In this document: one piece after another, positions 1 through 64,000 of the stretch | Layout: the number at the start of each line of letters is the position of its first letter | Position numbering within the stretch: position 1 is the first letter of the stretch | NCBI GenBank assembly: GCA_965222375.1 | Contig: CBDCTZ010000016.1 | Coordinates: 2,016,001-2,080,000, forward strand | Length of the DNA stretch: 64,000 nucleotides | From: Polyangiaceae bacterium | GTDB taxonomy: Bacteria; Myxococcota_A; Polyangia; Polyangiales; Polyangiaceae | Direction: 5' to 3' | Position numbers and translations under genes: made by a program | The notes under the pieces: model-generated | Seen by the model: only the letters and a program-made list of their open reading frames with translations | The model's database searches: none | What the model was told of the DNA's origin: nothing

Positions 1-1007
1 AACACGTTTCTCGCCTCGGGCTCGGAGCCGGTAACTGTGTAGCCGACGGATGCACCAAGCCCTGCGCTGAAGTTCCCGGAGCCGAAGTTGAGGAGCAAGT
101 CGCCCCCGACGGGGACGAAGTTGCCATCCGGCGTCCAAGTTGGGGCCACGAATGCGCCAACACGTAGTCCGAAACCTGCGCCCTCCGGCTCCGAGAGCGG
201 CGTGAGGTAGTACGGCACGAACCGAAGGCCATGCCCCACGCGCCCAGAGCTTTCGTCATCGGCGATCTTGAACCATGTCGCGTAGCCTGCATCGATTCCG
301 AAATGAGGGGAGTGCACTGGCGGCGGAGGTGGGGGCGGAGACAAGCACGGCATGCACAATGCGGGATTCGCACTGCAATCAGGCGGCAGCAGGCTCTCCA
401 GGTTTATGGTCAGGGTTTCTCCCGGACCGACGTGGATTGCCGACTCGACGCGCTGCCCGTCATCCGTCGTGGCCGCCACGACGTGGCCGCCCGGGTTCAC
501 TTGGATCGGCCCATCGATTTCGTCTTGGACTCTTCCGTCTATTTCGACGGTGGCGTCATCGCGTAGGTTTTCTATGCTGATGAGCGCGATCCGCTTTCGT
601 GCGGAGTCGAGTTTGTCTTTTGCCAGGGCGGCGGCACCTGCGTCGCCGCAGTCGACCACGCGCTGGAGGTGGCCGGTGGCTTCGACGTACTGCTGCAGTG
701 CTAGATGCGAGAGCCCCAGATTGAAGAGAACTCGAGGGTTGCCGCTCAGCTCATAGGCTTTTTTGAACAGACCTATGGCTTGTTCGAAGTCCGCGGCCTT
801 TGCCGCTTCCTGCGCCTGCAAGTAGAGCGAGCGTGCCTCGGAAAGCGCGGCCGCATCTGGCGGGTGCTCTAGTGCACACGCCTCGTCACTTGTCGCGGCT
901 CTCGGCCCGCTTTGGATCCCCACCAGCGCAGCGCCGACGAAGAGCGCTCGTCTTGAGAGGATTACGTCGCGTTCCGGCGGCGCCACACCTGGGAACGTAT
1001 CTTCCAT
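1..1007 (-). CDS. Exported TPR + PEGA-like domain protein (3' end runs off window)
   Basis: Translated by hand from ATG at 1007: MEDTFPG..SRRALFVGAAL..FEQAIGLFKKAYELSGNPRVLFNLGL (TPR)..TVEIDG..VNPGGHVV (PEGA-like). Open to position 1, so absent from the ORF track. Confidence 0.75.
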   Translation of the reverse strand, partial: MEDTFPGVAPPERDVILSRRALFVGAALVGIQSGPRAATSDEACALEHPPDAAALSEARSLYLQAQEAAKAADFEQAIGLFKKAYELSGNPRVLFNLGLSHLALQQYVEATGHLQRVVDCGDAGAAALAKDKLDSARKRIALISIENLRDDATVEIDGRVQDEIDGPIQVNPGGHVVAATTDDGQRVESAIHVGPGETLTINLESLLPPDCSANPALCMPCLSPPPPPPPVHSPHFGIDAGYATWFKIADDESSGRVGHGLRFVPYYLTPLSEPEGAGFGLRVGAFVAPTWTPDGNFVPVGGDLLLNFGSGNFSAGLGASVGYTVTGSEPEARNV

Positions 1008-1100
1008 TTCATGCGGATGCCACGTTGACCTTGGTCCTCGGTGGGCGCGTGACCGGGATTTATCGCTCAGAGTTGACGGCCAAGCCTCCCGTGTCAGACC

Positions 1101-1622
1101 ATGGAACGAGAAATGGCGAAAGCGAACATCAGTCGTAGAGCTTTTGGAGCAGTGGTGGGAGCAAGCGCGGCCACCGCCGCAGCGGTGCCCGCGCGTGGAC
1201 AGGGGAGCGCGCCCGCTGTGGCACAACCCGCTGCCGAGCGAACGTCAGATCCATCTCAGCTCCTCGCGCCGCTGAGCGCCGGAGACAAGTTGGGGGCTTG
1301 GCTGGTGATGAGCGTGGGGGAGCTCCACGGCGGAGCTGTGAGCCTCGTGATGCGAGATGCTTCCGGCGAGGACTTTCAGCTCGATGTGTGTGCGCGGGAC
1401 CCGCAGTCGGATGCGCCCTGTGGTCCAAGTCAGACCCAGCGCTTCTGCGTGTACGTAGCGAATTCTGGCAAGGGTGACGTGCCTACGTCTGAAAGCCACG
1501 GGCTGGCCGCCATGGCGATCGCGGATGTGATCCGCAGCAACGAGGCACGGCTGGATGTGTCAGGGTTCTTGCCTCTGCGGGAGCGGGAACGTCGCGGCCT
1601 GGCGCGTCGTCACTTGCGCTAG
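1101..1622 (+). CDS. Hypothetical protein with twin-arginine-like leader (start may be 1113)
   Basis: ISRRAFGAVVGA Tat-like motif; abuts the downstream radical SAM gene. Confidence 0.65.
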   Translation: MEREMAKANISRRAFGAVVGASAATAAAVPARGQGSAPAVAQPAAERTSDPSQLLAPLSAGDKLGAWLVMSVGELHGGAVSLVMRDASGEDFQLDVCARDPQSDAPCGPSQTQRFCVYVANSGKGDVPTSESHGLAAMAIADVIRSNEARLDVSGFLPLRERERRGLARRHLR

Positions 1623-2408
1623 GTGGCGACTGCCGCGGTCCGAAGGGGAGGGGAGTTGCGAAGAATTGAACTAGGCTTCGGGTGCAACAACGCGTGCTTG
1701 TTTTGCGCGCCAGGCAGCTTGCGCGAGGAGCTGCGCAAGATCGCCGAGGAGGTCGTAGACCGGCAGATTGAAGAGGTTGTCACCGGGGATCGCGTGGCCT
1801 TCGTCGGCGGCGAGCCCACTTTGTTCGACCAGCTGGCCAGCTGGGGCACGCGCGTTCGGGAGCGCGGCGCATGGTCTATTCTGGTTCAGACCAACGCGCG
1901 TCGCCTGGCGGTCAAGGGCTACGCGCATTCCCTAGTCGCTTCCGGTATCGACGTGCTGGATGTTTCGCTGCACGGCTGTAACGAGGCGATGCACGATTAT
2001 CACACGGACGTCGACGGCAGCTTTCGCCAGACGGTTGCCGGCTTGCGCCGAGCGCGAGCCGCAGGCCTCACCTTCGGCATCACCACCGTAGTGACCCGTT
2101 CCAACTACCGTCATCTTTCCGAGATCGTGCACGTAGCTCACATGTTGGGAGCGCGCGCGGTGCACCTGCCCGTCGCTGCCCGCAAGGGCTCTGGGCTCGT
2201 CAACTGGCCCAGGCTGCAAGTGGCCCCGGCATTGCTCGAGCCGCACCTCTCTCGCGCCGTAGCGCGGGCGCATTCCCTGGGACTCGTCGTGGTCCGTGGG
2301 GAAAACCTGGGCAAAGCCGGGTCGCCTCAGCTCTTTGCCGGTATGGGACGGGCCCAACCGTCCTCAGCTGAAGGCCTGGCGCAAAGGCACCTGCCCGTCG
2401 CTCGCTAA
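1623..2408 (+). CDS. Radical SAM protein (HxsC-like)
   Basis: CNNACLFC, GGEPT and QTNA motifs. Confidence 0.85.
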   Translation: MATAAVRRGGELRRIELGFGCNNACLFCAPGSLREELRKIAEEVVDRQIEEVVTGDRVAFVGGEPTLFDQLASWGTRVRERGAWSILVQTNARRLAVKGYAHSLVASGIDVLDVSLHGCNEAMHDYHTDVDGSFRQTVAGLRRARAAGLTFGITTVVTRSNYRHLSEIVHVAHMLGARAVHLPVAARKGSGLVNWPRLQVAPALLEPHLSRAVARAHSLGLVVVRGENLGKAGSPQLFAGMGRAQPSSAEGLAQRHLPVAR

Positions 2409-2488
2409 CCGCCGCGGCGTGCGCCTTAGTCAGATCCAGGGTCTGTGTGGCTCGCCGCGGGGGTGCGGCTCTGTTAAATCAGGAACTC

Positions 2489-2989
2489 ATGGCCATCGAG
2501 AACACCACGAGCGAGGACGGGCTCGTCGTCGAATTGGACGAGAGCCTGTACCCCAAGGACGCCGTGTATGGCGCGGCCTATGTCTTCATCGATCGCTGCT
2601 ATGTCAAACTCGATCGCCCCTCGCCAGGCAGGCTCTCGGTGCGCCTGAAGCCCAAGCCGGGAGTGACTCTTTCTGCGGATGCCTTCGCCGGTGAGCTGGA
2701 GAACGAACTTTTGGCGCAGTCTTGGCGCCGAATGATCGTCGACGAAAATCGAAAGCTGATCGAGCAAGTGACGACCCAAGCACTTTCTGGCGCCGCCGGT
2801 CCTCCAGGCCTGGACGATTTGCTCGCCATGGACCTGGACGAAGACACGGCCTTCGAAGACCCCCTCGGCATCGCGATGAGCTGGGAAGAAAAGTACAAGA
2901 AGAAAGAAGCACCAGCGGACCGTGAATCGGAATCGTCCAAAACCCCATCGGAACCGAATGCGGGCAAGAAGGATCCGGAACAACCTTGA
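2489..2989 (+). CDS. hxsD: His-Xaa-Ser system protein HxsD-like
   Basis: LDESLYPKDAVYGAAYVFIDRCYV...GELENELLAQSWRRMI pattern; AGGAA RBS before ATG 2489; radical SAM neighbours. Confidence 0.7.
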   Translation: MAIENTTSEDGLVVELDESLYPKDAVYGAAYVFIDRCYVKLDRPSPGRLSVRLKPKPGVTLSADAFAGELENELLAQSWRRMIVDENRKLIEQVTTQALSGAAGPPGLDDLLAMDLDEDTAFEDPLGIAMSWEEKYKKKEAPADRESESSKTPSEPNAGKKDPEQP

Positions 2990-3201
2990 TGCAGCTCCGC
3001 TTCAAGAAAGAGCTCTATGCGAGCGAGGCTCTGGATCAGGCGCTCGAGGCCTTCGCGGACCACGCCGAGTTGACCCGGAGTGAAAGCGAGACCGAGTGGC
3101 TCGTAGAGCTGAAGGCAGAAGCAGACGAGGCGCTGGTCGCGAACGAGCTGGAGAATTTCGCTCTCGGTTTGACCATCGAGTCCCGAGGGGGACCGAACTG
3201 A
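2986..3201 (+). CDS. Small HxsD-like protein
   Basis: LRFKKELYASEAL...ANELENFALGLTIE resembles the N-terminal half of the upstream gene; overlaps its stop codon. Confidence 0.65.
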   Translation: MMQLRFKKELYASEALDQALEAFADHAELTRSESETEWLVELKAEADEALVANELENFALGLTIESRGGPN

Positions 3202-3226
3202 TTCCCCTGACGGGAGGGAGGGCGCG

Positions 3227-4147
3227 GTGTTGTCTGAGCCCGTGCTGCGCTCGAATTCCTACCACCTGATCCCCATCCGGGACGTTCCTCGGAGCGCTGG
3301 TGAGCCCTGCCCTCTGGTTCAGGATGAGGCCGCGCGCCAGGTGCACAGCCGCGCCCGGACGCTTTGGCTGGTGCTCAAAGATCGGATGCGCCTGTTCGAG
3401 ACCCCCACGCGAGATTTCGCGGAGGACGAACTAGACGCGATCAAGTACTCCAGTGGTCAGATCTACCTAGATGTATCTCGCAAAGCTTCCGTCGACGATT
3501 TCGCTCGGGATCTGAGGCGACTGGCGCCCGCGCAGGAGTGCCGCCGCTGCTCGGCGTTGGAGCAGTGCGCAGGTGCTTACCAGATCAGTCGAGAGCTGGA
3601 CTTTTCTACGGAGGAGGAGCGGCTGCGTCGTGTCCTGGGTGACCTCCGAGGAATCGTTGTCGATCTGGGCTGCGGTCACGCTCCCTACGCCGACTGGCTT
3701 GCGCCGGCGGCGGAGAGCGGACGGTTGCAGTACTTCGGCGTCGAGCCTGACACCGCGGCGCGCCAGCGTTTGGCCGAGCGGCGACCCTGGGCAGAGTTGT
3801 CCCGCGGCCTAGACCAAGCGCCGTCGAGAGTTGACCACGCGTTGCTGCTGCGCAGCATCAATCACCTGTCCGAACCCAAAGCCGTGGTTGCGGACTTGGT
3901 CGCACGCTTGGCGCTGGGCGGCACCCTGTTGATCGTCGACAATGTGGCATTCGGCGTCGTCCGGACTCGGGAGCAAGCACTGCGCGCGGAAACGTCCCCT
4001 GCGCGGTTCGAACACGTCAACAACGCATCGGCGCAGGACATTCAACGACTATTGACCGATCTTCCCTTGGAGTTGAAAGAGCAACATGCCGTCACACCCG
4101 AAACCAGCAATCAATGGATGCTGAGGTACGAGCGCCGCGCCGGCTAG
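3227..4147 (+). CDS. SAM-dependent methyltransferase with N-terminal Cys cluster
   Basis: VVDLGCGHA motif I; CRRCSALEQCAG resembles the C-terminal Cys motif of the neighbouring rSAMs. Confidence 0.75.
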   Translation: MLSEPVLRSNSYHLIPIRDVPRSAGEPCPLVQDEAARQVHSRARTLWLVLKDRMRLFETPTRDFAEDELDAIKYSSGQIYLDVSRKASVDDFARDLRRLAPAQECRRCSALEQCAGAYQISRELDFSTEEERLRRVLGDLRGIVVDLGCGHAPYADWLAPAAESGRLQYFGVEPDTAARQRLAERRPWAELSRGLDQAPSRVDHALLLRSINHLSEPKAVVADLVARLALGGTLLIVDNVAFGVVRTREQALRAETSPARFEHVNNASAQDIQRLLTDLPLELKEQHAVTPETSNQWMLRYERRAG

Positions 4148-4151
4148 TGGT

Positions 4152-5837
4152 ATGCTCGATTCGCGCATGCGACACGACGTGGTGGTCATTGGCGGCGGTC
4201 CTGCAGGGAGCACCGCCGCGGCGCTCCTGGCCAAAGCCGGGCACGACGTGCTGCTCCTGGAAGCAGACTCTCACCCGCGCCCGCATGTGGGCGAGAGCTT
4301 GCTGCCCGGTATCGCACCGATCCTGCAGGAGATGGGCGCCCTCTCCGCAGTCGAATCCGCAGGCTTCGGCCTGAAGACGGGCACGACCCACTGGCAGTGG
4401 GGTGCGACGCGACAGTGGGATCTCTGGTTCCGTGATTCGGACCAGTTCGACCACGCTTGGTTGGTGGATCGTGGGCGCTTCGACAAGATCCTATTCGACA
4501 CTGCGCGCAGCGCCGGTGCGACTGCTCGCGAGCAAACCCGCGTGCGTGAGCCCATCTTGGCGGACGACCGAGTCGTTGGCGTCAAGCTGCGGAGCCGGGG
4601 AGGCGTGGATGATGAAGTTGCTCGCGCTCGCTTCGTCATCGACGCCAGTGGGCAAGCCGCGCTCTTGTCCCGGAAACCGGGAGTCCGCCAGCACGTGGAC
4701 GGCCTGCGGCATCAGGCATCCTGGGCCCACTATGAAAACGCAGGCCGGCTACCGCCGCCCCGGGAAAACCAAGCGCTTTTCGTTGCGGAGCCCGGCTACT
4801 GGCTCTGGTTGTTCCCCTTTGGTCAGGGGCGAGCATCCGTCGGAATGGTGCGACTGGATGGCGCGGAAAACCTTGCAGCGCGGGATAGCGCATTCGAAAA
4901 AGGAATTCTGAGGAGCAAAGCCTTTCGGGATGTGCTGGGGGCCTCGGCCCGCCGCGCCACGCCGATTCGTCACCAGCGCGACTTCAGTTACCGCATGCGG
5001 GAAGTGTCAGGCCCCGGTTGGCTCTCCGCGGGCGACGCTTCCGGCTTCATCGACCCGGTGCTTTCGACGGGAGTCTTCTTGGCCATGCACGCTGGGCGTC
5101 ACTCTGCCAATCTGGTCAGCGACGTACTGCACGGGCGCCGCTCCGAGGAGGAAGCGCTGCTCAACTACTCGACTCACCATCGAGAGCTCTTCGACGATCT
5201 GCTGCGCATGGTTCGCTTCTACTACCAGCAGAATCTGGACAAGAACGACTACTTCTGGGAATCCAAGCGGATCTTGATGCGACAAGACACCGAGCTGAAG
5301 CCTCAGAAGGCGTTTCTGATTCTGACCAGTGGGTTGGTGCGCAATCTAGCGCTGAGCGACGCTGCGCAGCGCGCTCTCGAACAGCGAAAGTGCGCGATCT
5401 CCGGGGGCGCGGAACTGGAGCGATCGCCGTCGGGCAGCGTGAGGCCGCCGCCGGGCAGCGTGAGACCGCCGCCGGGCAGCGTGAGACCGCCGCCGGAGCA
5501 CCTGGGGTTCCTGTGCGTCCACTTGGAGTACGACGATGGCAGTGCGAGCTTGGCTCAATTGTACCTACTGATCGAACCGACGGACCCTGGTGCGCCCAGC
5601 CTGTTTCGCACCGAGCACTTCGACATCAACTGCCTGGCGCCCCGCTACGACAACGACCCGATTTCCCATCCTGCCCTGGAACCTCATCTTCGCTTCCTGG
5701 AGCGCAGAATCCGTCCTCTCGACACGGAAACAACCGACAGCGTGGTGGCGCTCTGGCGCGAAAAGGGCGGAGAGCTCGAGCGGCTTTTTTTGGAGCTACC
5801 CGCGGAGTTTCGGATCAAGCGAGTCTTTGGCGAGTAG
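4152..5837 (+). CDS. Flavin-dependent halogenase-like FAD oxidoreductase with C-terminal extension
   Basis: VIGGGPAG, HVGESL, WLWLFP (WxWxIP-like), GDASGFIDPVLSTGV. Confidence 0.8.
   Translation: MLDSRMRHDVVVIGGGPAGSTAAALLAKAGHDVLLLEADSHPRPHVGESLLPGIAPILQEMGALSAVESAGFGLKTGTTHWQWGATRQWDLWFRDSDQFDHAWLVDRGRFDKILFDTARSAGATAREQTRVREPILADDRVVGVKLRSRGGVDDEVARARFVIDASGQAALLSRKPGVRQHVDGLRHQASWAHYENAGRLPPPRENQALFVAEPGYWLWLFPFGQGRASVGMVRLDGAENLAARDSAFEKGILRSKAFRDVLGASARRATPIRHQRDFSYRMREVSGPGWLSAGDASGFIDPVLSTGVFLAMHAGRHSANLVSDVLHGRRSEEEALLNYSTHHRELFDDLLRMVRFYYQQNLDKNDYFWESKRILMRQDTELKPQKAFLILTSGLVRNLALSDAAQRALEQRKCAISGGAELERSPSGSVRPPPGSVRPPPGSVRPPPEHLGFLCVHLEYDDGSASLAQLYLLIEPTDPGAPSLFRTEHFDINCLAPRYDNDPISHPALEPHLRFLERRIRPLDTETTDSVVALWREKGGELERLFLELPAEFRIKRVFGE
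5425..5496 (+). repeat. 21-bp in-frame tandem repeat x3 (PPGSVRP)
   Basis: CCGGGCAGCGTGAGACCGCCG-type unit three times in the halogenase linker. Confidence 0.9.
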
Positions 5838-8800
5838 GCGCCGGCGCCGTGCGGCGAGCAAGAGCAAGAGCAGCCCGCCCAGGCCCGGCGGCGATGCGGG
5901 GTTACCACCAGCCGACAGCGAGCAGCCGCCGCGCGCGGAGTACTCTTCGCGAATGGGCTCTTCATCCAGGCTCGAGAGGTAAGCGACCAACTCGCGTTGT
6001 TCGCTCTCGGAGAGGCGCGCCACGTTGCCATGGGCCGTGCCTGCTGCCACAGCCGCATCGAGCACGTCGTCCAGGGTCTCAGCGCTGCCGTCATGCAGGA
6101 ACGGTGCGGTGGTCCACATTCCCTTTAACGTTGGTGTGTCCAAACCCTCGAGGGTTTCTCCTAGCCGCATCCCGCTCTGCGCCCCTTGGGTTCCCACGTT
6201 CTCCAGGTTGGCGGCCGCCGAATTGGTCAAGTCGGCTCCGCTGTGACACCGACCGCAGCCCAAGCTCTCGAAATGCCGATGCCCACCGCGTGCAGCGTCG
6301 GACAAGCGACCGTCTGCGGCTCGATGGGGGCTGTCGTACACCCGGTCCAAGGATGAAACGTACGCTGAGAGCGCATCGAGATCTGTGCTCCGCCCGGCCT
6401 TGGGGGTGCCGAGGGTTTCCGAAGTCAACTCGAAGTCTGCGTCAGTAAGCAGACCGGTGCCGCCAAAGGCATTGCGAATGTCGTTTTCGAAATCGTGCAC
6501 TTCGTCGAAGTTGGCGCTCCAGTGCAGGTAGCCCTGGGACGTTCCCGCCTTGCCCAGCAGGGTGATGGTATTACGCAGCCCTTCGCCGCGGTCCATGAAG
6601 TCCCACACTCGCCCATCCTGCTCTCCGTTCAAGTGACAGCTCGCGCAGGACAGGTACTTGTCTCGACTCATGCGGCGGTCGAAGGAGTCGTAGAAAATCT
6701 GCTTGCCGACAAGCACATCCAGCGCCAGTGGCTCGCTTTCGACGGTGCGGGTTTCGAACAAGCGAGCCGCCTGATTACTGCCGGCCAGAACGATTGCAGA
6801 TACGTCGTAGACGTGAAGACTGCGGGAAATGAAGCTGTGCACGTAGAGGGTCTTGCCGTCCTTTGACAGCCGTACAGCGTCTGGAGCCTTTCCGACTTTC
6901 TCGATGCTCGTGATGTGGCTCGCGTCGTAGCTGTCCAGCACCTCGATCGTGTTGGTGCCTTCGGTTGCAACGAAGGCCAGATCCCCCAACGGTGAAATCG
7001 CCACATCCGAGGGCAGGTTGCGATCGTTCAGGTCTCGTCGCAGCGAGAGGTCTTCGCTGCCGTCGCTCTTCACCTGGGCTACCACAGCGCGCACGGTGCT
7101 CTCGAAGGTCAGGTTGTTTCCATCCTGCCAGAAGCCGCGCCCGGTATTGTCCTTCTTTGCGGGCACGAAGGCTCGTGTCCCGTCCGGGGAGATCGCCGGG
7201 GAGCGCAGGTAGTTCAAGACTCCGCGCCCGCTGGCTTCGGTGTCCGGGCCCAAGTCCATTGCCAACTCGGACGTGCGCTCGACCGCGAAGTCCATGGCGT
7301 TCACCAAGTAGATCTCCGCATGCTCGGCGGGTGAGATGAATCGCGTCACCCAGACCGTCGCGCCATCCGCCGACACGGATAGGCCTCGGGGCTGCGCCCC
7401 GAGCGACAGCTTCCGGCGCAGCGCACCGGTCACTGGATCGAGTTCGGCTAGCTGTCCAGTCGCGTACAGGGTGACGTAGGCCGCACTGCCGTCAGGCGCG
7501 AAAGCGAGCCCCGCCGGCCGCGTGCCCCGACCCAGATTGACGGTTTCCGTGTTGCCACCCGCATCCAAGATGCTCAGGGTTGACGAGCGTTCGCTCACCA
7601 CCCAAGTTCTTCCGTCGGCGCCAAGGGCAACCGCGCGCGGCTCTGCGCCCACTGGGAACTCCCGGTCCAAGGTGCCGGTCGAGAGGTCCACTCGGCTGAC
7701 GCTGCTCGAATCTGGATTGGCGACCCAAGCAACCTGTTTGGCCTCATCGACGAACAGCCCGCTGCTCTTGGTTGGAAGGCTGGAGGTCAACGGACGGTGT
7801 GCCGTGAAGGGCGCGGCACACGCAGTCAGCAAGCTGCCGTCCTTTTCGATGCGAACCACGACCGTGTAGTGGCCAGGACTGTCGAAAGCATGGGTCGCTT
7901 GCTTGCCGGCTTGTGGCGCGCTGCCGTCTCCGAACACCCAGGAGAAACTCAAGTCGCCGCCGGCAGGGGTGCTCACGTCGAAGTTGACCGCCGCGCCCAC
8001 TTCGCTAGCCCCCAAGCTATCCACTTCGCACAACGGATTGTCGATGGCGTTGCCCGTGGAAAACTGTGACAGAAAGGTCTCGGCGAGGGGGTTGCCGGCG
8101 GCGTCGCGGGCGCCGCCCTTCTCCAGTCGGACCTCGTAGGATTGATTGGGCTTCCAAGGAGATGTTGGTGCGAAGCTGAGGAAGTTGGACTGATAGCTCA
8201 TGATGCCATCTACCGGCGCCCCACCGACCTCGCGCACCACGAAGTTCTGCTCGGTTATCGAGCTGAAGTCGAGTTGATCGGTGAAAGACAGTCCGACTCG
8301 TGACGTCACTGCGACACCCAATGAACCCGCGGGAGGCTCCGCACGGTTGACGACTGGCGGCGTAGTGTCCGGTTTGGCTTGGTGGGGTGTGATGTGGGTG
8401 CCCTTGCCGTGGTCGTCGCTAATGAACACCAGGTTGCCAAACACGTTCGCGAAGTCCTCGTCACGACCGCTCAGTTCGCTCGACGCGGAACCGACGATCG
8501 GGAACATGGGCTTCTGTTTCAAGTCGACTTTGAAGTAGCGCTTTGACCCGCCAATGTGCGCAAAGCCATCTTGAACGGTGATGTAGGCTCCGCGACCGTT
8601 GAACTGCTCGCTTCGCCCCGCATCCGGGATCTGCCCTGGCTTGGACACGTCGACCGCGACGACGCGTCCAGCAGTGCCGGCTCCAAGTAGCAGGTCCCCG
8701 TTCCAAATTCCGGCGTAGACTTTGTCGACATCGTCCTTGCGAGCGACCAACAATTGGGGTCGCACCGGATCGGTGATGTCGACCATGGCAAAACCCTGTT

Positions 8801-9497
8801 GGTCCATCGCTGTGATGGCCAGCTGGTTGCCCAATGCGAATACCGGCCCCGTCTTGAAGGCACCGAGGCGGCCAATGGGCACCGGGTTGTCGCTGCCCGC
8901 GGGCACTTCCGACAGTTTGGCTTTGGCGGGGTTGGCGGCATCCACGATGTACAGACCATTGCCCGATCCACCCACGTAGACATGGGTGCCTTGCCAAAAA
9001 GTCCACCAGGCTCCGGTGCCGTAGTCGCTGTCCGTGATGCCGGGCAGCTTCAAATACTTCACGAGTTTGGGTTGTGTGACGTCGGTCCAATCCCAGAACT
9101 GCACGCCAAAGGATGCCTGCAGCACGATGTAGTCCCGCCCGCCGATGCGGCTGACACCGAAACCGTGCGCTTCTCGGATGTCTTCGGTTTCCGCATCATC
9201 CTTGGCGAATACCAGCTTGGGGTTGCGCGGGTCGGATACATCGTAGAACGCAAAACCGCCGTCACCCTCTCCCGAGTCCTTGGAGAAGATCACAGCGAGA
9301 TAGCCGTTGTGCATCACCAAGGTGCCGTGGGCGCGTGGTGCGCCGAGAGCACCATCGATGCGGCCGATGATCTGAAAGACTTCGGCCGCGGGGTAACTCT
9401 GGTTTGCCAGACCGGGGCCGGCCGCGTGGAGCCCGGAACTGACCAGAGCGCCACCCAGCGCACCTGCCAGGCTGAGGCTGAGAGCTGCACGTCGCAT
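5796..9497 (-). CDS. Surface protein: LVIVD repeats, Ig-like (Big_5), PKD, YVTN beta-propeller, di-heme cytochrome c, MYXO-CTERM
   Basis: Signal peptide MRRAALSLS; FSWVFGDG (PKD); CASCH and CGRCH heme motifs; TPTLKGMWTTAPFLHDGS; C-terminal GGCS..LLLLLLAARRRR. Confidence 0.8.
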   Translation of the reverse strand: MRRAALSLSLAGALGGALVSSGLHAAGPGLANQSYPAAEVFQIIGRIDGALGAPRAHGTLVMHNGYLAVIFSKDSGEGDGGFAFYDVSDPRNPKLVFAKDDAETEDIREAHGFGVSRIGGRDYIVLQASFGVQFWDWTDVTQPKLVKYLKLPGITDSDYGTGAWWTFWQGTHVYVGGSGNGLYIVDAANPAKAKLSEVPAGSDNPVPIGRLGAFKTGPVFALGNQLAITAMDQQGFAMVDITDPVRPQLLVARKDDVDKVYAGIWNGDLLLGAGTAGRVVAVDVSKPGQIPDAGRSEQFNGRGAYITVQDGFAHIGGSKRYFKVDLKQKPMFPIVGSASSELSGRDEDFANVFGNLVFISDDHGKGTHITPHQAKPDTTPPVVNRAEPPAGSLGVAVTSRVGLSFTDQLDFSSITEQNFVVREVGGAPVDGIMSYQSNFLSFAPTSPWKPNQSYEVRLEKGGARDAAGNPLAETFLSQFSTGNAIDNPLCEVDSLGASEVGAAVNFDVSTPAGGDLSFSWVFGDGSAPQAGKQATHAFDSPGHYTVVVRIEKDGSLLTACAAPFTAHRPLTSSLPTKSSGLFVDEAKQVAWVANPDSSSVSRVDLSTGTLDREFPVGAEPRAVALGADGRTWVVSERSSTLSILDAGGNTETVNLGRGTRPAGLAFAPDGSAAYVTLYATGQLAELDPVTGALRRKLSLGAQPRGLSVSADGATVWVTRFISPAEHAEIYLVNAMDFAVERTSELAMDLGPDTEASGRGVLNYLRSPAISPDGTRAFVPAKKDNTGRGFWQDGNNLTFESTVRAVVAQVKSDGSEDLSLRRDLNDRNLPSDVAISPLGDLAFVATEGTNTIEVLDSYDASHITSIEKVGKAPDAVRLSKDGKTLYVHSFISRSLHVYDVSAIVLAGSNQAARLFETRTVESEPLALDVLVGKQIFYDSFDRRMSRDKYLSCASCHLNGEQDGRVWDFMDRGEGLRNTITLLGKAGTSQGYLHWSANFDEVHDFENDIRNAFGGTGLLTDADFELTSETLGTPKAGRSTDLDALSAYVSSLDRVYDSPHRAADGRLSDAARGGHRHFESLGCGRCHSGADLTNSAAANLENVGTQGAQSGMRLGETLEGLDTPTLKGMWTTAPFLHDGSAETLDDVLDAAVAAGTAHGNVARLSESEQRELVAYLSSLDEEPIREEYSARGGCSLSAGGNPASPPGLGGLLLLLLAARRRRLLAKDSLDPKLRG

Positions 9498-9581
9498 CGG
9501 CGCGCCGGAAAATAGCACCTCGAACGGTGCAGGCGCCACGCCGGGCTTCTGACGCATCGGGTCAGATAGGAAAAGTGACGC

Positions 9582-11960
9582 TCAAGCTACGCGACCGGCG
9601 TACTCGGGAGGCGCAGAAAAGCTCTGTTGCACGTCAAAGCCGACCCAACGGACGCGCGCATCGCCGTCTTGAACCGGATCCGGCAGAGCCAGGGCGCGCT
9701 CGATCACGTAGTCCTGCGCTCGACGCAGGTCCTCGGTCGACATGGTCGGTGTTTGAGTCACCCGGTAGTACCGCTCGTCGTCGACGCCCAAGCGGTGCAG
9801 TCTCCGACGTAGGTGAAGTTCCGTGCCGGGAAGCACGAGCAGGCGATTGACCACGACGCGGGCAGAGCCAAGCTCCAGGGTCCGATCGAAGGTCTGCTTG
9901 AAGGACTGGAGTGTCTCGCCGGGTAGTCCCAGAATCAGCGACAGCTCGAGAGGGCCGACCCCCTCGAAGACTTCAACCGCCCGAGCCAAATGCGCCATGC
10001 GGGTCCCCCGCTTGATGGGCGCAAAGGTCTCCGGAGTCAGGGACTGAACCCCGAAATGCAACGCACCGACGGGCACGCCACTCAGAGCTTCTCGCTGCGC
10101 TGGTCGGGCCAGAGATGGGTAGAGTTGGAACCCGTAGCGCAGTTTGCCCTTCGGGTCTCCGTTCCGAATCGCTTCGCAAACCCGCGCGAAGGCCTGGTCT
10201 GTCACGTTGGCGGTGCTGGCCCCTGCGTCCAACCATTCGGACTCGGGCCATGCAACGACCGCCGCCACCTCGGCCGCAAGCCGCTCTTGGCTTCGCATCT
10301 GCATGCGACCCTCTCGGCTCTGTTTGGCGTCGCTGCAGAACGTGCAACTGAAAGTGCAGCCTCGCGCCATTTCTATCGTGGGGCGAGCCACGCGATACAG
10401 GGTGCCCATCAAATAGGGTGACGGAAAATCGTCCAATTCTGGGACGCGAGCCTCCGGGCCGAACTCTGGCGTGCCATCGATCACGCGGACGAGGCCAGGC
10501 ATCCCCTTGGGGATACTTCGACGGCCCTTTTGCCCAATGAGCGCTTGGGTCAAATCGATCAACGTGTGCTCGCCGGAGCCGCGTGCGATGGCGTCGACCG
10601 CGTCCCACCACGAGAACCAGCTGGCATCCCGATGCAGGAAGGCGAAAGAGACGCCGCCCCAAAGGATGGGCGCTTCGAGCCCCTGGGACTTGAGCAAGCG
10701 ACTCACCCGCCCGCACTGCCCTAGGTTCCAGCTGTACGCCGACATTCCAACGAGATCTGGCTGCGCTTCTGCAATGGAGGCCGCGGCCGCCTCCGCCGAA
10801 AGGCCAACCAAGAACAAGATGTCGACGTCGACCGTGTCCGCGAGCTCCGGCTGCGACAGCACCGCTGCCCGCAGGTACTCGCTGGCCCCCGGACCATAGC
10901 CCCAAGTGGCTTCGGACAGGTTCACGAGGACCAAGCGAAAACGACCGGCGCGCCGGGTCAGCTTGCGTTTGTGAAATCTCGCAAGGGCTTCGGGTTCGTT
11001 TGCCCGCCTCCGGCTTGGAGCAACGGGTTGGGACAGGGGTGAGAGTCCACTGCTGCCGTGGCGCTGCAGGTACCAGGTTGGCAAGCCGCCGCAGCGAGGA
11101 GCTTCCGCACACGTGGTGCACTGCTGACCCATTCGCGCCGGATCTCGGCTTGCTGCGGGCAGCGCAACGTGGCGGTCGCTGCGCGCTGCTTCTGGAAGCG
11201 CGCATGGTGGAATGCCGCAATTCGGCAACAGCTGAATCTGGATCGAGAGCCGCTGTGCTTCCTCGAAGGCCGCTGCGAGGCGAGGGCGCAGTCGGCTGAG
11301 ATCTTCGGGTAGGTACTCGCTGGCTTCTGCCGCGGGAGGGATGCCGGAAGGGAGTAGAAGTTCGACTCGGTGTAGCTTTCTGGCGCGGGCGTGGGTTTGG
11401 CGAAGCAGCGCGGCTAGATCCTGTTTCTTGGCGGACAACAACGGGACGCGCAGTGAGAGCTCGAAGCCCGCCCGCGCCGCTTGGTCCAGGCCCTGGAGCA
11501 TCCGAGCGTGGGCGCCCTTGCGACCGGTCACGACGTCGTGGACTAGAGGATCCAAGGAATACGCGCTGAGGATGACCTCATCGAGCCCCGCTCGAGCTAG
11601 CGCTTCTGCCGCACCGGACGCCCCAAGGCGGACTCCGTTGGTCTCGACGGCAACGTGCACGAATCCACGCCTCTTGGCATCGGCGATGATCGTCGTGAGG
11701 TCCGGACGCCTGAGCGGGTCACAACCCAGCACCCGAAGTTGGCTGCTGTCGCCGCTCGGCATAGGCGACGGCTGCGCCACATCGGCGGGTTTCGATCGGG
11801 AGCAGAACCAGCACGCGAGATCACACTCGGCGACAAGGCGCATGCTCTCGACGCGATTGCCCGACACGGCCTGAGCATAGCGCGAGGACTCGGGTCGTCC
11901 TCGCAGCTTTCGCGCGAATGCCCGCCGCCTGGACAAATCGGGCTCGGGTCTCGGCGGCAA
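9582..11960 (-). CDS. Fusion of an HxsC-like radical SAM and a B12-binding radical SAM
   Basis: CDLACWFC, CTTCAEAPRCGG, then PDLVGMSAYSWN..ILWGG (B12-binding-like) and RGCTFSCTFC. Confidence 0.8.
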   Translation of the reverse strand: MPPRPEPDLSRRRAFARKLRGRPESSRYAQAVSGNRVESMRLVAECDLACWFCSRSKPADVAQPSPMPSGDSSQLRVLGCDPLRRPDLTTIIADAKRRGFVHVAVETNGVRLGASGAAEALARAGLDEVILSAYSLDPLVHDVVTGRKGAHARMLQGLDQAARAGFELSLRVPLLSAKKQDLAALLRQTHARARKLHRVELLLPSGIPPAAEASEYLPEDLSRLRPRLAAAFEEAQRLSIQIQLLPNCGIPPCALPEAARSDRHVALPAASRDPARMGQQCTTCAEAPRCGGLPTWYLQRHGSSGLSPLSQPVAPSRRRANEPEALARFHKRKLTRRAGRFRLVLVNLSEATWGYGPGASEYLRAAVLSQPELADTVDVDILFLVGLSAEAAAASIAEAQPDLVGMSAYSWNLGQCGRVSRLLKSQGLEAPILWGGVSFAFLHRDASWFSWWDAVDAIARGSGEHTLIDLTQALIGQKGRRSIPKGMPGLVRVIDGTPEFGPEARVPELDDFPSPYLMGTLYRVARPTIEMARGCTFSCTFCSDAKQSREGRMQMRSQERLAAEVAAVVAWPESEWLDAGASTANVTDQAFARVCEAIRNGDPKGKLRYGFQLYPSLARPAQREALSGVPVGALHFGVQSLTPETFAPIKRGTRMAHLARAVEVFEGVGPLELSLILGLPGETLQSFKQTFDRTLELGSARVVVNRLLVLPGTELHLRRRLHRLGVDDERYYRVTQTPTMSTEDLRRAQDYVIERALALPDPVQDGDARVRWVGFDVQQSFSAPPEYAGRVA

Positions 11961-12005
11961 TGGCCCGCTTTGACTCCAGTCCCAAAGCTAGAAACACTGC
12001 GGGGC

Positions 12006-12911
12006 ATGGCGGAGCGACGCGTGCGATGGCTGGAAGTCAGCGGCGACTTCCAGTGCAACAATCGTTGCGTCGGCTGCTTTTCTGTCAGCGATAGCGGCGA
12101 ACAGCGCATGTCGTCTCGGGACATCGCTGCCGAATTGGTACGGGCCCGCTCCCGCGGCGCTAGCCACCTATGGTTGGGTGGGGGCGAGCCCACGCTACGC
12201 AAGGACCTCCGCGGTGTGGTGCGCAAGGCGCGGGAGCTGGGCTTCGAGCGGATCAAGCTCCAGACCAACGGCATGCTGCTCGCTTATCCCGAGTTCACGG
12301 ACCAACTAGTTGCAGCCGGCATCACGGAAGTCAACTTCGCCATCAAGGGCGCGAACGCCGAGAGTCACGACAGGCTCACGCGCACCCCGGGTTGCCACGA
12401 GTTGATGCTCCAAGGCATTGCGGAGACACGTCGCCATGGCTTGCCCATGGAAGGGGACCTGCTCGTCTACACAAGCAACCAAGCCGAAATCAGCGACATG
12501 GTGCAGACGTACTTCGACCTTGGCCTGCGCCGCTTCAACATTTGGCTCTTCTCCGCGACGGATCAAGGTGACAAAGACCTTTCGGCCCAAGTGCCCAAGC
12601 TCTCGGAAGTCGTGGTCGAGATCACCCGAGCGATGGATCTGCGCCTCTCGGATGCCCCCGACTTCATCACGTCGCTGCATACGCCGCCCTGTGTCGTGCC
12701 CGCGTCACACCACGCTTGCTTGTTCCACGCCGCCGATCTCGAACTGTGGGTGGCAAACCCAGGGGGCTATGGTTTCCTTTTGGAAGAGTCTCCCATCGAG
12801 GGTGGGCACTATCTCGAGCGTTGTGACCGGTGTTCTGCGAGGAAGCAGTGCGGGGGCATTCGCAAGGACTACCTTGGGATCTTCGGAGATTCCGAGTTCC
12901 AGCCCATCTGA
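12006..12911 (+). CDS. Radical SAM protein (HxsC-like)
   Basis: CNNRCVGC, GGEPT, QTNG, CDRCSARKQCGG; ATG 12006 divergent from the 11960 gene. Confidence 0.85.
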   Translation: MAERRVRWLEVSGDFQCNNRCVGCFSVSDSGEQRMSSRDIAAELVRARSRGASHLWLGGGEPTLRKDLRGVVRKARELGFERIKLQTNGMLLAYPEFTDQLVAAGITEVNFAIKGANAESHDRLTRTPGCHELMLQGIAETRRHGLPMEGDLLVYTSNQAEISDMVQTYFDLGLRRFNIWLFSATDQGDKDLSAQVPKLSEVVVEITRAMDLRLSDAPDFITSLHTPPCVVPASHHACLFHAADLELWVANPGGYGFLLEESPIEGGHYLERCDRCSARKQCGGIRKDYLGIFGDSEFQPI

Positions 12912-13639
12912 TGCGCGCCATGACCTACTACGAACCGGATCTCGCCTTGGTGCATCACGAGGGCTTTGGTTTTCACGTAGATCGTACCGCCGAGGGGATC
13001 TTGCAGATCTTGTCCCAGACCGTCGTAGCGGGAGCGCGGGTGCTAGATGTGGGTTGCGGCAGCGGTCTGTTGGCGGCTCGCCTAGTCGAGGCGGGCTACG
13101 AAACCCACGGCGTCGACGCTTCTGCTCCCATGATTGCGCTGGCTCGCAAGACAGCTCCCGGTGCCCACTTTCGCGTGGCGACGCTACCGGGTGCGAGCCT
13201 GCCCAAAGTGGACGCGATCGTGTCGACGGGCCACGTGCTTGCCTACCTGCCCAGTCCTGAATCGATCCTGGCAGCTCTCAAAGAGCTTGCCGACGCTCTC
13301 GAGCCCGGGGGCGTGCTCGCCGTGGATCACATGACGCCTGACTATTGCGAGCGACGGGATATCGACGACGTGGTTGCCCGAGTCGAAGAGGAGTGGACAA
13401 TCATCGTTCGTTTCGCTCGCCCCAGCCCGGAAAAGTTTGTCCGTGAGATCACGACGTTCGTCCGTGAAGGTTCCGGCTTTCGCCGGGCTGACGAGACTCA
13501 CTTGAACTTTGCCGTTGCTGCCGAGGACGCAAGCGCCGTCCTGTCTCGGGCCGGGCTCTCCGTCGAGAAACGCTCGTCCTTCGGCGGTGAAGCTCTGCCC
13601 CCGGGGTTGGTTGTACTGGTGGCGCGGCGGCCAAAATAG
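12911..13639 (+). CDS. Class I SAM-dependent methyltransferase
   Basis: VLDVGCGSG; TGATG coupling to the upstream gene. Confidence 0.85.
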   Translation: MRAMTYYEPDLALVHHEGFGFHVDRTAEGILQILSQTVVAGARVLDVGCGSGLLAARLVEAGYETHGVDASAPMIALARKTAPGAHFRVATLPGASLPKVDAIVSTGHVLAYLPSPESILAALKELADALEPGGVLAVDHMTPDYCERRDIDDVVARVEEEWTIIVRFARPSPEKFVREITTFVREGSGFRRADETHLNFAVAAEDASAVLSRAGLSVEKRSSFGGEALPPGLVVLVARRPK

Positions 13640-13692
13640 CGCCCGTGGCACTAACTCTGACGGGCCCGCTGTCGCGCGCTAAGGTTGCGCCC

Positions 13693-14055
13693 ATGCCATG
13701 GGTCCGCATTGCCGCCGTCGTTGGCTTCCTGGGTGTGTCTCTCGGCGCTTTCGGCGCGCACGGTCTTCGCGGGAAGATCCCCGACAAGCTACTTTCGGCT
13801 TATGAAACCGGCGTGCTCTATCACCTGATCCACGCGGCGGTCATCGTGGCATTGGCTCTCTACGGCCGAGCGACTCAAGTGAGCATATCTGCGCCCGCCG
13901 GCGCGATGTTGGCGGGCATCGTGCTCTTCTCTGGGTCACTGTACTTGATGGCCATCACGGGCGTCACCCGATTGGGGCTCGTGACGCCCTTCGGCGGCGT
14001 GTCCTTCTTGGTGGGTTGGGGCCTCGTGTTTTTCCAGCTAGGTAAGGCGCAGTGA
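13693..14055 (+). CDS. DUF423 (YgdD/TMEM256-like) membrane protein
   Basis: GAFGAHGL, GIVLFSGSLY, TPFGG motifs. Confidence 0.85.
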   Translation: MPWVRIAAVVGFLGVSLGAFGAHGLRGKIPDKLLSAYETGVLYHLIHAAVIVALALYGRATQVSISAPAGAMLAGIVLFSGSLYLMAITGVTRLGLVTPFGGVSFLVGWGLVFFQLGKAQ

Positions 14056-14690
14056 GTCAACGCGGTCCATTCAAGACGGCGCTGGGGCACTTCAACACTT
14101 GGTGCCTCTCTCGTCTGGACGGCACCATGCACAAGGCCCTGGGTGCTCGCAAGCGCGCTCTGTTTCGAGACTTACCCAAGCGGGTGCTGGAGATCGGACC
14201 GGGTTTGGGTGCGAACTTCCGCTACTACCCCGAGGGCACTCGGGTCGTTGCGCTCGAGCCCAGCCCGTTCATGCACGACAGCCTTCACGCCACTGCCAGT
14301 CGCTACGGCATCGAGCTAGAGATTGTCGAAGAGTGGGCGGAGAAGCTGAGCTTGGAGGACGCTTGCGTGGACGCTGTGGTGGGGACGCTGGTGCTCTGCT
14401 CTGTGCGCAAGCCCGACCGAGTCATGAAGCAGGTGCATCGAGTGCTTGCGCCCGGCGGCACGTACGTCTTCTTGGAGCACGTCGGTGCGGCCCGCGGAAG
14501 TATCCGCAGACGCGTTCAGAGCGCTCTGGCACCACCGTGGCGTGTCGTATTCGAGGGTTGTGAGCCCAACCGGGACACTCGTGGGTTGATCGAGCGGACA
14601 GGTTTTTCCGAAGTCCAGGTGGAGGAGTATGTTGCGCAGTCTCCGTACTACCCCATCAATACTCAGATTGCTGGCTGGGCTATCAAGTAG
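14052..14690 (+). CDS. Class I SAM-dependent methyltransferase (METTL7-like)
   Basis: VLEIGPGLGANF, TLVLCSV, FLEH. Confidence 0.85.
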   Translation: MSQRGPFKTALGHFNTWCLSRLDGTMHKALGARKRALFRDLPKRVLEIGPGLGANFRYYPEGTRVVALEPSPFMHDSLHATASRYGIELEIVEEWAEKLSLEDACVDAVVGTLVLCSVRKPDRVMKQVHRVLAPGGTYVFLEHVGAARGSIRRRVQSALAPPWRVVFEGCEPNRDTRGLIERTGFSEVQVEEYVAQSPYYPINTQIAGWAIK

Positions 14691-14694
14691 AGCC

Positions 14695-17031
14695 ATGCGC
14701 GTCGCCTTCGTGATCCAGCACGGCGAAGCGCGCTACGGTTTCTTTGACGACACACTGCTGTCACTGTTGTGCGCGGATGCACGTCGCTCGGGCCATGAAG
14801 CCGAAGTCGTGCACGTATTTTTCGACGGACGCAGTGCCGACCGAGATGCCGCGGTCCGGGCGGAGCTGAAGGCCTGGCTCGCGGAACATCGCACCCAGCT
14901 CGTGGTGGTCGAACGTTGCGTGGACCTCCCGTCGCTCGCTGACTTCGCGGAGTCTCCAGAATGCACCTTGGTGCAGGTGACTCGTGGCGACTCCCTCGAC
15001 CCTGCGCCGTGCGCCAGCTTCATGGTCGGCGCACTGCCCGGCTTGACGAGTCAAAAGCGCGTCGCGCGTACGCCGCCCATCGACAGCCTGCGTCAGAGCT
15101 TCGAGGATTTGTTGAGGTGCCTGCGAAGCGGTTCTGCCACCGAGGGCGTTGCCGGGGTGACTCGTCTGGTGGAGGGCGAGTTCCTCCCCGGGCCGCCGAT
15201 AGAACCGAACGCAAAGTCTCGGCCCTTCGAGCCCGTCGTCGAGCACCAAGTCATCGCTCTCGACGTTCCCGCGGCGTCGACCCACAAGACCATATTCGGA
15301 AACGTGGGCTGCCCCTACGCGCAGGATCCCTACAGGTCGTCCCATTTCCTCGGCGCGGAGGCGCCGGACCAGGTTGGGCTGAGTCGCCTCGGCTGCGCCT
15401 TCTGCCCCATGGGTGGTGACTACCAGGTGCGCGCGGACCCGGAAGTCATCGCGAGCCTCATCACTCAAGCGCAATACTACGCGGACGCCTTGCCGAAGCT
15501 GGATGCGCTCGTGCTCTCGGACCAAGCTCCGGCCCGATATCTGGCTGGGCTGATGGACGCGGCGGGAGCAGCGCGCATTCGTCCACTGCGCTGGCTGTTT
15601 CCTTGCCGGGCTGACGCCTTCTTGCGCGAGGGCAAGGCCCTCGTCGCTGCTGTCGAGGCGGCTCAAGCCGCCAACCAAATCTTGGAGTGCTACCTGATCG
15701 GATTCGAGTCGTTCTGCCAACGCGAACTCGATCGCTACAACAAGGGCGTACAGGTGTCGGAGCTGGTGCAGAGCGTCGAGGGCATGCGAGAGCTCAAAGC
15801 GAAGTTTCCGCACAACTTCGACTACGCGCGAGCGCGGGGCCACAGCCTCGTTCTCTTCAACCCATGGACGTCGCCTCAGGACGTGTTCGAGAGCACAGAG
15901 GCGTTGAGGCAGCACGGGCTGTTGGAGCTATTTGATGAAATTGCGCGCAACCGATTGCGCCTGTATTCGGATCTCCCAATCACTCATGCGGCGAAGCGGG
16001 ATGGCGCTCTCGAGGTGCGAGATGCGGTCGGCTCGGGTGCCGGTCGCCGCAAGGGGTACAGTCAGGAATTACCTTGGCGGTTCTTGGATCCGCGCACGCA
16101 CGCTCTGGCGGATGTGTTGGAGCTGCTACGGGGGCAGCTCGGCACTGAAACCGAGCTGTCCCAACTGCGAGCGGCGACGCAGCTCTCGCTTTCCACCGAT
16201 GAGCTCGAGCTTCCACAGCTCGGAGACCGACTCTCCGCACTCACCGAAGCCGTCACTGACCTGCTGCACGACGAGCGCCGACCCGCAGCATTGCCACGCG
16301 CCCGCACGCAGCGCGCCTCGGCCGTCATATTCGCTGGCGCTTGCAACAATGGCTGCGTTGCATGTCCAAATCGAGACCACTTCTTCTCGGACGACGAAGG
16401 CGCCCTATCCGAGCGCGTGAAGTCCGCGCGCCAGCAGGCACAGCCCGTGCTGTTCGCCGGGCGAGAGCCCAGCATGCACCCGGCGCTGTTTCGCCTGCTT
16501 CAGGCAGCTAGAGGCGAGGATGCAAGAGCCGTCGGCGTGGTCAGCAACGGCCGGCGTTTCAGCTACCCTGCCTTCACGGAAGCCTGCGTGCAGTCGGGTC
16601 TCCGCGCCGCAAGTGTCAAGCTATTCGCGCCGACGGCGGCGACGGCCGATCAGATCAGCCGTGCCGAGGGGGCGCATGCCCAGGCCCTGGAGGGTTTGCA
16701 CCGACTGTCTGTTGCCGGCGTCGCTCTGGAAATCCGTGCGCCCATGCATCGAGCCAACCTCGATGCACTCGAACAGTTCGCAGCAATCGCGGGCGAGTTC
16801 GGTGCTTCCCTCCGGGTCGAAGTCAATCTCGAGGCCGTCGGCTTGACCGCATTGGAGGAAGCTGCTGGCGCGCTGCGTCGCCTCATTGCCGCATGCATTT
16901 CGGCGCGCATTGCCTTGGAAGCCGCGCCCCTTTCCGCAGCTACGCGGGACTTTCGCTATCTGCCCCTGCCCGCCGCGCTAAGGGTCCAGCGCAGCCGAAC
17001 GCCTTTGGCCGACGCGGATTCACAGGACTGA
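14695..17031 (+). CDS. Two-domain radical SAM protein with a non-canonical first Cys motif
   Basis: GC-X27-CAFC and IGFESF in domain 1; CNNGCVAC, GREPS and SNG in domain 2. Confidence 0.75.
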   Translation: MRVAFVIQHGEARYGFFDDTLLSLLCADARRSGHEAEVVHVFFDGRSADRDAAVRAELKAWLAEHRTQLVVVERCVDLPSLADFAESPECTLVQVTRGDSLDPAPCASFMVGALPGLTSQKRVARTPPIDSLRQSFEDLLRCLRSGSATEGVAGVTRLVEGEFLPGPPIEPNAKSRPFEPVVEHQVIALDVPAASTHKTIFGNVGCPYAQDPYRSSHFLGAEAPDQVGLSRLGCAFCPMGGDYQVRADPEVIASLITQAQYYADALPKLDALVLSDQAPARYLAGLMDAAGAARIRPLRWLFPCRADAFLREGKALVAAVEAAQAANQILECYLIGFESFCQRELDRYNKGVQVSELVQSVEGMRELKAKFPHNFDYARARGHSLVLFNPWTSPQDVFESTEALRQHGLLELFDEIARNRLRLYSDLPITHAAKRDGALEVRDAVGSGAGRRKGYSQELPWRFLDPRTHALADVLELLRGQLGTETELSQLRAATQLSLSTDELELPQLGDRLSALTEAVTDLLHDERRPAALPRARTQRASAVIFAGACNNGCVACPNRDHFFSDDEGALSERVKSARQQAQPVLFAGREPSMHPALFRLLQAARGEDARAVGVVSNGRRFSYPAFTEACVQSGLRAASVKLFAPTAATADQISRAEGAHAQALEGLHRLSVAGVALEIRAPMHRANLDALEQFAAIAGEFGASLRVEVNLEAVGLTALEEAAGALRRLIAACISARIALEAAPLSAATRDFRYLPLPAALRVQRSRTPLADADSQD

Positions 17032-17071
17032 GTCACGCCCACGACTCCTGTGCGCTAGAGTCCAGGGTTGC

Positions 17072-18133
17072 ATGCTTCGGTTCTTTCCGCTTGCTGCTTT
17101 CGCCTTGGCTCTCGGATGCACCACCATTCTGGGAATCGATGGCGAGTTCCGGGATGAGGCTCCGGGTGGAGCGGCCGGCGCCTCAGGTGGTGGTGGCAGC
17201 GCTGGGGCTGATAGCGGCTTGGGCGGGAGTGGGGGCATGGGGCTCGTCGGGGTCGAGGATTGCCTCAATGGCAAAGATGACAACGACGACGATCAGGTCG
17301 ATTGCGCGGACAGCACGTGCCAAGACAAGTTCGGTTGTGAGCCTGCCGCGCCAGCTGGCTTCATGGGGCCCGTGGTGGTGTGGACCGGCGCCGGGACCGA
17401 AACCCCACCACCGTGTGCGGATCCTCAACTCGATCAACTCTCCCTCTTTGATGGCCTGACAGCGCCCCCCGCAGATTGCAGCTCGATCACTTGTCAGTGC
17501 TCTAAAACGAAAAGCCTAAACTGCCTGGCCTTGATCAAGTATCAAGGCGGCACCTGCACTGCGAGCGGCAGCTACACGCCCCTAAGCGGCGGCTGCTTCA
17601 ACTTCTCGGTGGGCGTGCCCTCCAATGCGAACTTCCTGCCTGGGTCTTCCGGCAACCTCGAGTGCACGGCCTTTCCGCTGGGCCAGGCAACGCTCCCGGA
17701 AGTGAACTGGAAAAACCGCTACGCGTTGTGCTTTGCCTCCAACCCCGGCGCCGGTTGTGCAGGTGACCTGTGCGTGCCCAAGCCGGATAGCAACTACACC
17801 AAGCGCTGCGTATACAAGAAAGGAAGCGCGAGCTGCCCTGCTGCGTTCCCGACCGCCCTCAATCTATTCTCGGGCGTGACCGACCAGCGAGGCTGCACGC
17901 CCTGCACTTGCGACGACACTGCGTCCTGCAGCGTGAGCGTCGAAGAGTTCTCCGGCAAAGACTGCCCCGGTAGTGGTGCCATCATGCCATCAGGCGGAGC
18001 CTGTTTGCCGGTAAGCGGCTCATCCCAGCGTTCGGTTCAAGTTACGGCGACGACCCCCGACTGCGTGCCCCAGGATGGCGCCGCCGTTGGCACTGCAACT
18101 CCCTCAGGGCCCATGACCGTTTGCTGCGAATGA
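17072..18133 (+). CDS. Cys-rich lipoprotein
   Basis: Lipobox LALGC, Gly-rich linker, EDCLNGKDDNDDDQVDCAD motif. Confidence 0.75.
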   Translation: MLRFFPLAAFALALGCTTILGIDGEFRDEAPGGAAGASGGGGSAGADSGLGGSGGMGLVGVEDCLNGKDDNDDDQVDCADSTCQDKFGCEPAAPAGFMGPVVVWTGAGTETPPPCADPQLDQLSLFDGLTAPPADCSSITCQCSKTKSLNCLALIKYQGGTCTASGSYTPLSGGCFNFSVGVPSNANFLPGSSGNLECTAFPLGQATLPEVNWKNRYALCFASNPGAGCAGDLCVPKPDSNYTKRCVYKKGSASCPAAFPTALNLFSGVTDQRGCTPCTCDDTASCSVSVEEFSGKDCPGSGAIMPSGGACLPVSGSSQRSVQVTATTPDCVPQDGAAVGTATPSGPMTVCCE

Positions 18134-18178
18134 TCAGGTCGCGGGAATAGGCGCGGGGCTCGGCCTGTTGCGCCGACA

Positions 18179-18676
18179 ATGCGACTTCGCTTGCTGGCTC
18201 TGATCCTGACTGTGGTGCCCTTGGTCGGCTGTGATCACGCCACGAAGTACTGGGCGGAAACCAAGCTGCAGGGTGCGGCGCCCATCGAGATCCTGCCGAA
18301 CATGCTCGATTTGACCTACGTGCGGAATTTCGACGTCGCCTTCAGCCTGCTGCGTCACGTCCCCGACGACTGGAGGTTCACGCTGATCGTGGGCCTGGGG
18401 CTCCTCGCCATTGCCCTGGTCAGCTTCGTGTTGCTTTGGCGCCGATTGCCCTTGATGGAGGCCTCCGCGTACACGCTGGTCCTATCGGGTGCCATCGGCA
18501 ACGTGTCGGATCGGATCCTTCGCGGCTACGTCGTGGACTTCGTGCATCTGCACTATTGGCCCGTCTTCAACGCTGCGGATGTGTGGGTCGTGCTCGGTGT
18601 CGCACTCCTTGCCGTGTCCGCCATCCGCAAGGGGCCCGGACCGGGCAAGCTCATCGTCGCCCGCGCGCCGCCCTAA
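18179..18676 (+). CDS. lspA: Lipoprotein signal peptidase II
   Basis: DHATK, GAIGNVSDR, GYVVDFV, WPVFNAAD. Confidence 0.9.
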   Translation: MRLRLLALILTVVPLVGCDHATKYWAETKLQGAAPIEILPNMLDLTYVRNFDVAFSLLRHVPDDWRFTLIVGLGLLAIALVSFVLLWRRLPLMEASAYTLVLSGAIGNVSDRILRGYVVDFVHLHYWPVFNAADVWVVLGVALLAVSAIRKGPGPGKLIVARAPP

Positions 18677-18694
18677 CTGCTCCCTTTCATGATC

Positions 18695-19468
18695 CTACGC
18701 CGTGTGGTTCGCCACGAAAGCATAGGCCGCAGGGTCGAAGGGCCTGCCCACTAGCGTCGGAGCATTGCAGTACGGAGCCCCGCCAGGCTCGGGAACGCCC
18801 CAGCGCACGGCCTCAGCGATCCGCTGGTCTTGTAGCCGCAGTGAGAAAGCGACGCCCTCGCTCCCCATCACATGCACCCGCGCAGCAAGTTCGCGCCAGG
18901 CGGCCTCGAAACCTGGGTGCGTGCTGCCCAACTCCGAGAGCAAGCGCTCGCCCAAGAGTCGAGTCGCGTCGCAGCGCAGCGAGCACGGCGCGTGTGACAC
19001 CAGTGAGAGGGGCCCCACCAGCCACAGGGTCTCCGCGGGTGCCGCATCGGGCTCTCGAGGCAGCAGCGCGGCGAGTAGGGCGTCATCGTCCTGCACTTCG
19101 AGCCCGACAAAGCGCGTCACGCAACAACTCGGGTAGCCGAGCAGCTCACCGAAGGCTGCTTCGGCTCCTTCGCTGCGCCGTCTCGCGGCCATCTCGAGGG
19201 TATGCGCTTGCTCCAAAATACGACTCTCGGAGGCCGCCAGAATCACGATCTGACCATCCGGCGCCGGAGACTCGATGCGTCGAAGCTCGAGCCCGGCGCC
19301 TGCGAGCCAAGCTTGAGCAATCGCGGCGTCTGCGCTGCCCTGGCATTCCCGCTTGATCAGCTTTCGCAGCCCCAAGCCCAGCGCTGCGAGTTCGGGATCC
19401 GCTGGAGATACCGCGCCTTGCCCCGGCGTGCCGGAACGCAGCCGTGCTGGCCACTTGGGAAACGCCAC
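18695..19468 (-). CDS. Hypothetical protein, DUF483-like
   Basis: GELLGYPSCC and SHAPCSLRC motifs. Confidence 0.55.
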   Translation of the reverse strand: MAFPKWPARLRSGTPGQGAVSPADPELAALGLGLRKLIKRECQGSADAAIAQAWLAGAGLELRRIESPAPDGQIVILAASESRILEQAHTLEMAARRRSEGAEAAFGELLGYPSCCVTRFVGLEVQDDDALLAALLPREPDAAPAETLWLVGPLSLVSHAPCSLRCDATRLLGERLLSELGSTHPGFEAAWRELAARVHVMGSEGVAFSLRLQDQRIAEAVRWGVPEPGGAPYCNAPTLVGRPFDPAAYAFVANHTA

Positions 19469-19510
19469 TCGGTCCTTTTAGCAGCCAAAGCGCCGAGCTA
19501 CGACATTGCC

Positions 19511-20749
19511 GTGGCCTACGACCGAGATGCGTTCATCGAGGACTTCTTGGCGGCTCAGCCGTCGGCGCATGTCTTCCAGGGCTTTCGCATCAGCCGCGTC
19601 GAGCCCGACCGCGTGCGTCAGGCCCTCGACGTCGAGCTGACCCACGACGATGGACGCGCACTCGTCTTGTTTCTCGAGCGTCGAGTTCCCGGTCGCGAAG
19701 CGCTGGCTACGACGGAGGCGCTGTCCGTCTCCTACTATCCTTCTCGAGAGGTCAGCGACGCCGAGGCCGCACAGCTGGGGCGAGCGTTTGCGTCCTTCCT
19801 TTCGCAGCGCGAGAAGGCGTTGGGGCCGGAAGCGGCACAGCGCACCCTGCGCCTGGGGGTGCGCCAGGGCACTCCGGATCGCTGCTTGGAATTGCGCATC
19901 AATCGCGAGTGCAACGAGCAATGCGTGTTCTGCAACACCCCCGAAGATTCCGAGACGATCTTGCCGGGCCCTGCGGCGATTGAAGACGCCTTGCGGGTCG
20001 AGCAGGCCGCTGGTCACAGCAGTGTCTTGTTCACCGGGCGCGAGCCAACTCTGGAACCAAGGCTACTCGGCTACGTACAGTTGGCGAAGTCTCTCGGATA
20101 CTCCCGCATCCGCGTCCAAACCAACGGAACCCGACTGGCCGACGAGGGTTTCTTGCGCAAACTGCTGAACGCGGGCGTGACGGAATTCGAGATCTCATTG
20201 CACACTCTGCAAGTCGCGACCTTCGAGCAGCTCGTCGGGAAGCGGTCCCTGTTGCTCAAGACCGAAGGCGGAATCGGCGCTGTTCTTCGAGCAGGGGCGC
20301 GGCTTCATCTGGTCACCGTCGCCACCACGCAGAACCTGCATGAGTTGCCAGACATGCTGCGGACTCTGGGCAAGCGCTACGCGGGCCGTCTGCGCCACCT
20401 GACTCTGAGCCCCATGGCACCGGTCGGGGACGGCGAGCAGCGCCTGGACCTGATTCCCCGATTTTCGAAGCTGACCCAGTCGCTGCCCAAGATCGTTGCT
20501 GCCGCCCGCGAGGCGCAAATTGACCTGGAGATCCCCTCCCGCTGCGGGCTACCCCTGTGCGTGACGCCGCCGGAGCTGCGGAGTCTCAATCTGGAAGCCA
20601 AGAACACGCCGGGCCTGACCCTCGAGACCGGCAAGCACAAGCCGCCCCAGTGCAGCCAGTGCCGCTTTGATGCGGTGTGCACCGGCGTGTGGTCGGCCTA
20701 CCTCGATCGCCACGGTAGCGACGAATTGGTCGCCGTGCCCGCGAGCTAG
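19511..20749 (+). CDS. Radical SAM protein (HxsC-like) with N-terminal extra module
   Basis: CNEQCVFC, TGREPT, QTNG, CSQCRFDAVCTG; GTG start inferred. Confidence 0.85.
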   Translation: MAYDRDAFIEDFLAAQPSAHVFQGFRISRVEPDRVRQALDVELTHDDGRALVLFLERRVPGREALATTEALSVSYYPSREVSDAEAAQLGRAFASFLSQREKALGPEAAQRTLRLGVRQGTPDRCLELRINRECNEQCVFCNTPEDSETILPGPAAIEDALRVEQAAGHSSVLFTGREPTLEPRLLGYVQLAKSLGYSRIRVQTNGTRLADEGFLRKLLNAGVTEFEISLHTLQVATFEQLVGKRSLLLKTEGGIGAVLRAGARLHLVTVATTQNLHELPDMLRTLGKRYAGRLRHLTLSPMAPVGDGEQRLDLIPRFSKLTQSLPKIVAAAREAQIDLEIPSRCGLPLCVTPPELRSLNLEAKNTPGLTLETGKHKPPQCSQCRFDAVCTGVWSAYLDRHGSDELVAVPAS

Positions 20750-20848
20750 ATTCGGGCTGTTTTGTTGCTGGCAACAGATGCGGGTTCGGGAGGCTTCCCG
20801 GAGACTTATATCGAGCTAGATTCGGGCTGTTTTGTTGCTGGCAACAGA
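20742..20848. repeat. Exact 37-bp direct repeat x2 with a 33-bp spacer
   Basis: CGAGCTAGATTCGGGCTGTTTTGTTGCTGGCAACAGA at 20742-20778 and 20812-20848. Confidence 0.9.
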
Positions 20849-20990
20849 GCTGACCTAGGCCCAACGGGGGCCGCTCCAAGCCCCTGGCCCGAGTTTCGGC
20901 GGGGCAGCGCGGAGCCTATGAGCGCGCCCGGTCGCAGGCCGCCGACCCACTCCATACACCGTACACCTATGTGCTCCATCATCTCACGCT

Positions 20991-21311
20991 ATGCGACTTT
21001 CGATGCGGTCGCGCATACCGCGAGACTGCCTCTTCCGGTACTATTTGAATGTGGGAGATCACGCTCCGCCATCCATCCGTAGCCGCAGCTTCACCGAAAT
21101 CAATGTGCTCGCCGAGCGCATCCATGCCGAGCTGAGCCCAACCGAGGGCATCACGGTTCAAGAGCTGGGAAGCCGCTTGAACCTGCGTGCATATGATTTG
21201 AGTCGACCGTTGCAGCGCTTGGTGGACGCCAAACGCGTCACCAAGCGCGTCGAAAACCACATGACGGTCTACTTCCAGGCCAACGAGACGCAGATCAACT
21301 TCAAGCCTTGA
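20991..21311 (+). CDS. Small hypothetical protein, possible winged-helix
   Basis: GITVQELGSRLNLRAYDLSRPLQRLVDAKRVTKR. Confidence 0.45.
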   Translation: MRLSMRSRIPRDCLFRYYLNVGDHAPPSIRSRSFTEINVLAERIHAELSPTEGITVQELGSRLNLRAYDLSRPLQRLVDAKRVTKRVENHMTVYFQANETQINFKP

Positions 21312-21639
21312 GGGCGTCGCAACGCTGCACGCGTGCAGCTAGTTGCTCGCGAACGCATGCGAGCTGCCTAGAGTGTTCCATCGGGGCCTGAGGCAGCTCT
21401 GTTGTCAGAACAAAAAAAACAATCCCACAACCGAGATGCCGCACTTCGCAAGCGGAGTGTCACGTCCCTGATGGGTGCCTGGTCCCTCGCTCCGACCTGC
21501 TTGAGACGTTCCGGCGCGTCGCGCTGGCCCCGGCCCTGCTCTCAGCATCGACTGATTTCTCCGGCCTCCAACTATTGGAAAGCACACGAGTTTACGAAGC
21601 GGCCGCAGAAAGTGTGAGCCATTGTCAGCCCCGGCGGCC

Positions 21640-22275
21640 ATGTTGGCTCGCGGATTTGCGATGGCTCGGCCTGTCCTCAAACTACCCACCGACACCCTGC
21701 GTCTACTCGCGCCGGCGGAGGAGACGGAATCCCTGGTGGATGCGCTCAAGGTGCGCAAGCCCTGGGCAGAGCGTGCGCTAGTTGAGGATCACACCGGCCA
21801 CGTTCAGCGACTGATCACTCGGGTCCTGGGCCCGCACCCGGATCTAGACGACTTGGTCCAAGAGGTGTTCATCCGAGCTTTGGATCGCGTGGACCAGCTT
21901 CGAGACGAAGGCGTCAAGCGCTGGCTGGGAGCGTTTGCCATCAACGTTGCCCGAGAGGCGCTCCGCAAACGGCGACGCTGGAGGTGGATCATGAGCGTCG
22001 CGCCTGAAGACACACCTGAAGTGGACTCAGGGGTCGCGTCGCCCGAGGTACAGGCGGCAATGCGCGCGCTGTATCGGCTGCTCGATGACATGGATCCCGA
22101 TGACCGCGTTGTCTTCACCCTGCGTAATATCGAAGGGCTCCAATTGCTCGACGTCGCAGCCATGGCTGACATGTCGCTCTCGACTGCCAAGCGCCGGATC
22201 AAGCGGGCAGAGGGTTGGCTCGTGTCGCACGCCAAACGGGATGTGCTCCTTTCGGATTGGGTGGAGGCACCATGA
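21640..22275 (+). CDS. ECF sigma-70 factor
   Basis: DDLVQEVF, WLGAFAINV, region 4 SLSTAKRRIKRA; start uncertain. Confidence 0.9.
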   Translation: MLARGFAMARPVLKLPTDTLRLLAPAEETESLVDALKVRKPWAERALVEDHTGHVQRLITRVLGPHPDLDDLVQEVFIRALDRVDQLRDEGVKRWLGAFAINVAREALRKRRRWRWIMSVAPEDTPEVDSGVASPEVQAAMRALYRLLDDMDPDDRVVFTLRNIEGLQLLDVAAMADMSLSTAKRRIKRAEGWLVSHAKRDVLLSDWVEAP

Positions 22276-23543
22276 CTGAGGCACTTGCCAACCTGACTAC
22301 CAAGGTCCGCGCCGCTCAAGACGAGGAGCTGGAGGCGCGCACCGAGTTGCCGGTGGAGCAACGACTGGCAGAGATCCACGCGGCGTTGGGGCGGCGCAGC
22401 GTTCGTGCAAAGCGCTCTCCCTACCTCGCGGGAGGTCTTGCGGTTGCGGCGGCCGCGGGAGTGTTGCTGTGGCTTTTCTTGCGCCCGGCGCCTCCACTGA
22501 CCGCAAAGCTGCAGAAGCGCGAAATCGCTTCAGGCACCTGGCTCCGCTCTGCCGGGGAGGCGGAGCCGGTGACTTTCTCCGACGGCACTGCCCTCACCCT
22601 CGCTCCCAACGCGGCGATGCGCCTGGTTCACGTGGACGATCGTGGCGCGACGGTCGCCCTGGAACGCGGCGAGCTGCACGTTTCGGTCGTGCATCGGGCG
22701 GATGCGCGCTGGCAGGTTGCCGCGGGGCCCTTTCACGTGCTCGTGACCGGCACGCGGTTCGACGCAAGCTTTGATCCTGCGGCTGAAACTCTCCGCGTCG
22801 CGATGGCCGAAGGGTCCGTGCAGGTCAGCGGAGGCTGTCTCGAACGGCCTCGTCGCCTCGCCGATCAAGAGGTTGCGGAATTCAGTTGCAAGCAGCAGGA
22901 GGGGCCGAAGCCGTCCAAGGCGTCATCCAAGTTGGCGCGGCCCAACAGGCCGGCGCAGCCCAGCTCGGCGCAGCCCAGCTCGGCGCAGCCCAGCTCGGCG
23001 CAGCCCAGCTTGGCGCAACCGGAAAACCCGCAGCCGACCATGCCCACACCATCGGGTGTGAGTTCGGTGGCGCTGCCCGCCCAGAGTTGGCAACAGCTCT
23101 CCAAGAACGGCCATTTCAAGGCGGCCTTGGCTGCTGCGGAGGCGCGAGGCTTCTCCACCCTATGCGCGAGTGGGGGCAGTGGCGGCTTGGTGGAGTTGGG
23201 CAATGTCGCTCGGTTGGCCGGCAACCCTGCCCGGGCTGCTGAGGCCTACCTGGCGCTCAGAAAGAGGTTTGCGGGTAGCGCGGCCGCAGGCACTGCTGCG
23301 TTTCAATTGGGGCGATTGGCCTTCGATGGCTCCGGAGACTACGCCGCAGCGCGGCGATGGTTCGGGGTCTATCTGCGAGAACAGCCCGGGGGTCGCTTCG
23401 CTCAGGAGGCGCTCGGGCGGCGAATGGAAGCGGAGCAGCGCCAAGGAGATCGCGAAGCAGCGTCGGCGACGGCCGCACGCTACCTCGCGCGGTTTCCCTC
23501 GGGCGCTCATGCGGCGCTGGCTCACTCTCTCTCGAGTGAATGA
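22272..23543 (+). CDS. FecR-domain anti-sigma factor with C-terminal TPR
   Basis: TM helix, VTGTRFDA FecR motif, TPR helices; ATGA overlap with the sigma gene. Confidence 0.8.
   Translation: MTEALANLTTKVRAAQDEELEARTELPVEQRLAEIHAALGRRSVRAKRSPYLAGGLAVAAAAGVLLWLFLRPAPPLTAKLQKREIASGTWLRSAGEAEPVTFSDGTALTLAPNAAMRLVHVDDRGATVALERGELHVSVVHRADARWQVAAGPFHVLVTGTRFDASFDPAAETLRVAMAEGSVQVSGGCLERPRRLADQEVAEFSCKQQEGPKPSKASSKLARPNRPAQPSSAQPSSAQPSSAQPSLAQPENPQPTMPTPSGVSSVALPAQSWQQLSKNGHFKAALAAAEARGFSTLCASGGSGGLVELGNVARLAGNPARAAEAYLALRKRFAGSAAAGTAAFQLGRLAFDGSGDYAAARRWFGVYLREQPGGRFAQEALGRRMEAEQRQGDREAASATAARYLARFPSGAHAALAHSLSSE
22951..23010 (+). repeat. 15-bp tandem repeat x4 (AQPSS linker)
   Basis: CGGCGCAGCCCAGCT four exact copies. 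Confidence 0.9.
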
Positions 23544-24577
23544 TTTCCGGAGCCGCCAGAGCCGTCGGACTCGGCTGTGCCCTGCTGCTCGGGGCGAGCT
23601 CCGCTAGCGCAGCGAGCGTTCGTTACTTTTCCGATGCTTCCGAGCCCTTCAATCGCCGAGTCGTTGCGGAGATCGAAAGCGTCGGCTTTGAGGTGGAGCA
23701 ACCGGAATCGGAGCTGAGTACGTTGCCCCAGGATACTGTCGCCCTAGTCCGTGTTTCGACAGCGTCCCCATTGGTCGAAGTGTGGCTAGTTGACGGCAAG
23801 AGCCTGCGACTGGCAGCGACAATGAAGCGTGACTCGGCGCTTTCTGACGATCAGGACAGCGTGCGCATTGCCGAAAGGGTTCGTGGCTTGCTCGCCCCCC
23901 TGGCGAAAAAGTCCCAAGCCGCTGCGGGTGTCCTTCCGGTCGCGCCGGAACCGATCCCCCCGCCGGCGCCCAAGCCCGCGCCAAGTTCAACCCCGCTTGA
24001 GCAGCCCGTCTCGGAGCCGGCGCCCGCGCCCGTCGACCGACAATCCACCTTCCAGGGGCCGCATCATCCAGGCGATTGGGATGCGGCGGCTTCTTTAGGC
24101 GTGCAATCCCTGCCCGGAGGTGCCGGTGCGAGCGCCCTGCTCTCCCTTCGGCGCAGGATTGTGGGACCGTCCTTTGGGCAGCTCGGAGCTGCGCTGCCCC
24201 TCACCGCGTCGACCATCGAGCGACAAGGCGCTAGCGCCGACGTCGATGCGCGTCTGGTTTTCGCGACTCTGAGCTACGCTTGGCTGGAGAGCAGCCGCTT
24301 CGGGCTTCACAGCGGCGCCGGCGCGAGTGTGGCTTGGGTGGAAGCTCGTGGCAACGCACGACTGCCTCAACGCGCGCAGAACGACTCCACGACCGCCGTA
24401 CTCCCTCACGTCACGACGGATGTGACGCTCAAACTCACCTCCCGACTCGCGCTTGGCGCTGGCGCGCTCGTCGCCTACTCGCCCAAGGATGTGGACGTAG
24501 CGTTCGGCGACGAGGTCGTCGGTAGCTTTGGTCGCCCGCTGGTGCTGGGTTTCGTCGGCATGTCGATACGTCCTTAG
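23540..24577 (+). CDS. Exported protein with possible beta-barrel C-terminus (third gene of the ECF operon)
   Basis: Signal peptide, Pro-rich linker, amphipathic strands. Confidence 0.65.
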   Translation: MISGAARAVGLGCALLLGASSASAASVRYFSDASEPFNRRVVAEIESVGFEVEQPESELSTLPQDTVALVRVSTASPLVEVWLVDGKSLRLAATMKRDSALSDDQDSVRIAERVRGLLAPLAKKSQAAAGVLPVAPEPIPPPAPKPAPSSTPLEQPVSEPAPAPVDRQSTFQGPHHPGDWDAAASLGVQSLPGGAGASALLSLRRRIVGPSFGQLGAALPLTASTIERQGASADVDARLVFATLSYAWLESSRFGLHSGAGASVAWVEARGNARLPQRAQNDSTTAVLPHVTTDVTLKLTSRLALGAGALVAYSPKDVDVAFGDEVVGSFGRPLVLGFVGMSIRP

Positions 24578-24597
24578 CTCCCCGCGTCTGTGAGGCA

Positions 24598-26289
24598 CTA
24601 GTCTGCGGGCGCTTCGCTTCCCATACTAAGCAGCTCGCGCAAGCTGACGGCGGCGAGTTCCTCCAGGCCGAACTTGTCGGCGTACGCTCGCAGCACTTCT
24701 CGGGGGCAATGAGCGGAAAGAGCACAGTCCGCAACGTGAGGGCAGGCCACGGCAGACGCGACGAAGGCGTCATGCTGTTCTGCCGCCTCGGAGTGCGAGT
24801 AGGCGCCTTCGGTGTATTCGCGCCCGGGCAGCCCGCGCATTTGCGCGCTGTGCGCCAAGAAGGCGTCCAAGCCGTGGCCACCCTGCGCCAAGCGACGCGA
24901 CGTGACGCACGCGGGTAGGCCATCAACGAAGACCGCAGCGTCTGTGGTGATCGTAGACTTCGCGATTTCGGAGAAACTGGCGGCGCATTCTCCAAACCGG
25001 TCTGTTGGCAACTCGCTGGATGGGTACGGCGTCGCAATGCGCAGCCGGAGTCCCCTTCGCGTCGCGAAATCCTGTAATTGCTGTAGTCCGCCGAGGTTGC
25101 CTCGAACGGCGACGCTGCTCAGCGTCACGCGGACGCTCGGAAGCGTGCCAAGCACGTCCAACGCGCGCAGGACGCGTGCGTGACTCCCACTCGTGCCCGT
25201 GACGCGATCGTGTACCGCGGCGGCGGCAGCGTAGAGGGGAACGAAGACTTCCGTTTCGGGGAGCGCTGCAAAGAGCTGCTGGGCAAAGCCTGCATCTTCC
25301 AGGCGGGTGCAAGGTGAATACAGAGCAACCTCGCGAAAACCCAGTCGGGTGATGCTTTGAGCTAGGTCGAGGATGCCGTCGAGGGCCAAGGGGTCGTAGC
25401 CGTTCAAGCGCAGTTTTCGAATGCCCTGCGCTGCGGCGTTTTCCAGGTCCCGCAACAATGCGGTGGTCGGCAGTTCGTGAGACGCCCACGCTGGGGATAG
25501 GTCCTTCACCGAACAGAACGTGCATGCTTGCCCGCATTCCGCGTCGATAGCCAAGTTCAGCCACTCGGAGCTGCCCCTGACCACGGGTAGCTGGTGCGTG
25601 GTGGGGGCCAGGGCGTTCGCTTCCGGGAAATGCACGCGCAAGTTTGGGCCGTCTCGCAGGCTGAGATGGGTAGCCAGCCAGGTAACCAGAAGTTCCGCCT
25701 GCGCGGGGACTTCGCCCCGATTGGTCAAGTAGGAAATGGAAAAATGGCTGGTCTGAGCGAAGCTGCGAGCGGCGCTCTTCGCCGCAATTTCGACGCGCAA
25801 GGTGCTGCCCGTGTCGTGTTCGAAGTTCAGCTCCAAGGCCAGCTGCATCGCTGCGGTCGCCCGCGACGATGGCACCACGCCCTTTAGCCTCCAACCGAAG
25901 GGCGCCGGCGCCGTCAAAGTAAGCTCAGGCCCGAGTAACTCGAGCAAGCTCTGGGGGGACAGCTCCATTTCCGTCCCAGCTTTCGGTCCGTAGAACAGCA
26001 GCGAAGTCAGGGGTGCATCCTCGGCGTCCAGAGCGTCTTCGATCTCTTGCGCCAAACCACCCGCGAGGGAGAGCAGGGCGGCATGTTCCGCGGCTTCCAA
26101 CTGCTCCGGGGCCGAGAGGCGCGCGCTGACCCGCGTGCCGCAAATCGCGTCACCCCCCACTCCCGGGGTGCGCACGGTGATGCGCTGGCGCTTCCCAGCC
26201 TCGGAGCAGAACTCGAAGTTCAGAACGTCCGCCCGGCCCGCCACCTGCAGTAGCACCCAACCAGGGGTGGGCTCGAGCTTGGTCAGCAC
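24598..26289 (-). CDS. Radical SAM protein with long N-terminal extension
   Basis: CGQACTFC; GTG at 26289 overlaps the upstream TAG (start inferred). Confidence 0.8.
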   Translation of the reverse strand: MLTKLEPTPGWVLLQVAGRADVLNFEFCSEAGKRQRITVRTPGVGGDAICGTRVSARLSAPEQLEAAEHAALLSLAGGLAQEIEDALDAEDAPLTSLLFYGPKAGTEMELSPQSLLELLGPELTLTAPAPFGWRLKGVVPSSRATAAMQLALELNFEHDTGSTLRVEIAAKSAARSFAQTSHFSISYLTNRGEVPAQAELLVTWLATHLSLRDGPNLRVHFPEANALAPTTHQLPVVRGSSEWLNLAIDAECGQACTFCSVKDLSPAWASHELPTTALLRDLENAAAQGIRKLRLNGYDPLALDGILDLAQSITRLGFREVALYSPCTRLEDAGFAQQLFAALPETEVFVPLYAAAAAVHDRVTGTSGSHARVLRALDVLGTLPSVRVTLSSVAVRGNLGGLQQLQDFATRRGLRLRIATPYPSSELPTDRFGECAASFSEIAKSTITTDAAVFVDGLPACVTSRRLAQGGHGLDAFLAHSAQMRGLPGREYTEGAYSHSEAAEQHDAFVASAVACPHVADCALSAHCPREVLRAYADKFGLEELAAVSLRELLSMGSEAPAD

Positions 26290-27938
26290 TAGCGTTGTCC
26301 CCGAATCGCGCTGGAGAGTCCACCGCGTGCCGCTCGCCAAATGTCTTCCGCCACGGCCAAAGACAGTTCCGCGCGCTGCCTCAAGCCTTCGAAACGGGAC
26401 TTGTCCGTGCCGGCAAGAAGCCTTTCGCACTCCGCTGTCCGCTGGCGACAGCGCGCCAAGAGCTCGCTTCGTCTGACGCCCACGGCGCGCTCGAAGTCGT
26501 CCGGTGTACTTAGATGTTCCCAGACTTCGCGGCACACCTGTGGCAAGTCTTCTTCGTAAAAATCGACCAGGGGCAGCAGTGCGTCTTTACGCCCCGCATT
26601 CTTGCAGCGGCGCAGAGTCGGCTCCGCGAGAGCGCCGAGCTCCGAGATCTGTGCGACGGGCATGCGATGGGTCAGCAAGACGTGTACGGACATGTCGTGT
26701 CCAACGACGGCGAGGTGTTCACACCAGAAACGATTCGGGACCCGCAGCGCGAGCTTGCGTGCGTGCCTGGCGTAGAATGCCGCGGCCCCGACATTGATGC
26801 CGATGCTGCCCTCGACATAGAGATCCAGCCAGCTGCGCGGGTCGACGCGGTAATCATCCACGGGCATCAGCCGAGCGCGAAAGCCGGTGTTCAGCACGTC
26901 CATTTCGACGAGTAGCCGGCGGAGAGTTTCCGGGGTCGGTACTGTGCGCACCAGGCCGTCCTCTTCCACAAAGTAGCCCAGAGCGCGAAGGTAGTCCGAA
27001 AGAACGCGTCGCTGTAGGAAAGGCTCCGGCGCCGCAAGAAAGTAACTCGGCCCTGTGGCGAGCCGGGAAGGTATGGGTGCGAACAGGACGCGGAGCGCCG
27101 AGCGTGGCGCTTCGAAATACTCCGCGTGACACCGGGCTCCGAAATACTCGCTGGCCGCTGTGAGGGTGGGCTGCAGTAGCGAAAGTTCCTTGCTCAGCGC
27201 TTCGTCGTCGGGAGCTTCCACCCTTCGGAGTTTGCGTTGCGGGCTCCACGGCCCGGAGTTGGATGAGGTACGCGACGGAAAAGACAGCTGAGTTTCGCGC
27301 AGGGTCAGCGCCAGGGCACAAAGCTGAGCTAGGGCGCACAGCTCTGGTCTGGCCTCGTCCTCTTCCGGGCCGAGGGTCTGCATGGATATCGAGAGCCTGT
27401 CGGATCGCAGCATCGCGCGCCGGGCGTGACCCCGTGCGATGCCGAGAAGTACGCGGCAGCGGGAGCCTTTCGCTCCGAACTCGATCGTCAGCACGTCGCC
27501 AGACCGAAATACGTCGGAGATTTCGGAGCCCTTTGGCAGGTCCGTGGTCATCATTTCAGCGAGCAGGGCGCGCACGCCCTTTGGGGCAAAGTCGAATTTC
27601 CGATCACCCGGGCAGCCGGCGAGCCCCTGGGGGAATCGTGCGGTGTCGGTTTGGGTCAGCCAATCGTCGACACTGCTGCCAACGACTTGCATCAGTTCGG
27701 CAGCGTTCGCACGATGCTCCAAGTTGCCAGTTGGCAGCTCGGCCTCGTAGAACAAAGACACGTGCCTCAGCCGCGCTATCTGCCGATCTAGCGAGGTCGC
27801 GGGCATCACGATCACTTTCACGTGACCGGCCCCGTCCGTGGCGTCATAGCGCAACACGAGTCGGTCCGAACCGTCCTGCCGCACGCCAGCCAGGCGAAAG
27901 CCGTCAGATGCGAAGGGGATCCCAAGCAGTGTAGACAT
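26289..27938 (-). CDS. Hypothetical protein (549 aa)
   Basis: Long ORF coupled to the rSAM gene; HDMSVH possible metal-binding motif. Confidence 0.6.
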   Translation of the reverse strand: MSTLLGIPFASDGFRLAGVRQDGSDRLVLRYDATDGAGHVKVIVMPATSLDRQIARLRHVSLFYEAELPTGNLEHRANAAELMQVVGSSVDDWLTQTDTARFPQGLAGCPGDRKFDFAPKGVRALLAEMMTTDLPKGSEISDVFRSGDVLTIEFGAKGSRCRVLLGIARGHARRAMLRSDRLSISMQTLGPEEDEARPELCALAQLCALALTLRETQLSFPSRTSSNSGPWSPQRKLRRVEAPDDEALSKELSLLQPTLTAASEYFGARCHAEYFEAPRSALRVLFAPIPSRLATGPSYFLAAPEPFLQRRVLSDYLRALGYFVEEDGLVRTVPTPETLRRLLVEMDVLNTGFRARLMPVDDYRVDPRSWLDLYVEGSIGINVGAAAFYARHARKLALRVPNRFWCEHLAVVGHDMSVHVLLTHRMPVAQISELGALAEPTLRRCKNAGRKDALLPLVDFYEEDLPQVCREVWEHLSTPDDFERAVGVRRSELLARCRQRTAECERLLAGTDKSRFEGLRQRAELSLAVAEDIWRAARGGLSSAIRGQR

Positions 27939-28132
27939 CCCGGGATCCGAGTGTAGCAGGTTGTCGATCGCGTCACATTCGGGGAGCTAGAGGAGTCCGA
28001 CGGCGGCAATGCCGATCTGATCCGAACTGACCCAAGGCACGACAGCGACGTTGCGCTCTTCCAGTATGCCTGTGCCGAAAGCGCACGGATTGTCAGCGCA
28101 GCGTCAGTGTCCCGTCACCGCTTGGCTCGTTT

Positions 28133-28378
28133 TCAAGCGTGCCGTCGCTGCTGCGCGTCAGCTTCGTCCCGCTTCACTACGCGGTTGCCAAACTCCGGGG
28201 GTGGTGCCGTGTGCACCGGTGTTTCCTCCGCTTTGGGCCCTCCGCCGCTGATGGGGTTCGCGGGTTTCGGTGGTGGCGGGCGAGGTGGCGGAGGAGCCGC
28301 GCAGGCGACGGCCACTAGCGCGGAGCTGCTCGCCGCCACGATGCTCGTGAGCCAGCCTTGTCGCCGCGTGACGTCCAT
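28133..28378 (-). CDS. Small Pro-rich lipoprotein
   Basis: MDVTRRQGWL..LVAVAC lipobox followed by a Pro-rich segment. Confidence 0.5.
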   Translation of the reverse strand: MDVTRRQGWLTSIVAASSSALVAVACAAPPPPRPPPPKPANPISGGGPKAEETPVHTAPPPEFGNRVVKRDEADAQQRRHA

Positions 28379-28404
28379 GGGGTCTCCTTGGCCTACTCTG
28401 AAAG

Positions 28405-29424
28405 CTACTCGGCAGCGCTCCGGAGCACCGGAGCGAACTCGTCCCAGCCAAACCGCACTAGGTAGTTCTTCCAAACGCCTTCACACTGGGATTCGTAGCG
28501 GCAGTCGGCGCACTCGCCGCGCTTCTCGCGTTCTGCGTCGTCCAGGTCCGAGCGCATCACCATCAGCAGCTTCTTGCCCCCACCCTCTCCGCGACGCTCG
28601 ACCTTCTTGTCTACCGGCAACTCGACTCGACTCTCTAGATCGTAGTGCCGGTACTTCTCGACGTAACCGCGGTTGAAGTCCGGGATTTGCTCGGTCGTGC
28701 ACAGGGGGATGTCCACGAGAAATGCCATCGGCTGCGGCTCTCGCAAGCTGTCGAGGCAGCGCCGGAATTTGGCTGCGGTTTCCGTATATGAAGCGAAAAG
28801 CTGTTCGAAGTAGGTATGCGCCCGGCCGTTGGCTTGCATGACATTGAAGACCACCTGGTCCACTCCCTGGCTGCGCAAGAAGCTGTAGATCTCTGCCATA
28901 TGAGGCAGGTTGCGCTTGGTCAGCACCGTTGAAGTGTGCAACTCCACGCCGTAGGGTTTGAGTCGCGCGGCGCTCTTCAGGCCTCCGACGGTTTGCTCGA
29001 AGCTGCCGGGGGTGCGAGTCAGCCCCTCGTGGAGCGCCTTTTCATGACCGTGGATTGAAATGTAGACGCGGTTTAACCCACGTTTGGCCAGAGCCGCCGT
29101 GTAGGGCAGGTGACTCATCCGCCGGCCGTTGCTCATCACACTGATGAGCCGGTATCCGAGTTCCTTCGCCCAGCCTACGAACATCGGGAAGTCATCGCGC
29201 GTGGTGGGTTCCCCACTCGTGAAGCAGACTTCCTCGTAGCCTCTGTGTTGCTCCAGCACCCAGCGGACCCGCTCGGGGGTCATGGCGGAGTTGTTGATGT
29301 AGCGACCCTCGCGGTCCTCCTCCATACAGAAGATGCAGTTGTTGTTGCACACGGCCCCAATCGGAACGTGGAGCCGCTCTGCGCGCTTCTCGATGCGCTT
29401 GGCGATGTCGCGCTCGCTAGCCAC
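28405..29424 (-). CDS. Radical SAM protein (HxsC-like)
   Basis: CNNNCIFC, SGEPT, DIPLC, CADCRYESQCEG; start inferred. Confidence 0.85.
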   Translation of the reverse strand: MASERDIAKRIEKRAERLHVPIGAVCNNNCIFCMEEDREGRYINNSAMTPERVRWVLEQHRGYEEVCFTSGEPTTRDDFPMFVGWAKELGYRLISVMSNGRRMSHLPYTAALAKRGLNRVYISIHGHEKALHEGLTRTPGSFEQTVGGLKSAARLKPYGVELHTSTVLTKRNLPHMAEIYSFLRSQGVDQVVFNVMQANGRAHTYFEQLFASYTETAAKFRRCLDSLREPQPMAFLVDIPLCTTEQIPDFNRGYVEKYRHYDLESRVELPVDKKVERRGEGGGKKLLMVMRSDLDDAEREKRGECADCRYESQCEGVWKNYLVRFGWDEFAPVLRSAAE

Positions 29425-29708
29425 CAAGAAACAATGGTTGTGGCCTGAGCCAGGGCGGTCAAGCCGACGCCAAAACGCCGCCGTTTTGTCCCCGAACCCC
29501 GGTGGCGTTGTGAGGAGACGTTGCAGCGTCCCGCCGCCACCGGCTCGGCAGCGAGGGGAGAGGCAGCTGCGGCGCCTCCAAGGCCGGCGAAGAAGAAACA
29601 CGCCGCCCTCGACACCGCTGGCACGATCCTGGCTCTGGTCTCCGGCTGCCAACCCGATTTGGCCCATTTCGCCGCGCCACCCCCACGGAAGGCGCGTACT
29701 GGTTTCGT

Positions 29709-32037
29709 TTGTCCGGCAAGGGTCCCGAAAAATCTGCGCGTTCTGCCCGGGTCGGCTTCGCCACGTCCCTTCAGGGCCGGTTTGTTCTTCTGCTGATGTT
29801 GATGGGCCTCGTGTCCGTCGGCTCCTGGATTGTCACCGCCCAGGTCGACGCCGAACTCGATGGATTCGCCAAGCAGATCGACGTAGCAGGATCCCTAAGA
29901 TACCGGCTGCTCAGGCTCGCCGCCCAACGGGCGACGCGTTCGGCAGCGAACGACGCTGCAGCGGCGCGCCTGATCAGCGAGCAGCGCCGAGTCCTGGACG
30001 ATCTGTTGGAAGGCGACCCCGCGACCGGATTGCCTGCCTGCGGCTCGCCACTGATTTGCACGCGTCTTCGAGAGCACAAGAAGCGCCTCTCTCACCTCGC
30101 GGTTGCCGGCTGGAAGACCGACGCTGCTTCGGGGCTTCCAGCTCCCATCGTGGCAGAACTAGAGAGCTTGGATGCGACGGTGCATGAGATCGCCACGGAA
30201 GTGCAGACTCGCGTCGATCGTGTGGCGCTGACTTCTCGCTTGTCCGCCGTGTCCACACTGCTCCTCCTGGGGCTGAGTGGCTTCGGAGTCTGGACGGTGT
30301 TTCGCCGCATCGGCAGGGTCAGTGCGGCTGCTGGGCAAGCTTCCAGCTCAGAGCTTTCCCGCATCGCCCGGGGAACGGACGAGGTCGCGAACCTCGCGGA
30401 AGTCCTTGCTTCGACCCTTGGTGGACTTGAAGCAGCGGGGGCTCGCTGACCGTGAGCGCGCCGCCAACATGGAGAAGCTCCAAGCCGCCGCCAAAGTACT
30501 CGCTGAGAGCCTGGACGCGTGGCTTTCCACGGACGGCGGCCGACGGATGACCCTGGGTGAGCTCGTGGCAAGCCTAGGGATCAAGGGCGCCTGGGTGGAC
30601 CGTCGGGCGGATGCAGGCGGTTTCGAAGTCGTCGCCACCGAGAACATCGGATTCGAGGAATGGCGCCGCATCGCTGAAGCGCGCTACGGCAGGTCGGAGC
30701 GGCATGGAACGGGCCTGGCCTTCTCCGGTGGTGGCGAGCAGGGCCTCGCCGCGGTGTTGTCTCTCGGCTTTCAAGACGAACACATCGGTCACCTGGGGCT
30801 GTTGGCGGACGACATGGTCGAGCTCAGCTTGGAGCAAAACGCCGTGGTGGAAACCATGGCACAGAATCTGAGCGTCTCACTGCTTGCGCAGCGCCTGCTC
30901 AGTGAACGCCACCACCGCGAGTCTATTGCTGCGTCCCTGGCCGTGATCACGGACTTGGAGCACTCAGGTGCCGAGATCGGACGGCACCTGCGCCAGCTCG
31001 TTCCCCACGACGTGATGGAGATCGCGGTCCTGGGTCATACCGGTAAGGTGGATACGGTCTGGCGTGTCGATGCAAGTGGATCCGTTGCTCGACCCCCGCC
31101 GGTCTTCCTGGAAGTACCGCGAGAGCCCACCGAAGCGTCCTTGGATGCGGCCTTCCCGTTGCTTCAGGACACTCAGGCGCGCTGGGTACTGGTGGTGCCG
31201 CTTTCCGCAGGGGATCGCGTGGAAGGCGCGGTCGTGTTCGGGCGAGAAAGCGAGCGGTACTCTCCTCGCGAAATGTCCGCAGCTGTCGCCCTCGCACCCT
31301 TGCTCTCCACCGCGGTCGCCCGCATGCGCTTGGAAGAGCAACTCAAGCTGTCGGAACAGTTCTCGGCCCTCGGCGGATTCTCGCGCATGTTGGCTCATGA
31401 AGTGCGAAACCCACTTAACAGCATGTCCCTTCACGCCCAGCTGTTGGACAGAAAACTGCGCAAGCTGCCCCTGCACGCAGACCAGGAACTAGCCCTGAAG
31501 GATCATCTCGGTTTGCTGAAAGGGGACATGCAGCGACTCGAAGATGTCGTCAGCGACTTCGTGTCTCTGGCTGCGGGGGACGCCGCCCACAGCTCCGAGC
31601 CCCTGGATCTTCGAGGCTTGGTGCAAGAGGTCATGGACGTGCATGCGCCCAGCTTTGATGAACGCGAAATCCAGGTCCACGCCGAGTTGGGAGAAGACCC
31701 CGTGGTCGTGCGCGTGCATTCGGAGCGTATCCAGCAGATCCTGCACAACCTGATCAAGAACGCCATCGACGCCCTTGCTGACGCCAGGAATCGCTCCCTG
31801 CGTATCGCGATCCAAAGAAAGGACGCTAGCGTCGAGGTGCGCGTGCGCGACTCTGGCCCCGGCCTCGCGGACACCAACATCGTGTTTTCGCCGAACTACT
31901 CGACCAAAGCCGGCGGCGGAGGCATGGGCCTGGCAATCAGCCGACAAATCGCACGGCTCCACGCGGGATACCTCGGCGCGGAGAAGCCCGAGAGCGGTGG
32001 CGCAGAATTCGTTCTCTCGCTGCCGCTCGCAAGTTAG
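29709..32037 (+). pseudogene. Sensor histidine kinase (NarX/PilJ-like sensor, HAMP, GAF, HisKA, HATPase) with a +1 frameshift
   Basis: QIDVAGSLRYR P-box-like motif; AHEVRNPL, NLIKNA, DSGPG, GMGL; frames join if one G is removed from the G5 run at 30437-30441. Confidence 0.75.
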
Positions 32038-32071
32038 CCTATCCGTCCTGTCGCTGCGGCAGAGGGGCGCT

Positions 32072-34264
32072 ATGGCAAAAGGCAATCTCATCGCGGACAT
32101 CTGGGGAGGGTTGGCGGCGATGCTCGTCGCCTTTCCTTCTGCGATCGCCTTTGGGGTCGCGATCTATGCGCCCCTCGGTAGTGAGAGTGCTGCCGCCGGA
32201 GCGATGGCGGGCATGCTCGGGGCGGTCCTTCTGGGCGTGGTCAACCCATTGCTTGGTGGCACTCAACGCTTGATCTCGGCGCCCTGCGCTCCTGCCGCCG
32301 CAGTCATGGGCGCCTTGGCTGCGGAGCTGGCTCGGGACCGTGAGCCGACGGCGGTGTTGCTGATGATGACGGCTGTCGCGCTACTCTCGGGCTTGCTGCA
32401 AATCGCCTATGGCGCGCTCGGGGGTGGGAAAGTCATCAAGTACATCCCGTATCCGGCGGTGTCTGGTTTCTTGAGCGGCGTCGCCGTTCTGATCTTCGTG
32501 AAACAGCTACCCGGGCTTCTTGGAGTGACTCCAGCTCGTGGGCTCCTCGATGCTGTCAGCGCTCCTGAAAGCTGGCGCATGGAGTCGATTGTTGTAGGTC
32601 TCACGACCATAGCGGGCGTGTTCCTGGCACCGAAGATCACCAAGGCCGTCCCCGCCGCGATTCTTGGCATCGCCGCTGGAGTTGCGACGTACTTTGCTCT
32701 GTCCTTCAACGACCCAGCCATGCGCAGCTTGGCGGATAACTCCTTGGTGGTCGGTCGCGTCGACGTGTCCTTCGACTCACTGGTGACCGGAATGCGGGAA
32801 CGCGGCTCGGCCCTGCTCGGCTTCCGGGCGGCCGATGTGGGCTTTCTGATCGTGCCCGCGTTAACGCTCTCGGCGCTACTTTCGATCGATACGATGAAGA
32901 CGGGTGTCATCGTTGACGCCATGACCCGCAGCCGCTCGAACTCCAACAAAGAACTTCGCGCCCAAGGCATCGGCAACTTCGTGACGGCCATCTTTGGCGG
33001 CGTGCCGGGAGCGGGCACCATGGGCCCCACGCTGATCAACGTGACGAGCGGTGGCAAGACGCGCCTGTCTGGCGCCTTGGAGGGCGTGTTCTGTCTAGTG
33101 GCTCTGATCGCCCTGCGTGGGGTTGTCGCCTGGATCCCCATTGCTGCGCTGTCTGGGATTCTCATCGTCATCGCGATTCGCATGGTGGACACCAAGAGCT
33201 TCCAACTGCTGAAGAACCGCTCAACCCTGCTCGACTTCGGTGTGATCGCCACGGTCGTCGTCGTTGCAGTCAGCGTAGGGTTGATCCATGCGTCCGCGGT
33301 GGGTTTCGGGTTGGCGACGCTGCTGTTTGCCCGCGAGCACATGACGGCCGCGGTCGTGCGCCGCATGCTTGCTGGTGGCCAGCTATCATCGAAGCAACGT
33401 CGCGTGCCCGCGGAGCTTTCCGTGCTCAAAGAGCACGCGGATTGCACGATCGTGTGTGAGCTCCAGGGGAACCTGTTCTTCGGCACCACCGACCAACTGT
33501 TCACCGAGCTTGCGGAGGACCTCAAAACGAAGAAGTACGTGGTGCTCGATCTGCGCCGTGTGCACAGTGTCGACTTCACGGCGGCGCGTCTACTCGATCA
33601 GATGGACGTGCAGCTCGAGGACCACGGTGGGCGCCTAATCCTGTCTGGGATCCCCGCCAACCTACCTACCGGCCGGGACATTCGCGCCTATCTGGCCGAT
33701 CTGCAGATCGGCAAGGATAGCGGAGGCATCGAGATGTTCGACGATCTCGACGCCGCCCTCGAGTGGGTTGAAGATCACATTCTGGAGGCGAAGCTAGAAG
33801 AGAGGTACAAGAGCGCAGCGGCTCTCGACTTGAACGAGATCGACCTCTTCGAGGATCTAGAGCGTCACGGGCTGCTTTCCACCGTGGCCGAATGCATTGA
33901 AGCACACAGCTACAAGGCGGGCGACGTGATCTGCGCGCAGGGTGACGAGGGAGACTCGTTCTTCGTGATTCGACGGGGCACTGTGCGCATCCTGCTGCAT
34001 CTCAACGGCGACCGTACGATGCACGTCGCGTCATTTGGTCGTAACAACTTCTTTGGCGAGATGTCGTTTCTCGATCACCAGGCTCGCTCCGCGGATGCTA
34101 TCGCGCTCACCGACGTGGAACTGTATTGCCTCTCGCGCAAACGCTTCGACGCGCTCTCACGGCAGCAGCCCATAGTAGGTGTCAAGGTGTTCGCGCGGCT
34201 TGCCCGTTCGCTGGCTCTACGCTTGCGCAACACGGACGCGGAAGTCAGCGCGCTCCAAGAGTGA
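32072..34264 (+). CDS. SulP/SLC26 anion transporter with STAS and cNMP-binding domains
   Basis: DIWGGLAA..PSAIAFG, GNLFFG/DFTA (STAS), FFGEMSF..RSA (cNMP). Confidence 0.9.
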   Translation: MAKGNLIADIWGGLAAMLVAFPSAIAFGVAIYAPLGSESAAAGAMAGMLGAVLLGVVNPLLGGTQRLISAPCAPAAAVMGALAAELARDREPTAVLLMMTAVALLSGLLQIAYGALGGGKVIKYIPYPAVSGFLSGVAVLIFVKQLPGLLGVTPARGLLDAVSAPESWRMESIVVGLTTIAGVFLAPKITKAVPAAILGIAAGVATYFALSFNDPAMRSLADNSLVVGRVDVSFDSLVTGMRERGSALLGFRAADVGFLIVPALTLSALLSIDTMKTGVIVDAMTRSRSNSNKELRAQGIGNFVTAIFGGVPGAGTMGPTLINVTSGGKTRLSGALEGVFCLVALIALRGVVAWIPIAALSGILIVIAIRMVDTKSFQLLKNRSTLLDFGVIATVVVVAVSVGLIHASAVGFGLATLLFAREHMTAAVVRRMLAGGQLSSKQRRVPAELSVLKEHADCTIVCELQGNLFFGTTDQLFTELAEDLKTKKYVVLDLRRVHSVDFTAARLLDQMDVQLEDHGGRLILSGIPANLPTGRDIRAYLADLQIGKDSGGIEMFDDLDAALEWVEDHILEAKLEERYKSAAALDLNEIDLFEDLERHGLLSTVAECIEAHSYKAGDVICAQGDEGDSFFVIRRGTVRILLHLNGDRTMHVASFGRNNFFGEMSFLDHQARSADAIALTDVELYCLSRKRFDALSRQQPIVGVKVFARLARSLALRLRNTDAEVSALQE

Positions 34265-34726
34265 TGCAGCGTCAATGCACTCGGCGTGCGGCCGCACGAG
34301 ATTAGTGCCGCAATGTCGCACCATCGCCACGACCCCAAAACCAGGACGGAGTCGAGAGGGACTTTCAGACGTTTCAGGGCGCTGGTACTGTCGGTTAACA
34401 GCCAAGCCACCCAATTCTTGGTCGCATCGTTGATCTTCGGCGAGCCTGATGGAGTCAGAGCGTCTCTAGGTACGCGACCAACGCTCGGCGGTCTTCACTG
34501 GCCGGCGTTCCTGGAGCGTGCTGAGGAGCAGCGCGGTCTGCCTCGCTTCGTAACGGCCGAGTTTGAGGAGTACCTGCGCTGCGGTTTGCTCGAGCATGGG
34601 TGTCTGCGCCTTGCCTGTCGCGACGGCGGCTATTCCGAGTTGGTGGCCTTCAGCTGCAACCGACGTGGCTTCTGTCCATCTTGCCTCGGACGCCGGATGA
34701 AGGACGCTTCATGATGCATCACCTCG

Positions 34727-36811
34727 CTATGTCTTTGGAATTGTTAGGTTGAGTTGGTTCGGTGCAGGTCCAGTGTTCTTGCCTTGTCGGTATGCACGTG
34801 CTCGGGTGGTGATGCGCTCGGCTGCGTCCGAGCCCACGACATCGCTGCGAGCGAAGATCCAGGGTCCATTCGGTAGCGGATGCTGCGAGGGAATTTCGTT
34901 TCGCTGCGCTGCGCGTCGTAGCGTCTTCGGATCGACCTGAACAAGAGCTGCAGCTTCTTCGCAGGTCAGCCATTCGCCCCGATCACGCTGCTTCGAGCAC
35001 GGTTCGATCTTGTATCGATGGCGTACAGACGCGACCAGCGCCCGGCTGTAGTGGCCTCCCGTGGGCGTGCGCACACCAGCGCGCCCAAGCCATCGGGCGA
35101 TCTGCATGTCGCCCATGACGCGCGCGAGCACGCGCACGGCTTCGACGACTTCGGCAGCTGTGGTGTTGCGACGTTGGCCAGTGCGACGCTTGGGGACACG
35201 TAACTCGGTGTGCACCCCTCCCTTCCAGTGCACGACGAGGAGGATCTCGGAGCGCTCGGTGTCCACGTCAACCCAAACCTGCTCCACCACAGCGCGCGTG
35301 ATGCGCTTCTTCGTGGATGGCTTGGTCGTAGGCGCTGTCCACACGCGTTCCACGTCGCGTGCGAGCTCGAGATATCGCCCGATGTCGGGTGGGCGCGAGA
35401 CCTCTGCCCGCGTTGCCGTGGCCTCGCCGATGCGCTGCTCGACTGTGCGTACGGCTTCGAGGGCAGTATTCCATCGGCGCTCGAGTTCGACGGCCACGGT
35501 GCGGTTTTCAGGCTCGACAGCATCGTATTGACGTTCAGCGCGTTGAGCCTCGTAGCGCGCCTGTTGCAGCTGCAGTTCCAGCGCAGCCACGGCATCATCA
35601 CGTTCCGCCACGTCCTGGTCCCATGCAACGTGGGCAGCTTCGATCGCACCCGGCCGCACGACAGCGAGCACCCGCTCGACGATCTGCGCGTCCACGTCGG
35701 TTGCGCTGAACGAGATGCATCGCGGTCCACCGGAGCGGTCGTGGTCATCGTTGCATGTGTAGCGAGCAATACCTTGCTTTGTCCCGCTATAACTCACGCC
35801 CAGGCGGCGGCCGCAACGGCGACACCAAACGAGGCCGCCCAGGAGTGCAGCGCCACCCTTGGGTGCTCCTGCTGCTCCTCGCCTCTGTTCGTTCTTTGAC
35901 AACATTTGTGACGCACGCTCGAACTGCTCCCAGCTGATATATGCCTCGTGACGGTCCCGAAGCAACACCGACCACTGGTCTCGAGGCACTCGCGTAGCGG
36001 CACGTCGGGGCTGTCCGTCCACGATACGGGTGTGGACTTTGGTCCGTCCGTACACGTAGGCGCCCGCATAAATCGGATTCTTCAGTGTCCGATAGACGAA
36101 GTCGGCCGTCGGCTTCTTCCAGACAACCTCGCCACGCCGATTGCGGTTCACGGGTGTCTGAATGCCGCTCTCGCGCATCCATATCACCACCTGTCGCGCA
36201 CTACCCAGTTCGAAGAACTTGGAGAAGACTAGCTCGATGGCCTGCCGGATACGTGCGTCCGGCGCCTTCTCGAGGCGTCCATCACCTCCCACTCGGTAAC
36301 CCACCGGAACGCCCGCAACCAATTCCCCGCGCTGCGCTTTCTGCCTTTGTGCCTCCAATCCACGCATGCGTAGCAGGTCGAGCTCGTACTCGTTGAGGCT
36401 GCCCTTGAGCCCCAAGAGCAAACGGTCGTTGCTATGTCGCGGCGCATACACCGTGTCGTGATCCACCAGCAGCGTGTCGACCACGCGACAGATCTCGATG
36501 AGTTGCTGCCACTCCCGACTGTTGCGCGCGAAACGCGAAACTTCCCGGGCGGCCACGGCACCCACCTGACCAAGGGAAACGTCAGCGACCAGCCGGCGGA
36601 AACCTCTGCGCTCGACGGACCCAGCTGCCGATTTGCCCAGGTCCTCATCGATCACGTCGACCTCGCGAAACCCCAACTCGCGCAATCGGTCACGCATCGC
36701 GTATTGCTGCCGCTGGCTTTCGCGGTTGTTCATCAGCTGTTGCTGGGACGACTGGCGTACGTACAGGATCGCGCGTCGCGCCACGTGGTGTTCGCCGATC
36801 TTCTCATTCAT
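34727..36811 (-). CDS. Large serine recombinase (resolvase, recombinase, Zn-ribbon, C-terminal HTH)
   Basis: AILYVRQSS catalytic Ser, EVSRFARN, NPIYAG, CRRCGRRL, WLTCEEAAALVQV. Confidence 0.95.
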   Translation of the reverse strand: MNEKIGEHHVARRAILYVRQSSQQQLMNNRESQRQQYAMRDRLRELGFREVDVIDEDLGKSAAGSVERRGFRRLVADVSLGQVGAVAAREVSRFARNSREWQQLIEICRVVDTLLVDHDTVYAPRHSNDRLLLGLKGSLNEYELDLLRMRGLEAQRQKAQRGELVAGVPVGYRVGGDGRLEKAPDARIRQAIELVFSKFFELGSARQVVIWMRESGIQTPVNRNRRGEVVWKKPTADFVYRTLKNPIYAGAYVYGRTKVHTRIVDGQPRRAATRVPRDQWSVLLRDRHEAYISWEQFERASQMLSKNEQRRGAAGAPKGGAALLGGLVWCRRCGRRLGVSYSGTKQGIARYTCNDDHDRSGGPRCISFSATDVDAQIVERVLAVVRPGAIEAAHVAWDQDVAERDDAVAALELQLQQARYEAQRAERQYDAVEPENRTVAVELERRWNTALEAVRTVEQRIGEATATRAEVSRPPDIGRYLELARDVERVWTAPTTKPSTKKRITRAVVEQVWVDVDTERSEILLVVHWKGGVHTELRVPKRRTGQRRNTTAAEVVEAVRVLARVMGDMQIARWLGRAGVRTPTGGHYSRALVASVRHRYKIEPCSKQRDRGEWLTCEEAAALVQVDPKTLRRAAQRNEIPSQHPLPNGPWIFARSDVVGSDAAERITTRARAYRQGKNTGPAPNQLNLTIPKT

Positions 36812-36986
36812 GATGACCTCCCTTTCGTCTTCCGAGTTGTCGTCGGCTGTGTTGTCGGAGCGCTTCGGCGAGCAGCGTGATGACCTCCTTGCGCGACGCT
36901 TCGGGAAGTGCCTTCCACCTCGGAAGCGGCGGGCCGGGTTGTGGCAGAACCATTTGAACCCCGCGTCTTCGTCTGCGCTTCTTCAT
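36804..36986 (-). CDS. 60-aa accessory ORF upstream of the LSR
   Basis: WKALPEASRKEVITLLAEAL; overlaps the LSR start; same in copy 2. Confidence 0.5.
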   Translation of the reverse strand: MKKRRRRRGVQMVLPQPGPPLPRWKALPEASRKEVITLLAEALRQHSRRQLGRRKGGHHE

Positions 36987-37295
36987 GCGCCGTCAGTGCC
37001 CCCGACTCGTGCCCCATGTCCAGCGCTCGGGACTCCTCCAGCAGGCAGCGGAGCTCTTCGAGCGCGCTCATCGACACGCGCGGTTCAGCTTCGACCCGCA
37101 TCCCCGCGCAGGACACCGGGTCCAGCATCCACGCAGGGATGCTCACGAGTCGGTCCGGCGCGCCCGGGCCTACCAAACAGCGGAGCATGCCGAAAGCGCC
37201 ACGACAAACCACCGCGACGGCCTGACCATGCAACGGGTGCCACGCGTAAACGACGGTACGCACATCGGTCTTGTGCGCATCATGTTGTATTGCTG
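36808..37295 (-). CDS. Accessory ORF (DUF5372/Y4bD-like) lacking an RBS-ATG start in the integrated state
   Basis: YAWHPLHGQ..IPAWMLD..SMSALEELRCLL. Confidence 0.55.
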
Positions 37296-39297
37296 ATGGC
37301 TGACACGGCTGTGCATCTGGAAGCGCGCGTACTGCCCCGCGTTCCCATCCGTCACTGGATCTGCTCACTGCCCTGGGGACTGCGAGCGCTACTCGGCTAT
37401 GATCGCAAGCTCTGCTCCGAGGTGGTCAGCGCGCTCATGACCGAGGTGCGTCGCTCACTCCGTTCGCGCGCCAAACGACAGTTTGGGCTCGCCAGCGTAC
37501 GCAACCTGCTAACCGGTGCGCTGGTCGCGGTACAGCGCACGGACAGTGCCCTCCGACTAAACGTACACACCCACGCTCTGGTGCTCGATGGCGTGTACGC
37601 GCACCAGGGCGACGACCCTCGCGAGACCGAAGGGAACCCCGGGGCTCCGCTCGAGTTCCTCGGGCTCGACGCGCCGACCCACGCCGACATTGCCGAGGTC
37701 GCGTCACGCATCGAGAAGATCCTGAAAACGTGCGTTCCATGCGACGAAAGGCCATCTCATCGGTCAATGTCGTCGGGGAACCAGAGGCATCGACGACACC
37801 AAATACCTCGAACCCTTCTTCAACCGCGCTGATAGCTGGTGGGGCGAGGCGCGTAGGACAATCGAACTGTGAAAACGCGGGTGGGGAGGGCCGAGGCGGG
37901 TGGCAAAGAGCGGCGACGATAGCACCGGGAGCGGAACGGCTGGGTGGTTTGCAGGCGAAGGGGGGTCTTTTGCTGAGATGTCGGCGAGCCCAAGACGCAG
38001 CTCCGCCGAAGCGGCCTGCGTGTGGCGCTCAACCCCGTCTGGCCGGGAACTGGAGCACCAGTTGCTCGGGCACGGGCAGCTGGGCCCGAGGGCTCGGAGG
38101 AGCTCGCGGGCCAAGACCGTGCTCAGCGAGCAGCCGCGTGATGTCGACGCGGGTGGTCGCGATGTCAGCCCAGCGCAGCGGTCCGTTACAGCGTGGGCAG
38201 TGCTCCAGGTCCGCCCTGAAGACGTGCGCGAGGAGCCAAGCCCAGCGCTTGCGTGATGGTGGAGCGTCGTCCAACTCGTCAAGCAACTCTAACTGATCGC
38301 CGGGAGCGGGAGGAGGCTTGTCTGCGGCGTGGTCGGCGTGGTCGGCGGCCGGATTGGGGACGACTCGTTCCCGGTGCGACGAATGACTAGAGAGCACGCC
38401 GAAGTAGCGCAACATGTGGAAGCGCGGGGGCGGTACTGCCGAGACCATACGTGCAATCAGGTCGTGGGGCTCGAGAACGAGCGCGCGCGTGCCGTCCCGC
38501 CACGGCTTGTTGAAGCTGAGCTCGAGCTTGCCGTCTGTGCGTCGCTCGAGGCGGTCCTGGGCGACAGGCGGTCGCGTGATGTACTTGCAAAGTCGCTCGA
38601 CGCGGCGGCGGTCCCGCCCGTCCACGAGCTGCGCGGCGTAGATGTTGATGCCGCGCACTTCGGCGATGGGCTGGTCGGTGATGTCGGAGGCGCGAGGGCG
38701 CGCGGGGGGCTCTTGGGGGAGCAGCAATCGCAGCAGAGGCTTGCCGGCGCGCTGCCCGCTGAGGGAAATACCTTGCGCAGCAGCGGCATAGCAGCCTGCA
38801 AGAGCAGGCTCATCCAGGCAGAGCAGCGGCGGCTCGGCGTCGCCGAACTCAGGGTCGAGGCTGCGGCCGTGGGCGTGCAGGATGCGCTCGACGCGTACGG
38901 CCGTGCGTGCGGCAACCTCCGCGATGTCCGCGTGGGTTGGCGCGTCAAGCTCAAGGAACTCGAGTGGAGCGTGAGGGTCGTCTCCTTGGTGCCAGTGCAC
39001 GCCGTCGAGCACGAGTGCGTGAAAATGCACGTTTAGTCGGAGAGCACTGTCCGTGCGCTGCACCGCGACCAGCGCACCGGTCAGCAGGTTGCGCACACTG
39101 GCGAACCCGAACTGTCGTTTGGCGCGCCAACGGAGCGAGCGACGCACCTCGGTCATGAGTGCACTGACCACCTCGGAGCAGAGCTTGCGGTCATACCCCA
39201 GCAGCGCTCGCAGTCCCCAGGGCAATGAGCAGATCCAGTGACGGATGGGCACGCTTGGCAGCACCCGCGTTTCGAGATGCACAGCAGTATCGGCCAT

Positions 39298-39785
39298 CAG
39301 CAATACAACATGATGCGCACAAGACCGGTGTGCGTACCGTCGTTTACGCGTGGCACCCGTTGCATGGTCAGGCCGTCGCGGTGGTTTGTCGTGGCGCTTT
39401 CGGCATGCTCCGCTGTTTGGTAGGCCCGGGCGCGCCGGACCGACTCGTGAGCATCCCTGCGTGGATGCTGGACCCGGTGTCCTGCGCGGGGATGCGGGTC
39501 GAAGCTGAACCGCGCGTGTCGATGAGCGCGCTCGAAGAGCTCCGCTGCCTGCTGGAGGAGTCCCGAGCGCTGGACATGGGGCACGAGTCGGGGGCACTGA
39601 CGGCGCATGAAGAAGCGCAGACGAAGACGCGGGGTTCAAATGGTTCTGCCACAACCCGGCCCGCCGCTTCCGAGGTGGAAGGCACTTCCCGAAGCGTCGC
39701 GCAAGGAGGTCATCACGCTGCTCGCCGAAGCGCTCCGACAACACAGCCGACGACAACTCGGAAGACGAAAGGGAGGTCATCATGA
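39298..39785 (+). CDS. Accessory ORF (DUF5372/Y4bD-like), start predicted to be supplied on circularisation
   Basis: Same as copy 1; its TGA overlaps the LSR ATG (ATGA). Confidence 0.55.
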
Positions 39786-39789
39786 ATGA
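39607..39789 (+). CDS. 60-aa accessory ORF
   Basis: Identical to copy 1. Confidence 0.5.
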   Translation: MKKRRRRRGVQMVLPQPGPPLPRWKALPEASRKEVITLLAEALRQHSRRQLGRRKGGHHE

Positions 39790-41866
39790 GAAGATCGGCG
39801 AACACCACGTGGCGCGACGCGCGATCCTGTACGTACGCCAGTCGTCCCAGCAACAGCTGATGAACAACCGCGAAAGCCAGCGGCAGCAATACGCGATGCG
39901 TGACCGATTGCGCGAGTTGGGGTTTCGCGAGGTCGACGTGATCGATGAGGACCTGGGCAAATCGGCAGCTGGGTCCGTCGAGCGCAGAGGTTTCCGCCGG
40001 CTGGTCGCTGACGTTTCCCTTGGTCAGGTGGGTGCCGTGGCCGCCCGGGAAGTTTCGCGTTTCGCGCGCAACAGTCGGGAGTGGCAGCAACTCATCGAGA
40101 TCTGTCGCGTGGTCGACACGCTGCTGGTGGATCACGACACGGTGTATGCGCCGCGACATAGCAACGACCGTTTGCTCTTGGGGCTCAAGGGCAGCCTCAA
40201 CGAGTACGAGCTCGACCTGCTACGCATGCGTGGATTGGAGGCACAAAGGCAGAAAGCGCAGCGCGGGGAATTGGTTGCGGGCGTTCCGGTGGGTTACCGA
40301 GTGGGAGGTGATGGACGCCTCGAGAAGGCGCCGGACGCACGTATCCGGCAGGCCATCGAGCTAGTCTTCTCCAAGTTCTTCGAACTGGGTAGTGCGCGAC
40401 AGGTGGTGATATGGATGCGCGAGAGCGGCATTCAGACACCCGTGAACCGCAATCGGCGTGGCGAGGTTGTCTGGAAGAAGCCGACGGCCGACTTCGTCTA
40501 TCGGACACTGAAGAATCCGATTTATGCGGGCGCCTACGTGTACGGACGGACCAAAGTCCACACCCGTATCGTGGACGGACAGCCCCGACGTGCCGCTACG
40601 CGAGTGCCTCGAGACCAGTGGTCGGTGTTGCTTCGGGACCGTCACGAGGCATATATCAGCTGGGAGCAGTTCGAGCGTGCGTCACAAATGTTGTCAAAGA
40701 ACGAACAGAGGCGAGGAGCAGCAGGAGCACCCAAGGGTGGCGCTGCACTCCTGGGCGGCCTCGTTTGGTGTCGCCGTTGCGGCCGCCGCCTGGGCGTGAG
40801 TTATAGCGGGACAAAGCAAGGTATTGCTCGCTACACATGCAACGATGACCACGACCGCTCCGGTGGACCGCGATGCATCTCGTTCAGCGCAACCGACGTG
40901 GACGCGCAGATCGTCGAGCGGGTGCTCGCTGTCGTGCGGCCGGGTGCGATCGAAGCTGCCCACGTTGCATGGGACCAGGACGTGGCGGAACGTGATGATG
41001 CCGTGGCTGCGCTGGAACTGCAGCTGCAACAGGCGCGCTACGAGGCTCAACGCGCTGAACGTCAATACGATGCTGTCGAGCCTGAAAACCGCACCGTGGC
41101 CGTCGAACTCGAGCGCCGATGGAATACTGCCCTCGAAGCCGTACGCACAGTCGAGCAGCGCATCGGCGAGGCCACGGCAACGCGGGCAGAGGTCTCGCGC
41201 CCACCCGACATCGGGCGATATCTCGAGCTCGCACGCGACGTGGAACGCGTGTGGACAGCGCCTACGACCAAGCCATCCACGAAGAAACGCATCACGCGCG
41301 CTGTGGTGGAGCAGGTTTGGGTTGACGTGGACACCGAGCGCTCCGAGATCCTCCTCGTCGTGCACTGGAAGGGAGGGGTGCACACCGAGTTACGTGTCCC
41401 CAAGCGTCGCACTGGCCAACGTCGCAACACCACAGCTGCCGAAGTCGTCGAAGCCGTGCGCGTGCTCGCGCGCGTCATGGGCGACATGCAGATCGCCCGA
41501 TGGCTTGGGCGCGCTGGTGTGCGCACGCCCACGGGAGGCCACTACAGCCGGGCGCTGGTCGCGTCTGTACGCCATCGATACAAGATCGAACCGTGCTCGA
41601 AGCAGCGTGATCGGGGCGAATGGCTGACCTGCGAAGAAGCTGCAGCTCTTGTTCAGGTCGATCCGAAGACGCTACGACGCGCAGCGCAGCGAAACGAAAT
41701 TCCCTCGCAGCATCCGCTACCGAATGGACCCTGGATCTTCGCTCGCAGCGATGTCGTGGGCTCGGACGCAGCCGAGCGCATCACCACCCGAGCACGTGCA
41801 TACCGACAAGGCAAGAACACTGGACCTGCACCGAACCAACTCAACCTAACAATTCCAAAGACATAG
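39782..41866 (+). CDS. Large serine recombinase
   Basis: Protein identical to copy 1; GGGAGG RBS. Confidence 0.95.
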   Translation: MNEKIGEHHVARRAILYVRQSSQQQLMNNRESQRQQYAMRDRLRELGFREVDVIDEDLGKSAAGSVERRGFRRLVADVSLGQVGAVAAREVSRFARNSREWQQLIEICRVVDTLLVDHDTVYAPRHSNDRLLLGLKGSLNEYELDLLRMRGLEAQRQKAQRGELVAGVPVGYRVGGDGRLEKAPDARIRQAIELVFSKFFELGSARQVVIWMRESGIQTPVNRNRRGEVVWKKPTADFVYRTLKNPIYAGAYVYGRTKVHTRIVDGQPRRAATRVPRDQWSVLLRDRHEAYISWEQFERASQMLSKNEQRRGAAGAPKGGAALLGGLVWCRRCGRRLGVSYSGTKQGIARYTCNDDHDRSGGPRCISFSATDVDAQIVERVLAVVRPGAIEAAHVAWDQDVAERDDAVAALELQLQQARYEAQRAERQYDAVEPENRTVAVELERRWNTALEAVRTVEQRIGEATATRAEVSRPPDIGRYLELARDVERVWTAPTTKPSTKKRITRAVVEQVWVDVDTERSEILLVVHWKGGVHTELRVPKRRTGQRRNTTAAEVVEAVRVLARVMGDMQIARWLGRAGVRTPTGGHYSRALVASVRHRYKIEPCSKQRDRGEWLTCEEAAALVQVDPKTLRRAAQRNEIPSQHPLPNGPWIFARSDVVGSDAAERITTRARAYRQGKNTGPAPNQLNLTIPKT

Positions 41867-42207
41867 CGAGGTGATGCATCATGAAGCGTCCTTCATGCGA
41901 CGCCCGAGGCAAGATGGACAAAAGCCGCGTCGCTTACAGCTGAAGGCGACCAGCTCAGAGTAACCGCAGTCGCGACAAGCAAGGCGCAAGCAACCATGCT
42001 CGAGCAAGCCGCAGCGCAGGTACTCCTCAAACTCGGCAGTCACGAAGCGAGGCAGACCGCCGTGCTCCTCCGCGCGCTCGAGGAACGCCGGCCAGTGCTT
42101 CTGCACCGTCTGGTAGAGCACGGTGGTTTCAGGGCGATGACGGAACCGGGAATGCTCGGGCTCGCGGCGAGGGTGTGCGTGCGCTGGGTGACCCACGCCA
42201 TGGCGTT

Positions 42208-42223
42208 AGCCAGGAGCGTGCCG
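42208..42223 (-). promoter_or_regulatory. Possible sigma54 promoter of transposase copy 2
   Basis: CGGCACGCTCCTGGCT (GG-N10-GC). Confidence 0.3.
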
Positions 42224-42930
42224 CTCACGCTATGCCAGCAATTGCGCGCATACAGGCCTCTCGCGGGTGGCGAGGCGCCCGCCTCGGCATTGGCGAAGTG
42301 CCAGCGGAGGGCAGCAGCAGGAACTCGGGCTCACGGCCAGCACGCTTTGGCGGATGGCGCTGTGCATGCACGCGGGCCCGCGCCGGAAGGGCGGCGCTGT
42401 CGCCGTGCCTCCTTGCTCGCCCCGCTCGTGTCGTGTGCTTAGGAGACGCTCGGCCCATTGCCGGACCTCGAAGAAACGGTCGATGACGGGCTGGGTGGCC
42501 CATCCCCCCAAAACAAACCGGCTCGATCAGGTCAGGACTTGGTCGACTCGCTTGAAGGCTCGGCTGGAGGGGCCGAGTTTGGCGGAGACGCCGGCACTCC
42601 GAGTCGCAAGATTGCGCTCACGCTGACGCGGCAGCACCGCCGCCCATCCCTGTTCAACCAGCCGGCTCTAGGCTGCGCGTACGTGGCCATCTTTCATTTC
42701 TGAGCGCTTTCGGCTGCTCCACGAATGCACCCGCGCCGCAATGTCCCTCAGGTCATCTGTGCTCCCACCGTGGGTCCTGACCCAATGCACGGTACCCAGG
42801 AGCTCCATCCCAAGAGGCGTCTCGAAGCCCTTCGATCAGCTTCGCGACTCGTGCGAGGCGCTGCACCGACTCGGGGCGCTCTCCCAAAAGCTCTGCGCCG
42901 CCTCCACAGAGCCTGGGAAGGCTGCAACCT

Positions 42931-43689
42931 TCACTTGCTCGCACCGTTTGGGGCTCGATGTGGCTCTGGCGCCGGCCGCCGCTCCGGGCTTTCGCGGTCC
43001 GGCGCGGGCTCGGCGCGGGGCGGAAAGCTGACCCGCTTGCGGACGCCACCGGTGACCAGGAGAGCAGTGAGGCCACCGGCTTGGTTGGCGTCTTCGGGAA
43101 GCATCAACCGGACCCAACCGTCTTCGGCGGTCGTGCCAGTGACGAGGCGACCGTCGGGTAGGCGTAGGTGCACCTTGCGACTGGGCGCCGGATCCCGGTC
43201 CGTCGTGCGCTTCAATCGGCTGTCATCGCGGAACAGTTCAACGCGTTCGTGGGTGCTGATCAGGCTGAGGTCGTAGAGCAGTCGCACCGTGCCGACGGGA
43301 ATGGCGACGAGCGGCACGCCGTACCGGAGCTCCGGACGCGCATCACGAACACCCAGCAGAGCGGCCCCGCCAAGGATCACTCCCAAGTCGACTAGCATGA
43401 CGGCGAGCGGAGGTTGCTCGGAACGCGTGATTCTCACCTGCTGGGTGTCAACTGTACCCTTGGCGCACCGCCGAAGCTCGCGCACGCGGACGTCCACCCC
43501 ATCTGCACGCGGGGTAACCGTTGCATCGTGCTGCTCTTGGCAATTGTGCACGAACTTCGAGTCGCTGGTGATCAACCGCCGCGTCTCGCTCGTGCTTGCA
43601 CCCACGCACGACAGCAACACTACGCTAGTCGCCGCGGCTGAAGCTATTGGTAGGCTCGACCTTGCCAAAGACCCTTCCCAGCAAGGCAC
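42931..43689 (-). CDS. Hypothetical lipoprotein/membrane protein
   Basis: VVLLSC lipobox-like motif and hydrophobic segments. Confidence 0.5.
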   Translation of the reverse strand: MPCWEGSLARSSLPIASAAATSVVLLSCVGASTSETRRLITSDSKFVHNCQEQHDATVTPRADGVDVRVRELRRCAKGTVDTQQVRITRSEQPPLAVMLVDLGVILGGAALLGVRDARPELRYGVPLVAIPVGTVRLLYDLSLISTHERVELFRDDSRLKRTTDRDPAPSRKVHLRLPDGRLVTGTTAEDGWVRLMLPEDANQAGGLTALLVTGGVRKRVSFPPRAEPAPDRESPERRPAPEPHRAPNGASK

Positions 43690-45161
43690 TAGTCCGGCGG
43701 CGTTCCCGGTCCGAGGGAGTCGAGACGAATGCGCACGATGGTGGTGGAATCGTCGGGGAACTGTGCGGTGGAAAAGACCTCGTCGTTGCTGAAACCGAGC
43801 GGCTCGTCGAAACCGGCGCCCTTGAGAATGGAGGGCATCTTCACGAGCCAGGAGACCCCGTCCGCGAGCCGAACGACCAGCAGATCCTTCGTAATCTTGT
43901 CGGCGCCGCCTACCCAGGTGTCCACCTGACGTGCGGCGTAGCCCACGCCCACTGCGAAGCCCGTCGGAATGAGCGGTCCGGGATCGGACCTGAGGCGCCG
44001 CGCCGTCGTCTCAACCGTGGCCTGGTCCGTCGAGAACGGAGCGGTCATGACTGACTGCGTGCTGAACTTGCCCGTGGCGGTCGTGAACGTGCCTTCGCCA
44101 TGGGTCCAGACCAGATCGCTGCCGTCGGTCCCGAAGTTGGCAGCGGCGCGGGTGTAGTCTCCGGGGTAGCGAATCAACGGCTGCGCACCCGTCTTCTCCG
44201 TCCACGCCATGACTCCAGACGCAACTCCAGAGCCAACACGAAACAAGACCGTGGGTCCGACGCCCTGCACGTTGTACGGAGGCAATCCCTCCACATCCTT
44301 GCTCGGGTCGAAGATCGTCACCTCGGCACCCGGACTGTCGAATCGCCGGCCGAATAGTCCGCTCTTCCAACGGATGATCCACTCGCTGGTCATGCGCCAG
44401 CTGGTGTGGTTGTACTGCTCGAGAGGTTGCTGGTAGGAAGCGTCGGGAAGGTGACCAATGGCGCCGCCCACGAACCCCTCGGTTCCCTTGACCTCGCCGC
44501 TATTGAAGTCACCGACCGCACCGAACAGGAACTTGCCGCCCTGCACGCCTCGGTCAGCGAGGGAACAGCCGAGCCCCACCTCCACGAACGCGTTGCGCAC
44601 CACGCCATCCGCTTCGGCCACGACGCTGTGACGCACAGCGTTGGTGCTATCGACCAGACGGAGGCGTGCGAACTGCAACACCACCTCCTTGGTTGCCTCG
44701 TCGTACCAGAACTTCGGGTGGAGCCGCATGGCCCCACTACTCGCCGTCCACGACGTTTTCATTCGCCGGCAGGACACACCAATCGGCCCGGGCTCTGGGC
44801 AGGGCTCCCACTCCACCGGGTCGAGCGCCTTGGCGCCAGGTCCGGGCACGTAGAAGCGACAGCCGCAGGAGTAGCCCGTGTACTCCAGGAAGCCCGCCGG
44901 CACCTCCTTCGGCAAGGGTTGTGACCCGCAGCCACCGTCGTTGCCGCTGCCTCCACTCCCACCACTCGAGATCGTACCGGCAGTTCCACCTCCCCAGACC
45001 AGGCCACCGCTACCTCCTGCACCACTCGCGCCCGCTCCGCCGCCACTGGGCTCTGCTGCGGAGCCGTCGTCCTCACTACAGCCACAGCCCGTGCTGGCAA
45101 GCAACGCAAGCAAAGCGGCCAGTCGCCGTGGATCCGTCATCACATCCCGTGGGGTGCGCAC
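43689..45161 (-). CDS. Lipoprotein with Gly-rich linker
   Basis: LLASTGCGC lipobox and GG-rich linker. Confidence 0.7.
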   Translation of the reverse strand: MRTPRDVMTDPRRLAALLALLASTGCGCSEDDGSAAEPSGGGAGASGAGGSGGLVWGGGTAGTISSGGSGGSGNDGGCGSQPLPKEVPAGFLEYTGYSCGCRFYVPGPGAKALDPVEWEPCPEPGPIGVSCRRMKTSWTASSGAMRLHPKFWYDEATKEVVLQFARLRLVDSTNAVRHSVVAEADGVVRNAFVEVGLGCSLADRGVQGGKFLFGAVGDFNSGEVKGTEGFVGGAIGHLPDASYQQPLEQYNHTSWRMTSEWIIRWKSGLFGRRFDSPGAEVTIFDPSKDVEGLPPYNVQGVGPTVLFRVGSGVASGVMAWTEKTGAQPLIRYPGDYTRAAANFGTDGSDLVWTHGEGTFTTATGKFSTQSVMTAPFSTDQATVETTARRLRSDPGPLIPTGFAVGVGYAARQVDTWVGGADKITKDLLVVRLADGVSWLVKMPSILKGAGFDEPLGFSNDEVFSTAQFPDDSTTIVRIRLDSLGPGTPPD

Positions 45162-46365
45162 TTGTGCCGATGAATCGGCTTCAGCGGCAGCGTTTCCAAG
45201 CGCTTCACGCGTGGTGGCTTCTTCTTGCCCTTGCGCCGCGTGACAAGCCAGTAGCCGGCATCGTCGACCACCGGCGCCATCGCCAGACGATGCTTTCGCA
45301 GCGTGGAGGTTTCTATGCTCAGCTCATCGCCGTCTTTGGAAAACCGCACCAAGAGGTGCTTGGGCCAGAGCTTCCCCGACAGCGCTAGGAGCACAGAACC
45401 ATCTCGATCCGTGACGAGATGGTGCTCGAAGAGGTGGCGAAACGAAAGCCGCTCCAGGAGCACGTCTACATGGCCGCTTTCCGGATCGATGGTCAGCAGG
45501 CGCCGGCGCACGAACGGCTTCCAATGCGCGGGGATCTCGTCCAATAGCCACAGCAGCCGGTCGCGATGAGAGTACGTAGCGGCACGTATGGATCCGAGCG
45601 AGGCATCCAGGCCAATCGATTGCCAACCGGGTTCTTCCAGGTACGCGATCCGTAAATGCCCTAGCAGATCCGAGACCGGGCCGCCCAACTGGAACAGCCG
45701 TCCGGTGCTTCGACTGTACACCGTAGTGAACTCTGAACTCGGACCCGAGGATGACGAGGGCTTGACCGGCGAGGCCTTGGCCGATGTGGACTGAAGCGAC
45801 GGTCCCGGGCCGATGATGGTGCCTTGCACGTCCGCTTGTGACAGCAAGCGACCGTTCGCAAAATACGCCGCTTCAGCCACCGAGCCGGTCGCTGGCTCGA
45901 TGCCGACGGCCAAAGGAGCCGACCAGCTCTTGCCGAGGTGAGCGGATGGTTCGGCCTGGTTCACCCATTCCAAGCCCTGCGCGAAGCTCGCGCCGAGGCT
46001 CTCACTGATCGGCGCGCGCAACGGAGCCAGCGAACCGACCGTCGTGAGCACTCCCGCGTCGCCGCCAGGCAGTACCGCGAGCACCCGAGATACCCGCAGG
46101 GGAAGCGCCGGCAGCTCTTCGAGACTGCACACGATGCATTCCGCAGCGGGCAGGCCCAGCGCCGGGCCGCAGTGCGGGCAATCGCGGCTGATAATCGGGA
46201 AGAACTGGGCGGGAAGCGGGCCGAGCAGGTTGACCGAGCGGTGGTACGCGTCGACCGGCTCGTAGTGGTTGGCAAGGCCTGTCGCGGCCACTGGCGCGAG
46301 TTCCGAAAGGTGAATGCCGGTGCCCAGGCTGTTGTCGGTCGTGCCGATGGGCGTGCTGGCATGGG
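45140..46365 (-). pseudogene. 3' part of an unknown gene, 5' end replaced by an IS91 derivative
   Basis: The upstream part of ORF 45140-46693 is antisense transposase sequence. Confidence 0.6.
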
Positions 46366-47054
46366 GCATTCCCGGTTCCGTCATCGCCCTGAAACCACCG
46401 TGCTCTACCAGACGGTGCAGAAGAAGTCGTTCTTCGCACCGAGCACGAGTCGTGCCCGAACCGCCCGCCGACGATGCCACACACAAGCCCCCTCCCGCTC
46501 GAGGCGACCAGCTAGAGTTGCTCGACGAGTCAGACGACGCTCCGCCCTCTCGCAAGCGTTGGGCCTGGCTGCTCGCGCACGTCTTCAGGGCGGACATGGA
46601 GCACTGCCCTCGCTGCAACGGCCCGTTACGACGCGCTTCGTGATACCCGACGGGGTGATGGGCCGAGATTGCGACCACCCGCGCCGACATCACGCGGCTC
46701 CTGGCTGAGCAAGACCCTTGGGAATCCCACCCCTTCGGGTGTTCCGCAGCGGCTCCGACGGGGGACGGCCTTGGCCCGCGAGCTCCTCCGTGCCCTCGGG
46801 CTCAGCTGCCCGTGCCCGACCAGCTGCTGCTCCTGTTCCCGGGCAGCCCGATTGAGTGACCCGCACCGCGGTTCGGCCGACTTGCATCCTGCGCCTCGCC
46901 GACATCTCCGAAAAACCACCCTTTCGGCGCCCGGCTCACACGTCTGTCCGCTCCCCCTCCAAGCGGCTCCGCTGTTGGCCGCCCTGCCCAAACCGAAAAC
47001 TGCCTCCCCTACGCTCCCCCTCCCTCCTTTTCACACTTCGAATGTCCTACGCGC
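46366..47054 (+). mobile_element. Internally deleted non-autonomous IS91-like derivative
   Basis: RFRHRPETTVLYQTVQK jumps at ~46423 to the C-terminal HRARVVP..RKRWAWLLAHVF..CPRCNG; ends TTCGAATGTCCTACGCGC. Confidence 0.85.
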
Positions 47055-47930
47055 CTGAAGGGGATCTTACCGTTGGCAGGCACCCGCAACGCCGACATTT
47101 TGACCAGCTTCGGCGCCTTCCCTGCATAGGCTGCCACCTTCGGAACCAGCGCGAAGGGAGTGTACGCTGCCAAATCCCCGGGAGGCTTCGTTGTGTTGCT
47201 CATGTCCGTTATGCAACCACACAGGGCCAGGGCCGACAGCCCTAGCAACGCCAACCTCCACATCAACCGGAGGCTAACATGGATCAGTCCGTACACCTCG
47301 GCTCGGGTCCCGACCTTCACGAATGCGCTACGATGGCGGGGGCGACCAGCAGTGCAGCAGCGGCGTCCCCGGTTCACGATACACGCCGGTGTAGGTTTCG
47401 CCGGGGACCTTCCCTCGGCCTGGATCATCGTCCAGTGCACGCCGTCGTTCCGTGCGCTCTCGAGCCACACCATCATGCGGCCGTAGAGGACGTTGTTCGG
47501 TACTGGAAACACCGGGGCGTTCTTCAACTGTAGCCCCAGTACAGGACGCTGCCGTCACTCTTCAACGCACAAGAGTGCCTGTCCCCAAGCGCCATACTGA
47601 CCACCGAGGTTAGACCGGGTACTGGTCCCGGAGCCAAGAACCCCCCAAGGGTTCCGCGCCCAAGCTTTCCCGACACGTTGCTCCCCCAGCATTCCGGCGT
47701 CCCGCCAACCAACGCGCAGGCGTGGTCCACCCCAACGAACACCGCGGTGGGTTCGCCGCTCAAGGACACGGCGACAGGCGCGGTAGAGGATACCGGCGGG
47801 AGAATCCCCCAACACCAGACTTTCCGACTACCGTCGGGACCATCCACCGCGCACCCGGCCCATCTTCCAGCACGCACGCTTCGCGGCTGGGTCAGCGCTG
47901 GCAGCTCAAACGGCACGGATGTGGCTTCCA
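47055..47930 (-). pseudogene. Mosaic of gene fragments (lipoprotein N-terminus, unknown piece, RCC1 repeats)
   Basis: MWRLALLGLSALALCGC cut at the oriIS-like end; VGVDHACAL..CWGSN..LGDRHSCAL RCC1 motifs. Confidence 0.55.
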
Positions 47931-48179
47931 GGGTGGTCTTCTTTCCGATCTGACCGCCCGTCGTGCGCCCTCCGCAACGCAACTTGCCACCGCGGTTCGG
48001 CCGACTTGCATCGTGCGCCTCGCCGACATCTCCGAAAAACCACCCTTTCGGCGCCCGGCTCACCCGTCTGTCCGCTCCCGATGCAATCGTCCCCGCCGTT
48101 GGCCGCCCCTCACAACCCGAACCCCTGCTTGCCCACAACCTCCACACCCGCGTTTTCACAGTTCGAATGTCCTACGCGC
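47930..48179 (+). mobile_element. Solo IS91-like oriIS end
   Basis: 47988-48179 matches 46864-47054; ends TTTTCACAGTTCGAATGTCCTACGCGC; left limit approximate. Confidence 0.8.
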
Positions 48180-48310
48180 TCCAGTAATCTGTGGTGAGGG
48201 AATGGCTTAACATCCTTGAGCTTGCGTGGGGTGTTCGGAGCCTCAGACTGCGGCGCGAGCTCCGGATCGACGTATATGAAAAGCTTCCATGTTAGCGTCC
48301 CCGGGAAACT

Positions 48311-49633
48311 GTGAGGGTGATTGCATACATTTCCCTGTTGCTGGCAGCCGCGCCGGGATGCAGTGATGATGACAAATTGGTTCGGTCGTCGCCCGGCGGC
48401 GGAGGTGTGGCTTCCGGCGGGGTGGGCGGCGCTGCGGGCGCGAGCGGCGCTGCGGGCACTGGTGGCGCGCCCCTTCCGGAAATATCCCAGCTGATTTCTC
48501 TGCACCCCGACTCGATCTACGAATCCGAGCCCCACATTGCCGCTGACGGCAGGGGGCATCTAGTGGCGGCTTGGATCGCACTAGCGCCGACCCCGCGCGT
48601 CGCCTACGGGGTCTCCGCTGACGACGGAGCTACCTGGTCCGTGCCACGGTTTGCGCCCGATCCCGGTCTCCCTCGCGCAGGCGATCCCGCAGTCGCCGTG
48701 GATCGAGATGGTCGTTTCTTCTTGGCCTGGCTCGCCTTCAGCGGACCTGCCGGTGCAACTCCGAACGACGGCCGGGTGGTCGTCGCACAGATCGACCCGC
48801 AGACGGCCGGTGCTGGACCGTTTCGAACGGTATCGGACAGTAGCGATGCCACGCGAAGCCTCGACAAACCTTGGATCGCCTCCACTCCTTCAGGGGTACT
48901 CATCATCGCGTGGGTAGATTTGGCCAACAGTCGAACGTGGGTGGCGCGCTCGACCGATGGCGGGGACAATTTCGAAACCACCGTCGTGCAGGAGGGCAGC
49001 CAAGAGTTTGCGCCCGCGCTCTGTGCCGACCCGGCCAATGACAATGTGTATCTGCTGACTTGGCGAGACCAAGTGTACCGTTCAGGAGATGGCGGACTGT
49101 CGTGGAAGCTTGCGGCAGGGGATCCCGATGACTCAGGGACCCCCGCGCCACAGATGTTGTCGTGCGCCGCCAAGGACGGACAGCTGTGGGTCGCTTATGG
49201 CGACGGTACTGGCTCGCCAGGCGGGCCAACCTCACACCCGGCCAATCAAGTGCACGTTGTCCGTTCGACGGATGGGGGTGAGAGCTTTCAAGAAAACGTG
49301 ACCGCGTCTGGGCCTCTCCCGCCGGTGGGGTTCTTGGACCACCTCAACTACATGCTTGTCCCACATGACGACGGCATCCTCGACTTGCTGTACTACGTTG
49401 GCGAAGAGGGCGGGCCCGCGACGCTCGAACGCAGCATCTCGAGGGACGGAGGATTGACGTTCGCAAGGCGCACCCACGCGCTGCCGGGTACCTACACCAA
49501 CTCGCGCTCATCCCAGGCGTGGCTGGGCGACTACCTCGGCGTCGCAGTAAGCACCCATCACTACGCCACCTTCGCGGACAATAGCGGGGCCCTCGGCCGC
49601 AGTCACATTCGCTTCACCCGATCTGCGCGCTGA
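48311..49633 (+). CDS. Sialidase-like/BNR-repeat lipoprotein
   Basis: Lipobox APGC; repeated Asp-boxes (SADDGATW, STDGGDNF, STDGGESF, SRDGGLTF). Confidence 0.8.
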   Translation: MRVIAYISLLLAAAPGCSDDDKLVRSSPGGGGVASGGVGGAAGASGAAGTGGAPLPEISQLISLHPDSIYESEPHIAADGRGHLVAAWIALAPTPRVAYGVSADDGATWSVPRFAPDPGLPRAGDPAVAVDRDGRFFLAWLAFSGPAGATPNDGRVVVAQIDPQTAGAGPFRTVSDSSDATRSLDKPWIASTPSGVLIIAWVDLANSRTWVARSTDGGDNFETTVVQEGSQEFAPALCADPANDNVYLLTWRDQVYRSGDGGLSWKLAAGDPDDSGTPAPQMLSCAAKDGQLWVAYGDGTGSPGGPTSHPANQVHVVRSTDGGESFQENVTASGPLPPVGFLDHLNYMLVPHDDGILDLLYYVGEEGGPATLERSISRDGGLTFARRTHALPGTYTNSRSSQAWLGDYLGVAVSTHHYATFADNSGALGRSHIRFTRSAR

Positions 49634-49889
49634 AGCGGCACCTCGAAGGCCTATGACGCGCGTGAGCCCCATCGTAGGCCTTGCCCACCTCGCTCAGCAG
49701 CAATCGCCGATGCACAGTGGCCCACAGATGGCAATAAGGAGGGTCCACCCCTCGAGATTGATGGCAGCCTGGGATGTCCGCGTAAATGCCTGCCGTCACC
49801 CGGCGCCCCTCTCAGGAAAGCCGCGCCTCCGGGCGCCGGACTGGAACAAGCAGGGAAGAAATATCCCACCTGGCCGTACATCGCGGGAC

Positions 49890-50873
49890 ATGAACCGTTC
49901 CCGGCCAGTTTTGTCGCTGATTGCGGCCCTGCTTCTGGGTTGCAGCAGCAGTGGTGTGGGTGGCGGCTCTTTGCCAGACGGTGGAGCGCCGGCCCCGGGT
50001 TTTGGGGGGTTTGGCTCTGGGCCGGGCCCGGGAACCGGCGCCGGCCCGGCAACTGGCACCGGAGCTACGCCAGGCTTCGGAGGCTTCGGCAGTTTCGGCT
50101 CGGGAGGTAACCAAACAGGTGGCACCGGCGCGACGGCCCCGGGTGGCGGAGGAAATGCCGCTACCGGCGGCAGCGGCGGTGGCGCCCAGACCTGCAGCGG
50201 ATGGCCGTCGGGAACCAGCGGCGTCACTCAAGGCAAGACCTTGCCGTCCCACCTCGCTTGGCAAGGCTATGCGGCCGGTCAATCGAATCCGAGCTCCGTA
50301 TCGGTCCAAGATCTCTACGACTGCAACGGGACGCGCGGGGTCAACGCCATCTTGTTCATCAGTGCGAGCACGTCTTGTGGGATCTGCAAGTCCGAGGCGA
50401 GCAAGCTCGAATCCAAGATGCAGTATTGGAAGACCCTTGGCATCCAGGTCGTGACCCTGATGCTCAGCCCGAAGAATGTCGAAGCGGCCAAGTCTTGGAA
50501 GGACGCCTACGGCTTGCATTCCTCGGCAGTGGTATCGGATCCGAACTACTCCATGGCCTACACCACGACGGTGGGCACGCCCCTGCACACCGTGGTCAAT
50601 CCGCGCAACATGCAGGTCGTGAAGACTCAGATGGGTGGAGGTAGCGGCTCCTACTCCGCCCTGGAGACGCTGGCTCAGCAGAACAAGCAAGGCGGCGGTG
50701 GTACCGGTGGCAGCCCCGGTACGGGCGGGTCGACAGGAACCGGCGGTTCCACCGGCGGCTTGAGTTGTATGGGCTATTGCGGCACCGAAACTCAGGTGGG
50801 TGGCTCTTGCTACTGCGACAGCCAGTGCATCCAATACGGTGACTGCTGCCCCGACTACGGGCAGGTTTGCTGA
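49890..50873 (+). CDS. Lipoprotein with redoxin-like domain and C-terminal somatomedin-B-like domain
   Basis: LLLGC; SCGIC; SCMGYC..CYCDSQCIQYGDCCPDY..C. Confidence 0.7.
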   Translation: MNRSRPVLSLIAALLLGCSSSGVGGGSLPDGGAPAPGFGGFGSGPGPGTGAGPATGTGATPGFGGFGSFGSGGNQTGGTGATAPGGGGNAATGGSGGGAQTCSGWPSGTSGVTQGKTLPSHLAWQGYAAGQSNPSSVSVQDLYDCNGTRGVNAILFISASTSCGICKSEASKLESKMQYWKTLGIQVVTLMLSPKNVEAAKSWKDAYGLHSSAVVSDPNYSMAYTTTVGTPLHTVVNPRNMQVVKTQMGGGSGSYSALETLAQQNKQGGGGTGGSPGTGGSTGTGGSTGGLSCMGYCGTETQVGGSCYCDSQCIQYGDCCPDYGQVC

Positions 50874-51285
50874 CTGGAGTCAGCAGCGGGCAACCAGCCA
50901 AGTCAGCCACGACATGCGCTTCCGAAGCCCGCGTTCACGAACCAGTTGCAGCCGGACGCACTCGCCGCCGTGGGTGGCACCCTGTACTGGGGCAACTAGG
51001 ACAAGTGTGAGGCAGGGCCCGACCGTGCCACCTGGCGTGGCAAGGCTGCGCGGTCGGATACGGTCTAGAGGAGTGCGAACATCGGCGTCTGGCTGAAAAC
51101 GGTGGCCTATAGGAACCAAATAGCACCCGCGCAGCAGAACTCACTAGTAGCGCAGCTGCCGACGCTTCAAGGCGTCAGCACCTCGCGGGGGCCCAATGTA
51201 ATCCACTACTTGGAAGCGGTACGGTGATTGCTTGCTCAACCCTGAAACCCGCATCCGATCAACCCTGCGGGAGAGGACTGAGACA

Positions 51286-52683
51286 ATGCGCCGATCACTG
51301 CAAGCAATCATGGCGTCCGCGATCGTTCTCCTCGTGTCAGGATGCGGGCAAGAGGATAGCCTTGCCCCTTCGGGCAGCGCCGGCTCGGCCGGTGCCGGCG
51401 TGAGCACTGGCGGTGCCACTGGAGGGACGGCCGGAAGCGGGACAGGAGAAGGTGGCGCCGGCAGCGGGGGCGTTGCCGGCGGCATGATCGGTGGCTGCTT
51501 CCAACCAGGGGAGCGCCCGTCGACCGTCGGACCCCATGGATTTCACATGCCCGATCTGAACGCCGAACGCGCAACCTACAAGAAGTTTGGGTGGACCTGG
51601 GACGCCGGCGCGGAGCCGGATTACCCCGAGGAGTCCGGCTACAGCGTCTCCAATCCGGACATCCATCATGACACCGAGGGCGACGACCTCTGGACATACT
51701 TGATGATGTACCAGCGTACGAACCAGCGCGGGTATCTGGACCGAGCCAATGCTTGGGCTCGGTACTTCAAAGAGGACTTCGCCAGTTGCGTGGGCTCGAA
51801 GAGCGCGACCCACTGCTACGATCGCACGGCGTTCGGCGCTTGTCACACATGGGGTTGGGGTCTGATCGCGCTCTACGAAATCAACGGCGATCAGCGCGCG
51901 CTGGAAGCTGCCGAACAGATAGGGACCCTCCTCGAGGAACTGTACGGTCCGAATACGACTCACGGCTGCTTGCCCGTCAACGCCTGCACCCAATACGGAG
52001 TCCGGGGGGCTGGTCGACACCTGCTGCTCGCAACGCGCCTCGCTGAGGTCACGGGCAAACAGCGTTGGAACAATTTGCGGGACAAGGTGCTCGACCTGAT
52101 CCTGAACTCCTCCAGCTGGGACGCGCAGCGCGGCATGTACTTCATCGGCGAGTTCGCGACCGACAAGAGACTCTGGAAGGGTGCGTACGCCGCAGGCGCG
52201 CGCGTTGCGATATCCTTTCATATTGGCTGGCTAACCGAGGCATTCGATCATGCCTACCGCACCACAGGGCGCGAAGAGCTCCGTGATCGCATGGTGAAGA
52301 TTGCGGAGTTCGTGAAGGCGCACGGACTGGACCCCACTTACGACTACAATGGCCAGGTCTTCGGAATCGTCGACGGCCAATCATGGAACCGATACGGTTC
52401 CGCGTCGCCGGTCACCTACTGGGATCCAGTGTACACCACCTCGCTCGTCAACACTTTGATGCGCGGCTACCGTTACACTTGTGATTCGAGCTTTCTCGAA
52501 AGTGCGAAGCACTACTTCGAGCGTGGCAACCGCGGCCTACATGGTGAGCCGACGAAGACGGCAACGCCTGACGGCGTGATCCACCATTTCGTGGACACCA
52601 AGTTCTCGTCGTCCAGCGGGTTCTTCTACTTGAAGTACAACAAAGGCGAACTCCAGTATACCTATCTACTATTCGAGGACTGA
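51286..52683 (+). CDS. Lipoprotein, possible alpha/alpha-barrel glycosidase-like fold
   Basis: LVSGC lipobox; repeated helical motifs; GAGAGG RBS. Confidence 0.65.
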   Translation: MRRSLQAIMASAIVLLVSGCGQEDSLAPSGSAGSAGAGVSTGGATGGTAGSGTGEGGAGSGGVAGGMIGGCFQPGERPSTVGPHGFHMPDLNAERATYKKFGWTWDAGAEPDYPEESGYSVSNPDIHHDTEGDDLWTYLMMYQRTNQRGYLDRANAWARYFKEDFASCVGSKSATHCYDRTAFGACHTWGWGLIALYEINGDQRALEAAEQIGTLLEELYGPNTTHGCLPVNACTQYGVRGAGRHLLLATRLAEVTGKQRWNNLRDKVLDLILNSSSWDAQRGMYFIGEFATDKRLWKGAYAAGARVAISFHIGWLTEAFDHAYRTTGREELRDRMVKIAEFVKAHGLDPTYDYNGQVFGIVDGQSWNRYGSASPVTYWDPVYTTSLVNTLMRGYRYTCDSSFLESAKHYFERGNRGLHGEPTKTATPDGVIHHFVDTKFSSSSGFFYLKYNKGELQYTYLLFED

Positions 52684-52745
52684 ACGCTCGCGAGCGGCCG
52701 CGTCGAGTTTGACTTGCCTGTGCCTCCTTCGTCATACTGTCTTCT

Positions 52746-53885
52746 GTGGAGAGTTGTACGTGTCGCCAGAGATTTCTCTTCGCCTCCGTCGCCCTGCTTA
52801 GTGTCAGTTTCCTGGGCTGCACGCTCAGATCTCTTGACGAACTCGGCAGCGAACACTCCGAGGCGAGAAGTGAGCGTCACGTGCCCGGCTGTACTGGACC
52901 CGGCTGGTGTCAACTTAGCGGAACTAGGCTCCGCGACGTGTGCCCGGGCAACGAGTCAGTGTACGGCGATTGCCGCCAGATTGTAGACCGCCACAACAGC
53001 GCGGTCGCTGATCTGGCCCGCAACCGACTCGTCATCTGGGGGGGGGCTTGGTCCGGTGCCAGCTCGGCGTACTGGGGCAACGAGCTGTACGCCCTAGATC
53101 TCACAACGGCAAAACTTGCACGCCTCAACAGTCCGAGCCCGTTGGATGCAAACCACTGCGTGACCGACGAGAACCCAAACACTCGCGACACATTTGACAC
53201 CATGGCATATATGACCAAGGCAGACCGGATGTTCGTGTTCGGGGGCGATCAAGCGTGCGCCGCCGGGTCCGCACAGGAAACGTGGACTCTGGAGATGGAC
53301 ACGCTGGAGTGGCACTTGATGCCACCGACCGGCGGTCCCCCGGAGGTCTCCGGGAGTCGCATTGTCGTCGACTACGATCCCGTGACGGGGTCGGTCTTCC
53401 TCGCCACCTCGGGGGGGCTGTGGAAGTACGACTACGACCTTTCGACCAATACCGGTGCGTACCAGAAGCTCGGGACCGCGGGCATTCAGCGGAGCGCAAC
53501 CGGTCGTGTGGATCCTGTTCGCCACAAATTCGTGGTGATCGGTAATGACCAGGCTGTAGCTTTCGACATCGACCCTGAGGGCGTCTATTCACATGAGGAC
53601 TGGTCGACGGAGCAGTCAGGATGCGACGCTTTGATTAGTGCCAGCTATCCCGGGCTCGCCTTCGACTCTCGAGTCGAACGCTTCGTGGCGTGGCCTAGCG
53701 GTGGTACTGTGATCTACGAGCTCGATCCCGAGTCCTGGACCTGTACCGCGCGAATGGAACCCAGTGGCCCGGGAAACGCGGAGGGCGGCATGCTGGGACG
53801 GTTTCGCTACTTTCCCGATTTCGATGTCTTTACCGCCGTGGTCGACGCCGACCAGGATGCCTTCGTGCTAAAGTTGGCGCGCTGA
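52746..53885 (+). CDS. Kelch-like beta-propeller lipoprotein
   Basis: FLGC; LVIWGG and MFVFGG blades. Confidence 0.65.
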   Translation: MESCTCRQRFLFASVALLSVSFLGCTLRSLDELGSEHSEARSERHVPGCTGPGWCQLSGTRLRDVCPGNESVYGDCRQIVDRHNSAVADLARNRLVIWGGAWSGASSAYWGNELYALDLTTAKLARLNSPSPLDANHCVTDENPNTRDTFDTMAYMTKADRMFVFGGDQACAAGSAQETWTLEMDTLEWHLMPPTGGPPEVSGSRIVVDYDPVTGSVFLATSGGLWKYDYDLSTNTGAYQKLGTAGIQRSATGRVDPVRHKFVVIGNDQAVAFDIDPEGVYSHEDWSTEQSGCDALISASYPGLAFDSRVERFVAWPSGGTVIYELDPESWTCTARMEPSGPGNAEGGMLGRFRYFPDFDVFTAVVDADQDAFVLKLAR

Positions 53886-53925
53886 GCCCTGCTGGAGCGG
53901 AAGCGAATTGGTTTGGGAGCCGGCA

Positions 53926-55281
53926 ATGTCACCTGAAGAGCGCACGCGCTCCCAAGTAGTCGGCGGTGTCCCCGTTCAGCGCAAACCACGGGTCTTGGTT
54001 CTGTGGGACGGGGGATTCCACTCCCGGGACCTGGAGCCTGACCAATCGTTGGTCATCGGTCGCTCGGAGAACAGCGACTTGCAAGTCGACGATGCATCCG
54101 TTTCACGACGGCATGCCAGCGTCGAGTTCAAGGAAACCGTGTACGTGCGTGACTTGGGCAGCACCAATGGCACGCGTGTCGGCGGGACACTTGTGCCCAA
54201 AGAAACGCCGATCGTGGTGCAACCCGGGGAGATCGTCGAGATCGGCATCGCCATGCTGTTGGTGCAACAGCCGACACGTACTGCGCCCGCGACCGCTGGT
54301 TCCAAAGAAACCGCCGAAACGCCAATGCAGCGCTTGCATCGGCTCGCGGGGCTGGTCGCTGCCAGCGACCTCAGTGTAATCTTGGTTGGGGAATCTGGCG
54401 TCGGCAAGGAAGTGATCGCCGAAAAGATTCGTTGTAGCTCCCTACGAGCATCTGCCCCCTTCATCAAACTCAACTGCGCCGCCCTCAGTGAATCGCTGCT
54501 GGAAAGTGAGCTGTTTGGTTACGAGCGCGGTGCGTTCACCGGCGCGGTGCGTGCCAAGCCGGGTCTCGTTGAGGCCGCCGACACGGGAACTCTCTTCCTG
54601 GACGAAATCGGTGAGCTTCCCCTTCCAATCCAAGCCAAACTGCTGCGAGTAGTGGAGACACGCGAAACGACGCGACTTGGCAACGTTACTCCGCAGCGCG
54701 TCGATGTTCGCTTCCTCGCCGCTACCAACCGGAACCTCGAGGCGCTGGTTGCCAGCGGTGGTTTTCGCCAGGATTTGTACTTCAGGTTGAACGGCATCAC
54801 GTTGCCTATCCCACCGCTCAGGGAGCGCCTCGACGAGGTCCCCGCGCTCGCTCGCCAATTCGCGGCTGAAGCCTCGGCACGCCACGGGCGGCCTACTCCT
54901 GCAATTCGAGCGGAGACGTTGAATGGACTTTGCAGCCATTCCTGGCCAGGCAACGTGCGGGAACTCAAGGCCGTCGTCGAGCGTGCCGTCGTGCTGAGTG
55001 CGGGAGAACCGGTTCTCAGCATCCCGCCACCCGAGCAACCTCTGACGCCCGGGGTACCGCCGCGGGAAGTCGCACCGATGCTGTCCGCGCCTCCTCCCGA
55101 GAATGAGCGCGAGGCCATTGAGCGGCGCCGCGCTGAGTTGGAGCGCGAAAGCATCATGAATGCGCTTGCGCAGGCGGCCGGAAACCAGACCAAAGCGGCG
55201 AACATTCTTGGCATTAGCAGGCGAACCCTCCTAAAACGTCTGGACACCTACGGCCTCCCGAGACCGCGCAAAGGCGGTTGA
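53926..55281 (+). CDS. FHA-domain sigma54 enhancer-binding protein
   Basis: IGR..SRRHA..DLGSTNGT (FHA); GESGVGKE, GAFTGA, WPGNVREL; Fis-type HTH. Confidence 0.93.
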   Translation: MSPEERTRSQVVGGVPVQRKPRVLVLWDGGFHSRDLEPDQSLVIGRSENSDLQVDDASVSRRHASVEFKETVYVRDLGSTNGTRVGGTLVPKETPIVVQPGEIVEIGIAMLLVQQPTRTAPATAGSKETAETPMQRLHRLAGLVAASDLSVILVGESGVGKEVIAEKIRCSSLRASAPFIKLNCAALSESLLESELFGYERGAFTGAVRAKPGLVEAADTGTLFLDEIGELPLPIQAKLLRVVETRETTRLGNVTPQRVDVRFLAATNRNLEALVASGGFRQDLYFRLNGITLPIPPLRERLDEVPALARQFAAEASARHGRPTPAIRAETLNGLCSHSWPGNVRELKAVVERAVVLSAGEPVLSIPPPEQPLTPGVPPREVAPMLSAPPPENEREAIERRRAELERESIMNALAQAAGNQTKAANILGISRRTLLKRLDTYGLPRPRKGG

Positions 55282-55321
55282 CAGCCAGTTTCAACGGGCC
55301 GGTGACATTCCTACGTAAGCT

Positions 55322-56749
55322 ATGCTCGGGATGATGAGTGGTGCCTCGGAACCTGGCGTCGCGGGACGGCGTGTCGGTCGCTACATTCTGTACGACGAGA
55401 TCGCATCCGGTGGCATGGCGGCGGTACACCTGGGTCGCCTGGTCGGACCGGTGGGTTTCGGGCGTACGGTCGCGATCAAGCGGCTGCATCGCCAGTTCGT
55501 TTCGGATCCGGAGTTTGTTGCGATGTTCTTGGACGAAGCGCATCTTGCCGCCCGCATCCAACACCCCAACGTCGTTGTTCCGGTAGACGTGGTCACGGCC
55601 GAGCGCGAGCTCTTTCTGGTGATGGACTACATCCACGGCGAGTCGCTGTCGCGCCTCTTGGCGGCTGCGCACAAAAGGCGCGAGCGGGTACCGCCAAAGA
55701 TTGCAGTTGCCATTGTAGTTGACGTGCTTTACGGGCTGCACGCCGCGCACCAAGCCACCGGTGAAAACGGCGAACCCCTCGAAATCGTGCATCGGGACGT
55801 CTCGCCGCAGAACATCCTAGTCGGAGTCGATGGCATCAGCCGCGTCGCGGATTTTGGCATCGCCAAGGCGGCCTCGCGCCTCCAGACCACGAGTGACGGC
55901 CGCGTCAAGGGCAAGTTTGCATACATGTCCCCAGAACAGTTGCGGCGTGGCAATCTCGACCGCCGTACCGATGTCTTTGCTGCCGCTATCGTGCTGTGGG
56001 AAGCACTGACCGGGAAGCGACTCTTTCGAGCCCCTGACCCGGGTGCAAGCGTCCTCGCAGTTCTGGATGGCCCAATCGAGCCGCCGAGCCGCTACGTGAA
56101 AACGCTGCCCTCGGACCTGGACGACGTCGTGCTCCGAGGACTCGCTCGTGAACCCAACAAACGATTCTCGACCGCTCGAGGAATGGCCCGCACGTTAGAA
56201 GCCACGTACCCGTCGGCGAGTCGTGCCGACGTGGGCGACTGGGTCAAGTGCTGGGCCAAGGATGCGTTGCTCTCCAGAGCCGAAAGCGTGTCGGAAATCG
56301 AGAGTAGCTCGAACGACACCTCTTCCCCCGCCGATGCGGCGAGCGTAGAAGCCCCCACTGCAATTGTCTCCGAACCGACCGCGCGTCCAACTGAGCGGCC
56401 AAGCCGCGCGCGAGTGTGGCTGGTCGTATCCTTCGTGGTGCTATTGGCAGTCCTTGCCAGCGCGTGGCGTGTTTTCCGGTCCGAGGCCTCGACGCTCCAT
56501 TTGGCCCGCCTGCCGGTGATCTCTGCCCCGCCGCAGACCGCCAGCGCATCACCCAGTTCCTCCACGGCCCCTTCGGCGGCGACCGAGAAGTCGCGGGCGC
56601 CGGTGACCCCTGCACCCAGTTCGAGGCCGATTGCCAGTTCTCACGCCGCCCCCAAACCGACTAGGAAGCCACGGGCCGACTGTCTGCCGCCCTACACTTG
56701 GGACCCAGTGCGCAAAATCAAAGTCTACAAGGAGCACTGCTTTCAATAG
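55322..56749 (+). CDS. Membrane Ser/Thr protein kinase
   Basis: VAIK, HRDVSPQN, DFG, YMSPEQ; TM helix. Confidence 0.93.
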   Translation: MLGMMSGASEPGVAGRRVGRYILYDEIASGGMAAVHLGRLVGPVGFGRTVAIKRLHRQFVSDPEFVAMFLDEAHLAARIQHPNVVVPVDVVTAERELFLVMDYIHGESLSRLLAAAHKRRERVPPKIAVAIVVDVLYGLHAAHQATGENGEPLEIVHRDVSPQNILVGVDGISRVADFGIAKAASRLQTTSDGRVKGKFAYMSPEQLRRGNLDRRTDVFAAAIVLWEALTGKRLFRAPDPGASVLAVLDGPIEPPSRYVKTLPSDLDDVVLRGLAREPNKRFSTARGMARTLEATYPSASRADVGDWVKCWAKDALLSRAESVSEIESSSNDTSSPADAASVEAPTAIVSEPTARPTERPSRARVWLVVSFVVLLAVLASAWRVFRSEASTLHLARLPVISAPPQTASASPSSSTAPSAATEKSRAPVTPAPSSRPIASSHAAPKPTRKPRADCLPPYTWDPVRKIKVYKEHCFQ

Positions 56750-57021
56750 GTCGCCGCCCCATAAAGCAATGCCATGTCGCCTGGCGTTAGCAACACGCCG
56801 GAGTGATGCTGGACAACCGGCTCAGCAGTGTGGGTCAGCGCTCCATCTGGCGTTACGCGTCTTACTTACCCAGACAAATCTGTCGCAGGCATCCTGGACC
56901 CGCACCAGACTCCTATGGACATGCATCTCTGGCTTTGCTAGATCGAGTGGTCTGATGAGCCACCGGGCAGCACTTGAATTCGTGTTTTGCTGGCTCCGGG
57001 CAGGGGCATGAGTATTCACTG

Positions 57022-57882
57022 ATGCGTGGTGGGTTTCGCTTCCTCGCTGTAGTGTTGTTGTCATGTTCGATGGGCCTTGCCCAGTCTGCCGACACTCGTA
57101 TGTGCTTGAGTGCCCACAAACAGGCACAACTCGACCGTGCGGACGGCAAGCTGAAGGCGAGTCGCGACCAACTTTTCAGGTGCGCGCGTCGGGAGTGCCC
57201 AGCGCCCGTCCGCGCGGAATGCTCAGGCTGGTTGGACGAGGTTAGCGCTGCGCTGCCGACGTTGGTGATCCAGGTGCGCGATGCACAAGGTGCGGACCTG
57301 TCGGACGTGCGCGTATTCGTCGACGGGGAGCTGCTCACGAGCCGGCTTGATGGCAGACCGCTGGACGTCGATCCGGGCGCTCAGACCTTTCGCTTCGAGG
57401 CCAAGGATGGGAGGCGGTTGGAGCAGTCCGTGATTGTGCGACAAGGCGAGAAAGATCGCTTGCTGCAGGTCCGATTCGAACCAGCTAGAGCCCCCAAAAA
57501 CAAGTCGCGCAAGCCGCCCGTCGCGTCGCGGCCGCCGCCAGAAGGTCGACCTGAACCGGGCCAGGGCGCACCAACACTCAGCTACGTGCTCATGGGCGTG
57601 GGTGGGGTGGGTGTCGGTGCGTTCGGCTACTTTGCGGCCACTGGTTTTTCGAGGGAAAGCGATCTGAAAGACCAGTGCGCGCCGCGCTGCTCTCAGTCTG
57701 AGATCGACTCGGTGCGCCACCGGTACATCGCCGCCGACGTCTCGTTGGGTGTGGGAGTCGCCGCGCTTGCTATCGGTGGCTGGTTGTGGTTGGGGTCGGA
57801 TCGCGGCGACAGCCACACGGGTGCCAGCGGGCTCCGACTTGGGCTGGGGACTCGAGGAATCATGCTCGGAGGCCCGCTATAG
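57022..57882 (+). CDS. Exported PEGA-like protein
   Basis: Signal peptide; VRVFVDG..VDPG; C-terminal hydrophobic helices. Confidence 0.7.
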   Translation: MRGGFRFLAVVLLSCSMGLAQSADTRMCLSAHKQAQLDRADGKLKASRDQLFRCARRECPAPVRAECSGWLDEVSAALPTLVIQVRDAQGADLSDVRVFVDGELLTSRLDGRPLDVDPGAQTFRFEAKDGRRLEQSVIVRQGEKDRLLQVRFEPARAPKNKSRKPPVASRPPPEGRPEPGQGAPTLSYVLMGVGGVGVGAFGYFAATGFSRESDLKDQCAPRCSQSEIDSVRHRYIAADVSLGVGVAALAIGGWLWLGSDRGDSHTGASGLRLGLGTRGIMLGGPL

Positions 57883-58080
57883 CGCGGAGCATTGCTTGAA
57901 GTGGAGCTGACGGGCGGGTCTGAAATTTCGACGTCGGGCCCAAGCGCTATGCCACCCGCGCAGACACGGTTGCGCCCGGCGCGGGGCGACTAGCGCAGCT
58001 AGATTCGCAATTGGCGCACCCATCGGCCCCCTGACGTACCGCGACCGCCGATAGTAGCCGTTAAGACCAGTCGCCAGCAA

Positions 58081-58096
58081 TGGCACGGCCATTGCT
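58081..58096 (+). promoter_or_regulatory. Sigma54 (-24/-12) promoter
   Basis: TGGCACGGCCATTGCT fits TGGCAC-N5-TTGCW, 12 nt before ATG 58109. Confidence 0.75.
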
Positions 58097-58108
58097 CCAC
58101 TACACACG

Positions 58109-59584
58109 ATGCGTATCGTTCTCTCCTCGGCTCTTTTAATAGGCGTCACCACGGCGTTGGTTGCGTGCGGCGACGGTCCTGACGCCGGTGGCGCTAGCGC
58201 CGCCGGCGGTTCGGCCACGGGCGGTTCGGCCACGGGCGGTTCGGCCACGGGCGGTTCGGCCATGGGCGGCTCCGCTGGAACGGGTGGTGGGGCTGCGGGG
58301 GCCGCAACCGGAGGAAGTGCCGGGCTGGCTACAGGCGGCGGCCCGGGCACAGGTGGAACGCCCGGCGGCCCCAAGCCGTCGTGGTACACGGCCGCCCCGG
58401 ACAAAACATGGATCGCGATGTCGCAGGCTGCGGGCTCCAAACTCTACAACCACAGCACGATCAACCCGGAGGCTGATGCGGGTTTCGTCCTCGGTTCTGG
58501 CAACGATCATCGAGCGGCTGTCCGCAAGTGGAACGGCGCAACCGCTTCCGGGGATTACTACATTCTCGCCTTTGGCGGCGGACACCGTGGCGGCTCGGGC
58601 AACATCGTCTATCAGTTCGGGCCGCTGTCGAGTGAGACGCCGGATTGGCATTGGTGGTACACGGACCAAGCCGCTTTCCAAAAGCCGTCGAACAATTTGA
58701 ACTGGGCCAACGAGGAGCGTCGAAAGAGCGGCTACTACACGGACGGTCTGCCGGTATCGCGCCACACCTACAACTCCCTCGTCTACGTGCCCGACCTCGG
58801 CGGTGGCGATGGCAATCGGGTCATTGCCTGGGGTGGCGCCGCGATCTGGTCTCCGATAGGCGGCGATTCCACGAAGGCCGCGGCGTCGTTTCACCTAAAC
58901 CCAGACCAGCTTGGCGGCACCTACGACGCGCAGGGTTACCTCCCCGACGCCTACGGTGTTGGTGTAGGGACCGGTGCTGCGTGGGACTCCGTCACCCGGC
59001 GCGTGTATCACTTTGAGACGAACGGCCACAACTTTGCCTGGCTGGACCCGAAGACGAAAACGCGGAACCTCATAAGTGGCAGCATCGCGCTAAGCGGGGT
59101 AACGGCCGCCCTGGCGATTGACCCGAACCGCAGGATTGCGATTACCCATAGGAACGCGGGCGGCGAACACTACCTCGGTGTGATCGACATCGACCACGAT
59201 GGCCGGGTAGGCGGCACCGAAGGCAGCCTCGAGAAGCACACCTATGCGTCCCCCTTGGGGTCTCGGGCTTCGATCGTCTATCATGCGCCAAGTGATGCGT
59301 TCTTCGCATATGACGCAGGCGCGAAAATCTACAAGCTGACGGTGCCGTCAGACTATCGCGCAGGCGGGAGCACCGGGACACTGAATTCGAGTGCTTCCTA
59401 CTCCTGGGTGGCGGTGAAAAACGGTGCGGGGGGCGCAACCCCACCAAGTGATGACGACGAGGGAGGCATCATGTCCCGTTTTCAGTGGGTGGAAAGCATC
59501 GACGCTTTTGCTGTGATCGTTAACTCGGGCCATAGCGCGAGTGACGAGATGTTCGTCTACAAAATCCCCAAGGGCGGTATGTGA
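58109..59584 (+). CDS. Beta-propeller lipoprotein with Gly/Ser/Thr linker
   Basis: LVAC lipobox; FGGGH..SRHTYN motifs. Confidence 0.75.
   Translation: MRIVLSSALLIGVTTALVACGDGPDAGGASAAGGSATGGSATGGSATGGSAMGGSAGTGGGAAGAATGGSAGLATGGGPGTGGTPGGPKPSWYTAAPDKTWIAMSQAAGSKLYNHSTINPEADAGFVLGSGNDHRAAVRKWNGATASGDYYILAFGGGHRGGSGNIVYQFGPLSSETPDWHWWYTDQAAFQKPSNNLNWANEERRKSGYYTDGLPVSRHTYNSLVYVPDLGGGDGNRVIAWGGAAIWSPIGGDSTKAAASFHLNPDQLGGTYDAQGYLPDAYGVGVGTGAAWDSVTRRVYHFETNGHNFAWLDPKTKTRNLISGSIALSGVTAALAIDPNRRIAITHRNAGGEHYLGVIDIDHDGRVGGTEGSLEKHTYASPLGSRASIVYHAPSDAFFAYDAGAKIYKLTVPSDYRAGGSTGTLNSSASYSWVAVKNGAGGATPPSDDDEGGIMSRFQWVESIDAFAVIVNSGHSASDEMFVYKIPKGGM
58205..58264 (+). repeat. 15-bp tandem repeat x4 (GGSAT)
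   Basis: GGCGGTTCGGCCACG three times plus one variant. Confidence 0.9.
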
Positions 59585-59719
59585 TGGCCTGCGTTGATGT
59601 CATCGTTGCCGACCTCACCAGCCAACGGCCTGAAACGCTGCTGCCCGCAGCGTGATACTGCAAGTTGAGACCAGCGCTTGCGCCGCAACACAGACGAGCC
59701 TCCTCGGGCCCATGCTTCC

Positions 59720-60150
59720 TCACTCAAACAAAGTCTGTAGCTCGCATTCCGTGTCCGAAGTCAGATCGCGAATTCCGCAGGCCGTGTCCCCGATTCCGCT
59801 CACGAGCAGATACGCAGCGGCCATGACCAGAACGACGTACCCAGCGGCCCGGTCGCCAGCGTCTTCGGCTGGCCCTTGCCATCGATCCTCGGGTGGGTGC
59901 TCTTTCTTCGCTTTGGCAGAGCTGGCTCCCGATGCGACCGCAGCAATGGCCGCCCCAGCGACGCCGATTTCCACCGGGCCCACACTGGTTGCCACGAGCC
60001 CTCGCGTGCGGCGTAGTCTCAGGTACTCGTGTCGATAGGCCGCGTCATCATCTCGGTATTCGGCGCGCAGGGCGTCCTTGTCTGGGGTGGCGAGTCGAAA
60101 CGCGCAACCAGGCAGAAGTAAGAGCGCGACGACGGCCGCGATCAAAGCAC
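59720..60150 (-). CDS. Hypothetical lipoprotein (start uncertain)
   Basis: LLLLPGC lipobox and hydrophobic segments. Confidence 0.45.
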
Positions 60151-60328
60151 GACGTCTTCGAGCCACTGGTGTGCGCCCCTCATGCAAACGACATGCCCGT
60201 CTTGGCCAGAGGCGAACCTGGCGAAACGCCGCGGTACTCGGGCAGCGAGTGTGAACGCACCGCACAGCTTCCGTGCCCCGCCATCTACAACTGCAGGGCG
60301 CGCACTTGGGCTACACTCCTACGCCTGG

Positions 60329-61187
60329 ATGAATGGTCGGCGATTGCGTTCGGAGTGGGCTCTAGTGGCGGTGGCGTGCGCGCTGAGCTTGGGCTGCGAC
60401 GGACTCACTGCGCAGGCGCAACCCGCGGCTTCGGGCGAGGTGCCGATGAGGCCCAAGGCGAGCAAGCCCCCAAAAAACCAAATCTTCCTTGCTCGAAGGA
60501 AATGACGAGGGTGTCGGGCTTCTGCATCGATCGCTGGGAGGCGCACACGGTGCTTGCGGACAATCCGAGCAAGCGACGCTCGCCCTACGAAACCTTGCGC
60601 GATGGCGAAGAGCTGATTGCCAAGAGCGCGCCGGGAGTCACCCGCCAGGGTTACATCAATCGCATCGAGGCGAGTGCAGCCTGCGTTGCGGCGGGCAAGC
60701 GGCTGTGTAGCGCCAAGGAGTGGTACCGCGCTTGCGCTGGCGCTATCCCTACGCAGGGAAGAAGGAAGAGCGCGACACTTGCAACACTCGCAAAGGCCAT
60801 GTCTTGACCAAGGTGTTTGGCAAGAAGGTCTTCTTCACCAAGATCAGTCACTACAACAACCCGAAGGTCAATCAGGAGCCCGGCTTCCTCGCGCTCACGG
60901 GGGCGTACGAGAAGTGTGCGACACCCGAAGGCGCCCTCGACATGGTCGGCAACCTGCACGAATGGGTCGCCGACGACGTCAGTTCGGCGCTTCCGGAGCA
61001 GATCCCCTTGGAGTACGGCGAGCACCGCCTGGGTCCACGCGGCAGCGGGGTTTTCATGGGTGGCTACTACTCGTCGAAGAACGAACACGGCCGCGGCTGC
61101 GCCTACACCACCGCGACCCACGCGCCGGACTATCACGACTATTCCATCGGCTTTCGGTGCTGCCGGGACGCGCAGTCGAAGCGTTGA
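60329..61187 (+). pseudogene. FGE-sulfatase (SUMF1) domain lipoprotein with two frameshifts
   Basis: FCIDRWE, GKRLCSAKEW, YPY, DMVGNLHEW and GFRCC spread over three frames. Confidence 0.75.
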
Positions 61188-61348
61188 CTCTGGACACGCG
61201 GACTTCGCGACCCATACTACTGCGCCCCGAGACGCCGCGGAGCCATCATGAAAGAGCAGCTGCCGTTCATGCTCCCGCCCCCTACGAACCAGAATCTCGA
61301 ATGGATTTGCCGGGGCCGCCAAAGGGTCTCGGCGACGCACGCCTGAGG

Positions 61349-61819
61349 CTACTTCTTGCCCTCGGCCATGATGCGGTCAATCGTCTGCTGGCATTTGTCT
61401 GCCAGAGAGCGGAAGCAGTGCACCTCGATGGGATAGGGCTCGCCTTCTTTTTCTTCCCGCATGTTCTCCCCAGAGTCGCGCCCGAAGACGATGCGCCCTC
61501 CATCCGGACAGTCGATCATGATGCCCATGAGCTCGTCGTGGCCACCGGCTTCGCAGCCGATGGCTTCGGCCCCCCGGGTGATGACAGCCCGCCTGCGCTC
61601 GCTGCGCAGCAGCGTCTGCGCCTTGCGCATCGCGCAGGCCGCCAGAAAACTCTTGAGTGAGGTGCACGCGACCCTCCGTGCTGGCTGGCCGGGGACAAAA
61701 CGCAGCACGCTATCGAGCTGCTCGCCGCTCGGGGCCCGGCCGCCGATGACCATCGTCACGTCCGTCAGTCGCGAGTATGCGGCGACGAAGCCACTTACGA
61801 GTCTTGGGATGCGATCTAA
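61349..61819 (-). pseudogene. 3' remnant of an unknown gene truncated by IS91-like copy 3
   Basis: Frame stays open up to the IS boundary at ~61820. Confidence 0.4.
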
Positions 61820-61914
61820 CTAGCGGCAGTGCCGCCAGGCGGTTCGCCAGTGCCGCCAGGCGGTTTGCCACCCGCTCAGGGCCCGTATGCGCGCAAATAC
61901 CGGCAGAGCGTCCC

Positions 61915-61930
61915 TGGCACGCCACTAGCT
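61915..61930 (+). promoter_or_regulatory. Possible sigma54 promoter of transposase copy 3
   Basis: TGGCACGCCACTAGCT, one mismatch to consensus. Confidence 0.4.
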
Positions 61931-62235
61931 GACGCCGTTGCGTGGGTCACCCAGCGCACGCACACCCTCGCCGCGAGCCCGAGCGCTTGCGTCATCGCCC
62001 GGAGACAACTGTCCTCTACCGGACGGTGGCCGAGCACTGGCCGGCGTTCCTGGAGCGTGCTGAGGAGCAGGGTGGTCTGCCTCGCTTCGTGACGGCCGAG
62101 TTCGAGGAGTACCTGCGCTGCGGTTTGCTGGAGCATGGCTGTTTGCGTCTTGCCTGTCGCGACTGCGGCTACTCTGAGCTGGTCGCCTTCAGCTGCAAGC
62201 GGCGCGGATTCTGTCCCTCTTGCCTCGGTCGCCGC

Positions 62236-64000
62236 ATGAAGGACGCTTCATGATGCATCACCTCGCTATGTCTTTGGAATTGTTAGGTTGAGTTGGTTCG
62301 GTGCAGGTCCAGTGTTCTTGCCTTGTCGGTATGCACGTGCTCGGGTGGTGATGCGCTCGGCTGCGTCCGAGCCCACGACATCGCTGCGAGCGAAGATCCA
62401 GGGTCCATTCGGTAGCGGATGCTGCGAGGGAATTTCGTTTCGCTGCGCTGCGCGTCGTAGCGTCTTCGGATCGACCTGAACAAGAGCTGCAGCTTCTTCG
62501 CAGGTCAGCCATTCGCCCCGATCACGCTGCTTCGAGCACGGTTCGATCTTGTATCGATGGCGTACAGACGCGACCAGCGCCCGGCTGTAGTGGCCTCCCG
62601 TGGGCGTGCGCACACCAGCGCGCCCAAGCCATCGGGCGATCTGCATGTCGCCCATGACGCGCGCGAGCACGCGCACGGCTTCGACGACTTCGGCAGCTGT
62701 GGTGTTGCGACGTTGGCCAGTGCGACGCTTGGGGACACGTAACTCGGTGTGCACCCCTCCCTTCCAGTGCACGACGAGGAGGATCTCGGAGCGCTCGGTG
62801 TCCACGTCAACCCAAACCTGCTCCACCACAGCGCGCGTGATGCGTTTCTTCGTGGATGGCTTGGTCGTAGGCGCTGTCCACACGCGTTCCACGTCGCGTG
62901 CGAGCTCGAGATATCGCCCGATGTCGGGTGGGCGCGAGACCTCTGCCCGCGTTGCCGTGGCCTCGCCGATGCGCTGCTCGACTGTGCGTACGGCTTCGAG
63001 GGCAGTATTCCATCGGCGCTCGAGTTCGACGGCCACGGTGCGGTTTTCAGGCTCGACAGCATCGTATTGACGTTCAGCGCGTTGAGCCTCGTAGCGCGCC
63101 TGTTGCAGCTGCAGTTCCAGCGCAGCCACGGCATCATCACGTTCCGCCACGTCCTGGTCCCATGCAACGTGGGCAGCTTCGATCGCACCCGGCCGCACGA
63201 CAGCGAGCACCCGCTCGACGATCTGCGCGTCCACGTCGGTTGCGCTGAACGAGATGCATCGCGGTCCACCGGAGCGGTCGTGGTCATCGTTGCATGTGTA
63301 GCGAGCAATACCTTGCTTTGTCCCGCTATAACTCACGCCCAGGCGGCGGCCGCAACGGCGACACCAAACGAGGCCGCCCAGGAGTGCAGCGCCACCCTTG
63401 GGTGCTCCTGCTGCTCCTCGCCTCTGTTCGTTCTTTGACAACATTTGTGACGCACGCTCGAACTGCTCCCAGCTGATATATGCCTCGTGACGGTCCCGAA
63501 GCAACACCGACCACTGGTCTCGAGGCACTCGCGTAGCGGCACGTCGGGGCTGTCCGTCCACGATACGGGTGTGGACTTTGGTCCGTCCGTACACGTAGGC
63601 GCCCGCATAAATCGGATTCTTCAGTGTCCGATAGACGAAGTCGGCCGTCGGCTTCTTCCAGACAACCTCGCCACGCCGATTGCGGTTCACGGGTGTCTGA
63701 ATGCCGCTCTCGCGCATCCATATCACCACCTGTCGCGCACTACCCAGTTCGAAGAACTTGGAGAAGACTAGCTCGATGGCCTGCCGGATACGTGCGTCCG
63801 GCGCCTTCTCGAGGCGTCCATCACCTCCCACTCGGTAACCCACCGGAACGCCCGCAACCAATTCCCCGCGCTGCGCTTTCTGCCTTTGTGCCTCCAATCC
63901 ACGCATGCGTAGCAGGTCGAGCTCGTACTCGTTGAGGCTGCCCTTGAGCCCCAAGAGCAAACGGTCGTTGCTATGTCGCGGCGCATACACCGTGTCGTGA
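62236..64000 (-). mobile_element. LSR element copy 3 (runs off window)
   Basis: ATG core at 62236-62238 followed by AAGGACGCTTCATGATGC, as in copy 1. Confidence 0.92.
62266..64000 (-). CDS. Large serine recombinase (5' end outside window)
   Basis: Protein identical to copies 1 and 2 over the visible part. Confidence 0.95.
   Translation of the reverse strand, partial: HDTVYAPRHSNDRLLLGLKGSLNEYELDLLRMRGLEAQRQKAQRGELVAGVPVGYRVGGDGRLEKAPDARIRQAIELVFSKFFELGSARQVVIWMRESGIQTPVNRNRRGEVVWKKPTADFVYRTLKNPIYAGAYVYGRTKVHTRIVDGQPRRAATRVPRDQWSVLLRDRHEAYISWEQFERASQMLSKNEQRRGAAGAPKGGAALLGGLVWCRRCGRRLGVSYSGTKQGIARYTCNDDHDRSGGPRCISFSATDVDAQIVERVLAVVRPGAIEAAHVAWDQDVAERDDAVAALELQLQQARYEAQRAERQYDAVEPENRTVAVELERRWNTALEAVRTVEQRIGEATATRAEVSRPPDIGRYLELARDVERVWTAPTTKPSTKKRITRAVVEQVWVDVDTERSEILLVVHWKGGVHTELRVPKRRTGQRRNTTAAEVVEAVRVLARVMGDMQIARWLGRAGVRTPTGGHYSRALVASVRHRYKIEPCSKQRDRGEWLTCEEAAALVQVDPKTLRRAAQRNEIPSQHPLPNGPWIFARSDVVGSDAAERITTRARAYRQGKNTGPAPNQLNLTIPKT

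What the first reader, a model, noticed from the sequence alone, without database searches (positions are those of the whole stretch)
1101..29424. Large Hxs-related radical SAM/halogenase/methyltransferase cluster with no visible precursor
Seen: seven rSAM genes (1623, 9582, 12006, 14695, 19511, 24598, 28405), two HxsD-like genes, a halogenase-like gene, three methyltransferases and a DUF483-like gene. Several rSAMs share a C-terminal CxxC-x5-CxG motif. Established: described His-Xaa-Ser systems have an HxS-repeat precursor with HxsB/C/D. I found no HxS-repeat peptide or clear HxsB here. Inference: an expanded pathway with an unknown substrate.
Basis: partly seen in the sequence, partly recalled or inferred. 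Interest (0 to 1): 0.75.

Follow-up and report, generated by a model that had tools for sequence, protein, structure and literature searches.

The report
Scattered His-Gly-Ser peptide tailoring cluster
This real cluster of seven radical-SAM genes lacks its own substrate, but the same myxobacterial genome encodes, elsewhere, a peptide of 16 His-x-Ser repeats that these enzymes likely decorate and possibly export; the core families are catalogued, while the chemistry and role remain untested.

Summary
Observation confirmed: seven rSAM genes (nine domains), HxsD, HxsD-like, a flavin halogenase, three methyltransferases and a DUF483-like gene, with no HxS peptide or HxsB in the window. The 'unknown substrate' inference mostly fails. 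28405 is HxsC4 (above cut-off). The genome encodes an orphan HxsA4 precursor, leader-QHCS(HGS)15W, on contig C11, and two stand-alone hxsB genes. In two relatives a closely similar peptide sits exactly between hxsD-like and the 3227 methyltransferase, a slot that is empty here. Across 201 genomes of the order, HxsC4 and the peptide co-occur in 56; the eight window genes tested are nearly confined to system-bearing genomes (e.g. methyltransferase 68/71 vs 2/130). New here: a Tat-signal protein that tracks the system (44/71 vs 3/130); a ~100-aa domain it shares with several tailoring enzymes; and a second cobalamin-type tandem rSAM (14629). mt12830, lspA, sigma/FecR and a lipoprotein look like passengers. 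Chemistry and role are inferred. The scan found this system before in other genomes. Verdict: new variant of a known kind.

The parts
1101..1622 (+). Twin-arginine (Tat) signal protein carrying the shared ~100-aa beta4-alpha domain; core component
   Evidence: SRRAF motif; RR motifs in many homologues, read by eye; 44 of 71 system genomes vs 3 of 130 others; model pLDDT 92
1623..2408 (+). HxsC-like rSAM without the C-terminal auxiliary-cluster motif
   Evidence: PF04055; sits beside the Tat gene and hxsD in relatives
2489..2989 (+). HxsD
   Evidence: TIGR03976 53.3 > 50
2989..3201 (+). HxsD-like protein
   Evidence: NF038315 66.1 > 41
3202..3226 (.). Empty precursor slot (25 bp); an hxsA4 gene lies here in G189 and G098
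   Evidence: L031; L214
3227..4147 (+). Four-Cys domain plus class-I methyltransferase; core component, usually fused behind an HxsC-like rSAM
   Evidence: 68 of 71 vs 2 of 130; C28, C105, C108, C114 invariant; fused in 22 of 33 foreign copies
4152..5837 (+). Flavin-dependent halogenase with a C-terminal extension partly like the shared domain; accessory
   Evidence: PDB halogenases, best E 1.9e-71; 11 of 71 vs 1 of 130; hhalign 78% and 52%
5796..9557 (-). Ig/PKD/beta-propeller/di-heme peroxidase-like protein; link uncertain
   Evidence: one foreign orthologue, in the G144 cluster
9582..11960 (-). Tandem HxsC-like rSAM + B12-binding rSAM; accessory
   Evidence: PF02310; TokK and CysS hits; 4 of 40 vs 0 of 40, three of them to the B12 half only
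12006..12911 (+). HxsC-like rSAM; accessory
   Evidence: 28 of 71 vs 5 of 130
12830..14690 (+). Methyltransferase 12830, DUF423, methyltransferase 14052; probable passengers or lineage-specific
   Evidence: mt12830: no foreign orthologue; mt14052: only G172; DUF423: G172 and L083
14629..17031 (+). Tandem cobalamin-type rSAM + HxsC-like rSAM; accessory
   Evidence: model pLDDT 81; Foldseek to OxsB, TsrM, TokK at E about 1e-10; 23 of 71 vs 1 of 130
18695..19468 (-). DUF483-like protein with conserved CC and HxxCxxxC; often beside the 14629 orthologue
   Evidence: 15 of 40 vs 0 of 40; coordinates; conservation
19511..20749 (+). Shared domain + HxsC-like rSAM
   Evidence: orthologues in L028, L185, L190
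24598..26535 (-). Two shared domains + HxsC-like rSAM
   Evidence: 25 of 71 vs 1 of 130
26289..27938 (-). Two shared-like domains + uncharacterised C-terminal domain with conserved HDxxxH
   Evidence: three foreign orthologues, all next to hxsC4
28405..29424 (-). HxsC4
   Evidence: NF038332 569.6 > 500; single copy in the genome

Best explanation
The window is the largest piece of a dispersed HxsA4-type peptide-maturation system, and its enzymes likely act in trans on the His-Gly-Ser repeat precursor encoded on contig C11, together with a stand-alone HxsB (C16:1535512 or C3:34541). Shown: family membership of HxsC4, HxsD, HxsD-like, HxsA4 and HxsB; the empty slot; co-occurrence of the accessory genes. 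Inferred, by analogy to E. coli HXS: HxsB, HxsC4 and the HxsD pair hold the leader and modify the H-x-S triads, most likely by a radical His-to-Ser crosslink repeated along the core. Inferred from domain content: the four-Cys methyltransferase and the two cobalamin-type rSAMs add methyl groups, the other HxsC-like paralogues add further radical steps, and the halogenase halogenates His or the terminal Trp. Speculative: the shared ~100-aa domain docks enzymes on the peptide, and its free Tat-signal copy carries the signal-less product to the periplasm. There the His-dense product would act as an envelope barrier or metal binder.
For: HxsA4 at C11:423875-424180, NF038313 87.7 > 55. Three HxsB above cut-off; the two stand-alone ones are 50-68% identical to HxsB linked to the system in relatives, against 42-48% for the C14 copy. 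The order hxsD-(D-like)-hxsB-hxsA4-hxsC4 is contiguous in L036, L038, L039, L041, L047, L051. L148 has Tat-rSAM1623-hxsD-hxsB-hxsA4-hxsC4. The peptide sits in the hxsD-like/methyltransferase slot in G189 and G098, with leaders 73% and 61% identical to the C11 leader. Of 201 genomes: 56 have both HxsC4 and the peptide, 4 HxsC4 only, 11 peptide only, 130 neither (counted by hand). Separation is common: 19 of 59 have the peptide far away or on another contig. Eight window genes are nearly confined to system genomes. Shared domain: hhalign 93-97% for the six best pairs against at most 3.2% for a reversed control. Precedent: the rSAM MicB forms a -2 Da crosslink on a His-Ala-Ser motif (PMC12912966, passages), and HxsB/C/D are needed for a +8 Da change on SHRSS (PMC13128918).
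Against: No expression, binding or product data. The genome has a second HxS locus (C14) with its own peptide, which could share or be the substrate. No accessory gene is universal: the halogenase is in 11 of 71 and rSAM 9582 in 4 of 40. Related genomes are not independent, and many are fragmented. Several domain pairs do not align (g1-g2 0.03%, Tat-g1 0.19%, halogenase tail-Tat 9.9%). The HxsC-like clade has only SH-aLRT 83 in a quick tree. In E. coli the change was found on one repeat only and is +C/-4H, not a simple -2H crosslink. No leader peptidase was identified.
Confidence: 0.68

Rival explanations
1. Same system, with the role specified as anti-phage defence like E. coli HXS: the Tat protein plus the modified peptide would together replace the signal-bearing HxsA effector.
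For: Shared HxsB and HxsD families and HxS repeats; a conserved Tat-signal protein; patchy distribution, 71 of 201; HXS phenotype in PMC13128918.
Against: The 49-residue core has no Lys or Arg, and the peptide has no signal (max hydropathy 0.52) and no peptidoglycan-binding domain. HxsC4 is single copy in all 60 order genomes that have it. The operon head sits behind clpB in six family relatives, which suggests vertical inheritance. Of 55 neighbouring proteins scanned, 2 hit PADLOC, both generic (kinase, RecD-like; no control set). No plasmid match.
Confidence: 0.3
2. The product is a metal-binding peptide (Cu, Ni or Zn store or scavenger); modifications tune the 16 histidines and the invariant Cys.
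For: Evenly spaced His and an invariant Cys. An MbnH/MauG-like di-heme gene follows the peptide in this genome and in G172. Proteins with the MopE putative metal-binding motif lie inside the operon in G193 and G189.
Against: The di-heme neighbour scores below the MbnH cut-off (216 of 363) and was seen beside the peptide only in G000 and G172. MopE-motif proteins are common in myxobacteria (recalled). No recurrent metal transporter was recognised among neighbour families.
Confidence: 0.22
3. The product is a structural element: (Gly-Ser-His)n is a Gly-X-Y repeat that, once crosslinked, forms a rigid rod or fibre in the envelope or extracellular matrix.
For: Gly is almost invariant at every third place (34 of 35 peptides are pure HGS after the first triad); Pfam Collagen 34.8 > 27.2; lengths of 5 to 53 triads.
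Against: The collagen hit follows from Gly spacing alone; the core has no Pro; most cores are short (10-18 triads).
Confidence: 0.15
4. Only the core (HxsB, C4, D, D-like, four-Cys methyltransferase) modifies HxsA4; the many accessory rSAMs and the halogenase act on other substrates, such as envelope proteins that carry the shared domain.
For: Accessory sets differ between genomes while the core peptide is nearly invariant. The peptide offers few distinct residue types for 16 or more HxsC-like domains.
Against: Accessory genes are almost never found without the system and recur next to hxsA4 and hxsC4.
Confidence: 0.25
5. The cluster is a chance patchwork of unrelated genes.
For: Mixed strands; passenger genes (lspA, sigma/FecR, lipoprotein, mt12830) with no orthologue in the foreign loci.
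Against: Co-occurrence and synteny results; G172 keeps most of the same genes in one cluster.
Confidence: 0.03

Closest known systems
NCBIfam HxsA4 set: HxsA4 (NF038313), HxsC4 (NF038332), HxsD-like (NF038315), HxsD (TIGR03976), HxsB (TIGR03978)
   Same: All five families pass their cut-offs in this genome.
   Different: Here they are spread over three or more contigs. The Tat protein, four-Cys methyltransferase, tandem cobalamin rSAMs, DUF483-like gene, halogenase and the shared domain reach no Hxs-specific NCBIfam cut-off. No paper naming HxsC4, NF038332 or NF038313 was found.
E. coli HXS anti-phage system (PMC13128918; parts 1-4 of 9 and passages read; methods and supplements not read)
   Same: HxsB, an HxsC-type rSAM, HxsD and an HxS-repeat substrate.
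   Different: HxsA there is a protein of about 214 aa with signal peptide, peptidoglycan-binding domain and five basic repeats. More than 99.8% of those systems have four genes and 99.7% are in Pseudomonadota. 'Myxococc', 'halogenase' and 'methyltransferase' do not occur in its main text. Here the substrate is a 101-aa leader plus (HGS)n-W, and no window rSAM reaches the HxsC cut-off (best 91 of 268).
Triceptides, e.g. minviopeptin MicB (PMC12912966, passages), and aKG-HExxH hydroxylases
   Same: An rSAM crosslinks a His-x-Ser triad. An aKG-HExxH gene family recurs in 10 related loci and has a 47% homologue near the C14 locus.
   Different: Triceptide cores carry a few varied motifs and need one rSAM. 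Relationship of HxsB or HxsC4 to these enzymes was not tested.
Polytheonamide-type hypermodified proteusins (recalled, not read here)
   Same: Repetitive core; several iterative rSAMs including cobalamin-dependent methyltransferases.
   Different: Different leader and core; no homology tested.

Membership tests
HxsA4-type His-Xaa-Ser system (NCBIfam) | HxsC4 above cut-off | tested here: met
   569.6 > 500
HxsA4-type His-Xaa-Ser system (NCBIfam) | HxsD and HxsD-like | tested here: met
   53.3 > 50; 66.1 > 41
HxsA4-type His-Xaa-Ser system (NCBIfam) | HxsA4 precursor in the genome | tested here: met
   C11, 87.7 > 55; absent from the window
HxsA4-type His-Xaa-Ser system (NCBIfam) | HxsB in the genome | tested here: met
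   three above 370 bits, none in the window
HxsA4-type His-Xaa-Ser system (NCBIfam) | Precursor is modified by these enzymes | not testable with these tools
   needs mass spectrometry
E. coli-type HXS defence system | HxsA with signal peptide and peptidoglycan-binding domain | tested here: not met
   101 aa, max hydropathy 0.52; only Pfam hit is Collagen
E. coli-type HXS defence system | HxsC (TIGR03977) above cut-off | tested here: not met
   best window score 91 of 267.9; whole genome not searched with this model
E. coli-type HXS defence system | Four-gene operon hxsD-B-C-A | tested here: not met
   genes on C16, C11, C3
E. coli-type HXS defence system | Blocks phage DNA entry | not testable with these tools
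   needs phage assays
Flavin-dependent halogenase (gene 4152) | GxGxxG, catalytic Lys and WxWxIP-type motif (motif roles recalled) | tested here: met
   Lys and WLWLFP align with those of 8ZOP and 3E1T; below the CmlS and QhpG family cut-offs; substrate untested
Cobalamin-dependent rSAM (9582, 14629) | B12-binding Rossmann domain before an rSAM barrel | tested here: met
   9582: PF02310 40.4 > 32.1; 14629: by predicted fold only, matches OxsB, TsrM, TokK; cobalamin binding untested
PqqD-like RiPP recognition element (shared domain) | Winged-helix PqqD fold | tested here: inconclusive
   model is four strands plus a long helix; no PqqD row listed; best Z 5.3
Triceptide (3-CyFE) pathway | Aromatic-x-x C-C crosslink | not testable with these tools
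   motif precedent only

The most novel reading that the evidence does not exclude
A myxobacterial hypermodification machine, with 16 or more HxsC-like rSAM domains in this genome, writes a lineage-specific pattern (crosslinks, methyls, halogen) onto one nearly invariant (His-Gly-Ser)n scaffold. A previously undescribed ~100-aa domain serves as a common docking module on the enzymes. Its free Tat-signal copy exports the signal-less product as a hitchhiker, making a split, two-part version of the HXS periplasmic effector.
Probability: 0.2. Interest if true: 0.85.

Novelty: new variant of a known kind. Interest (0 to 1): 0.55.

Why it matters
His-x-Ser repeat chemistry is still unresolved: the E. 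coli study found a +8 Da change but could not reconstitute it. HxsA4 is a short, uniform substrate whose core genes occur in cultured genera (Polyangium, Chondromyces, Minicystis, Nannocystis, Enhygromyxa; record titles), so the question becomes directly testable. The tracked but unnamed components (four-Cys methyltransferase, Tat protein, shared domain, tandem cobalamin rSAMs) define the gene set needed. The case also shows that precursor-less rSAM clusters in myxobacteria should be read genome-wide.

Tried and rejected
RNA runs: no RNA holder listed. Fold searches of the shared domain: no Foldseek match at E <= 0.001, best VIA Z 5.3; this shows neither a known nor a new fold. The ESM Atlas gave a 0.81 lead ('twin-arginine signal family') and nothing for the C-terminal domain of 26289; a search of shorter proteins for that domain also found nothing. 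The two viral-contig pattern hits encode no HxS ORF of 60 aa or more and no system gene. No plasmid match for HxsC4 at 1e-30. PADLOC on system genes gave only generic rSAM-type and oxidoreductase hits. The careful rSAM tree did not finish; only the quick tree is used. The idea that rSAM 1623 or C3:12251 is the split-off N-terminal half of methyltransferase 3227 is unsupported: the best match in the genome is 32%. A QhpG/LodB-type quinone-cofactor role for 4152 was set aside because halogenases score higher and the Lys and Trp motifs align. The promoter and terminator scan was at chance level. Haft and Basu 2011 is not held; I saw only its reference entry. Literature searches finding no description of this accessory set; subscription papers and all supplements were not seen.
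Full report
Setting. The window is G000:C16:2016001-2080000 of a 10.6-Mb, 16-contig genome, 98% complete. The named relatives of its HxsC4 are Polyangiaceae, Sandaracinaceae and Nannocystaceae records.

Observation. Seven genes hold nine rSAM domains. 9582 is an HxsC-like domain fused to a B12-binding rSAM. 14629 has an N-terminal part whose predicted fold matches cobalamin-dependent rSAMs (OxsB, TsrM, TokK, E about 1e-10), with an invariant C-x27-CxxC set, followed by an HxsC-like domain. 28405 is HxsC4 (569.6, cut-off 500), 2489 is HxsD and 2989 HxsD-like. The CxxC-x5-CxG motif is real but also occurs in six other rSAMs of the genome that fall outside this group. The window has no HxS run and no HxsB.

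The missing parts are elsewhere in the genome. A six-frame scan of 212,309 stop-to-stop frames for three or more tandem HxS gave four frames: two HGS-repeat peptides and two that look spurious. C11:423875-424180 encodes a 101-aa leader-QHCS(HGS)15W peptide, NF038313 87.7 bits, with no Hxs gene beside it. C14:1220766 encodes a variant below the cut-off, inside a second locus with its own Tat gene, hxsD, hxsB and four more rSAMs. Stand-alone hxsB genes lie at C3:34541 and C16:1535512; they are closer to the system-linked HxsB of relatives (50-68%) than the C14 copy is (42-48%). Orthologues of genes that sit in relatives' clusters are scattered too: C16:2004298, C16:2137743, C14:914795 (68%), C16:2319773 (49%) and an aKG-HExxH gene at C14:1206746 (47%). 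In a quick tree of 54 rSAM cores of the genome, seven window domains and eight others form one group with weak support (SH-aLRT 83).

Synteny. Relatives show hxsD-(D-like)-hxsB-hxsA4-hxsC4 in one run (L036, L038, L039, L041, L047, L051), and L148 adds the Tat gene and rSAM 1623 in front. G189 has clpB-Tat-rSAM1623-(MopE-motif gene)-hxsD-hxsD-like-hxsA4-methyltransferase, and G098 has the peptide in the same slot. The window has this order, but only 25 bp between hxsD-like and the methyltransferase. The C11 leader is 73% and 61% identical to those two leaders, against 20-41% for most others. Among 80 named loci, 27 have an HxS run within the flanks, 16 HxsB and 15 the methyltransferase (ten of these loci repeat G-handle genomes). 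Of 59 HxsC4 genomes (G117 left out), the peptide is adjacent in 31, within 25 kb in 5, far or on another contig in 19, and not found in 4. Dispersal is therefore common, not peculiar to this genome.

Co-occurrence. In one sample of 201 order genomes at least 80% complete, HxsC4 matched 60 and the QHCSHGSHG pattern 67. Both matched 56, giving 71 system genomes and 130 others (overlaps counted by hand). Hits in system versus other genomes: methyltransferase 3227, 68/71 vs 2/130; Tat protein, 44/71 vs 3/130; rSAM 12006, 28/71 vs 5/130; 24598, 25/71 vs 1/130; 14629, 23/71 vs 1/130; halogenase, 11/71 vs 1/130. On a chosen subset of 40 + 40 of these genomes: DUF483-like 15 vs 0 and 9582 4 vs 0. rSAMs 1623 and 19511 were judged by synteny only. 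Kin are not independent and many assemblies are fragmented, so these are descriptive counts. The counts include the unpublished genome G117 as one system genome; no claim depends on it. In a phylum sample HxsC4 matched 25 of 191 genomes, 10 above cut-off. mt12830, the lipoprotein, lspA, sigma, FecR and 23540 had no orthologue in the foreign loci held at that point; mt14052 had one only in G172, DUF423 in G172 and L083.

A shared domain. The mature part of the Tat protein folds confidently as four strands and a long helix (pLDDT 92). Profile comparisons link it to N-terminal segments of 24598 (twice), 19511, 26289 (twice) and the SPL-like rSAM at C16:2319773. The six best pairs score 93-97%, a reversed control at most 3.2%, and several pairs fail outright. 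The halogenase tail matches partly (78% and 52%, but 9.9% to the Tat domain). A profile of the SPL-like copy, run over 45,746 frames of the genome, ranks the two Tat proteins first after itself (E 2e-6, 3e-6), then 24598, C5:151619 and 19511 at E about 0.05. Its function is not shown. A docking role is inferred from its presence on several different tailoring enzymes.

Mechanism. The best reading is maturation in trans of HxsA4. By analogy with E. coli HXS, where HxsB, C and D are all needed for processing and a +8 Da change on SHRSS (PMC13128918), the core enzymes likely modify the H-x-S triads. A His-Ser crosslink has precedent in the His-Ala-Ser cyclophane of minviopeptin (PMC12912966, passages). 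Methylation and halogenation follow from domain content; their sites are unknown. My odds: about 0.85 that the window's core genes serve the C11 peptide, about 0.65 that most accessory genes do, about 0.35 for the crosslink as the core chemistry. The role is open. Defence is supported by homology and the Tat protein. It is weakened by the lack of basic residues, signal and peptidoglycan domain, by the position behind clpB in six relatives, and by non-defence neighbourhoods (2 generic PADLOC hits among 55 of 69 candidate neighbours scanned). Metal binding and a structural Gly-X-Y role are the other candidates.

Known versus new. The five core families are catalogued in NCBIfam. The system fails the tests for an E. 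coli-type HXS member but may work like one. Searches found no paper on HxsA4/HxsC4 or this accessory set. PMC9062424 (passages) mentions HxsB/C only as annotated clusters. Earlier notes of this scan describe the same system in other genomes, including dispersal and a halogenase arm. I read them after forming and testing my reading. A word search for the Tat and shared-domain aspect found no note holding all words, though one note already proposes export.

Verdict. Real, and a dispersed, heavily expanded variant of a catalogued but chemically unstudied system. The substrate is identifiable rather than unknown. Interest 0.55.

Noticed in passing
G000:C14:1206746-1224190 (mostly L015): Second His-x-Ser locus: aKG-HExxH gene, rSAM, Tat protein, hxsD, a small ORF, hxsB, a peptide with seven HxS triads ending HGQW (below the HxsA4 cut-off), and three more rSAMs.
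   Followed up: partly
L156:1823-2980 (C11:424227-425384): MbnH/MauG-like di-heme lipoprotein directly after the orphan hxsA4 gene; same pairing in G172 (77%), not detected in G144 or G132.
   Followed up: partly
C11, just upstream of 423875: A TATGCT hexamer lies 6 nt before the GTG start of hxsA4, which might mean a leaderless transcript.
   Followed up: no
L211:10115-10750 and L212/L213 (G135, G115): Very long cores: 53 triads in G135; at least 39 plus 24 on the two sides of a locus boundary in G115.
   Followed up: no
window 5796-9557 (-): 1253-aa LVIVD/Big_5/PKD/beta-propeller/di-heme peroxidase-like protein; a 66% orthologue sits in the G144 cluster.
   Followed up: partly
window 17072-18676 and 20991-24577: Cys-rich lipoprotein, lspA, MarR-like ORF, ECF sigma, FecR-like and a secreted protein inserted among the rSAM genes; no orthologues in the related loci for those tested.
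   Followed up: partly
window about 5430-5500, in halogenase 4152: Three tandem copies of a 7-residue Pro-rich unit in the linker before the C-terminal domain; not seen in the aligned tails of the orthologues.
   Followed up: no
window 34286-36811: IS91-type transposase zinc domain fragment and a large serine recombinase.
   Followed up: no
L012:7315-9210 and about C16:1988500-1997400: Cas4-Cas1 fusion and a long CRISPR-like repeat array 19-30 kb upstream of the window.
   Followed up: no
G000:C16:2137743-2142269: 1508-aa open frame with several rSAM domains and two auxiliary motifs, 29% like 14629; related genes lie near hxsC4 in L042 and L079.
   Followed up: partly
L150:14067-15356 and C14:914795: A highly conserved HxsC-like rSAM (68%) found in 14 related loci but orphan in this genome; its distribution was not tested.
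   Followed up: partly
phylum sample, family f38: A divergent HxsC4-like group (about 265-345 bits, often two copies) in 10 of 11 genomes; context not examined.
   Followed up: no

Follow-up and report, generated by a model that had tools for sequence, protein, structure and literature searches.

We find that a 2602-bp element is inserted five times in a single 10.6-Mb genome and that each insertion interrupts an IS91-type transposase gene at the Met codon of its C-L-G-R-R-M-A-D stretch. In a genome of this size, chance cannot have brought five insertions to the same nucleotide position. The explanation that we consider best, with a probability of roughly 85%, is that this would be a two-gene integrative element driven by its own large serine recombinase (LSR), with its attB in the IS91-type transposase gene. 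There are no cargo genes, since the 2602 bp have room only for the recombinase and a second open reading frame, ORF2.

The window, by which we mean the whole stretch of 64,000 nucleotides that was analysed, holds copies A, B and C, and copies D and E lie elsewhere in the genome (see the table). The sequence-only reading had placed the element at three positions in the window, and its coordinates are exact. A repeat finder returns the arms 34496-37623 / 38970-42097 (3128 nt, 98%) and 40132-42148 / 61984-64000, and in 50-nt windows element A matches the reverse complement of B, and also C, at 50/50 positions with the exception of two windows against B and one against C (49/50), while the flanks score 40-47/50 in the same windows. 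The count of three is right for the window but becomes five genome-wide, the copies being 99.85-100% identical with 5 variable sites in 2602 nt; the two SNPs noticed at the outset among A, B and C are indeed the only differences between these three (element positions 610 and 2569). All five copies carry ATG at both ends at the same junction, and all lie antisense to the interrupted transposase in a single orientation, as had been claimed for the first three. The site had been written as CLGRR-M-ADTA; its Met codon stands, but copy C reads C-L-G-R-R-M-A-D-V-A.

Table. Positions of the element copies, their genes and ends, and the interrupted transposase genes (window coordinates unless a contig is given).
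Feature	Position	Strand	Details
Copy A transposase, N-terminal piece (zinc-binding domain)	34286..34696	+	ends C-L-G-R-R; Zn_Tnp_IS91 E 1.5e-09, profile 6-64/90
Element copy A	34697..37298	-	2602 bp including ATG at both ends; genes on minus strand
Element 3' terminal 30 nt past recombinase stop	34697..34726	-	GAGGTG Shine-Dalgarno-like, ATG, inverted-repeat arm GCATCATG
Large serine recombinase, 694 aa	34727..36811	-	own GGGAGG ribosome-binding site
ORF2, distant DUF5372-like accessory gene	36811..37296	-	162 codons in element; open to element 5' edge
Element 5' terminal region	37272..37298	-	second inverted-repeat arm CATGATGC (element strand), 11 nt from shared trinucleotide
Copy A transposase, continuation A-D-T-A-V-H-L-E...	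37299..37832	+	truncated at ~140 residues; tblastn 84%, residues 1-139
Copy B transposase, C-terminal 421 codons (Y2_Tnp); gene intact but for the insertion	38029..39294	-	Pfam Y2_Tnp 4.4e-21
Element copy B	39295..41896	+	inverted relative to copy A; ORF2 39297-39782, recombinase 39782-41866
Copy B transposase, N-terminal piece	41897..42196	-	Pfam Zn_Tnp_IS91 7.4e-13
Copy C transposase, N-terminal piece (third IS91-type gene, diverged)	61942..62235	+	tblastn 93%
Element copy C	62236..64000	-	cut by window end; full in genome at C16:2078236-2080837
Element copy D	C16:2364484-2367085		same codon and orientation as others
Element copy E	C14:677570-680171		same codon and orientation as others

The identities proposed for the two partners are borne out by Pfam. 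The recombinase has the Resolvase (PF00239, E 2.5e-20, residues 14-163), Recombinase (PF07508, E 1.2e-19, residues 190-307) and Zn_ribbon_recom (PF13408, E 4.4e-07, residues 323-381) domains and an extra C-terminal helix-turn-helix (HTH_17, E 4.9e-06, residues 614-658), its catalytic R19-Q20-S21 is invariant in a five-sequence alignment, and DUF4368 is absent from its matches at E <= 0.01. On the host side, the halves of the copy B gene show the features of the IS91 family, the zinc-binding domain (PF14319) at the N terminus and the Y2 HUH-type catalytic domain (PF04986). Counting occupied against empty sites, we find that five of the six Zn_Tnp_IS91 domains in the genome are cut at profile position 69, the sixth site (C-N-A-R-R-M-R-S-T) being empty.

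Nothing but ATG is common to both junctions (5/5 copies), and across the insertion the flanks form one continuous gene. This pattern, with a short common core and no duplication of the target site, fits conservative recombination. The element's attP would consist of a pair of 8-nt inverted arms lying 11 nt to either side of the core, an arm-to-core distance that recurs in 30 of the 34 relatives with reconstructable ends, and attB would be the stretch of the transposase gene encoding F-C-P-S-C-L-G-R-R-M-A-D-T-A-V-H-L-E, with the crossover within the Met codon. Because Met has no synonymous codons, diverged copies of the gene always offer the same core. The recombinase would excise the element as a circle, restoring the transposase gene, and would then pair the attP of the circle with a new attB and integrate. 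By the 11+2+11 geometry of the family the core of this element would be AT, which is palindromic, and by the established LSR mechanism a palindromic core should not fix orientation. The single orientation common to all five copies and to two close relatives described below is at odds with this; the true core is then the neighbouring TG, unless some other factor sets the polarity. For one relative (L069) we considered CG as the core, which would leave the terminal ATG out of frame; the assignment is doubtful given the 11-nt arm-to-core geometry of the family, and another relative (L070) gives GA as an equal core.

The flanks tell a different history from the element. Flank identity between copies is 70-98%, below the >99.8% of the element, which is the comparison that the sequence-only reading had set as its test, and the step falls at the exact junctions. 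The wobble differences that it quoted in the codon triplets on either side of the ATG are correct. Of 35 variable sites across 198 nt of left flank, 31 fall in third codon positions, and no more than 4 of the 66 encoded residues vary. Protein constraint thus keeps the target in place while its DNA drifts, in agreement with the claim of a degenerate attB.

Could homologous recombination or gene conversion, acting on the flanking transposase sequences, nevertheless account by itself for the spread of the element among the IS91 copies, without any site-specific integration in this genome? For one pair, something of this kind is our preferred account. Copies D and E have the same flanking sequence over 200 nt on the left and about 290 nt on the right (beyond, identity is 64-88% per 50-nt window), and both copies carry an inactivating stop at LSR codon 301. 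Identical flanks and a common stop mean that D and E cannot be counted as two independent events and that not every copy arose by integration; since the stop is common to both, their duplication did not need a recombinase of its own, and the fifth copy was probably spread by gene conversion or homologous recombination between transposase copies. The first 128 nt of the right flank are also common to B, D and E, and the flanks as a whole are a mosaic. As an account of all copies, however, we give this explanation little chance. On the left, copies A, B, C and D begin to differ 1-7 nt from the junction, and on the right A and C depart from the other copies within 3-6 nt of it, so that these copies show no co-converted tract; conversion tracts would need to have stopped at identical nucleotides, left and right, on four occasions; and relatives occupy non-homologous genes, as in the genome G002, where one of two identical element copies is in a DUF559 gene and the other in a cNMP-binding gene. 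These flanks support at least four independent site-specific integrations, among A, B, C and D, and the earlier claim of independence holds to that extent but fails for D and E with respect to each other.

The same codon is used outside this genome. A metagenome contig (L097) carries an LSR 78% identical to this one in the same Met codon, with the variant C-N-A-R-R-M in its antisense flank (...C-P-S-C-N-A-R-R-M), and in the LSR tree it groups with ours at 100% local support. Contigs from a run of another study (X5), about 93% identical, hold the element with 32-34 nt of transposase-like flank on both sides. Hundreds of further relatives have LSRs 38-52% identical to this one, and 548 plasmid records contain a homologue. 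We examined the best 80 of at least 573 and the best 80 of at least 585 confirmed loci; for the 80 metagenome loci among them the screen was one for IS91 flanks. Mobile-element genes flank the relatives in 54 of the best 80 of at least 573 loci; among these loci IstB is split at profile position ~100 in 32 and Phage_integrase at ~152 in 10. Conserved motifs of such genes are the targets: distant relatives sit in the IstB Walker A and in tyrosine-recombinase, IS4, IS66 and rve transposase genes. Two plasmid relatives (H3 and H5, 52% identical) lie outside IS91 genes. On the LSR tree the target classes form clusters, with 21 changes where shuffled labels give 46.2. The description of the element as a site-specific hyperparasite is thus well founded as regards the single codon and the mobile-element genes around its relatives, whereas the word hyperparasite is a deduction from position.

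One may ask whether the insertion serves its host, as a regulated intervening element of the skin/SPbeta type would, acting as a reversible switch for the IS91 element or the cell, with excision restoring the transposase. Conservative recombination within a codon would restore the frame exactly, the copy B gene is stop-free apart from the insertion, and the C-terminal part of the copy D host aligns unbroken. We still think a switch improbable: two of the copies are dead, A and C lie in truncated transposase remnants (transposase-like flank beyond the far end of C amounts to 61 nt only), relatives without the element have vacant C-L-G-R-R-M-A-D sites, and the family also sits in IstB, tyrosine recombinase, IS4, IS66 and rve transposase genes and in ordinary genes such as those of G002.

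A single ancient insertion, after which the composite IS91 multiplied and diverged while concerted evolution homogenised the element copies, would account for the one site and one orientation across all copies, but it is very improbable, because identity falls from >99.8% to 70-93% at the exact junction on both sides and no known mechanism confines homogenisation to the element boundaries in four loci. We can scarcely credit an assembly artefact, with a collapsed repeat misplaced into transposase-like sequence: although the element forms its own 2607-nt contig among short-read contigs, a 153-nt contig bridges the left junction of copy A with 0 differences, the junctions of the other copies are matched by contigs with 12-15 differences, element depth is ~5x flank depth in run X3 (these runs are possibly the assembly's own data and so lend weak support), and the 93%-identical relative from another study has the same flanks.

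We now turn to ORF2, whose stop overlaps the recombinase start (ATGA). When the ends of the element are joined in a reconstructed circle, ORF2 is in frame with an ATG 16 nt ahead of the junction, and a circle-frame ATG is likewise found in 28 of 34 relatives with reconstructable ends. In 67 of 75 loci the ORF2 frame upstream of the LSR runs for 150 codons or more without a stop. We infer that ORF2 gains its ribosome-binding site (GAGGTG) and ATG only when the ends join in the excised circle. Since the 3' end is joined in frame to ORF2 in the circle, the full-length DUF5372-like protein would come only from the excised form; translation may also begin at an internal start, and NCBI annotation in plasmid relatives has just a 65-aa ORF2 tail. 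The ORF2 of this element has no Pfam match at E <= 0.001 and reaches DUF5372 at E 0.046 with 14.2 bits, below the Pfam cut-off of 25, while 21 of 33 aligned family ORF2s match DUF5372 at E <= 0.05 (best 3.6e-08). Its AlphaFold model (mean pLDDT 73.6) finds no Foldseek match at E <= 0.001, and in VIA-align the best hits are small SH3/KOW-like barrels (Z 6.0, rmsd 1.9, 51 aligned). Such a barrel is a common arrangement, and the modelled likeness would point to no function for ORF2.

Among described elements, NGRIS-4 of pNGR234a appears to be the closest relative. This plasmid of Sinorhizobium fredii NGR234 has a repeat, presumably NGRIS-4-like, in two 3333-bp copies (99.9% identical) whose first gene is a DUF5372 gene and whose last encodes a 694-aa recombinase family protein. 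The two systems share a homologous LSR of ~690 aa (36% identity over residues 4-641) and insertion in a mobile-element gene for transposition or recombination, and the pNGR234a copies, like ours, interrupt the transposase genes of other elements in antisense orientation, at ...A-N-T-P|K-G-R-V-E-R and at ...R-P-R-R-P|K-A-K-V-E in the IS21 istA gene. They differ in length, the pNGR234a repeat having an additional 0.7 kb and, between its DUF5372 and LSR genes, two small genes, one for an HTH protein and one annotated 'transposase'. They differ also in target, the pNGR234a repeat being inserted at the catalytic motif of rve-type DDE transposases and not in IS91.

Group II introns and IS1111-type elements are found inside IS elements or attC sites. 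The Tn5053/Tn402 'res-site hunters' (PMC7765201) are mobile elements that target other mobile elements. With all of these our element shares the strategy of inserting into another mobile element that travels and multiplies, but they use DDE transposases, retrohoming or DEDD transposases, whereas here a serine recombinase would recognise a coding motif of its victim's transposase. Tn4451/Tn4453 (TnpX) and Tn5397 (TndX) are discrete elements moved by a large serine recombinase alone, presumably via a circle, and in Tn4451 the joined ends create a promoter for tnpX, which resembles the completion of ORF2 at the joined ends here. Elements of the Tn4451/Tn5397 type carry resistance and mobilisation cargo, are several kb longer and use many loosely defined sites. 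Unlike these transposons, our element has neither DUF4368 nor cargo and uses one precise site (5/5 copies and L097). In the parts of Durrant et al. 2022 that bear on this comparison, DUF4368 is given for 63% of TndX-clade recombinases, and LSRs that target one conserved site in coding sequence are described, with specificity inferred from many diverged attB (PMC10083194). Those LSRs, distantly related to ours, likewise aim at a single conserved coding-sequence site, but in the sections concerned the targets are cellular genes (Mg-chelatase-like protease, prolyl isomerase, competence genes) and the elements phages, ICEs and similar; transposase-gene targets or cargo-free 2.6-kb elements are not mentioned in those sections of the main text.

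For a widespread LSR family specialising in mobile-element genes we found no description in the literature. In titles and abstracts there is none of a serine recombinase element inserted in an IS91 transposase, and our literature searches returned nothing on large serine recombinases together with IstB, on serine-recombinase hyperparasites of insertion sequences, or on NGRIS-4 or DUF5372, and, among the matches listed, no relevant account of LSR elements nested in transposase genes of insertion sequences.

The integrative element proposed here would disable its host IS and would gain a target that is present in many copies, travels horizontally and can be disrupted at no cost to the cell. It would be one specialised lineage of a large family, each lineage homing to a conserved motif in a gene of another mobile element. 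We are inclined to go further, though without firm confidence, and to see a phylum-spanning superfamily of cargo-free LSR elements, obligate parasites of mobile elements, with lineage-specific invariant motifs and a circle-completed sensor gene. The targeted motifs would be the IS91 zinc domain, the IstB Walker A, the tyrosine-recombinase L-L-G-H box and the catalytic motifs of IS4, IS66 and rve transposases; the crossover would be placed on codons unable to drift, and the circle-completed gene would let the element sense its own free state. An ORF2 start assembled on excision alone suggests a simple way for the element to discriminate between its free and integrated states.

This genome is a natural experiment in which one recombinase meets at least four naturally diverged targets, and the freely varying positions of attB can be read directly. 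If the behaviour of the family holds, insertion sequences have specific parasites, which bears on the limits to IS copy number and on the abundance of 'recombinase family protein' genes beside transposase pseudogenes in rhizobial and environmental genomes, and there would be many compact serine integrases with predictable coding-sequence targets. If the superfamily view is true, these elements would act on insertion sequences as natural killers and hitch-hikers and would provide a ready set of recombinases whose targets are known, diverse and wobble-tolerant.

The insertion is real. A repeat search of the window returns a long inverted repeat and a third copy cut by the window end (see table), and when nucleotides 34697-37298 (2602 nt) are compared in register with copy B, 50 of 50 positions match in all but two comparison intervals. 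The flanks match copy B at 40-47 of 50 positions over 200 nt on the left and about 330 nt on the right, with no similarity beyond. Genome-wide BLAST (10.56 Mb, 16 contigs) locates five copies of this element (A to E), variable at 5 of 2602 positions. In all five the left flank ends in ...C-L-G-R-R, the right flank begins with A-D-(T/V)-A-V-H-L-E, the repeated unit has an ATG at each end, and the element's genes run antisense to the flanking gene (5/5). The sequence-only reading had described three copies in one Met codon, always antisense; direct comparison shows that its coordinates, its count of two SNPs among A, B and C and its quoted junction triplets were right, and the shared codon and orientation are borne out in five copies genome-wide.

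Coordinates of the element copies and neighboring or related features (C14 and C16, contigs of this genome; L numbers, loci of relatives; other positions are those of the window)
Feature	Location	Strand	Detail
Copy A	C16:2050697-2053298		BLAST
Copy B	C16:2055295-2057896		BLAST
Copy C	C16:2078236-2080837		BLAST
Copy D	C16:2364484-2367085		BLAST
Copy E	C14:677570-680171		BLAST
Inverted repeat	34496-37623 / 38970-42097		3128 nt, 98%
Third repeat copy	61984-64000		cut by window end
Inverted repeat	38167-38338 / 46466-46637		172 nt, 84%
Direct repeat	46864-46997 / 47988-48121		134 nt, 90%
Transposase C-terminal fragment	about 46449-46844		tblastn
Second recombinase fragment	C16:2359099-2360280	-	35% identical, residues 276-670
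Two matches in run X7	35361-35511 / 35550-35700		151-nt contigs, 0 differences
G002 copies	L013:6510-9130; L014:6454-9074		identical, 2621 bp
Resolvase-domain fragment	L072:2301-3017	-	left flank of an IstB-targeting copy
rve integrase core	L060:5237-5950	-	right of an IstB-targeting copy
Recombinase gene and IS91 N-terminal fragment, G036	L003:1-420		recombinase 39% identical

Pfam searches identify the flanks as halves of IS91-type transposase genes: the left half carries Zn_Tnp_IS91, the right half Y2_Tnp. The element's 694-aa ORF carries Resolvase, Recombinase and Zn_ribbon_recom domains plus HTH_17 at residues 614-658, which makes it a large serine recombinase (LSR) bearing an additional C-terminal helix-turn-helix; the gene is equipped with a GGGAGG ribosome-binding site of its own. 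The LSR start overlaps the stop codon of the gene upstream, ORF2, whose reading frame stays open to the element's extreme edge. ORF2 is conserved family-wide (Y17, P54, W56 and L79 invariant in 33 sequences) and is probably a distant DUF5372 member: 21 of the 33 match DUF5372 at E <= 0.05, the window's own at E 0.046, under the cut-off. Its AlphaFold model (mean pLDDT 73.6) folds residues 9-60 into a small barrel and 76-95 into a helix and leaves a basic tail disordered, with weak fold matches, at best Z 6.0 to SH3/KOW-like barrels, that are uninformative on function.

How did near-identical elements come to lie in the same codon of different genes? The elements are 99.85-100% identical and the flanks 70% to 98% in pairwise comparison, so a single ancestral insertion is very unlikely. 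Among A, B, C and D the first flank difference at the left junction falls at 1-7 nt in all pairs, and at the right junction at 3-6 nt in all pairs with A or C. Over the 198 nt adjoining the element on the left, 35 sites vary, 31 of them at third codon positions, and only 4 of 66 residues change; over the first 60 nt on the right, third positions make up 10 of 16 variable sites. From this bias and these junction-sharp differences it follows that the transposase copies diverged under protein constraint and that the near-identical element came later into each. Copies D and E depart from this pattern: they have in common a TCA-to-TGA change at LSR codon 301 and two more SNPs, and their flanks are identical for 200 nt on the left and about 290 nt on the right, then 64-88% identical per interval. 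These identical tracts are embedded in transposase genes elsewhere 85-90% identical. Apparently, homologous recombination or gene conversion carried a dead copy from one transposase gene to another, and the common stop and identical flanks therefore set the count at no fewer than four integrations and one conversion. The B-E mosaic identity shows gene conversion to be common among this genome's transposase copies. Independent integration into an attB (the transposase stretch around the Met codon of C-L-G-R-R-M-A-D) kept by protein constraint, as first proposed, is thus supported on sequence grounds for at least four copies, with conversion as the likely source of the fifth.

Other remnants lie nearby. 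A fragment of a second LSR sits 4 kb from copy D amid further IS91 fragments, and the window holds two shorter repeats, the inverted one overlapping the 3' end of the copy B transposase gene, and a transposase C-terminal fragment; the region around these repeats looks like a graveyard of IS91 remnants.

We next consider how full the target is. A Pfam model search of this genome gives six Zn_Tnp_IS91 matches. The occupied sites are the five whose match breaks off at profile position 69; the sixth, on contig C15, runs uninterrupted to position 85 in a decayed, only 60% identical gene reading C-N-A-R-R-M-R-S-T, so that zero empty C-L-G-R-R-M-A-D sites remain. Forty related genomes give 61 matches, in 23 of them. 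Among the matches listed, the sole stop at position 69 is in relative G011, in a decayed gene that is itself uninterrupted, and a few further matches also stop before the profile end. The motif C-x2-C-x2-3-R-R-M is intact in 17 of the 31 loci read, 16 of these in other genomes; empty sites include C-L-G-R-R-M-A-D-T-A-V-H-L-E in G016 and C-I-G-R-R-M-A-E-T-A-V-H-L-E in G002, of the same genus. Since no LSR more than 48% identical to the window's was found among the 40 relatives searched, unoccupied targets are common in genomes that lack the element.

The same site appears in other DNA. The LSR encoded on metagenome contig L097 is 78% identical to the window's across all 694 residues, and the antisense strand immediately past the element's 3' end reads ...S-C-K-R-R-G-V-C-P-S-C-N-A-R-R-M, which places this element in the same Met codon of a different IS91 subfamily; the 15 nt preceding the ATG differ from this genome's sites at up to eight positions. 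Contigs about 93% identical from another study's run (X5) carry the element with 32-34 nt of transposase-like flank on each side. A 5.7-kb X5 contig matches right flank 37309-37368, preceded by 30 non-element letters that encode part of the N-terminal motif; these 30 letters hint at an unoccupied site. Two short contigs of X7, a run from a different study labeled as a different organism, match the recombinase gene at low coverage and could reflect horizontal spread or cross-contamination. In relative G036, a recombinase gene ends just upstream, on the same strand, of an IS91 N-terminal fragment that starts abruptly at H-G-F-A-L-L-R-C-D-A-C and in which C-L-G-R-R-M-A-E-T-A is intact, a possible sign of a lineage that strikes this zinc domain at another point.

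A profile built from five LSRs and searched against species-representative genomes confirms at least 573 family loci, among the matches listed from Acidobacteriota, Alphaproteobacteria, Planctomycetota, Verrucomicrobiota and others, many on 2.6-2.9 kb contigs; copy pairs give a unit of 2545-2621 bp. Scanning the two longest flank ORFs per side of the best 80 of these loci (254 ORFs), we find a mobile-element gene adjoining in 54/80, the remainder having an ordinary gene or no match. IstB_IS21 is hit in 32/80, antisense to the LSR and split at about 98-101 of 238 profile positions; Phage_integrase in 10/80, split at about 150-155 of 172, with an IS91-type transposase next in 8 of the 10; IS4-type DDE domains in 7/80, IS66-family genes in 3/80, and IS110 and a reverse transcriptase in 1/80 each. 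Beside two IstB-targeting copies lie what look like nested or secondary insertions of such elements into one another (L072 and L060). In G002 (LSR 48% identical) one copy interrupts a DUF559 gene (profile position 57/59 of 109) and the other a mechanosensitive-channel gene, within its cNMP-binding domain (49/52 of 89); some lineages are therefore not restricted to mobile elements.

A FastTree phylogeny of 83 LSRs joins the window's protein to that of L097 (100% local support), within a six-member group containing G002, L022 and two plasmid proteins located in rve-type transposase genes, and gathers the tyrosine-recombinase targeters in a single clade. On this tree the target labels can be explained by 21 changes, versus 46.2 when shuffled (0/200 shuffles as low), a clustering inflated by near-copies. 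Homologues occur in 548 plasmid records, annotated merely as 'recombinase family protein' and 'hypothetical protein'. For the closest, L095 and L096 (pRL10 and pACRY02, 52% identity), the annotation gives a recombinase and a hypothetical protein of 65 aa; the latter is the tail of ORF2, with an internal codon taken as its start. Inspection by eye places both loci antisense to rve-type transposase genes absent from the gene table, at the W-x-x-D-Y-N region.

The element ends suggest a mechanism. They carry 8-nt inverted arms, GCATCATG and its complement, and in 30 of 34 relatives with reconstructable ends the arm lies 11 nt from a dinucleotide equal at both junctions. The last 30 nt past the LSR stop hold GAGGTG, 7 nt and ATG; when the ends are joined in silico as a circle, this ATG continues in frame into ORF2, for a gene of 167 codons, as it is in frame in 28/34 relatives, and 67/75 loci keep the ORF2 frame open over at least 150 codons. 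Since the terminal ATG is in frame and ORF2 open to the edge, we infer that full-length ORF2 is translated only from a putative excised circle: an active recombinase would join the ends as attP on excision, the terminal GAGGTG and ATG completing ORF2, and the LSR would recombine attP with attB inside the Met codon, the one target position unable to change silently. The circle-made ORF2 could aid integration, block re-excision or regulate the LSR. In L019 and L045 (and L040 by eye) the terminal start is ATA, not ATG; these may be decaying copies or use a non-standard start. The 11+2+11 geometry predicts AT, a palindrome, as the core. A palindromic core is not expected to fix orientation in serine integrases, yet orientation is identical in this genome's five copies, L097 and X5; the adjacent TG, common to both junctions, is an alternative candidate. 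Junction dinucleotides differ at one base in one G002 copy (b), L069 and L072, which hints that the recombinase tolerates one core mismatch.

Plasmid pNGR234a has two 3333-bp copies of a related four-gene unit, in which a DUF5372 gene, an HTH-protein gene and a small ORF accompany an LSR with 36% identity to the window's. Both copies interrupt transposase genes, of the rve type and of IS21, in antisense direction and at the catalytic K-G-(K/R)-V-E stretch; by size and position we take this repeat to be NGRIS-4. The literature searched yielded no description of a DUF5372 plus LSR mini-element family, NGRIS-4 included. Unlike the window's element, TnpX/TndX transposons have cargo, loose targets and DUF4368 (PMC10083194 for DUF4368). 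LSRs often target conserved sites in cellular genes (Durrant et al., 2022, PMC10083194), and the passages of that study consulted make no mention of transposase targets or such mini-elements. Of the loci compared here, this one shows most clearly a single recombinase encountering several copies of its coding-sequence target that have diverged naturally.

Follow-up and report, generated by a model that had tools for sequence, protein, structure and literature searches.

Background

Why would a mobile element keep the start codon of one of its genes at the end opposite to the rest of that gene? The question is raised by a locus of a Polyangiaceae bacterium (assembly GCA_965222375.1, contig CBDCTZ010000016.1, positions 2,016,001 to 2,080,000; these 64,000 nucleotides are hereafter called the window), in which a reading frame, orfA, begins at the left end of an element without a start of its own, and a Shine-Dalgarno-like sequence followed by an ATG in the same frame stands at the right end. 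The original prediction, made from the sequence alone, was that circularisation would join both parts, that the protein would be made only from the excised circle, and that it may act as a state-dependent directionality, integration or targeting factor. The features on which the analysis of this locus is based are collected in Table 1.

Table 1. Coordinates of the element, its genes and its recombination sites in the window
Feature	Position	Strand	Remarks
Element copy 1, inverted	34697..37298	-	In a second IS91-type gene, 12% diverged
3' part of interrupted IS91-family transposase gene (Y2_Tnp)	38029..39294	-	Domain match
LSR mini-element copy 2, 2602 bp	39295..41896	+	Holds orfA, orfB and the large serine recombinase (LSR) gene
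Left CAT core (attL)	39295..39297	+	At both ends of every copy; single in empty sites
orfA body, 162 codons, without own start at the element end	39297..39785	+	Open frame
Mirror motif CATGATGC (P' arm)	39309..39316	+	End comparison; encodes the H-D-A stretch of orfA
In-frame internal GTG, body codon 12	39330..39332	+	Rival start in this copy; read from the sequence
orfB, 60 aa, +1 frame, own start, overlaps the orfA tail	39607..39789	+	NCBI calls a 59-aa counterpart in plasmid relatives
LSR gene, 694 aa	39782..41866	+	Resolvase, Recombinase, Zn_ribbon_recom, HTH_17; stop TAG 41864-41866
Shine-Dalgarno-like GAGGTG	41868..41873	+	7 nt 5' of the ATG; purine-rich counterparts in relatives
Outer symmetric att motif GCATCATG (P arm)	41876..41883	+	End comparison; includes the start ATG
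Detached orfA 5' end: ATG, four codons (M-K-R-P-S) and one base	41881..41896	+	Terminates in the core; homologous leaders in relatives
Right CAT core (attR)	41894..41896	+	At both ends of every copy; single in empty sites
5' part of interrupted IS91-family transposase gene (Zn_Tnp_IS91)	41897..42196	-	Domain match
Third element copy, extends past the window end	62236..64000	-	G000:C16:2078236-2080837

Results

Limits, target and recombinase of the element

The element is small, site-specific and mobile, with a large serine recombinase to move it, and it sits antisense within a transposase gene. Minus-strand matches to PF14319 in the right flank of the element and to PF04986 in its left flank assign this gene to the IS91 family. 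The limits of the element, 39295-41896 as originally noted, were fixed independently by copy comparison and by empty sites. The genome holds five near-identical full-length copies, inserted at one and the same position of five different IS91-type genes; copies 1 and 2 show 2 mismatches in 2602 positions (99.9% alike), and their flanks differ at 40 of 325 and 25 of 201 positions (~12%). Empty sites were found at six loci of related genomes, in the form of uninterrupted IS91-type genes that consist of left flank, CAT and right flank without a gap. The precise insertions, the shared core of 3 nt and the empty sites suggest that the LSR integrates the element by recombining attP with attB over a 2-nt crossover, and we infer that the element can also leave as a circle.

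The LSR carries the N-terminal resolvase catalytic domain at residues 14-163 (PF00239, E 2.5e-20), followed by a Recombinase domain (PF07508, E 1.2e-19) and a zinc beta-ribbon (PF13408, E 4.4e-07), both over the cut-off; at the catalytic serine motif, R19, Q20, S21 and S22 are invariant in 29 relatives, and the nearest solved chains are SPbeta integrase entries (E 1e-9). A profile search of genome contigs returned related loci with the narrower alignment (A3) and none with the close alignment (A1). A single scan gave the family 1131 cluster representatives at the protein level and 459 relatives at the genomic level, and the relatives target rve-type, IS66 and IS91 transposase genes. One pair of relatives counts against the explanation proposed below: the identical copies L150 and L151 (genome G002) have ends with no common dinucleotide. 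L152 and L153 are duplicates including their flanks and were therefore excluded from defining ends.

Four sequencing runs contain the stretch, none of them recorded as RNA. In the Logan contigs of these runs, which drop rare forms, the element appears as its own contig of 2610-2613 nt with zero joints. A scan of the linear sequence between 39100 and 42100 gave 0 sigma-70-like sites vs. 0.3 expected in this GC-rich DNA.

A gene divided between the two ends of the element

The right-end ATG (41881-41883) lies 14 nt past the LSR stop and is followed by AAG CGT CCT TCA T up to 41896, with the orfA body 2.6 kb away at the left end. The motif originally described after the LSR stop, GAGGTG-N7-ATG AAG CGT CCT TCA T, was read directly from the sequence, and so was the predicted 167-aa frame: it survives joining through CAT (5 leader plus 162 body codons), and its stop TGA (39783-39785) overlaps the LSR ATG at 39782. 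This layout supports the view that a complete orfA exists only across the joined element ends, and we infer that translation would run across them. The stricter claim, that the integrated frame has no ribosome-binding site and ATG, held for the element end, where the body is start-less, but upstream of the core the frame runs on through 24 flank codons to reach an ATG at 39225, where the other copy has GTG, and inside the body it contains the internal GTG 39330. A shorter or a fused OrfA product from the integrated copy, starting at GTG 39330 or ATG 39225, respectively, is possible.

The same arrangement recurs in relatives, so that the split is more than chance. The rve-targeting clade has 34 loci in which the LSR is complete and followed by 35 nt or more. 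Inspection by eye showed an in-frame ATG or GTG on the 5' side of the central TA, at a distance of exactly 14 nt, in 32 of them (an automatic rule was passed by 31 of the 34); the two failures, L062 and L064, also show decayed left ends. The split is likewise present in all three complete IS66-targeting plasmid elements, in an IS91-targeting relative with 44% OrfA identity and an almost identical right end (L158), and, with other cores, in L155 and L159. Whether homologues keep the junction frame had been named at the outset as a check that could refute the idea, and they do: start and frame persist across different targets and although cores and arms differ among at least four att types. A looser regex count found the split in 30 of 55 loci, a figure that was set aside because the misses were mostly elements with broken recombinase genes or an artefact of the Shine-Dalgarno filter. 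Joined forms of orfA also seem to exist, judging from P0144 and P0128, which open with an M-K-x-x-C leader connected to the body; clusters of gene calls with short leaders come only from short contigs (763-14299 nt).

OrfA and its predicted contact with the recombinase

The conserved domain of OrfA occupies its N-terminal ~100 aa, and the tail merely overlaps orfB. The label DUF5372 (PF17342) given to it originally is weak, since the match reached 14.2 bits (E 0.047) against a gathering cut-off of 25. Among 137 relatives, 6 match DUF5372 at E <= 0.001, and language-model features pointed to DUF5372 clusters in 28 of 30 hits (score 0.92), so OrfA can be regarded at most as a distant relative of that family. 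No sequence relative was found in the PDB, and Foldseek returned nothing at E <= 0.001. The predicted fold is an SH3-like barrel plus a helix, for which VIA-align found only generic SH3/KOW-like barrels (best Z 5.9, rmsd 2.0, 47 residues aligned). For OrfB, there was no Pfam family, and the Atlas gave only unnamed clusters, at 0.84.

In complex predictions, OrfA and the LSR reached an ipSAE of 0.69 vs. 0.00 for the best control. Of 157 solved complexes, 116 attain this mark, as do 2 of 215 mismatched pairs. Contact agreement between runs was at least 81%, and the partner pLDDT was at least 66. The predicted LSR contact residues are 330-335, 380-414, 460-490 and 500-536, i.e., OrfA is predicted to bind the LSR at its zinc-ribbon/coiled-coil region. 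On the OrfA side, residues 64-89 are among the predicted contacts. Recombination directionality factors are described as binding, by prediction or observation, the junction of DBD2 and CC (zinc-ribbon/coiled-coil) (PMC12286644). The suggested role as a state-dependent directionality or integration factor thus gained in silico backing, with clean controls.

Discussion

Proposed mechanism

The overall explanation that we consider probable combines assembly of orfA in the excised circle with LSR binding and the setting of direction. The att crossover would fall within the element's own accessory gene, just past the fifth codon of orfA, so integration would part the Shine-Dalgarno sequence, the ATG and five codons (right end) from the orfA body (left end). 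Once excision by the LSR has turned the element into a circle, the joined ends would make orfA whole directly downstream of the LSR gene, and because the gene is whole only when the ends are joined, full-length OrfA would serve as a read-out of the excised state. OrfA would then bind the zinc-ribbon/coiled-coil region of the LSR and set the direction of recombination. In the version that we prefer, it promotes the return of the circle to the integrated state, by direct action or by counteracting another factor such as OrfB, and re-integration would break orfA again. A point against this explanation is that directionality factors of this kind usually promote excision, a role that is hard to reconcile with a cofactor produced only once excision has taken place.

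Alternative explanations

The opposite logic on an unchanged architecture, with OrfA as a conventional factor that promotes excision and blocks integration, appears unlikely but is the best placed of the alternatives. OrfA from the first excised circle would then either act in trans on the remaining integrated copies and set off a burst of excision, or keep the circle from re-inserting at once into the site it has left. Its predicted contact region is the one used by known excision factors, the genome offers five copies to a trans-acting factor, and the computed results are silent on the direction of the effect. However, both the first excision and the later re-integration would be left unexplained.

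Rather less probable is that the split is a by-product of the att site, with OrfA translated in both states from an internal start, or with its full length not needed. Positions -19 to -12 relative to the centre hold an 8-nt motif with a mirrored counterpart in the other arm; the start ATG forms the inner part of this motif, and according to the Figure 5 legend of PMC12286644 the zinc-ribbon domain is expected to bind around these positions. With the leader codons placed in the inner att arm and the ATG in the mirrored motif, leader conservation could reflect recombinase binding, and synonymous change (pS) is indeed lowered in codons 2-9. Moreover, the gene calls P0003 and P0004 start at the position equivalent to GTG 39330, and the first 10 body residues of OrfA are predicted with low confidence and are absent from the modelled interface, which suggests that the N-terminus may be irrelevant for LSR binding. 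On the other hand, the relatives' ends read CTG, not ATG, in the mirrored arm, the start place itself holds only ATG or GTG in the 32 loci counted above, and start and frame outlast the differences between att types. In addition, no internal start is conserved in the rve clade: among 54 distinct left ends, the frequency of a start codon is at most 6% at any of the 17 codons between the core and the invariant Tyr, so that orfA in the relatives appears to need a start from outside the body. These left ends vary most at third codon positions, and codons 10-17, beyond the typical 25-bp arm, evolve as coding sequence (pN/pS 0.51 vs. 0.42-0.56 in the core domain), which points to coding-type constraint on the relatives' orfA as far as the element end. 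Homology among the 1131 cluster representatives mostly starts at body residues 3-6, regardless of the called N-terminus.

It is very improbable that the integrated element yields OrfA as a fusion protein whose start lies in the flank, on the antisense strand of the target gene. The flank would be predictable because the element always lands at the same site, and the open frame up to ATG 39225 and the long N-terminal extensions of 101 of 152 called relatives would agree with this. However, GC-rich DNA is expected to contain long open antisense frames, the other copy has GTG instead of ATG at 39225, and the sequence 5' of the core is unrelated from locus to locus. Of 68 loci, 23 lack any in-frame flank start up to the nearest stop, and in 29 the available starts are limited to GTG or TTG. 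In L045, L052, L113 and L115, a stop stands just 2-5 codons upstream.

Comparison with known circle-dependent systems

A free circle that is highly expressed and switched off by insertion is known from the circle-junction promoters of IS3, IS30 and IS110/IS1111, which differ from the present element in having DDE or DEDD transposases and a split promoter rather than a split ORF. In Tn4451/Tn4453 of Clostridium, moved by the large resolvase TnpX, the circle junction forms a promoter for the recombinase gene. The likeness is close, as these are also small LSR-moved elements, and the ends joined in their circular form create a signal that is missing when integrated, as is proposed here; however, the signal there is a promoter for the recombinase, whereas here the ribosome-binding site, start and five codons of an accessory gene stand apart and a reading frame would be assembled. 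Circularisation is also what allows a signal at one end of ICEclc (Pcirc) or ICEKp1 (P3'end) to drive a gene at the opposite end (PMC13023037), but these are large conjugative elements with tyrosine integrases, in which transcription of the integrase is controlled and no coding sequence is split.

Other systems place the recombination site inside a gene. The 'suicidal' SSV-type integrases have it within their own gene, which integration breaks into fragments and which is intact only while the element is free, an arrangement that a review calls exclusive to archaea (PMC8371274); there a tyrosine recombinase gene is split, whereas in the present bacterial serine-recombinase element the split gene is an accessory one and the LSR ORF stays intact. 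Mycobacteriophage BPs and its relatives, described as having attP in a regulatory gene (PMC4557955), likewise yield different products in the integrated and free states, but the 3' end of a repressor is swapped there and both forms are translated, whereas here the 5' end and the translation signals would be removed. Finally, OrfA resembles the directionality factors in being small, without a family and predicted to touch the zinc-ribbon domain and the base of the coiled coil of the LSR, but the searches found no solved factor related to it in sequence or fold, and its expression would be tied to the excised state.

Circle-dependent expression is therefore known for promoters and for tail-swapped genes. 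A search of a literature collection with few subscription journals returned nothing on serine-recombinase elements in transposase genes, nothing on circle junctions that provide a gene with its start codon and no paper for DUF5372; within that reach, a bacterial serine-recombinase element in which integration physically takes away a translation start appears to be undescribed.

Implications

The removal of the translation start by integration would be a cleaner on/off device. Annotation pipelines miss orfA because the gene is split across the element ends; for instance, in eight annotated plasmid loci just the 59-aa orfB and the recombinase are listed. If OrfA sets the direction of the LSR, the two proteins would be a minimal autonomous directionality module, of interest to genome engineers who use serine integrases and have few cognate cofactors at hand. 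The analysis also brings to light a large group of related elements whose specific effect is the disruption of transposase genes. A bolder reading, somewhat less likely than not, is that the locus represents a self-contained topological switch and, at the same time, an undescribed widespread hyperparasite that homes antisense into conserved codons of transposases (rve-type IS3/IS481, IS66 and IS91) and inactivates them. If this is true, an element of two or three genes senses its own integration and flips its LSR between excision and integration without host or regulatory input.

The element and its insertion sites

The two copies of the 2602-bp element are enclosed by a 3128-nt inverted repeat; they differ at 2 of 2602 positions inside the element, with 40 of 325 and 25 of 201 mismatches in the adjoining repeat arms. 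Their flanks are the halves of IS91-family transposase genes on the opposite strand (Zn_Tnp_IS91 on the right, Y2_Tnp on the left). Across the whole genome (10.56 Mb, 16 contigs) five full-length copies of ~100% identity were found, each at the same site in a different IS91-type gene (flank identities of 100, 95, 91, and 83%); the ends of four are identical by exact-string anchors, and the fifth, the inverted copy in the window, was compared pairwise. Five of the six Zn_Tnp_IS91 matches in the genome end at profile position 69, the insertion point, and the sixth is a degenerate, uninterrupted copy. At six loci in related genomes, uninterrupted IS91-type genes run from left flank through CAT to right flank without a gap, which fixes the element ends at exactly 39295 and 41896 and the core common to both at exactly 3 nt. 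Insertion of the element is precise, repeated, and site-specific.

The occupied IS91 genes of the window stand tail to tail (34496-37623 and 38970-42097) with 1346 nt between them, and this 3.1-kb inverted repeat offers homologous or site-specific recombination a substrate for inversion. On a contig of a genome from the same genus (G002:C2), two related loci, L150 and L151, are 100% identical over 2621 nt and have unrelated flanks; their ends have no dinucleotide in common, so the crossover cannot be placed, and one possible reading gives an in-frame junction for only one of the two copies.

Features of the element in the window
Feature	Position	Strand	Length	Description
Element copy, inverted	34697-37298	minus	2602 bp	
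Element copy	39295-41896	plus	2602 bp	
orfA	within element, upstream of LSR			start-less ORF
orfB	39607-39789	+	60 aa	+1 frame over orfA tail, own Shine-Dalgarno sequence and ATG
LSR (large serine recombinase)	within element		694 aa	Resolvase, Recombinase, zinc-ribbon, and C-terminal HTH_17 domains

A gene split between the element ends

The recombinase stop (TAG, 41864-41866) is followed by GAGGTG (41868-41873) and, after 7 bases, by an ATG (41881), four codons, and one base terminating in the core, which together give the leader M-K-R-P-S. The left end opens with the core, and the orfA frame continues from 39297 as S-A-I-Q-H-D-A-H-K. Read directly, the ends joined through CAT yield in frame the 167-codon ORF of the original prediction, with a stop that overlaps the recombinase ATG as had been claimed. 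The accompanying statement that integrated orfA has no ribosome-binding site and ATG is correct for the body at the element end, which has no start, and has to be qualified for two in-frame codons: the frame stays open for 24 codons into the flank, up to an ATG at 39225 (a GTG stands at the equivalent place in the other copy), and a GTG lies inside orfA at 39330 in this copy. While the element is integrated, the ATG at the right end starts an ORF of just 20 codons, which extends into the flank.

Conservation of the split

The split is conserved among relatives. One genome per species was scanned, giving 459 relatives; 80 loci were retained for analysis, and orfA was located in 74. The OrfA family comprises 1131 cluster representatives (E ≤ 0.001), and homology mostly starts at residues 3-6 of the element-encoded body regardless of the called N-terminus. 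In the clade inserted into rve-type transposase genes (rve clade), the split was tested in the 34 loci whose recombinase is full-length and followed by no fewer than 35 nt, leaving out 21 where that gene is broken or missing. In 31 of the 34, an automatic test found an in-frame start ahead of the core and no stop between the two. When the ends were read by eye, 32 of the 34 had ATG or GTG exactly 14 nt 5' of the central TA, and the two failures (L062 and L064) have decayed left ends as well.

In these 32 rve-clade loci, the leader is M-K-[RQH]-x-C and the TTGTA core also opens the left end. In nearly all of the 74 loci with orfA, similarity starts with a Cys or Tyr codon, then T-[TSK]-R, and the sequence upstream is unrelated. 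Of 11 right flanks tested, ten belong to rve-type transposase genes with an integrase core, interrupted at rve_3 profile position ~50-52, and one to an oxidoreductase-type gene. The rve-clade element at locus L035 sits in a POR/DUF6537 oxidoreductase-type gene with a differing left core, TCGTA, and this insertion may be off-target.

A second clade lies antisense in IS66-family transposase genes. In each of its three complete plasmid elements (L113, L115, and L119), the recombinase stop is followed by a purine-rich motif and then an ATG with four codons, which are in frame with a left end beginning P-V-H-[SC]-A-H. The split is likewise in frame in L155 (IS66 target, different core) and L159 (different core, target unknown), and the right end of an IS91-targeting relative, L158 (44% OrfA identity), nearly matches that of the element in the window. 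The junction frame, singled out beforehand as one point on which the prediction could fail, is kept across rve, IS66, and IS91 targets, and from these comparisons the orfA split persists through at least four att types. Two metagenome contigs, L029 and L030, have a common upstream sequence; precisely where the left end of an IS66-targeting element joins the flank, a 54-nt stretch distinguishes them.

Attachment site and start codon

The att arms are symmetric about the central AT, with an 8-mer (GCATCATG / CATGATGC) at -19 to -12 on both sides and 12 of 30 positions mirrored, versus 4 of 30 after a one-base shift of the centre. According to the available portion of one report, this region is the expected binding place of the zinc-ribbon domain (PMC12286644). 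The split could be a pure by-product of such an attachment site, as the start ATG lies inside the mirrored 8-mer, the leader codons fall in the inner att arm, and codons 2-9 show little synonymous change (pS 0.37, rve clade); since the same bases are constrained by DNA recognition and by coding, leader conservation by itself is weak proof. However, the rve clade has CTG, not ATG, at the equivalent place of the mirrored arm, while the start place holds ATG or GTG exclusively, and the orfA body has no other start. Across the 54 distinct rve-clade left ends compared, start codons reach no more than 6% at any codon from the core to the invariant Tyr, and third codon positions are the most variable. 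In codons 10-17, outside a typical 25-bp att arm, pN/pS is 0.51, compared with 0.42-0.56 in the core domain.

In 68 loci with a visible upstream stop, the flank offers no in-frame start of any type in 23, only GTG/TTG in 29, and ATG in 16, and in several loci a stop codon lies 2-5 codons upstream; in many cases orfA cannot obtain a start from the flank. Metagenome gene calls P0144, P0128, and probably P0039 have a right-end-type leader joined straight to the body, a hint that joined DNA exists. The NCBI annotation of eight plasmid loci (L112-L119; tables omitting pseudogenes) gives just a 59-aa orfB-like protein plus the recombinase where that is intact, and never whole orfA, as expected if pipelines find no start for it.

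The central dinucleotide, AT in the window (39296-39297 / 41895-41896) and TA in the rve clade, appears palindromic, and in some rve-clade loci (L034, L047, L048, and L098) attL can read TTATA where attR reads TTGTA. In studied serine integrases the dinucleotide sets polarity. The element is antisense to the target gene in every locus with the target read, and its orientation may be fixed by something other than the dinucleotide.

OrfA, OrfB, and the recombinase

The conserved part of OrfA spans ~100 residues and its tail merely overlaps orfB. Within the overlap, pN/pS is 0.68 in the orfB frame versus 1.26 in the orfA frame, and selection there acts on the former, not the latter. OrfB matched no known family; its motif is roughly QLDLF...W..LP.E.R...LLA.LL, with counterparts in L032-L119, and W..LP.E.R occurs in 52 of the 74 loci. 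OrfA and OrfB are fused in one frame in P0118, P0122, P0085, and L026, which suggests that they act jointly.

The DUF5372 label first given to OrfA survived profile comparison only as a distant relationship at best, and closer membership was not upheld. In the OrfA model (mean pLDDT 84.4, first ten residues low), a long helix follows a small SH3/KOW-like barrel. Prediction of the OrfA-recombinase complex scored 0.69 versus 0.00 for the best of three controls, a mark that 116 of 157 solved complexes and 2 of 215 mismatched pairs attained (rough counts, since our own alignments were used), with contact agreement between runs of at least 81% and partner pLDDT of at least 66. The predicted contacts involve recombinase residues 330-335, 380-414, 460-490, and 500-536 and OrfA residues 19-22, 51-52, and 60-89; in a domain reading the former would correspond to the zinc ribbon, the usual coiled-coil region after it, and the next segment. 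Binding of OrfA to the recombinase is thereby supported at the level of prediction. Directionality factors are located at the zinc-ribbon/coiled-coil junction and such predictions serve to find them, as the available portion of one report describes (PMC12286644). The HTH_17 domain (excisionase/MerR-like; residues 614-658, 41621-41755) has an E-value of 4.9e-06, right at the Pfam cut-off, and is an uncommon extra domain for a large serine recombinase.

Proposed mechanism and targets

By analogy with known serine recombinases, excision would produce a circle in which orfA starts 14 nt downstream of the recombinase gene; full-length OrfA would be made only from this circle, and would bind and bias the recombinase. 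The original prediction had guessed at a directionality, integration, or targeting role; we favor a shift towards integration, since a cofactor confined to the time after excision would serve the next step and be destroyed by it. Alternatively, the effect of OrfA could be of opposite sign, or exerted in trans on other copies.

In Tn4451, a promoter is reportedly formed at the circle junction. According to the available portions of the respective reports, a promoter is located at the element end in ICEclc and ICEKp1 (PMC13023037), archaeal SSV-type integrases split their own gene when they integrate (PMC8371274), and attP lies within the repressor gene of mycobacteriophage BPs (PMC4557955). None of these shows what is seen in the present bacterial serine-recombinase element, an accessory gene whose body is detached from its own translation start. 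No description of such an element was found in the literature searched (main texts, few of them from subscription journals); judged from sequence, the architecture is real and conserved, and the family is apparently undescribed.

Members of the family insert specifically, and antisense, within conserved codons of transposase genes (L032-L111, L112-L119, and the window flanks). The target motifs are W..x-Y-N in rve-type genes (10 of 11 flanks tested), the vicinity of R-P-I..G-R-K-N in IS66, and R-R-M-A in IS91. With five of the six IS91 zinc-domain matches in this genome occupied, the element can be regarded as a parasite of insertion sequences.

What the first reader, a model, noticed from the sequence alone, without database searches (positions are those of the whole stretch)
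38029..42196. Excision would restore an intact 522-aa rolling-circle transposase (possible DNA switch)
Seen: removing the element from copy 2 rejoins the zinc-finger N-terminus with the HUH (HFH) and Tyr motifs, with no stops. Inference: the LSR element could reversibly silence the transposon, as skin/nifD-type interruption elements do for host genes. It could also ride as cargo when the IS is mobilised in trans.
Basis: inference. Interest (0 to 1): 0.7.

Follow-up and report, generated by a model that had tools for sequence, protein, structure and literature searches.

The report
Serine-recombinase mini-element that homes into IS91 transposase genes
A 2.6-kb mobile element that carries little more than a large serine recombinase has inserted itself precisely into one codon of five different IS91-type transposase genes in this genome, and its relatives elsewhere do the same to other insertion-sequence genes, so it is a parasite of jumping genes rather than a host-run switch.

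Summary
Removing window 39295-41893 (2599 bp) joins the Zn-finger N-part (42196-41894) to the HUH/Tyr C-part (39294-38029) of an IS91-family transposase, giving 522 codons without a stop.

The insert is a 2.6-kb element with two small ORFs and a 694-aa large serine recombinase (LSR). The genome holds five copies. They are 99.85-100% identical, yet they sit at the same Met codon (CPSC..RRM|A) of IS91 copies whose flanks are only 57-95% identical. These are therefore independent site-specific insertions, not cargo.

Contigs from two other organisms join 39294 to 41894 exactly, which is an empty site. Nothing showed excision in this strain.

LSR relatives (39-78% identity) split conserved motifs of other IS genes: the IS21 IstB P-loop, the IS3 'YN..RPHS' motif, IS66 orf2, and other IS91 sites.

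A Shine-Dalgarno sequence plus ATG at the element's right end is in frame with orf1 at its left end only when the ends are joined (42 of 44 loci). Orf1 would then be complete only in the circular form.

A regulated 'DNA switch' is unsupported. Only 2 of the 5 host genes would be restored by excision.

The parts
37848..42316 (-). It is about 1.87 kb without the insert.
   Evidence: The extent of homology to copies D and E ends at these positions. Pfam Zn_Tnp_IS91 and Y2_Tnp hits.
41894..42196 (-). Transposase N-part: 101 codons with the Zn finger, ending in the Met codon CPSCLGRRM that holds the crossover.
38029..39294 (-). Transposase C-part: 421 codons plus stop, with the HFH, CKYITRPP and RYFG motifs.
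39295..41896 (+). LSR mini-element, copy A. It measures 2602 nt counting the 3-nt core at both edges, and 2599 nt net.
   Evidence: Five genomic copies at 99.85-100% identity. Identity to the flanks breaks exactly here. A 2599-nt skip is seen in X5 and X6 contigs.
39295..39297 (.). Core trinucleotide at the left junction (CAT on +, ATG on the IS strand). The crossover lies within it.
41894..41896 (.). Core trinucleotide at the right junction.
41868..41883 (+). Shine-Dalgarno-like GAGGTG (41868-41873) and ATG (41881-41883), 15 nt after the LSR stop. The ORF reads outward across the right end. It is proposed as the true start of orf1, usable only when the ends are joined.
   Evidence: Conserved across the family and in frame with orf1 in 42 of 44 loci.
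39298..39785 (+). Body of orf1: a DUF5372-like KOW/SH3-like barrel plus helix, then a low-complexity tail. There is an internal GTG at 39330 without a Shine-Dalgarno sequence. The stop overlaps the LSR ATG.
   Evidence: tblastx conservation. Pfam DUF5372 at E 0.02-0.04 here, and 14 of 63 relatives at E<=0.01. Model pLDDT 84.9. 167 codons in the joined form.
39607..39789 (+). orf2: 60 aa with the motif ..LF..P.W..LP.E.R....L..LL. It is embedded out of frame in the tail of orf1, and its stop overlaps the LSR start.
39782..41866 (+). Large serine recombinase, 694 aa: Resolvase, Recombinase and Zn_ribbon_recom domains plus a C-terminal HTH_17. It is intact in this copy.
34697..37298 (-). LSR element, copy C (LSR 36811..34727). 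It lies in a second IS91 copy on the + strand, whose transposase is truncated. N-part 34286-34699, C-part remnant 37299-about 37724.
62236..64000 (-). LSR element, copy B. It runs off the window end (genome C16:2078236-2080837). The host IS91 N-part lies at 61942-62238 (+).
46366..47056 (+). Internally deleted IS91 remnant that lacks the attachment site.
   Evidence: Inverted-repeat pairs I2-I6..

Best explanation
Window 39295-41896 is one of five near-identical copies of a 2.6-kb, IS-like integrative element. Its only genes are a large serine recombinase (LSR) and two small upstream ORFs.

The LSR recognises an attB made of the most conserved coding DNA of IS91-family transposase genes, at the boundary between the Zn-finger and catalytic domains (CPSC..RRM|A). 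It integrates there by conservative site-specific recombination within a shared ATG. There is no target duplication, and the orientation is always the same. The element is a parasite of insertion sequences. Silencing of the IS is a by-product, and precise excision would restore the transposase wherever that gene is still intact.

Inferred regulation: integration also splits the element's own orf1. The ribosome-binding site, the ATG and five codons sit at the right end, and the rest of orf1 sits at the left end. Full-length Orf1 can then be made only from the excised circle (attP form). Because the stop codons of orf1 and orf2 overlap the LSR start codon, this would couple recombinase expression to the circular state and favour re-integration. 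One of the small proteins, or an N-terminally short Orf1, may supply directionality for excision. That last step is a guess.

Shown here: the anatomy, the independent insertions, the target specificity, and the family-wide targeting of IS genes.
Inferred: the split-gene state sensor.
Not shown: present-day activity, excision in this strain, and the promoter.
For: - Domains: the LSR has Resolvase, Recombinase, Zn_ribbon_recom and HTH_17 domains. The YVRQS serine motif is nearly invariant in 32 aligned relatives.
- Copies: five copies agree at 2598-2602 of 2602 nt, while the 300-nt N flanks are 75-95% identical and the 400-nt C flanks 57-95%.
- Junctions: all five are at the same ATG and in the same orientation. 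The five occupied attB variants differ at 5 of 24 left and 8 of 24 right positions.
- Occupancy: of six genomic loci with the CPSC..RRM motif, five are occupied. The sixth, a distant relative with 7-10 and 12-13 mismatches, is empty.
- Empty sites elsewhere: exact empty sites occur in X5 and X6 contigs and in 15 of 30 loci from related genomes.
- Close relative: a 78%-identical LSR (L081) abuts CPSCNARRM at the same codon.
- Trans-mobilisation hint: copies D and E share an LSR nonsense codon (codon 301), are 100% identical to each other, and lie in IS copies that are 94-95% identical. Movement in trans would explain this.
- Family: 116 of 168 fetched loci abut or split IS genes (IstB 66, rve-type 33, IS66 orf2 12, IS91 3, DDE_Tnp_1 1, IS110 1). 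At least 53 have halves of one target gene on both sides.
- Split orf1: in the window the joined form gives 167 codons ending at the LSR ATG, against 20 codons when integrated. The right-end start is in frame with orf1 in 42 of 44 loci (21 of 22 distinct contexts), where 1 in 3 is expected by chance.
- Precedent: state-dependent expression from joined ends is known for ICEclc and ICEKp1 promoters, and for Tn4451 TnpX by the title of Lyras and Rood 2000 (passages and reference list of PMC13023037).
Against: - No circle junction or empty site was found in contigs of two runs of the same organism (X1, X2). Only contigs were available, and they drop rare forms.
- No RNA run was listed.
- No sigma-70-like promoter was found in 38900-42300 (0 found, 0.4 expected).
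- The small ORFs have no demonstrated function. Orf1 of the window misses the Pfam DUF5372 threshold (E 0.02-0.04), and its model matches only generic KOW/SH3 barrels (best Z 5.8).
- The frame test depended on how the right-end start codon was chosen. A first crude choice gave 21 of 30 in frame. A choice with too short a search window gave 22 of 49. The 42 of 44 result came after requiring at least a 5-of-6 match to GAGGTG, and 9 loci had no such start and were left out.
- Conservation of the first codons at the left end could reflect recombinase binding sites in attP rather than coding.
- Two of the five LSR genes are broken.
- 46 of 168 family loci were not assigned a target (22 had too little flank), and 6 lie next to non-IS genes.
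Confidence: 0.8

Rival explanations
1. Regulated, reversible DNA switch. The host or the IS uses LSR-mediated excision and re-integration to turn IS91 transposition on and off, as the skin, SPbeta or fdxN elements do for host genes.
For: Precise removal restores 522 codons in copy A and 518 in copy D. The best NCBIfam match of the LSR is the heterocyst excisase XisF, but far below its cut-off (101 bits against 375). The element carries small ORFs that could set directionality.
Against: The target is a selfish gene, not a host gene needed in a terminal cell. Three of the five interrupted transposases stay broken after excision. The five copies are near-identical and relatives target IS genes across the family, which points to selfish spread. 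No excised form was seen in contigs of the same organism.
Confidence: 0.08
2. Passenger of the IS. The LSR unit entered one IS91 copy once and was then copied around the genome as cargo when the composite IS transposed by rolling circle.
For: Every copy lies inside an IS91 copy at the same position and in the same orientation. IS91-family elements are known, from recall, to carry adjacent DNA.
Against: Cargo and carrier would then have the same age. Instead the element is 99.85-100% identical while the adjoining IS DNA is 57-95% identical, with the break exactly at the core. Even the most similar pair, D and E, has 0 differences in 2602 nt inside the element and 5-6% differences outside it. 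All interrupted transposases are non-functional as they stand.
Confidence: 0.03
3. One old insertion, with the inserts later homogenised by gene conversion. The LSR is not currently mobile.
For: Long identical repeats can be homogenised by recombination. Copy E looks mosaic, with N-flank identity to A of 91% and C-flank identity of 95%. Two LSR genes carry the same nonsense codon.
Against: Conversion tracts would not end at the same 3-nt core on both sides in all five copies. A 78% relative sits at the same codon in an unrelated metagenome contig, and empty sites exist in other organisms. Both show that the site is a recombination target. Three LSR genes are intact.
Confidence: 0.07

Closest known systems
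LSR-bearing gene-interruption elements (B. subtilis skin/SpoIVCA, SPbeta SprA-SprB, Anabaena fdxN element XisF). Named from recall; XisF also by NCBIfam hit.
   Same: A large serine recombinase element sits inside a coding sequence, and precise excision restores the reading frame. Small accessory proteins are encoded next to the recombinase.
   Different: Those are single-copy, tens-of-kb prophage-like elements in host genes, excised on a developmental cue. This one is 2.6 kb and multi-copy. It targets genes of other mobile elements, no cue is known, and 3 of 5 targets are dead genes.
Tn4451/Tn4453 (TnpX) and Tn5397 (TndX) LSR transposons. Biology recalled; title of Lyras and Rood 2000 seen in the reference list of PMC13023037.
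   Same: Movement depends on an LSR and goes through a circular intermediate. Joining of the ends changes expression of the recombination genes.
   Different: There a promoter is assembled at the joint. Here a ribosome-binding site plus start codon is joined to the body of an ORF. Those elements carry cargo and use loosely defined targets, and their LSR clade carries DUF4368 (passages of PMC10083194). This LSR showed no DUF4368 in Pfam and uses a long, specific site.
Mobile elements that home into other mobile elements: Tn5053/Tn402 'res-site hunters', and the group II intron RmInt1 in ISRm2011-2. Recalled; no call.
   Same: The strategy of using a conserved functional sequence of another mobile element as a safe, multi-copy and horizontally travelling landing site.
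   Different: The chemistry differs (DDE transposase with TniQ; retrohoming ribozyme). No serine-recombinase family with this habit was found in print (8 searches).
IS607 family (serine-recombinase insertion sequences). Recalled, plus the listing of PMC4058570.
   Same: Small elements that encode essentially only a serine recombinase.
   Different: IS607 transposases are small, have the DNA-binding domain before the catalytic domain, and have minimal target specificity (abstract of PMC4058570). This protein is a 694-aa LSR with an N-terminal catalytic domain and a specific site.
IS110/IS1111 family (listing and abstract of PMC11187229).
   Same: Site-specific insertion sequences without target duplication that select conserved repeated sequences.
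   Different: They use a DEDD transposase guided by an RNA. No such enzyme occurs here, and no RNA guide was looked for.

Membership tests
Large serine recombinase (serine integrase) elements | N-terminal resolvase-type catalytic domain with the serine nucleophile | tested here: met
   Pfam Resolvase at residues 14-163, E 2.5e-20. The YVRQS motif with S21 is nearly invariant in 32 relatives.
Large serine recombinase (serine integrase) elements | Recombinase domain plus zinc-ribbon domain C-terminal to the catalytic domain | tested here: met
   PF07508 E 1.2e-19 and PF13408 E 4.4e-7.
Large serine recombinase (serine integrase) elements | Conservative integration at a short shared core, without target-site duplication, and with fixed orientation | tested here: met
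   Only ATG is shared at the two junctions. The empty site equals left flank + ATG + right flank. All five copies, and L081, have the same orientation. The exact 2-nt crossover within ATG was not determined.
Large serine recombinase (serine integrase) elements | A directionality factor is needed for excision | not testable with these tools
   Two conserved small ORFs are candidates.
IS91 family (host element) | Transposase with an N-terminal Zn-binding domain and a HUH/Tyr rolling-circle domain | tested here: met
   Zn_Tnp_IS91 E 1.4e-13 and Y2_Tnp E 1.2e-20. HFH and a single Tyr in CKYITRPP are seen in the translation. Whether this is a one-Tyr (ISCR-like) or two-Tyr enzyme was not resolved.
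IS91 family (host element) | Characteristic ori/ter ends and tetranucleotide target | not tested
   Only the extent of homology between copies was mapped.
Developmentally excised interruption elements (skin / SPbeta / fdxN type) | Single insertion in a host gene whose product is needed after excision | tested here: not met
   Five copies, all in transposase genes of an IS, and three of those genes are truncated or frameshifted.
Developmentally excised interruption elements (skin / SPbeta / fdxN type) | Excision triggered by a developmental or environmental programme | not testable with these tools
   Only contigs of DNA runs were available, and none showed a joint in the same organism. No RNA run was listed.
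IS607 family | Small serine recombinase with the DNA-binding domain N-terminal to the catalytic domain | tested here: not met
   The catalytic domain is N-terminal and the protein has 694 aa.
TnpX/TndX multi-targeting LSR clade | DUF4368 domain and relaxed target choice (as described in PMC10083194) | tested here: not met
   No DUF4368 among Pfam hits at E<=0.01. All five insertions are at one defined site.
Pfam DUF5372 (orf1) | Score above the Pfam gathering threshold | tested here: inconclusive
   Window orf1 scores 14.4-15.4 bits against a cut-off of 25. The orf1 of relative L163 scores 26.7 bits. 14 of 63 aligned relatives match at E<=0.01.

The most novel reading that the evidence does not exclude
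This is the window's member of a large, widespread and so far unnamed class of mobile DNA. The class consists of about 2.6-kb 'IS-hunter' elements (orf1-orf2-LSR) that are hyperparasites of insertion sequences. Each lineage has evolved an attB in the most conserved motif-coding DNA of an IS gene: the IstB P-loop, the IS3 YN..RPHS motif, IS66 orf2, the IS91 CPSC..RRM and RYYG motifs, and a motif of a Y1 HUH transposase. The elements sense their own state through a gene that is split by integration and made whole only across attP in the circle. They would then both ride on ISs and plasmids and disable them, acting as a natural brake on IS activity.
Probability: 0.55. Interest if true: 0.85.

Novelty: new variant of a known kind. 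Interest (0 to 1): 0.74.

Why it matters
If this reading is right, several consequences follow.

1. Many 'recombinase family protein + hypothetical protein' pairs would be mobile elements in their own right. They are annotated this way on 259 plasmid records (165 predicted conjugative), including Rhizobium johnstonii 3841 pRL10. They would account for many pseudogenised transposases.

2. They would show that serine integrases can evolve specificity for protein-motif-coding DNA that is conserved across phyla. That would give a natural series of related LSRs with different, known attB/attP pairs, which is of practical interest for integrase engineering.

3. The split orf1 would be a compact state sensor that works at the level of translation. 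Known state sensors work by assembling a promoter at the circle junction.

4. Hyperparasitism of ISs could influence IS load and genome stability.

For the finding as written, the practical message is this: the transposase is restorable in principle, but nothing suggests that the cell uses this as a switch.

Tried and rejected
- **Reads.** Only assembled contigs were available for all runs. X1 and X2 (same organism as the window) showed no joint across the element and no circle junction. There the element forms a separate 2610-nt contig. This is no evidence against excision. No RNA holder was listed.
- **Fold of the orf1 domain.** Foldseek against the PDB gave no match at E<=0.001. VIA wide gave a best Z of 5.8 to KOW/SH3-like barrels over residues 1-50, which is within background. 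No functional lead came from this.
- **Family scans of the small ORFs.** NCBIfam gave nothing for orf1 or orf2. Pfam gave nothing for orf2.
- **Promoter scan.** 0 sites in 38900-42300.
- **Brute-force junction reconstruction.** Motif matching gave many ambiguous solutions and was dropped. Two earlier versions of the frame test gave 21 of 30 and 22 of 49 in frame because the start codon was picked badly.
- **tblastn of IS91 pieces.** Against the first 80 family loci it found IS91 only beside L058. That result led to the wider Pfam survey.
- **Earlier findings of this scan.** Nothing for this genome or this protein.
- **Literature.** Eight full-text searches found no description of serine-recombinase elements that target IS genes, and no paper mentions DUF5372. 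Passages of PMC10083194 that mention target genes name competence genes, not transposases. Its supplementary tables were not read and might list such targets.
- **LSR tree.** The tree of 129 LSRs groups most IstB-targeting proteins together (56 in a clade of 74, support 1.0) and the rve-targeting ones together (22 in a clade of 46, support 0.66). The small clade holding the window's LSR, L081, L058 and L018 has weak support (0.12).

Full report
**1. The observation.**
On the minus strand of the window, a 105-codon ORF (42196..41879) matches the IS91 Zn-binding domain. It ends in ...CPSCLGRRM-KDAS-stop. The C-terminal two thirds of a 643-codon ORF (39960..38029) match the IS91 catalytic domain Y2_Tnp. 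Read on the IS strand, the N-part runs into foreign DNA directly after an ATG (41896-41894). The C-part resumes directly after another ATG (39297-39295). Joining 42196-41894 to 39294-38029 gives 522 codons with no stop and with HFH, CKYITRPP and RYFG motifs. The whole IS, judged by homology to other copies, spans about 37848-42316. It is about 1.87 kb long without the insert.

**2. What interrupts the gene.**
The 2599-bp insert (2602 bp counting the ATG at both edges) encodes, on the opposite strand, a 694-aa large serine recombinase with Resolvase, Recombinase, Zn-ribbon and C-terminal HTH_17 domains (39782-41866). About 490 nt of conserved coding sequence lies upstream of it. Only 30 nt follow the LSR stop codon. 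The element carries no cargo.

**3. Five independent insertions.**
blastn against the whole genome (10.56 Mb, 16 contigs) finds five copies of the element at 99.85-100% identity. Three lie in the window:
- A at 39295-41896.
- C at 34697-37298, inverted relative to A.
- B from 62236 to beyond the window end.

Copies D and E lie elsewhere in the genome. All five are flanked by IS91 transposase DNA and sit at the same ATG in the same orientation.

Pairwise, the elements agree at 2598-2602 of 2602 positions. The adjoining 300 nt of N-flank are 75-95% identical, and the 400 nt of C-flank are 57-95% identical. The drop falls exactly at the ATG. Even the closest pair, D and E, has no difference inside the element and 5-6% outside it.

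This pattern fits repeated site-specific integration into already diverged IS copies. It does not fit co-transposition with the IS. Gene conversion is also unlikely, because conversion tracts would not end at the same 3 nt on both sides in every copy.

D and E share a nonsense codon at LSR codon 301, although they lie in different IS copies. The simplest reading is that intact LSRs (A, B, C) mobilised a defective element in trans. Conversion between the two copies is an alternative.

**4. The target site.**
A regular-expression scan of the six-frame translation of the genome finds six loci with the CPSC..RRM motif. Five are occupied. The sixth belongs to a distant IS91 relative on contig C15 and is uninterrupted. 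It differs from the occupied sites at 7-10 of 24 positions on the left and 12-13 of 24 on the right. The five occupied sites differ among themselves at 5 of 24 and 8 of 24 positions, mostly codon third positions.

Fifteen of 30 IS91 loci fetched from 40 related genomes read CPSC..RRM|x without interruption. One contig each from two runs of other organisms (X5, X6) joins window 39294 directly to 41894. The skip is 2599 nt with 3 ambiguous letters. The empty site therefore exists in nature with exactly the predicted joint.

A metagenome contig with a 78%-identical LSR (L081) ends in ...CPSCNARRM at the same place.

The joined ends of the element carry an 8-bp inverted repeat (GCATCATG ... CATGATGC) placed symmetrically around the shared trinucleotide. 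I read this directly from the sequences. It is the layout expected of an LSR attP. Which two of the three shared bases are exchanged could not be determined. The uniform orientation argues for a non-palindromic pair (inference).

**5. Would excision make a switch?**
Joining the flanks would give 522 codons (A), 518 (D), 403 (E), 315 (C) and 200 (B). Only two of the five transposases would be restored.

Contigs cannot exclude rare forms, and no raw reads or RNA runs were available. There is thus no evidence for or against current excision.

The features that define skin/SPbeta/fdxN-type switches are a single insertion and a host gene needed after excision. Neither is met here.

**6. The family.**
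The LSR has thousands of relatives of about 690 aa: 6960 with E<=0.001 among the 8000 candidates scored. Many lie on contigs of only 2.5-3.4 kb, which is the size at which a repeat assembles on its own.

I fetched 80 loci from species genomes (39-60% identity; Acidobacteriota, Planctomycetota, Alpha-, Beta- and Gammaproteobacteria, Myxococcota), 80 from metagenomes and a few from relatives of this genome.

Flanking ORFs were identified with Pfam and by tblastn with representative flanks. Of 168 loci:
- 66 abut or split IS21 istB.
- 33 abut or split IS3/IS481-type rve transposase genes.
- 12 abut or split IS66 orf2 (TnpB_IS66).
- 3 abut or split IS91 transposase genes.
- 1 abuts a DDE_Tnp_1 gene and 1 an IS110 gene.
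- 6 lie next to other genes (DruA twice, a DnaE-like polymerase, a tyrosine integrase, T2SSE, DUF29).
- 46 were not assigned; 22 of those have too little flank.

At least 53 loci have the two halves of one target gene on the two sides. These loci are not independent samples, because many metagenome contigs are close relatives of each other.

Reading the junctions shows that each lineage cuts a highly conserved motif:
- The Walker A loop of IstB (FLGP|..GTGKSHLA).
- W..DYN|..RPHS near the C-terminus of IS3-type transposases. This site is also used in Rhizobium johnstonii 3841 pRL10.
- W.DGDG|..KRLE of IS66 orf2.
- RYY|G of IS91 (L058), and a third IS91 site upstream of the Zn finger (L163).
- By eye, YVLKN| of a Y1-type HUH transposase (L018).
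- A DUF559 gene in a genome of the same genus (L162).

A FastTree of 129 full-length LSRs groups most proteins by target. Support for the small clade that holds the window's LSR is weak.

tblastn finds the family on 259 plasmid records, of which 165 are predicted conjugative. There the genes are annotated only as 'recombinase family protein' and 'hypothetical protein'.

**7. The small ORFs and a split gene.**
Across the family, the region upstream of the LSR is conserved at protein level in two frames.

orf1 has invariant Y, H, G, P and W residues (Y.WHP..G ... P.WM). It is weakly related to Pfam DUF5372: the window scores E 0.02-0.04, L163 scores above threshold, and 14 of 63 aligned relatives match at E<=0.01. 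Its model (pLDDT 84.9) is a small KOW/SH3-like barrel followed by a long helix, with no informative structural match. Its frame stays open for about 150-160 codons, and its stop overlaps the LSR ATG.

orf2 (about 63 aa..DLF..P.W..LP.E.R..) lies out of frame inside the tail of orf1 and also ends at the LSR start.

orf1 has no start codon with a ribosome-binding site at the left end, yet protein-level conservation reaches the very edge of the element. At the other end, 15 nt after the LSR stop, every lineage inspected has GAGGTG or a close variant, followed 7-8 nt later by ATG or GTG reading outward.

In the window this ATG (41881) gives 20 codons in the integrated state. With the ends joined it gives 167 codons that run through orf1 to the LSR start.

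For other loci the exact ends are unknown, but the element length modulo 3 follows from the reading frames of the two target halves. With that, the right-end start is in frame with the orf1 motif in 42 of 44 loci (21 of 22 distinct sequence contexts), against 1 in 3 expected by chance. Nine loci without a good Shine-Dalgarno match were left out. Two earlier versions of the test that picked start codons poorly gave 21 of 30 and 22 of 49. By hand, the junctions of L091 (IstB), L014 (rve) and L050 (IS66) are also in frame, using the sequences.

I conclude, as an inference, that integration splits orf1, and that full-length Orf1 can be translated only from the circular form. With both small ORFs ending on the LSR start codon, this arrangement could tie recombinase synthesis to the excised state.

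The same logic is known for promoters assembled at the joint of circular ICEs (ICEclc, ICEKp1; passages of PMC13023037) and of Tn4451 (title in that paper's reference list). A split coding sequence at the joint is a variation I did not find described.

Where the promoter lies, which protein (if any) provides directionality for excision, and whether the short and long forms of Orf1 differ in function all remain open.

**8. Comparison and novelty.**
The enzyme and chemistry are those of known serine integrases. The closest biological analogies are listed below.
- LSR interruption elements share the restoration-on-excision feature, but have different targets, copy number and size.
- TnpX-type LSR transposons share the circular intermediate and end-joining-dependent expression, but differ in domain set, cargo and target specificity.
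- 'Res-site hunter' transposons and the group II intron RmInt1 share the habit of homing into other mobile elements. These two are recalled, not tested here.

Eight full-text searches found no description of serine-recombinase elements that target IS genes and no paper mentioning DUF5372. The large LSR survey PMC10083194, in the passages read, reports enrichment of competence genes among targets and does not mention transposases. Its supplements were not read.

I therefore rate the element as a new variant of a known kind, and the family-level habit as probably undescribed.

**9. Verdict.**
The 'DNA switch' interpretation is only partly supported, and the 'cargo' idea is not supported by this genome. 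It belongs to a widespread family of IS-gene hunters, and it probably reads its own integration state through a gene split across attP.

Context genes around the IS copies are ordinary chromosomal genes: a SulP transporter, a histidine kinase, Ser/Thr kinases and a sigma-54 activator.

Noticed in passing
window 34496-37623 and 38970-42097: Copies C and A, each with part of its host IS, form a 3128-nt inverted repeat at 98% complementarity, only 1346 nt apart. Homologous or LSR-mediated recombination between the arms would invert the short segment that holds the two IS tails.
   Followed up: no
window 46366-47056: A third IS91-like remnant with a large internal deletion. Its first 58 nt are 100% identical to 42098-42155 of copy A, and its 3' part is 84-90% identical to 38039-38338. 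It lacks the attachment site and carries no LSR element.
   Followed up: partly
window 39330-39789, and L001-L160 upstream of the LSR: orf2 lies entirely inside the low-complexity tail of orf1 in another frame. The stops of both ORFs fall within a few nt of the LSR ATG in most relatives: the distance from the orf1 stop to the LSR start is -3 in 8 of 15 loci measured. This looks like a three-way translational coupling node.
   Followed up: partly
genome C16:2364484-2367085 and C14:677570-680171 (outside the window): Copies D and E carry the same premature stop at LSR codon 301 and are 100% identical over 2602 nt. Their host IS copies differ by 5-6%. This may be a non-autonomous element moved in trans.
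   Followed up: partly
L048 (Caballeronia temeraria), L057/L062, L074, L162: A few relatives sit in non-IS genes: between the finger and HHH domains of a DnaE-like polymerase, next to DruA (Druantia) fragments, next to a tyrosine integrase, and inside a DUF559 gene (two identical copies in genome G002).
   Followed up: no
window 39782-41866, residues 614-658 of the LSR: The recombinase carries a C-terminal MerR/excisionase-type HTH (HTH_17, E 4.9e-6; TIGR01764 'excise' at E 0.01) beyond the usual zinc-ribbon/coiled-coil region. Some sources name relatives 'excisionase family DNA binding protein'.
   Followed up: no
genome C16:2359099-2360280 (outside the window): A fragment of a different LSR (35% identity to residues 276-670) lies 4 kb from copy D, in a region with several IS91 fragments.
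   Followed up: no
run X5 laid on window 39454-41778: Organism B holds the empty IS91 site. It also shows low-depth (2-3x) short contigs 92-97% similar to parts of the LSR element. A related element may be present in a minority of cells or in another organism of that sample.
   Followed up: no
L044 6000-6800: In Paraburkholderia piptadeniae, a group II intron reverse transcriptase/maturase lies within 1 kb of the IS3-type transposase that the LSR element interrupts. This would be mobile elements nested three deep.
   Followed up: no
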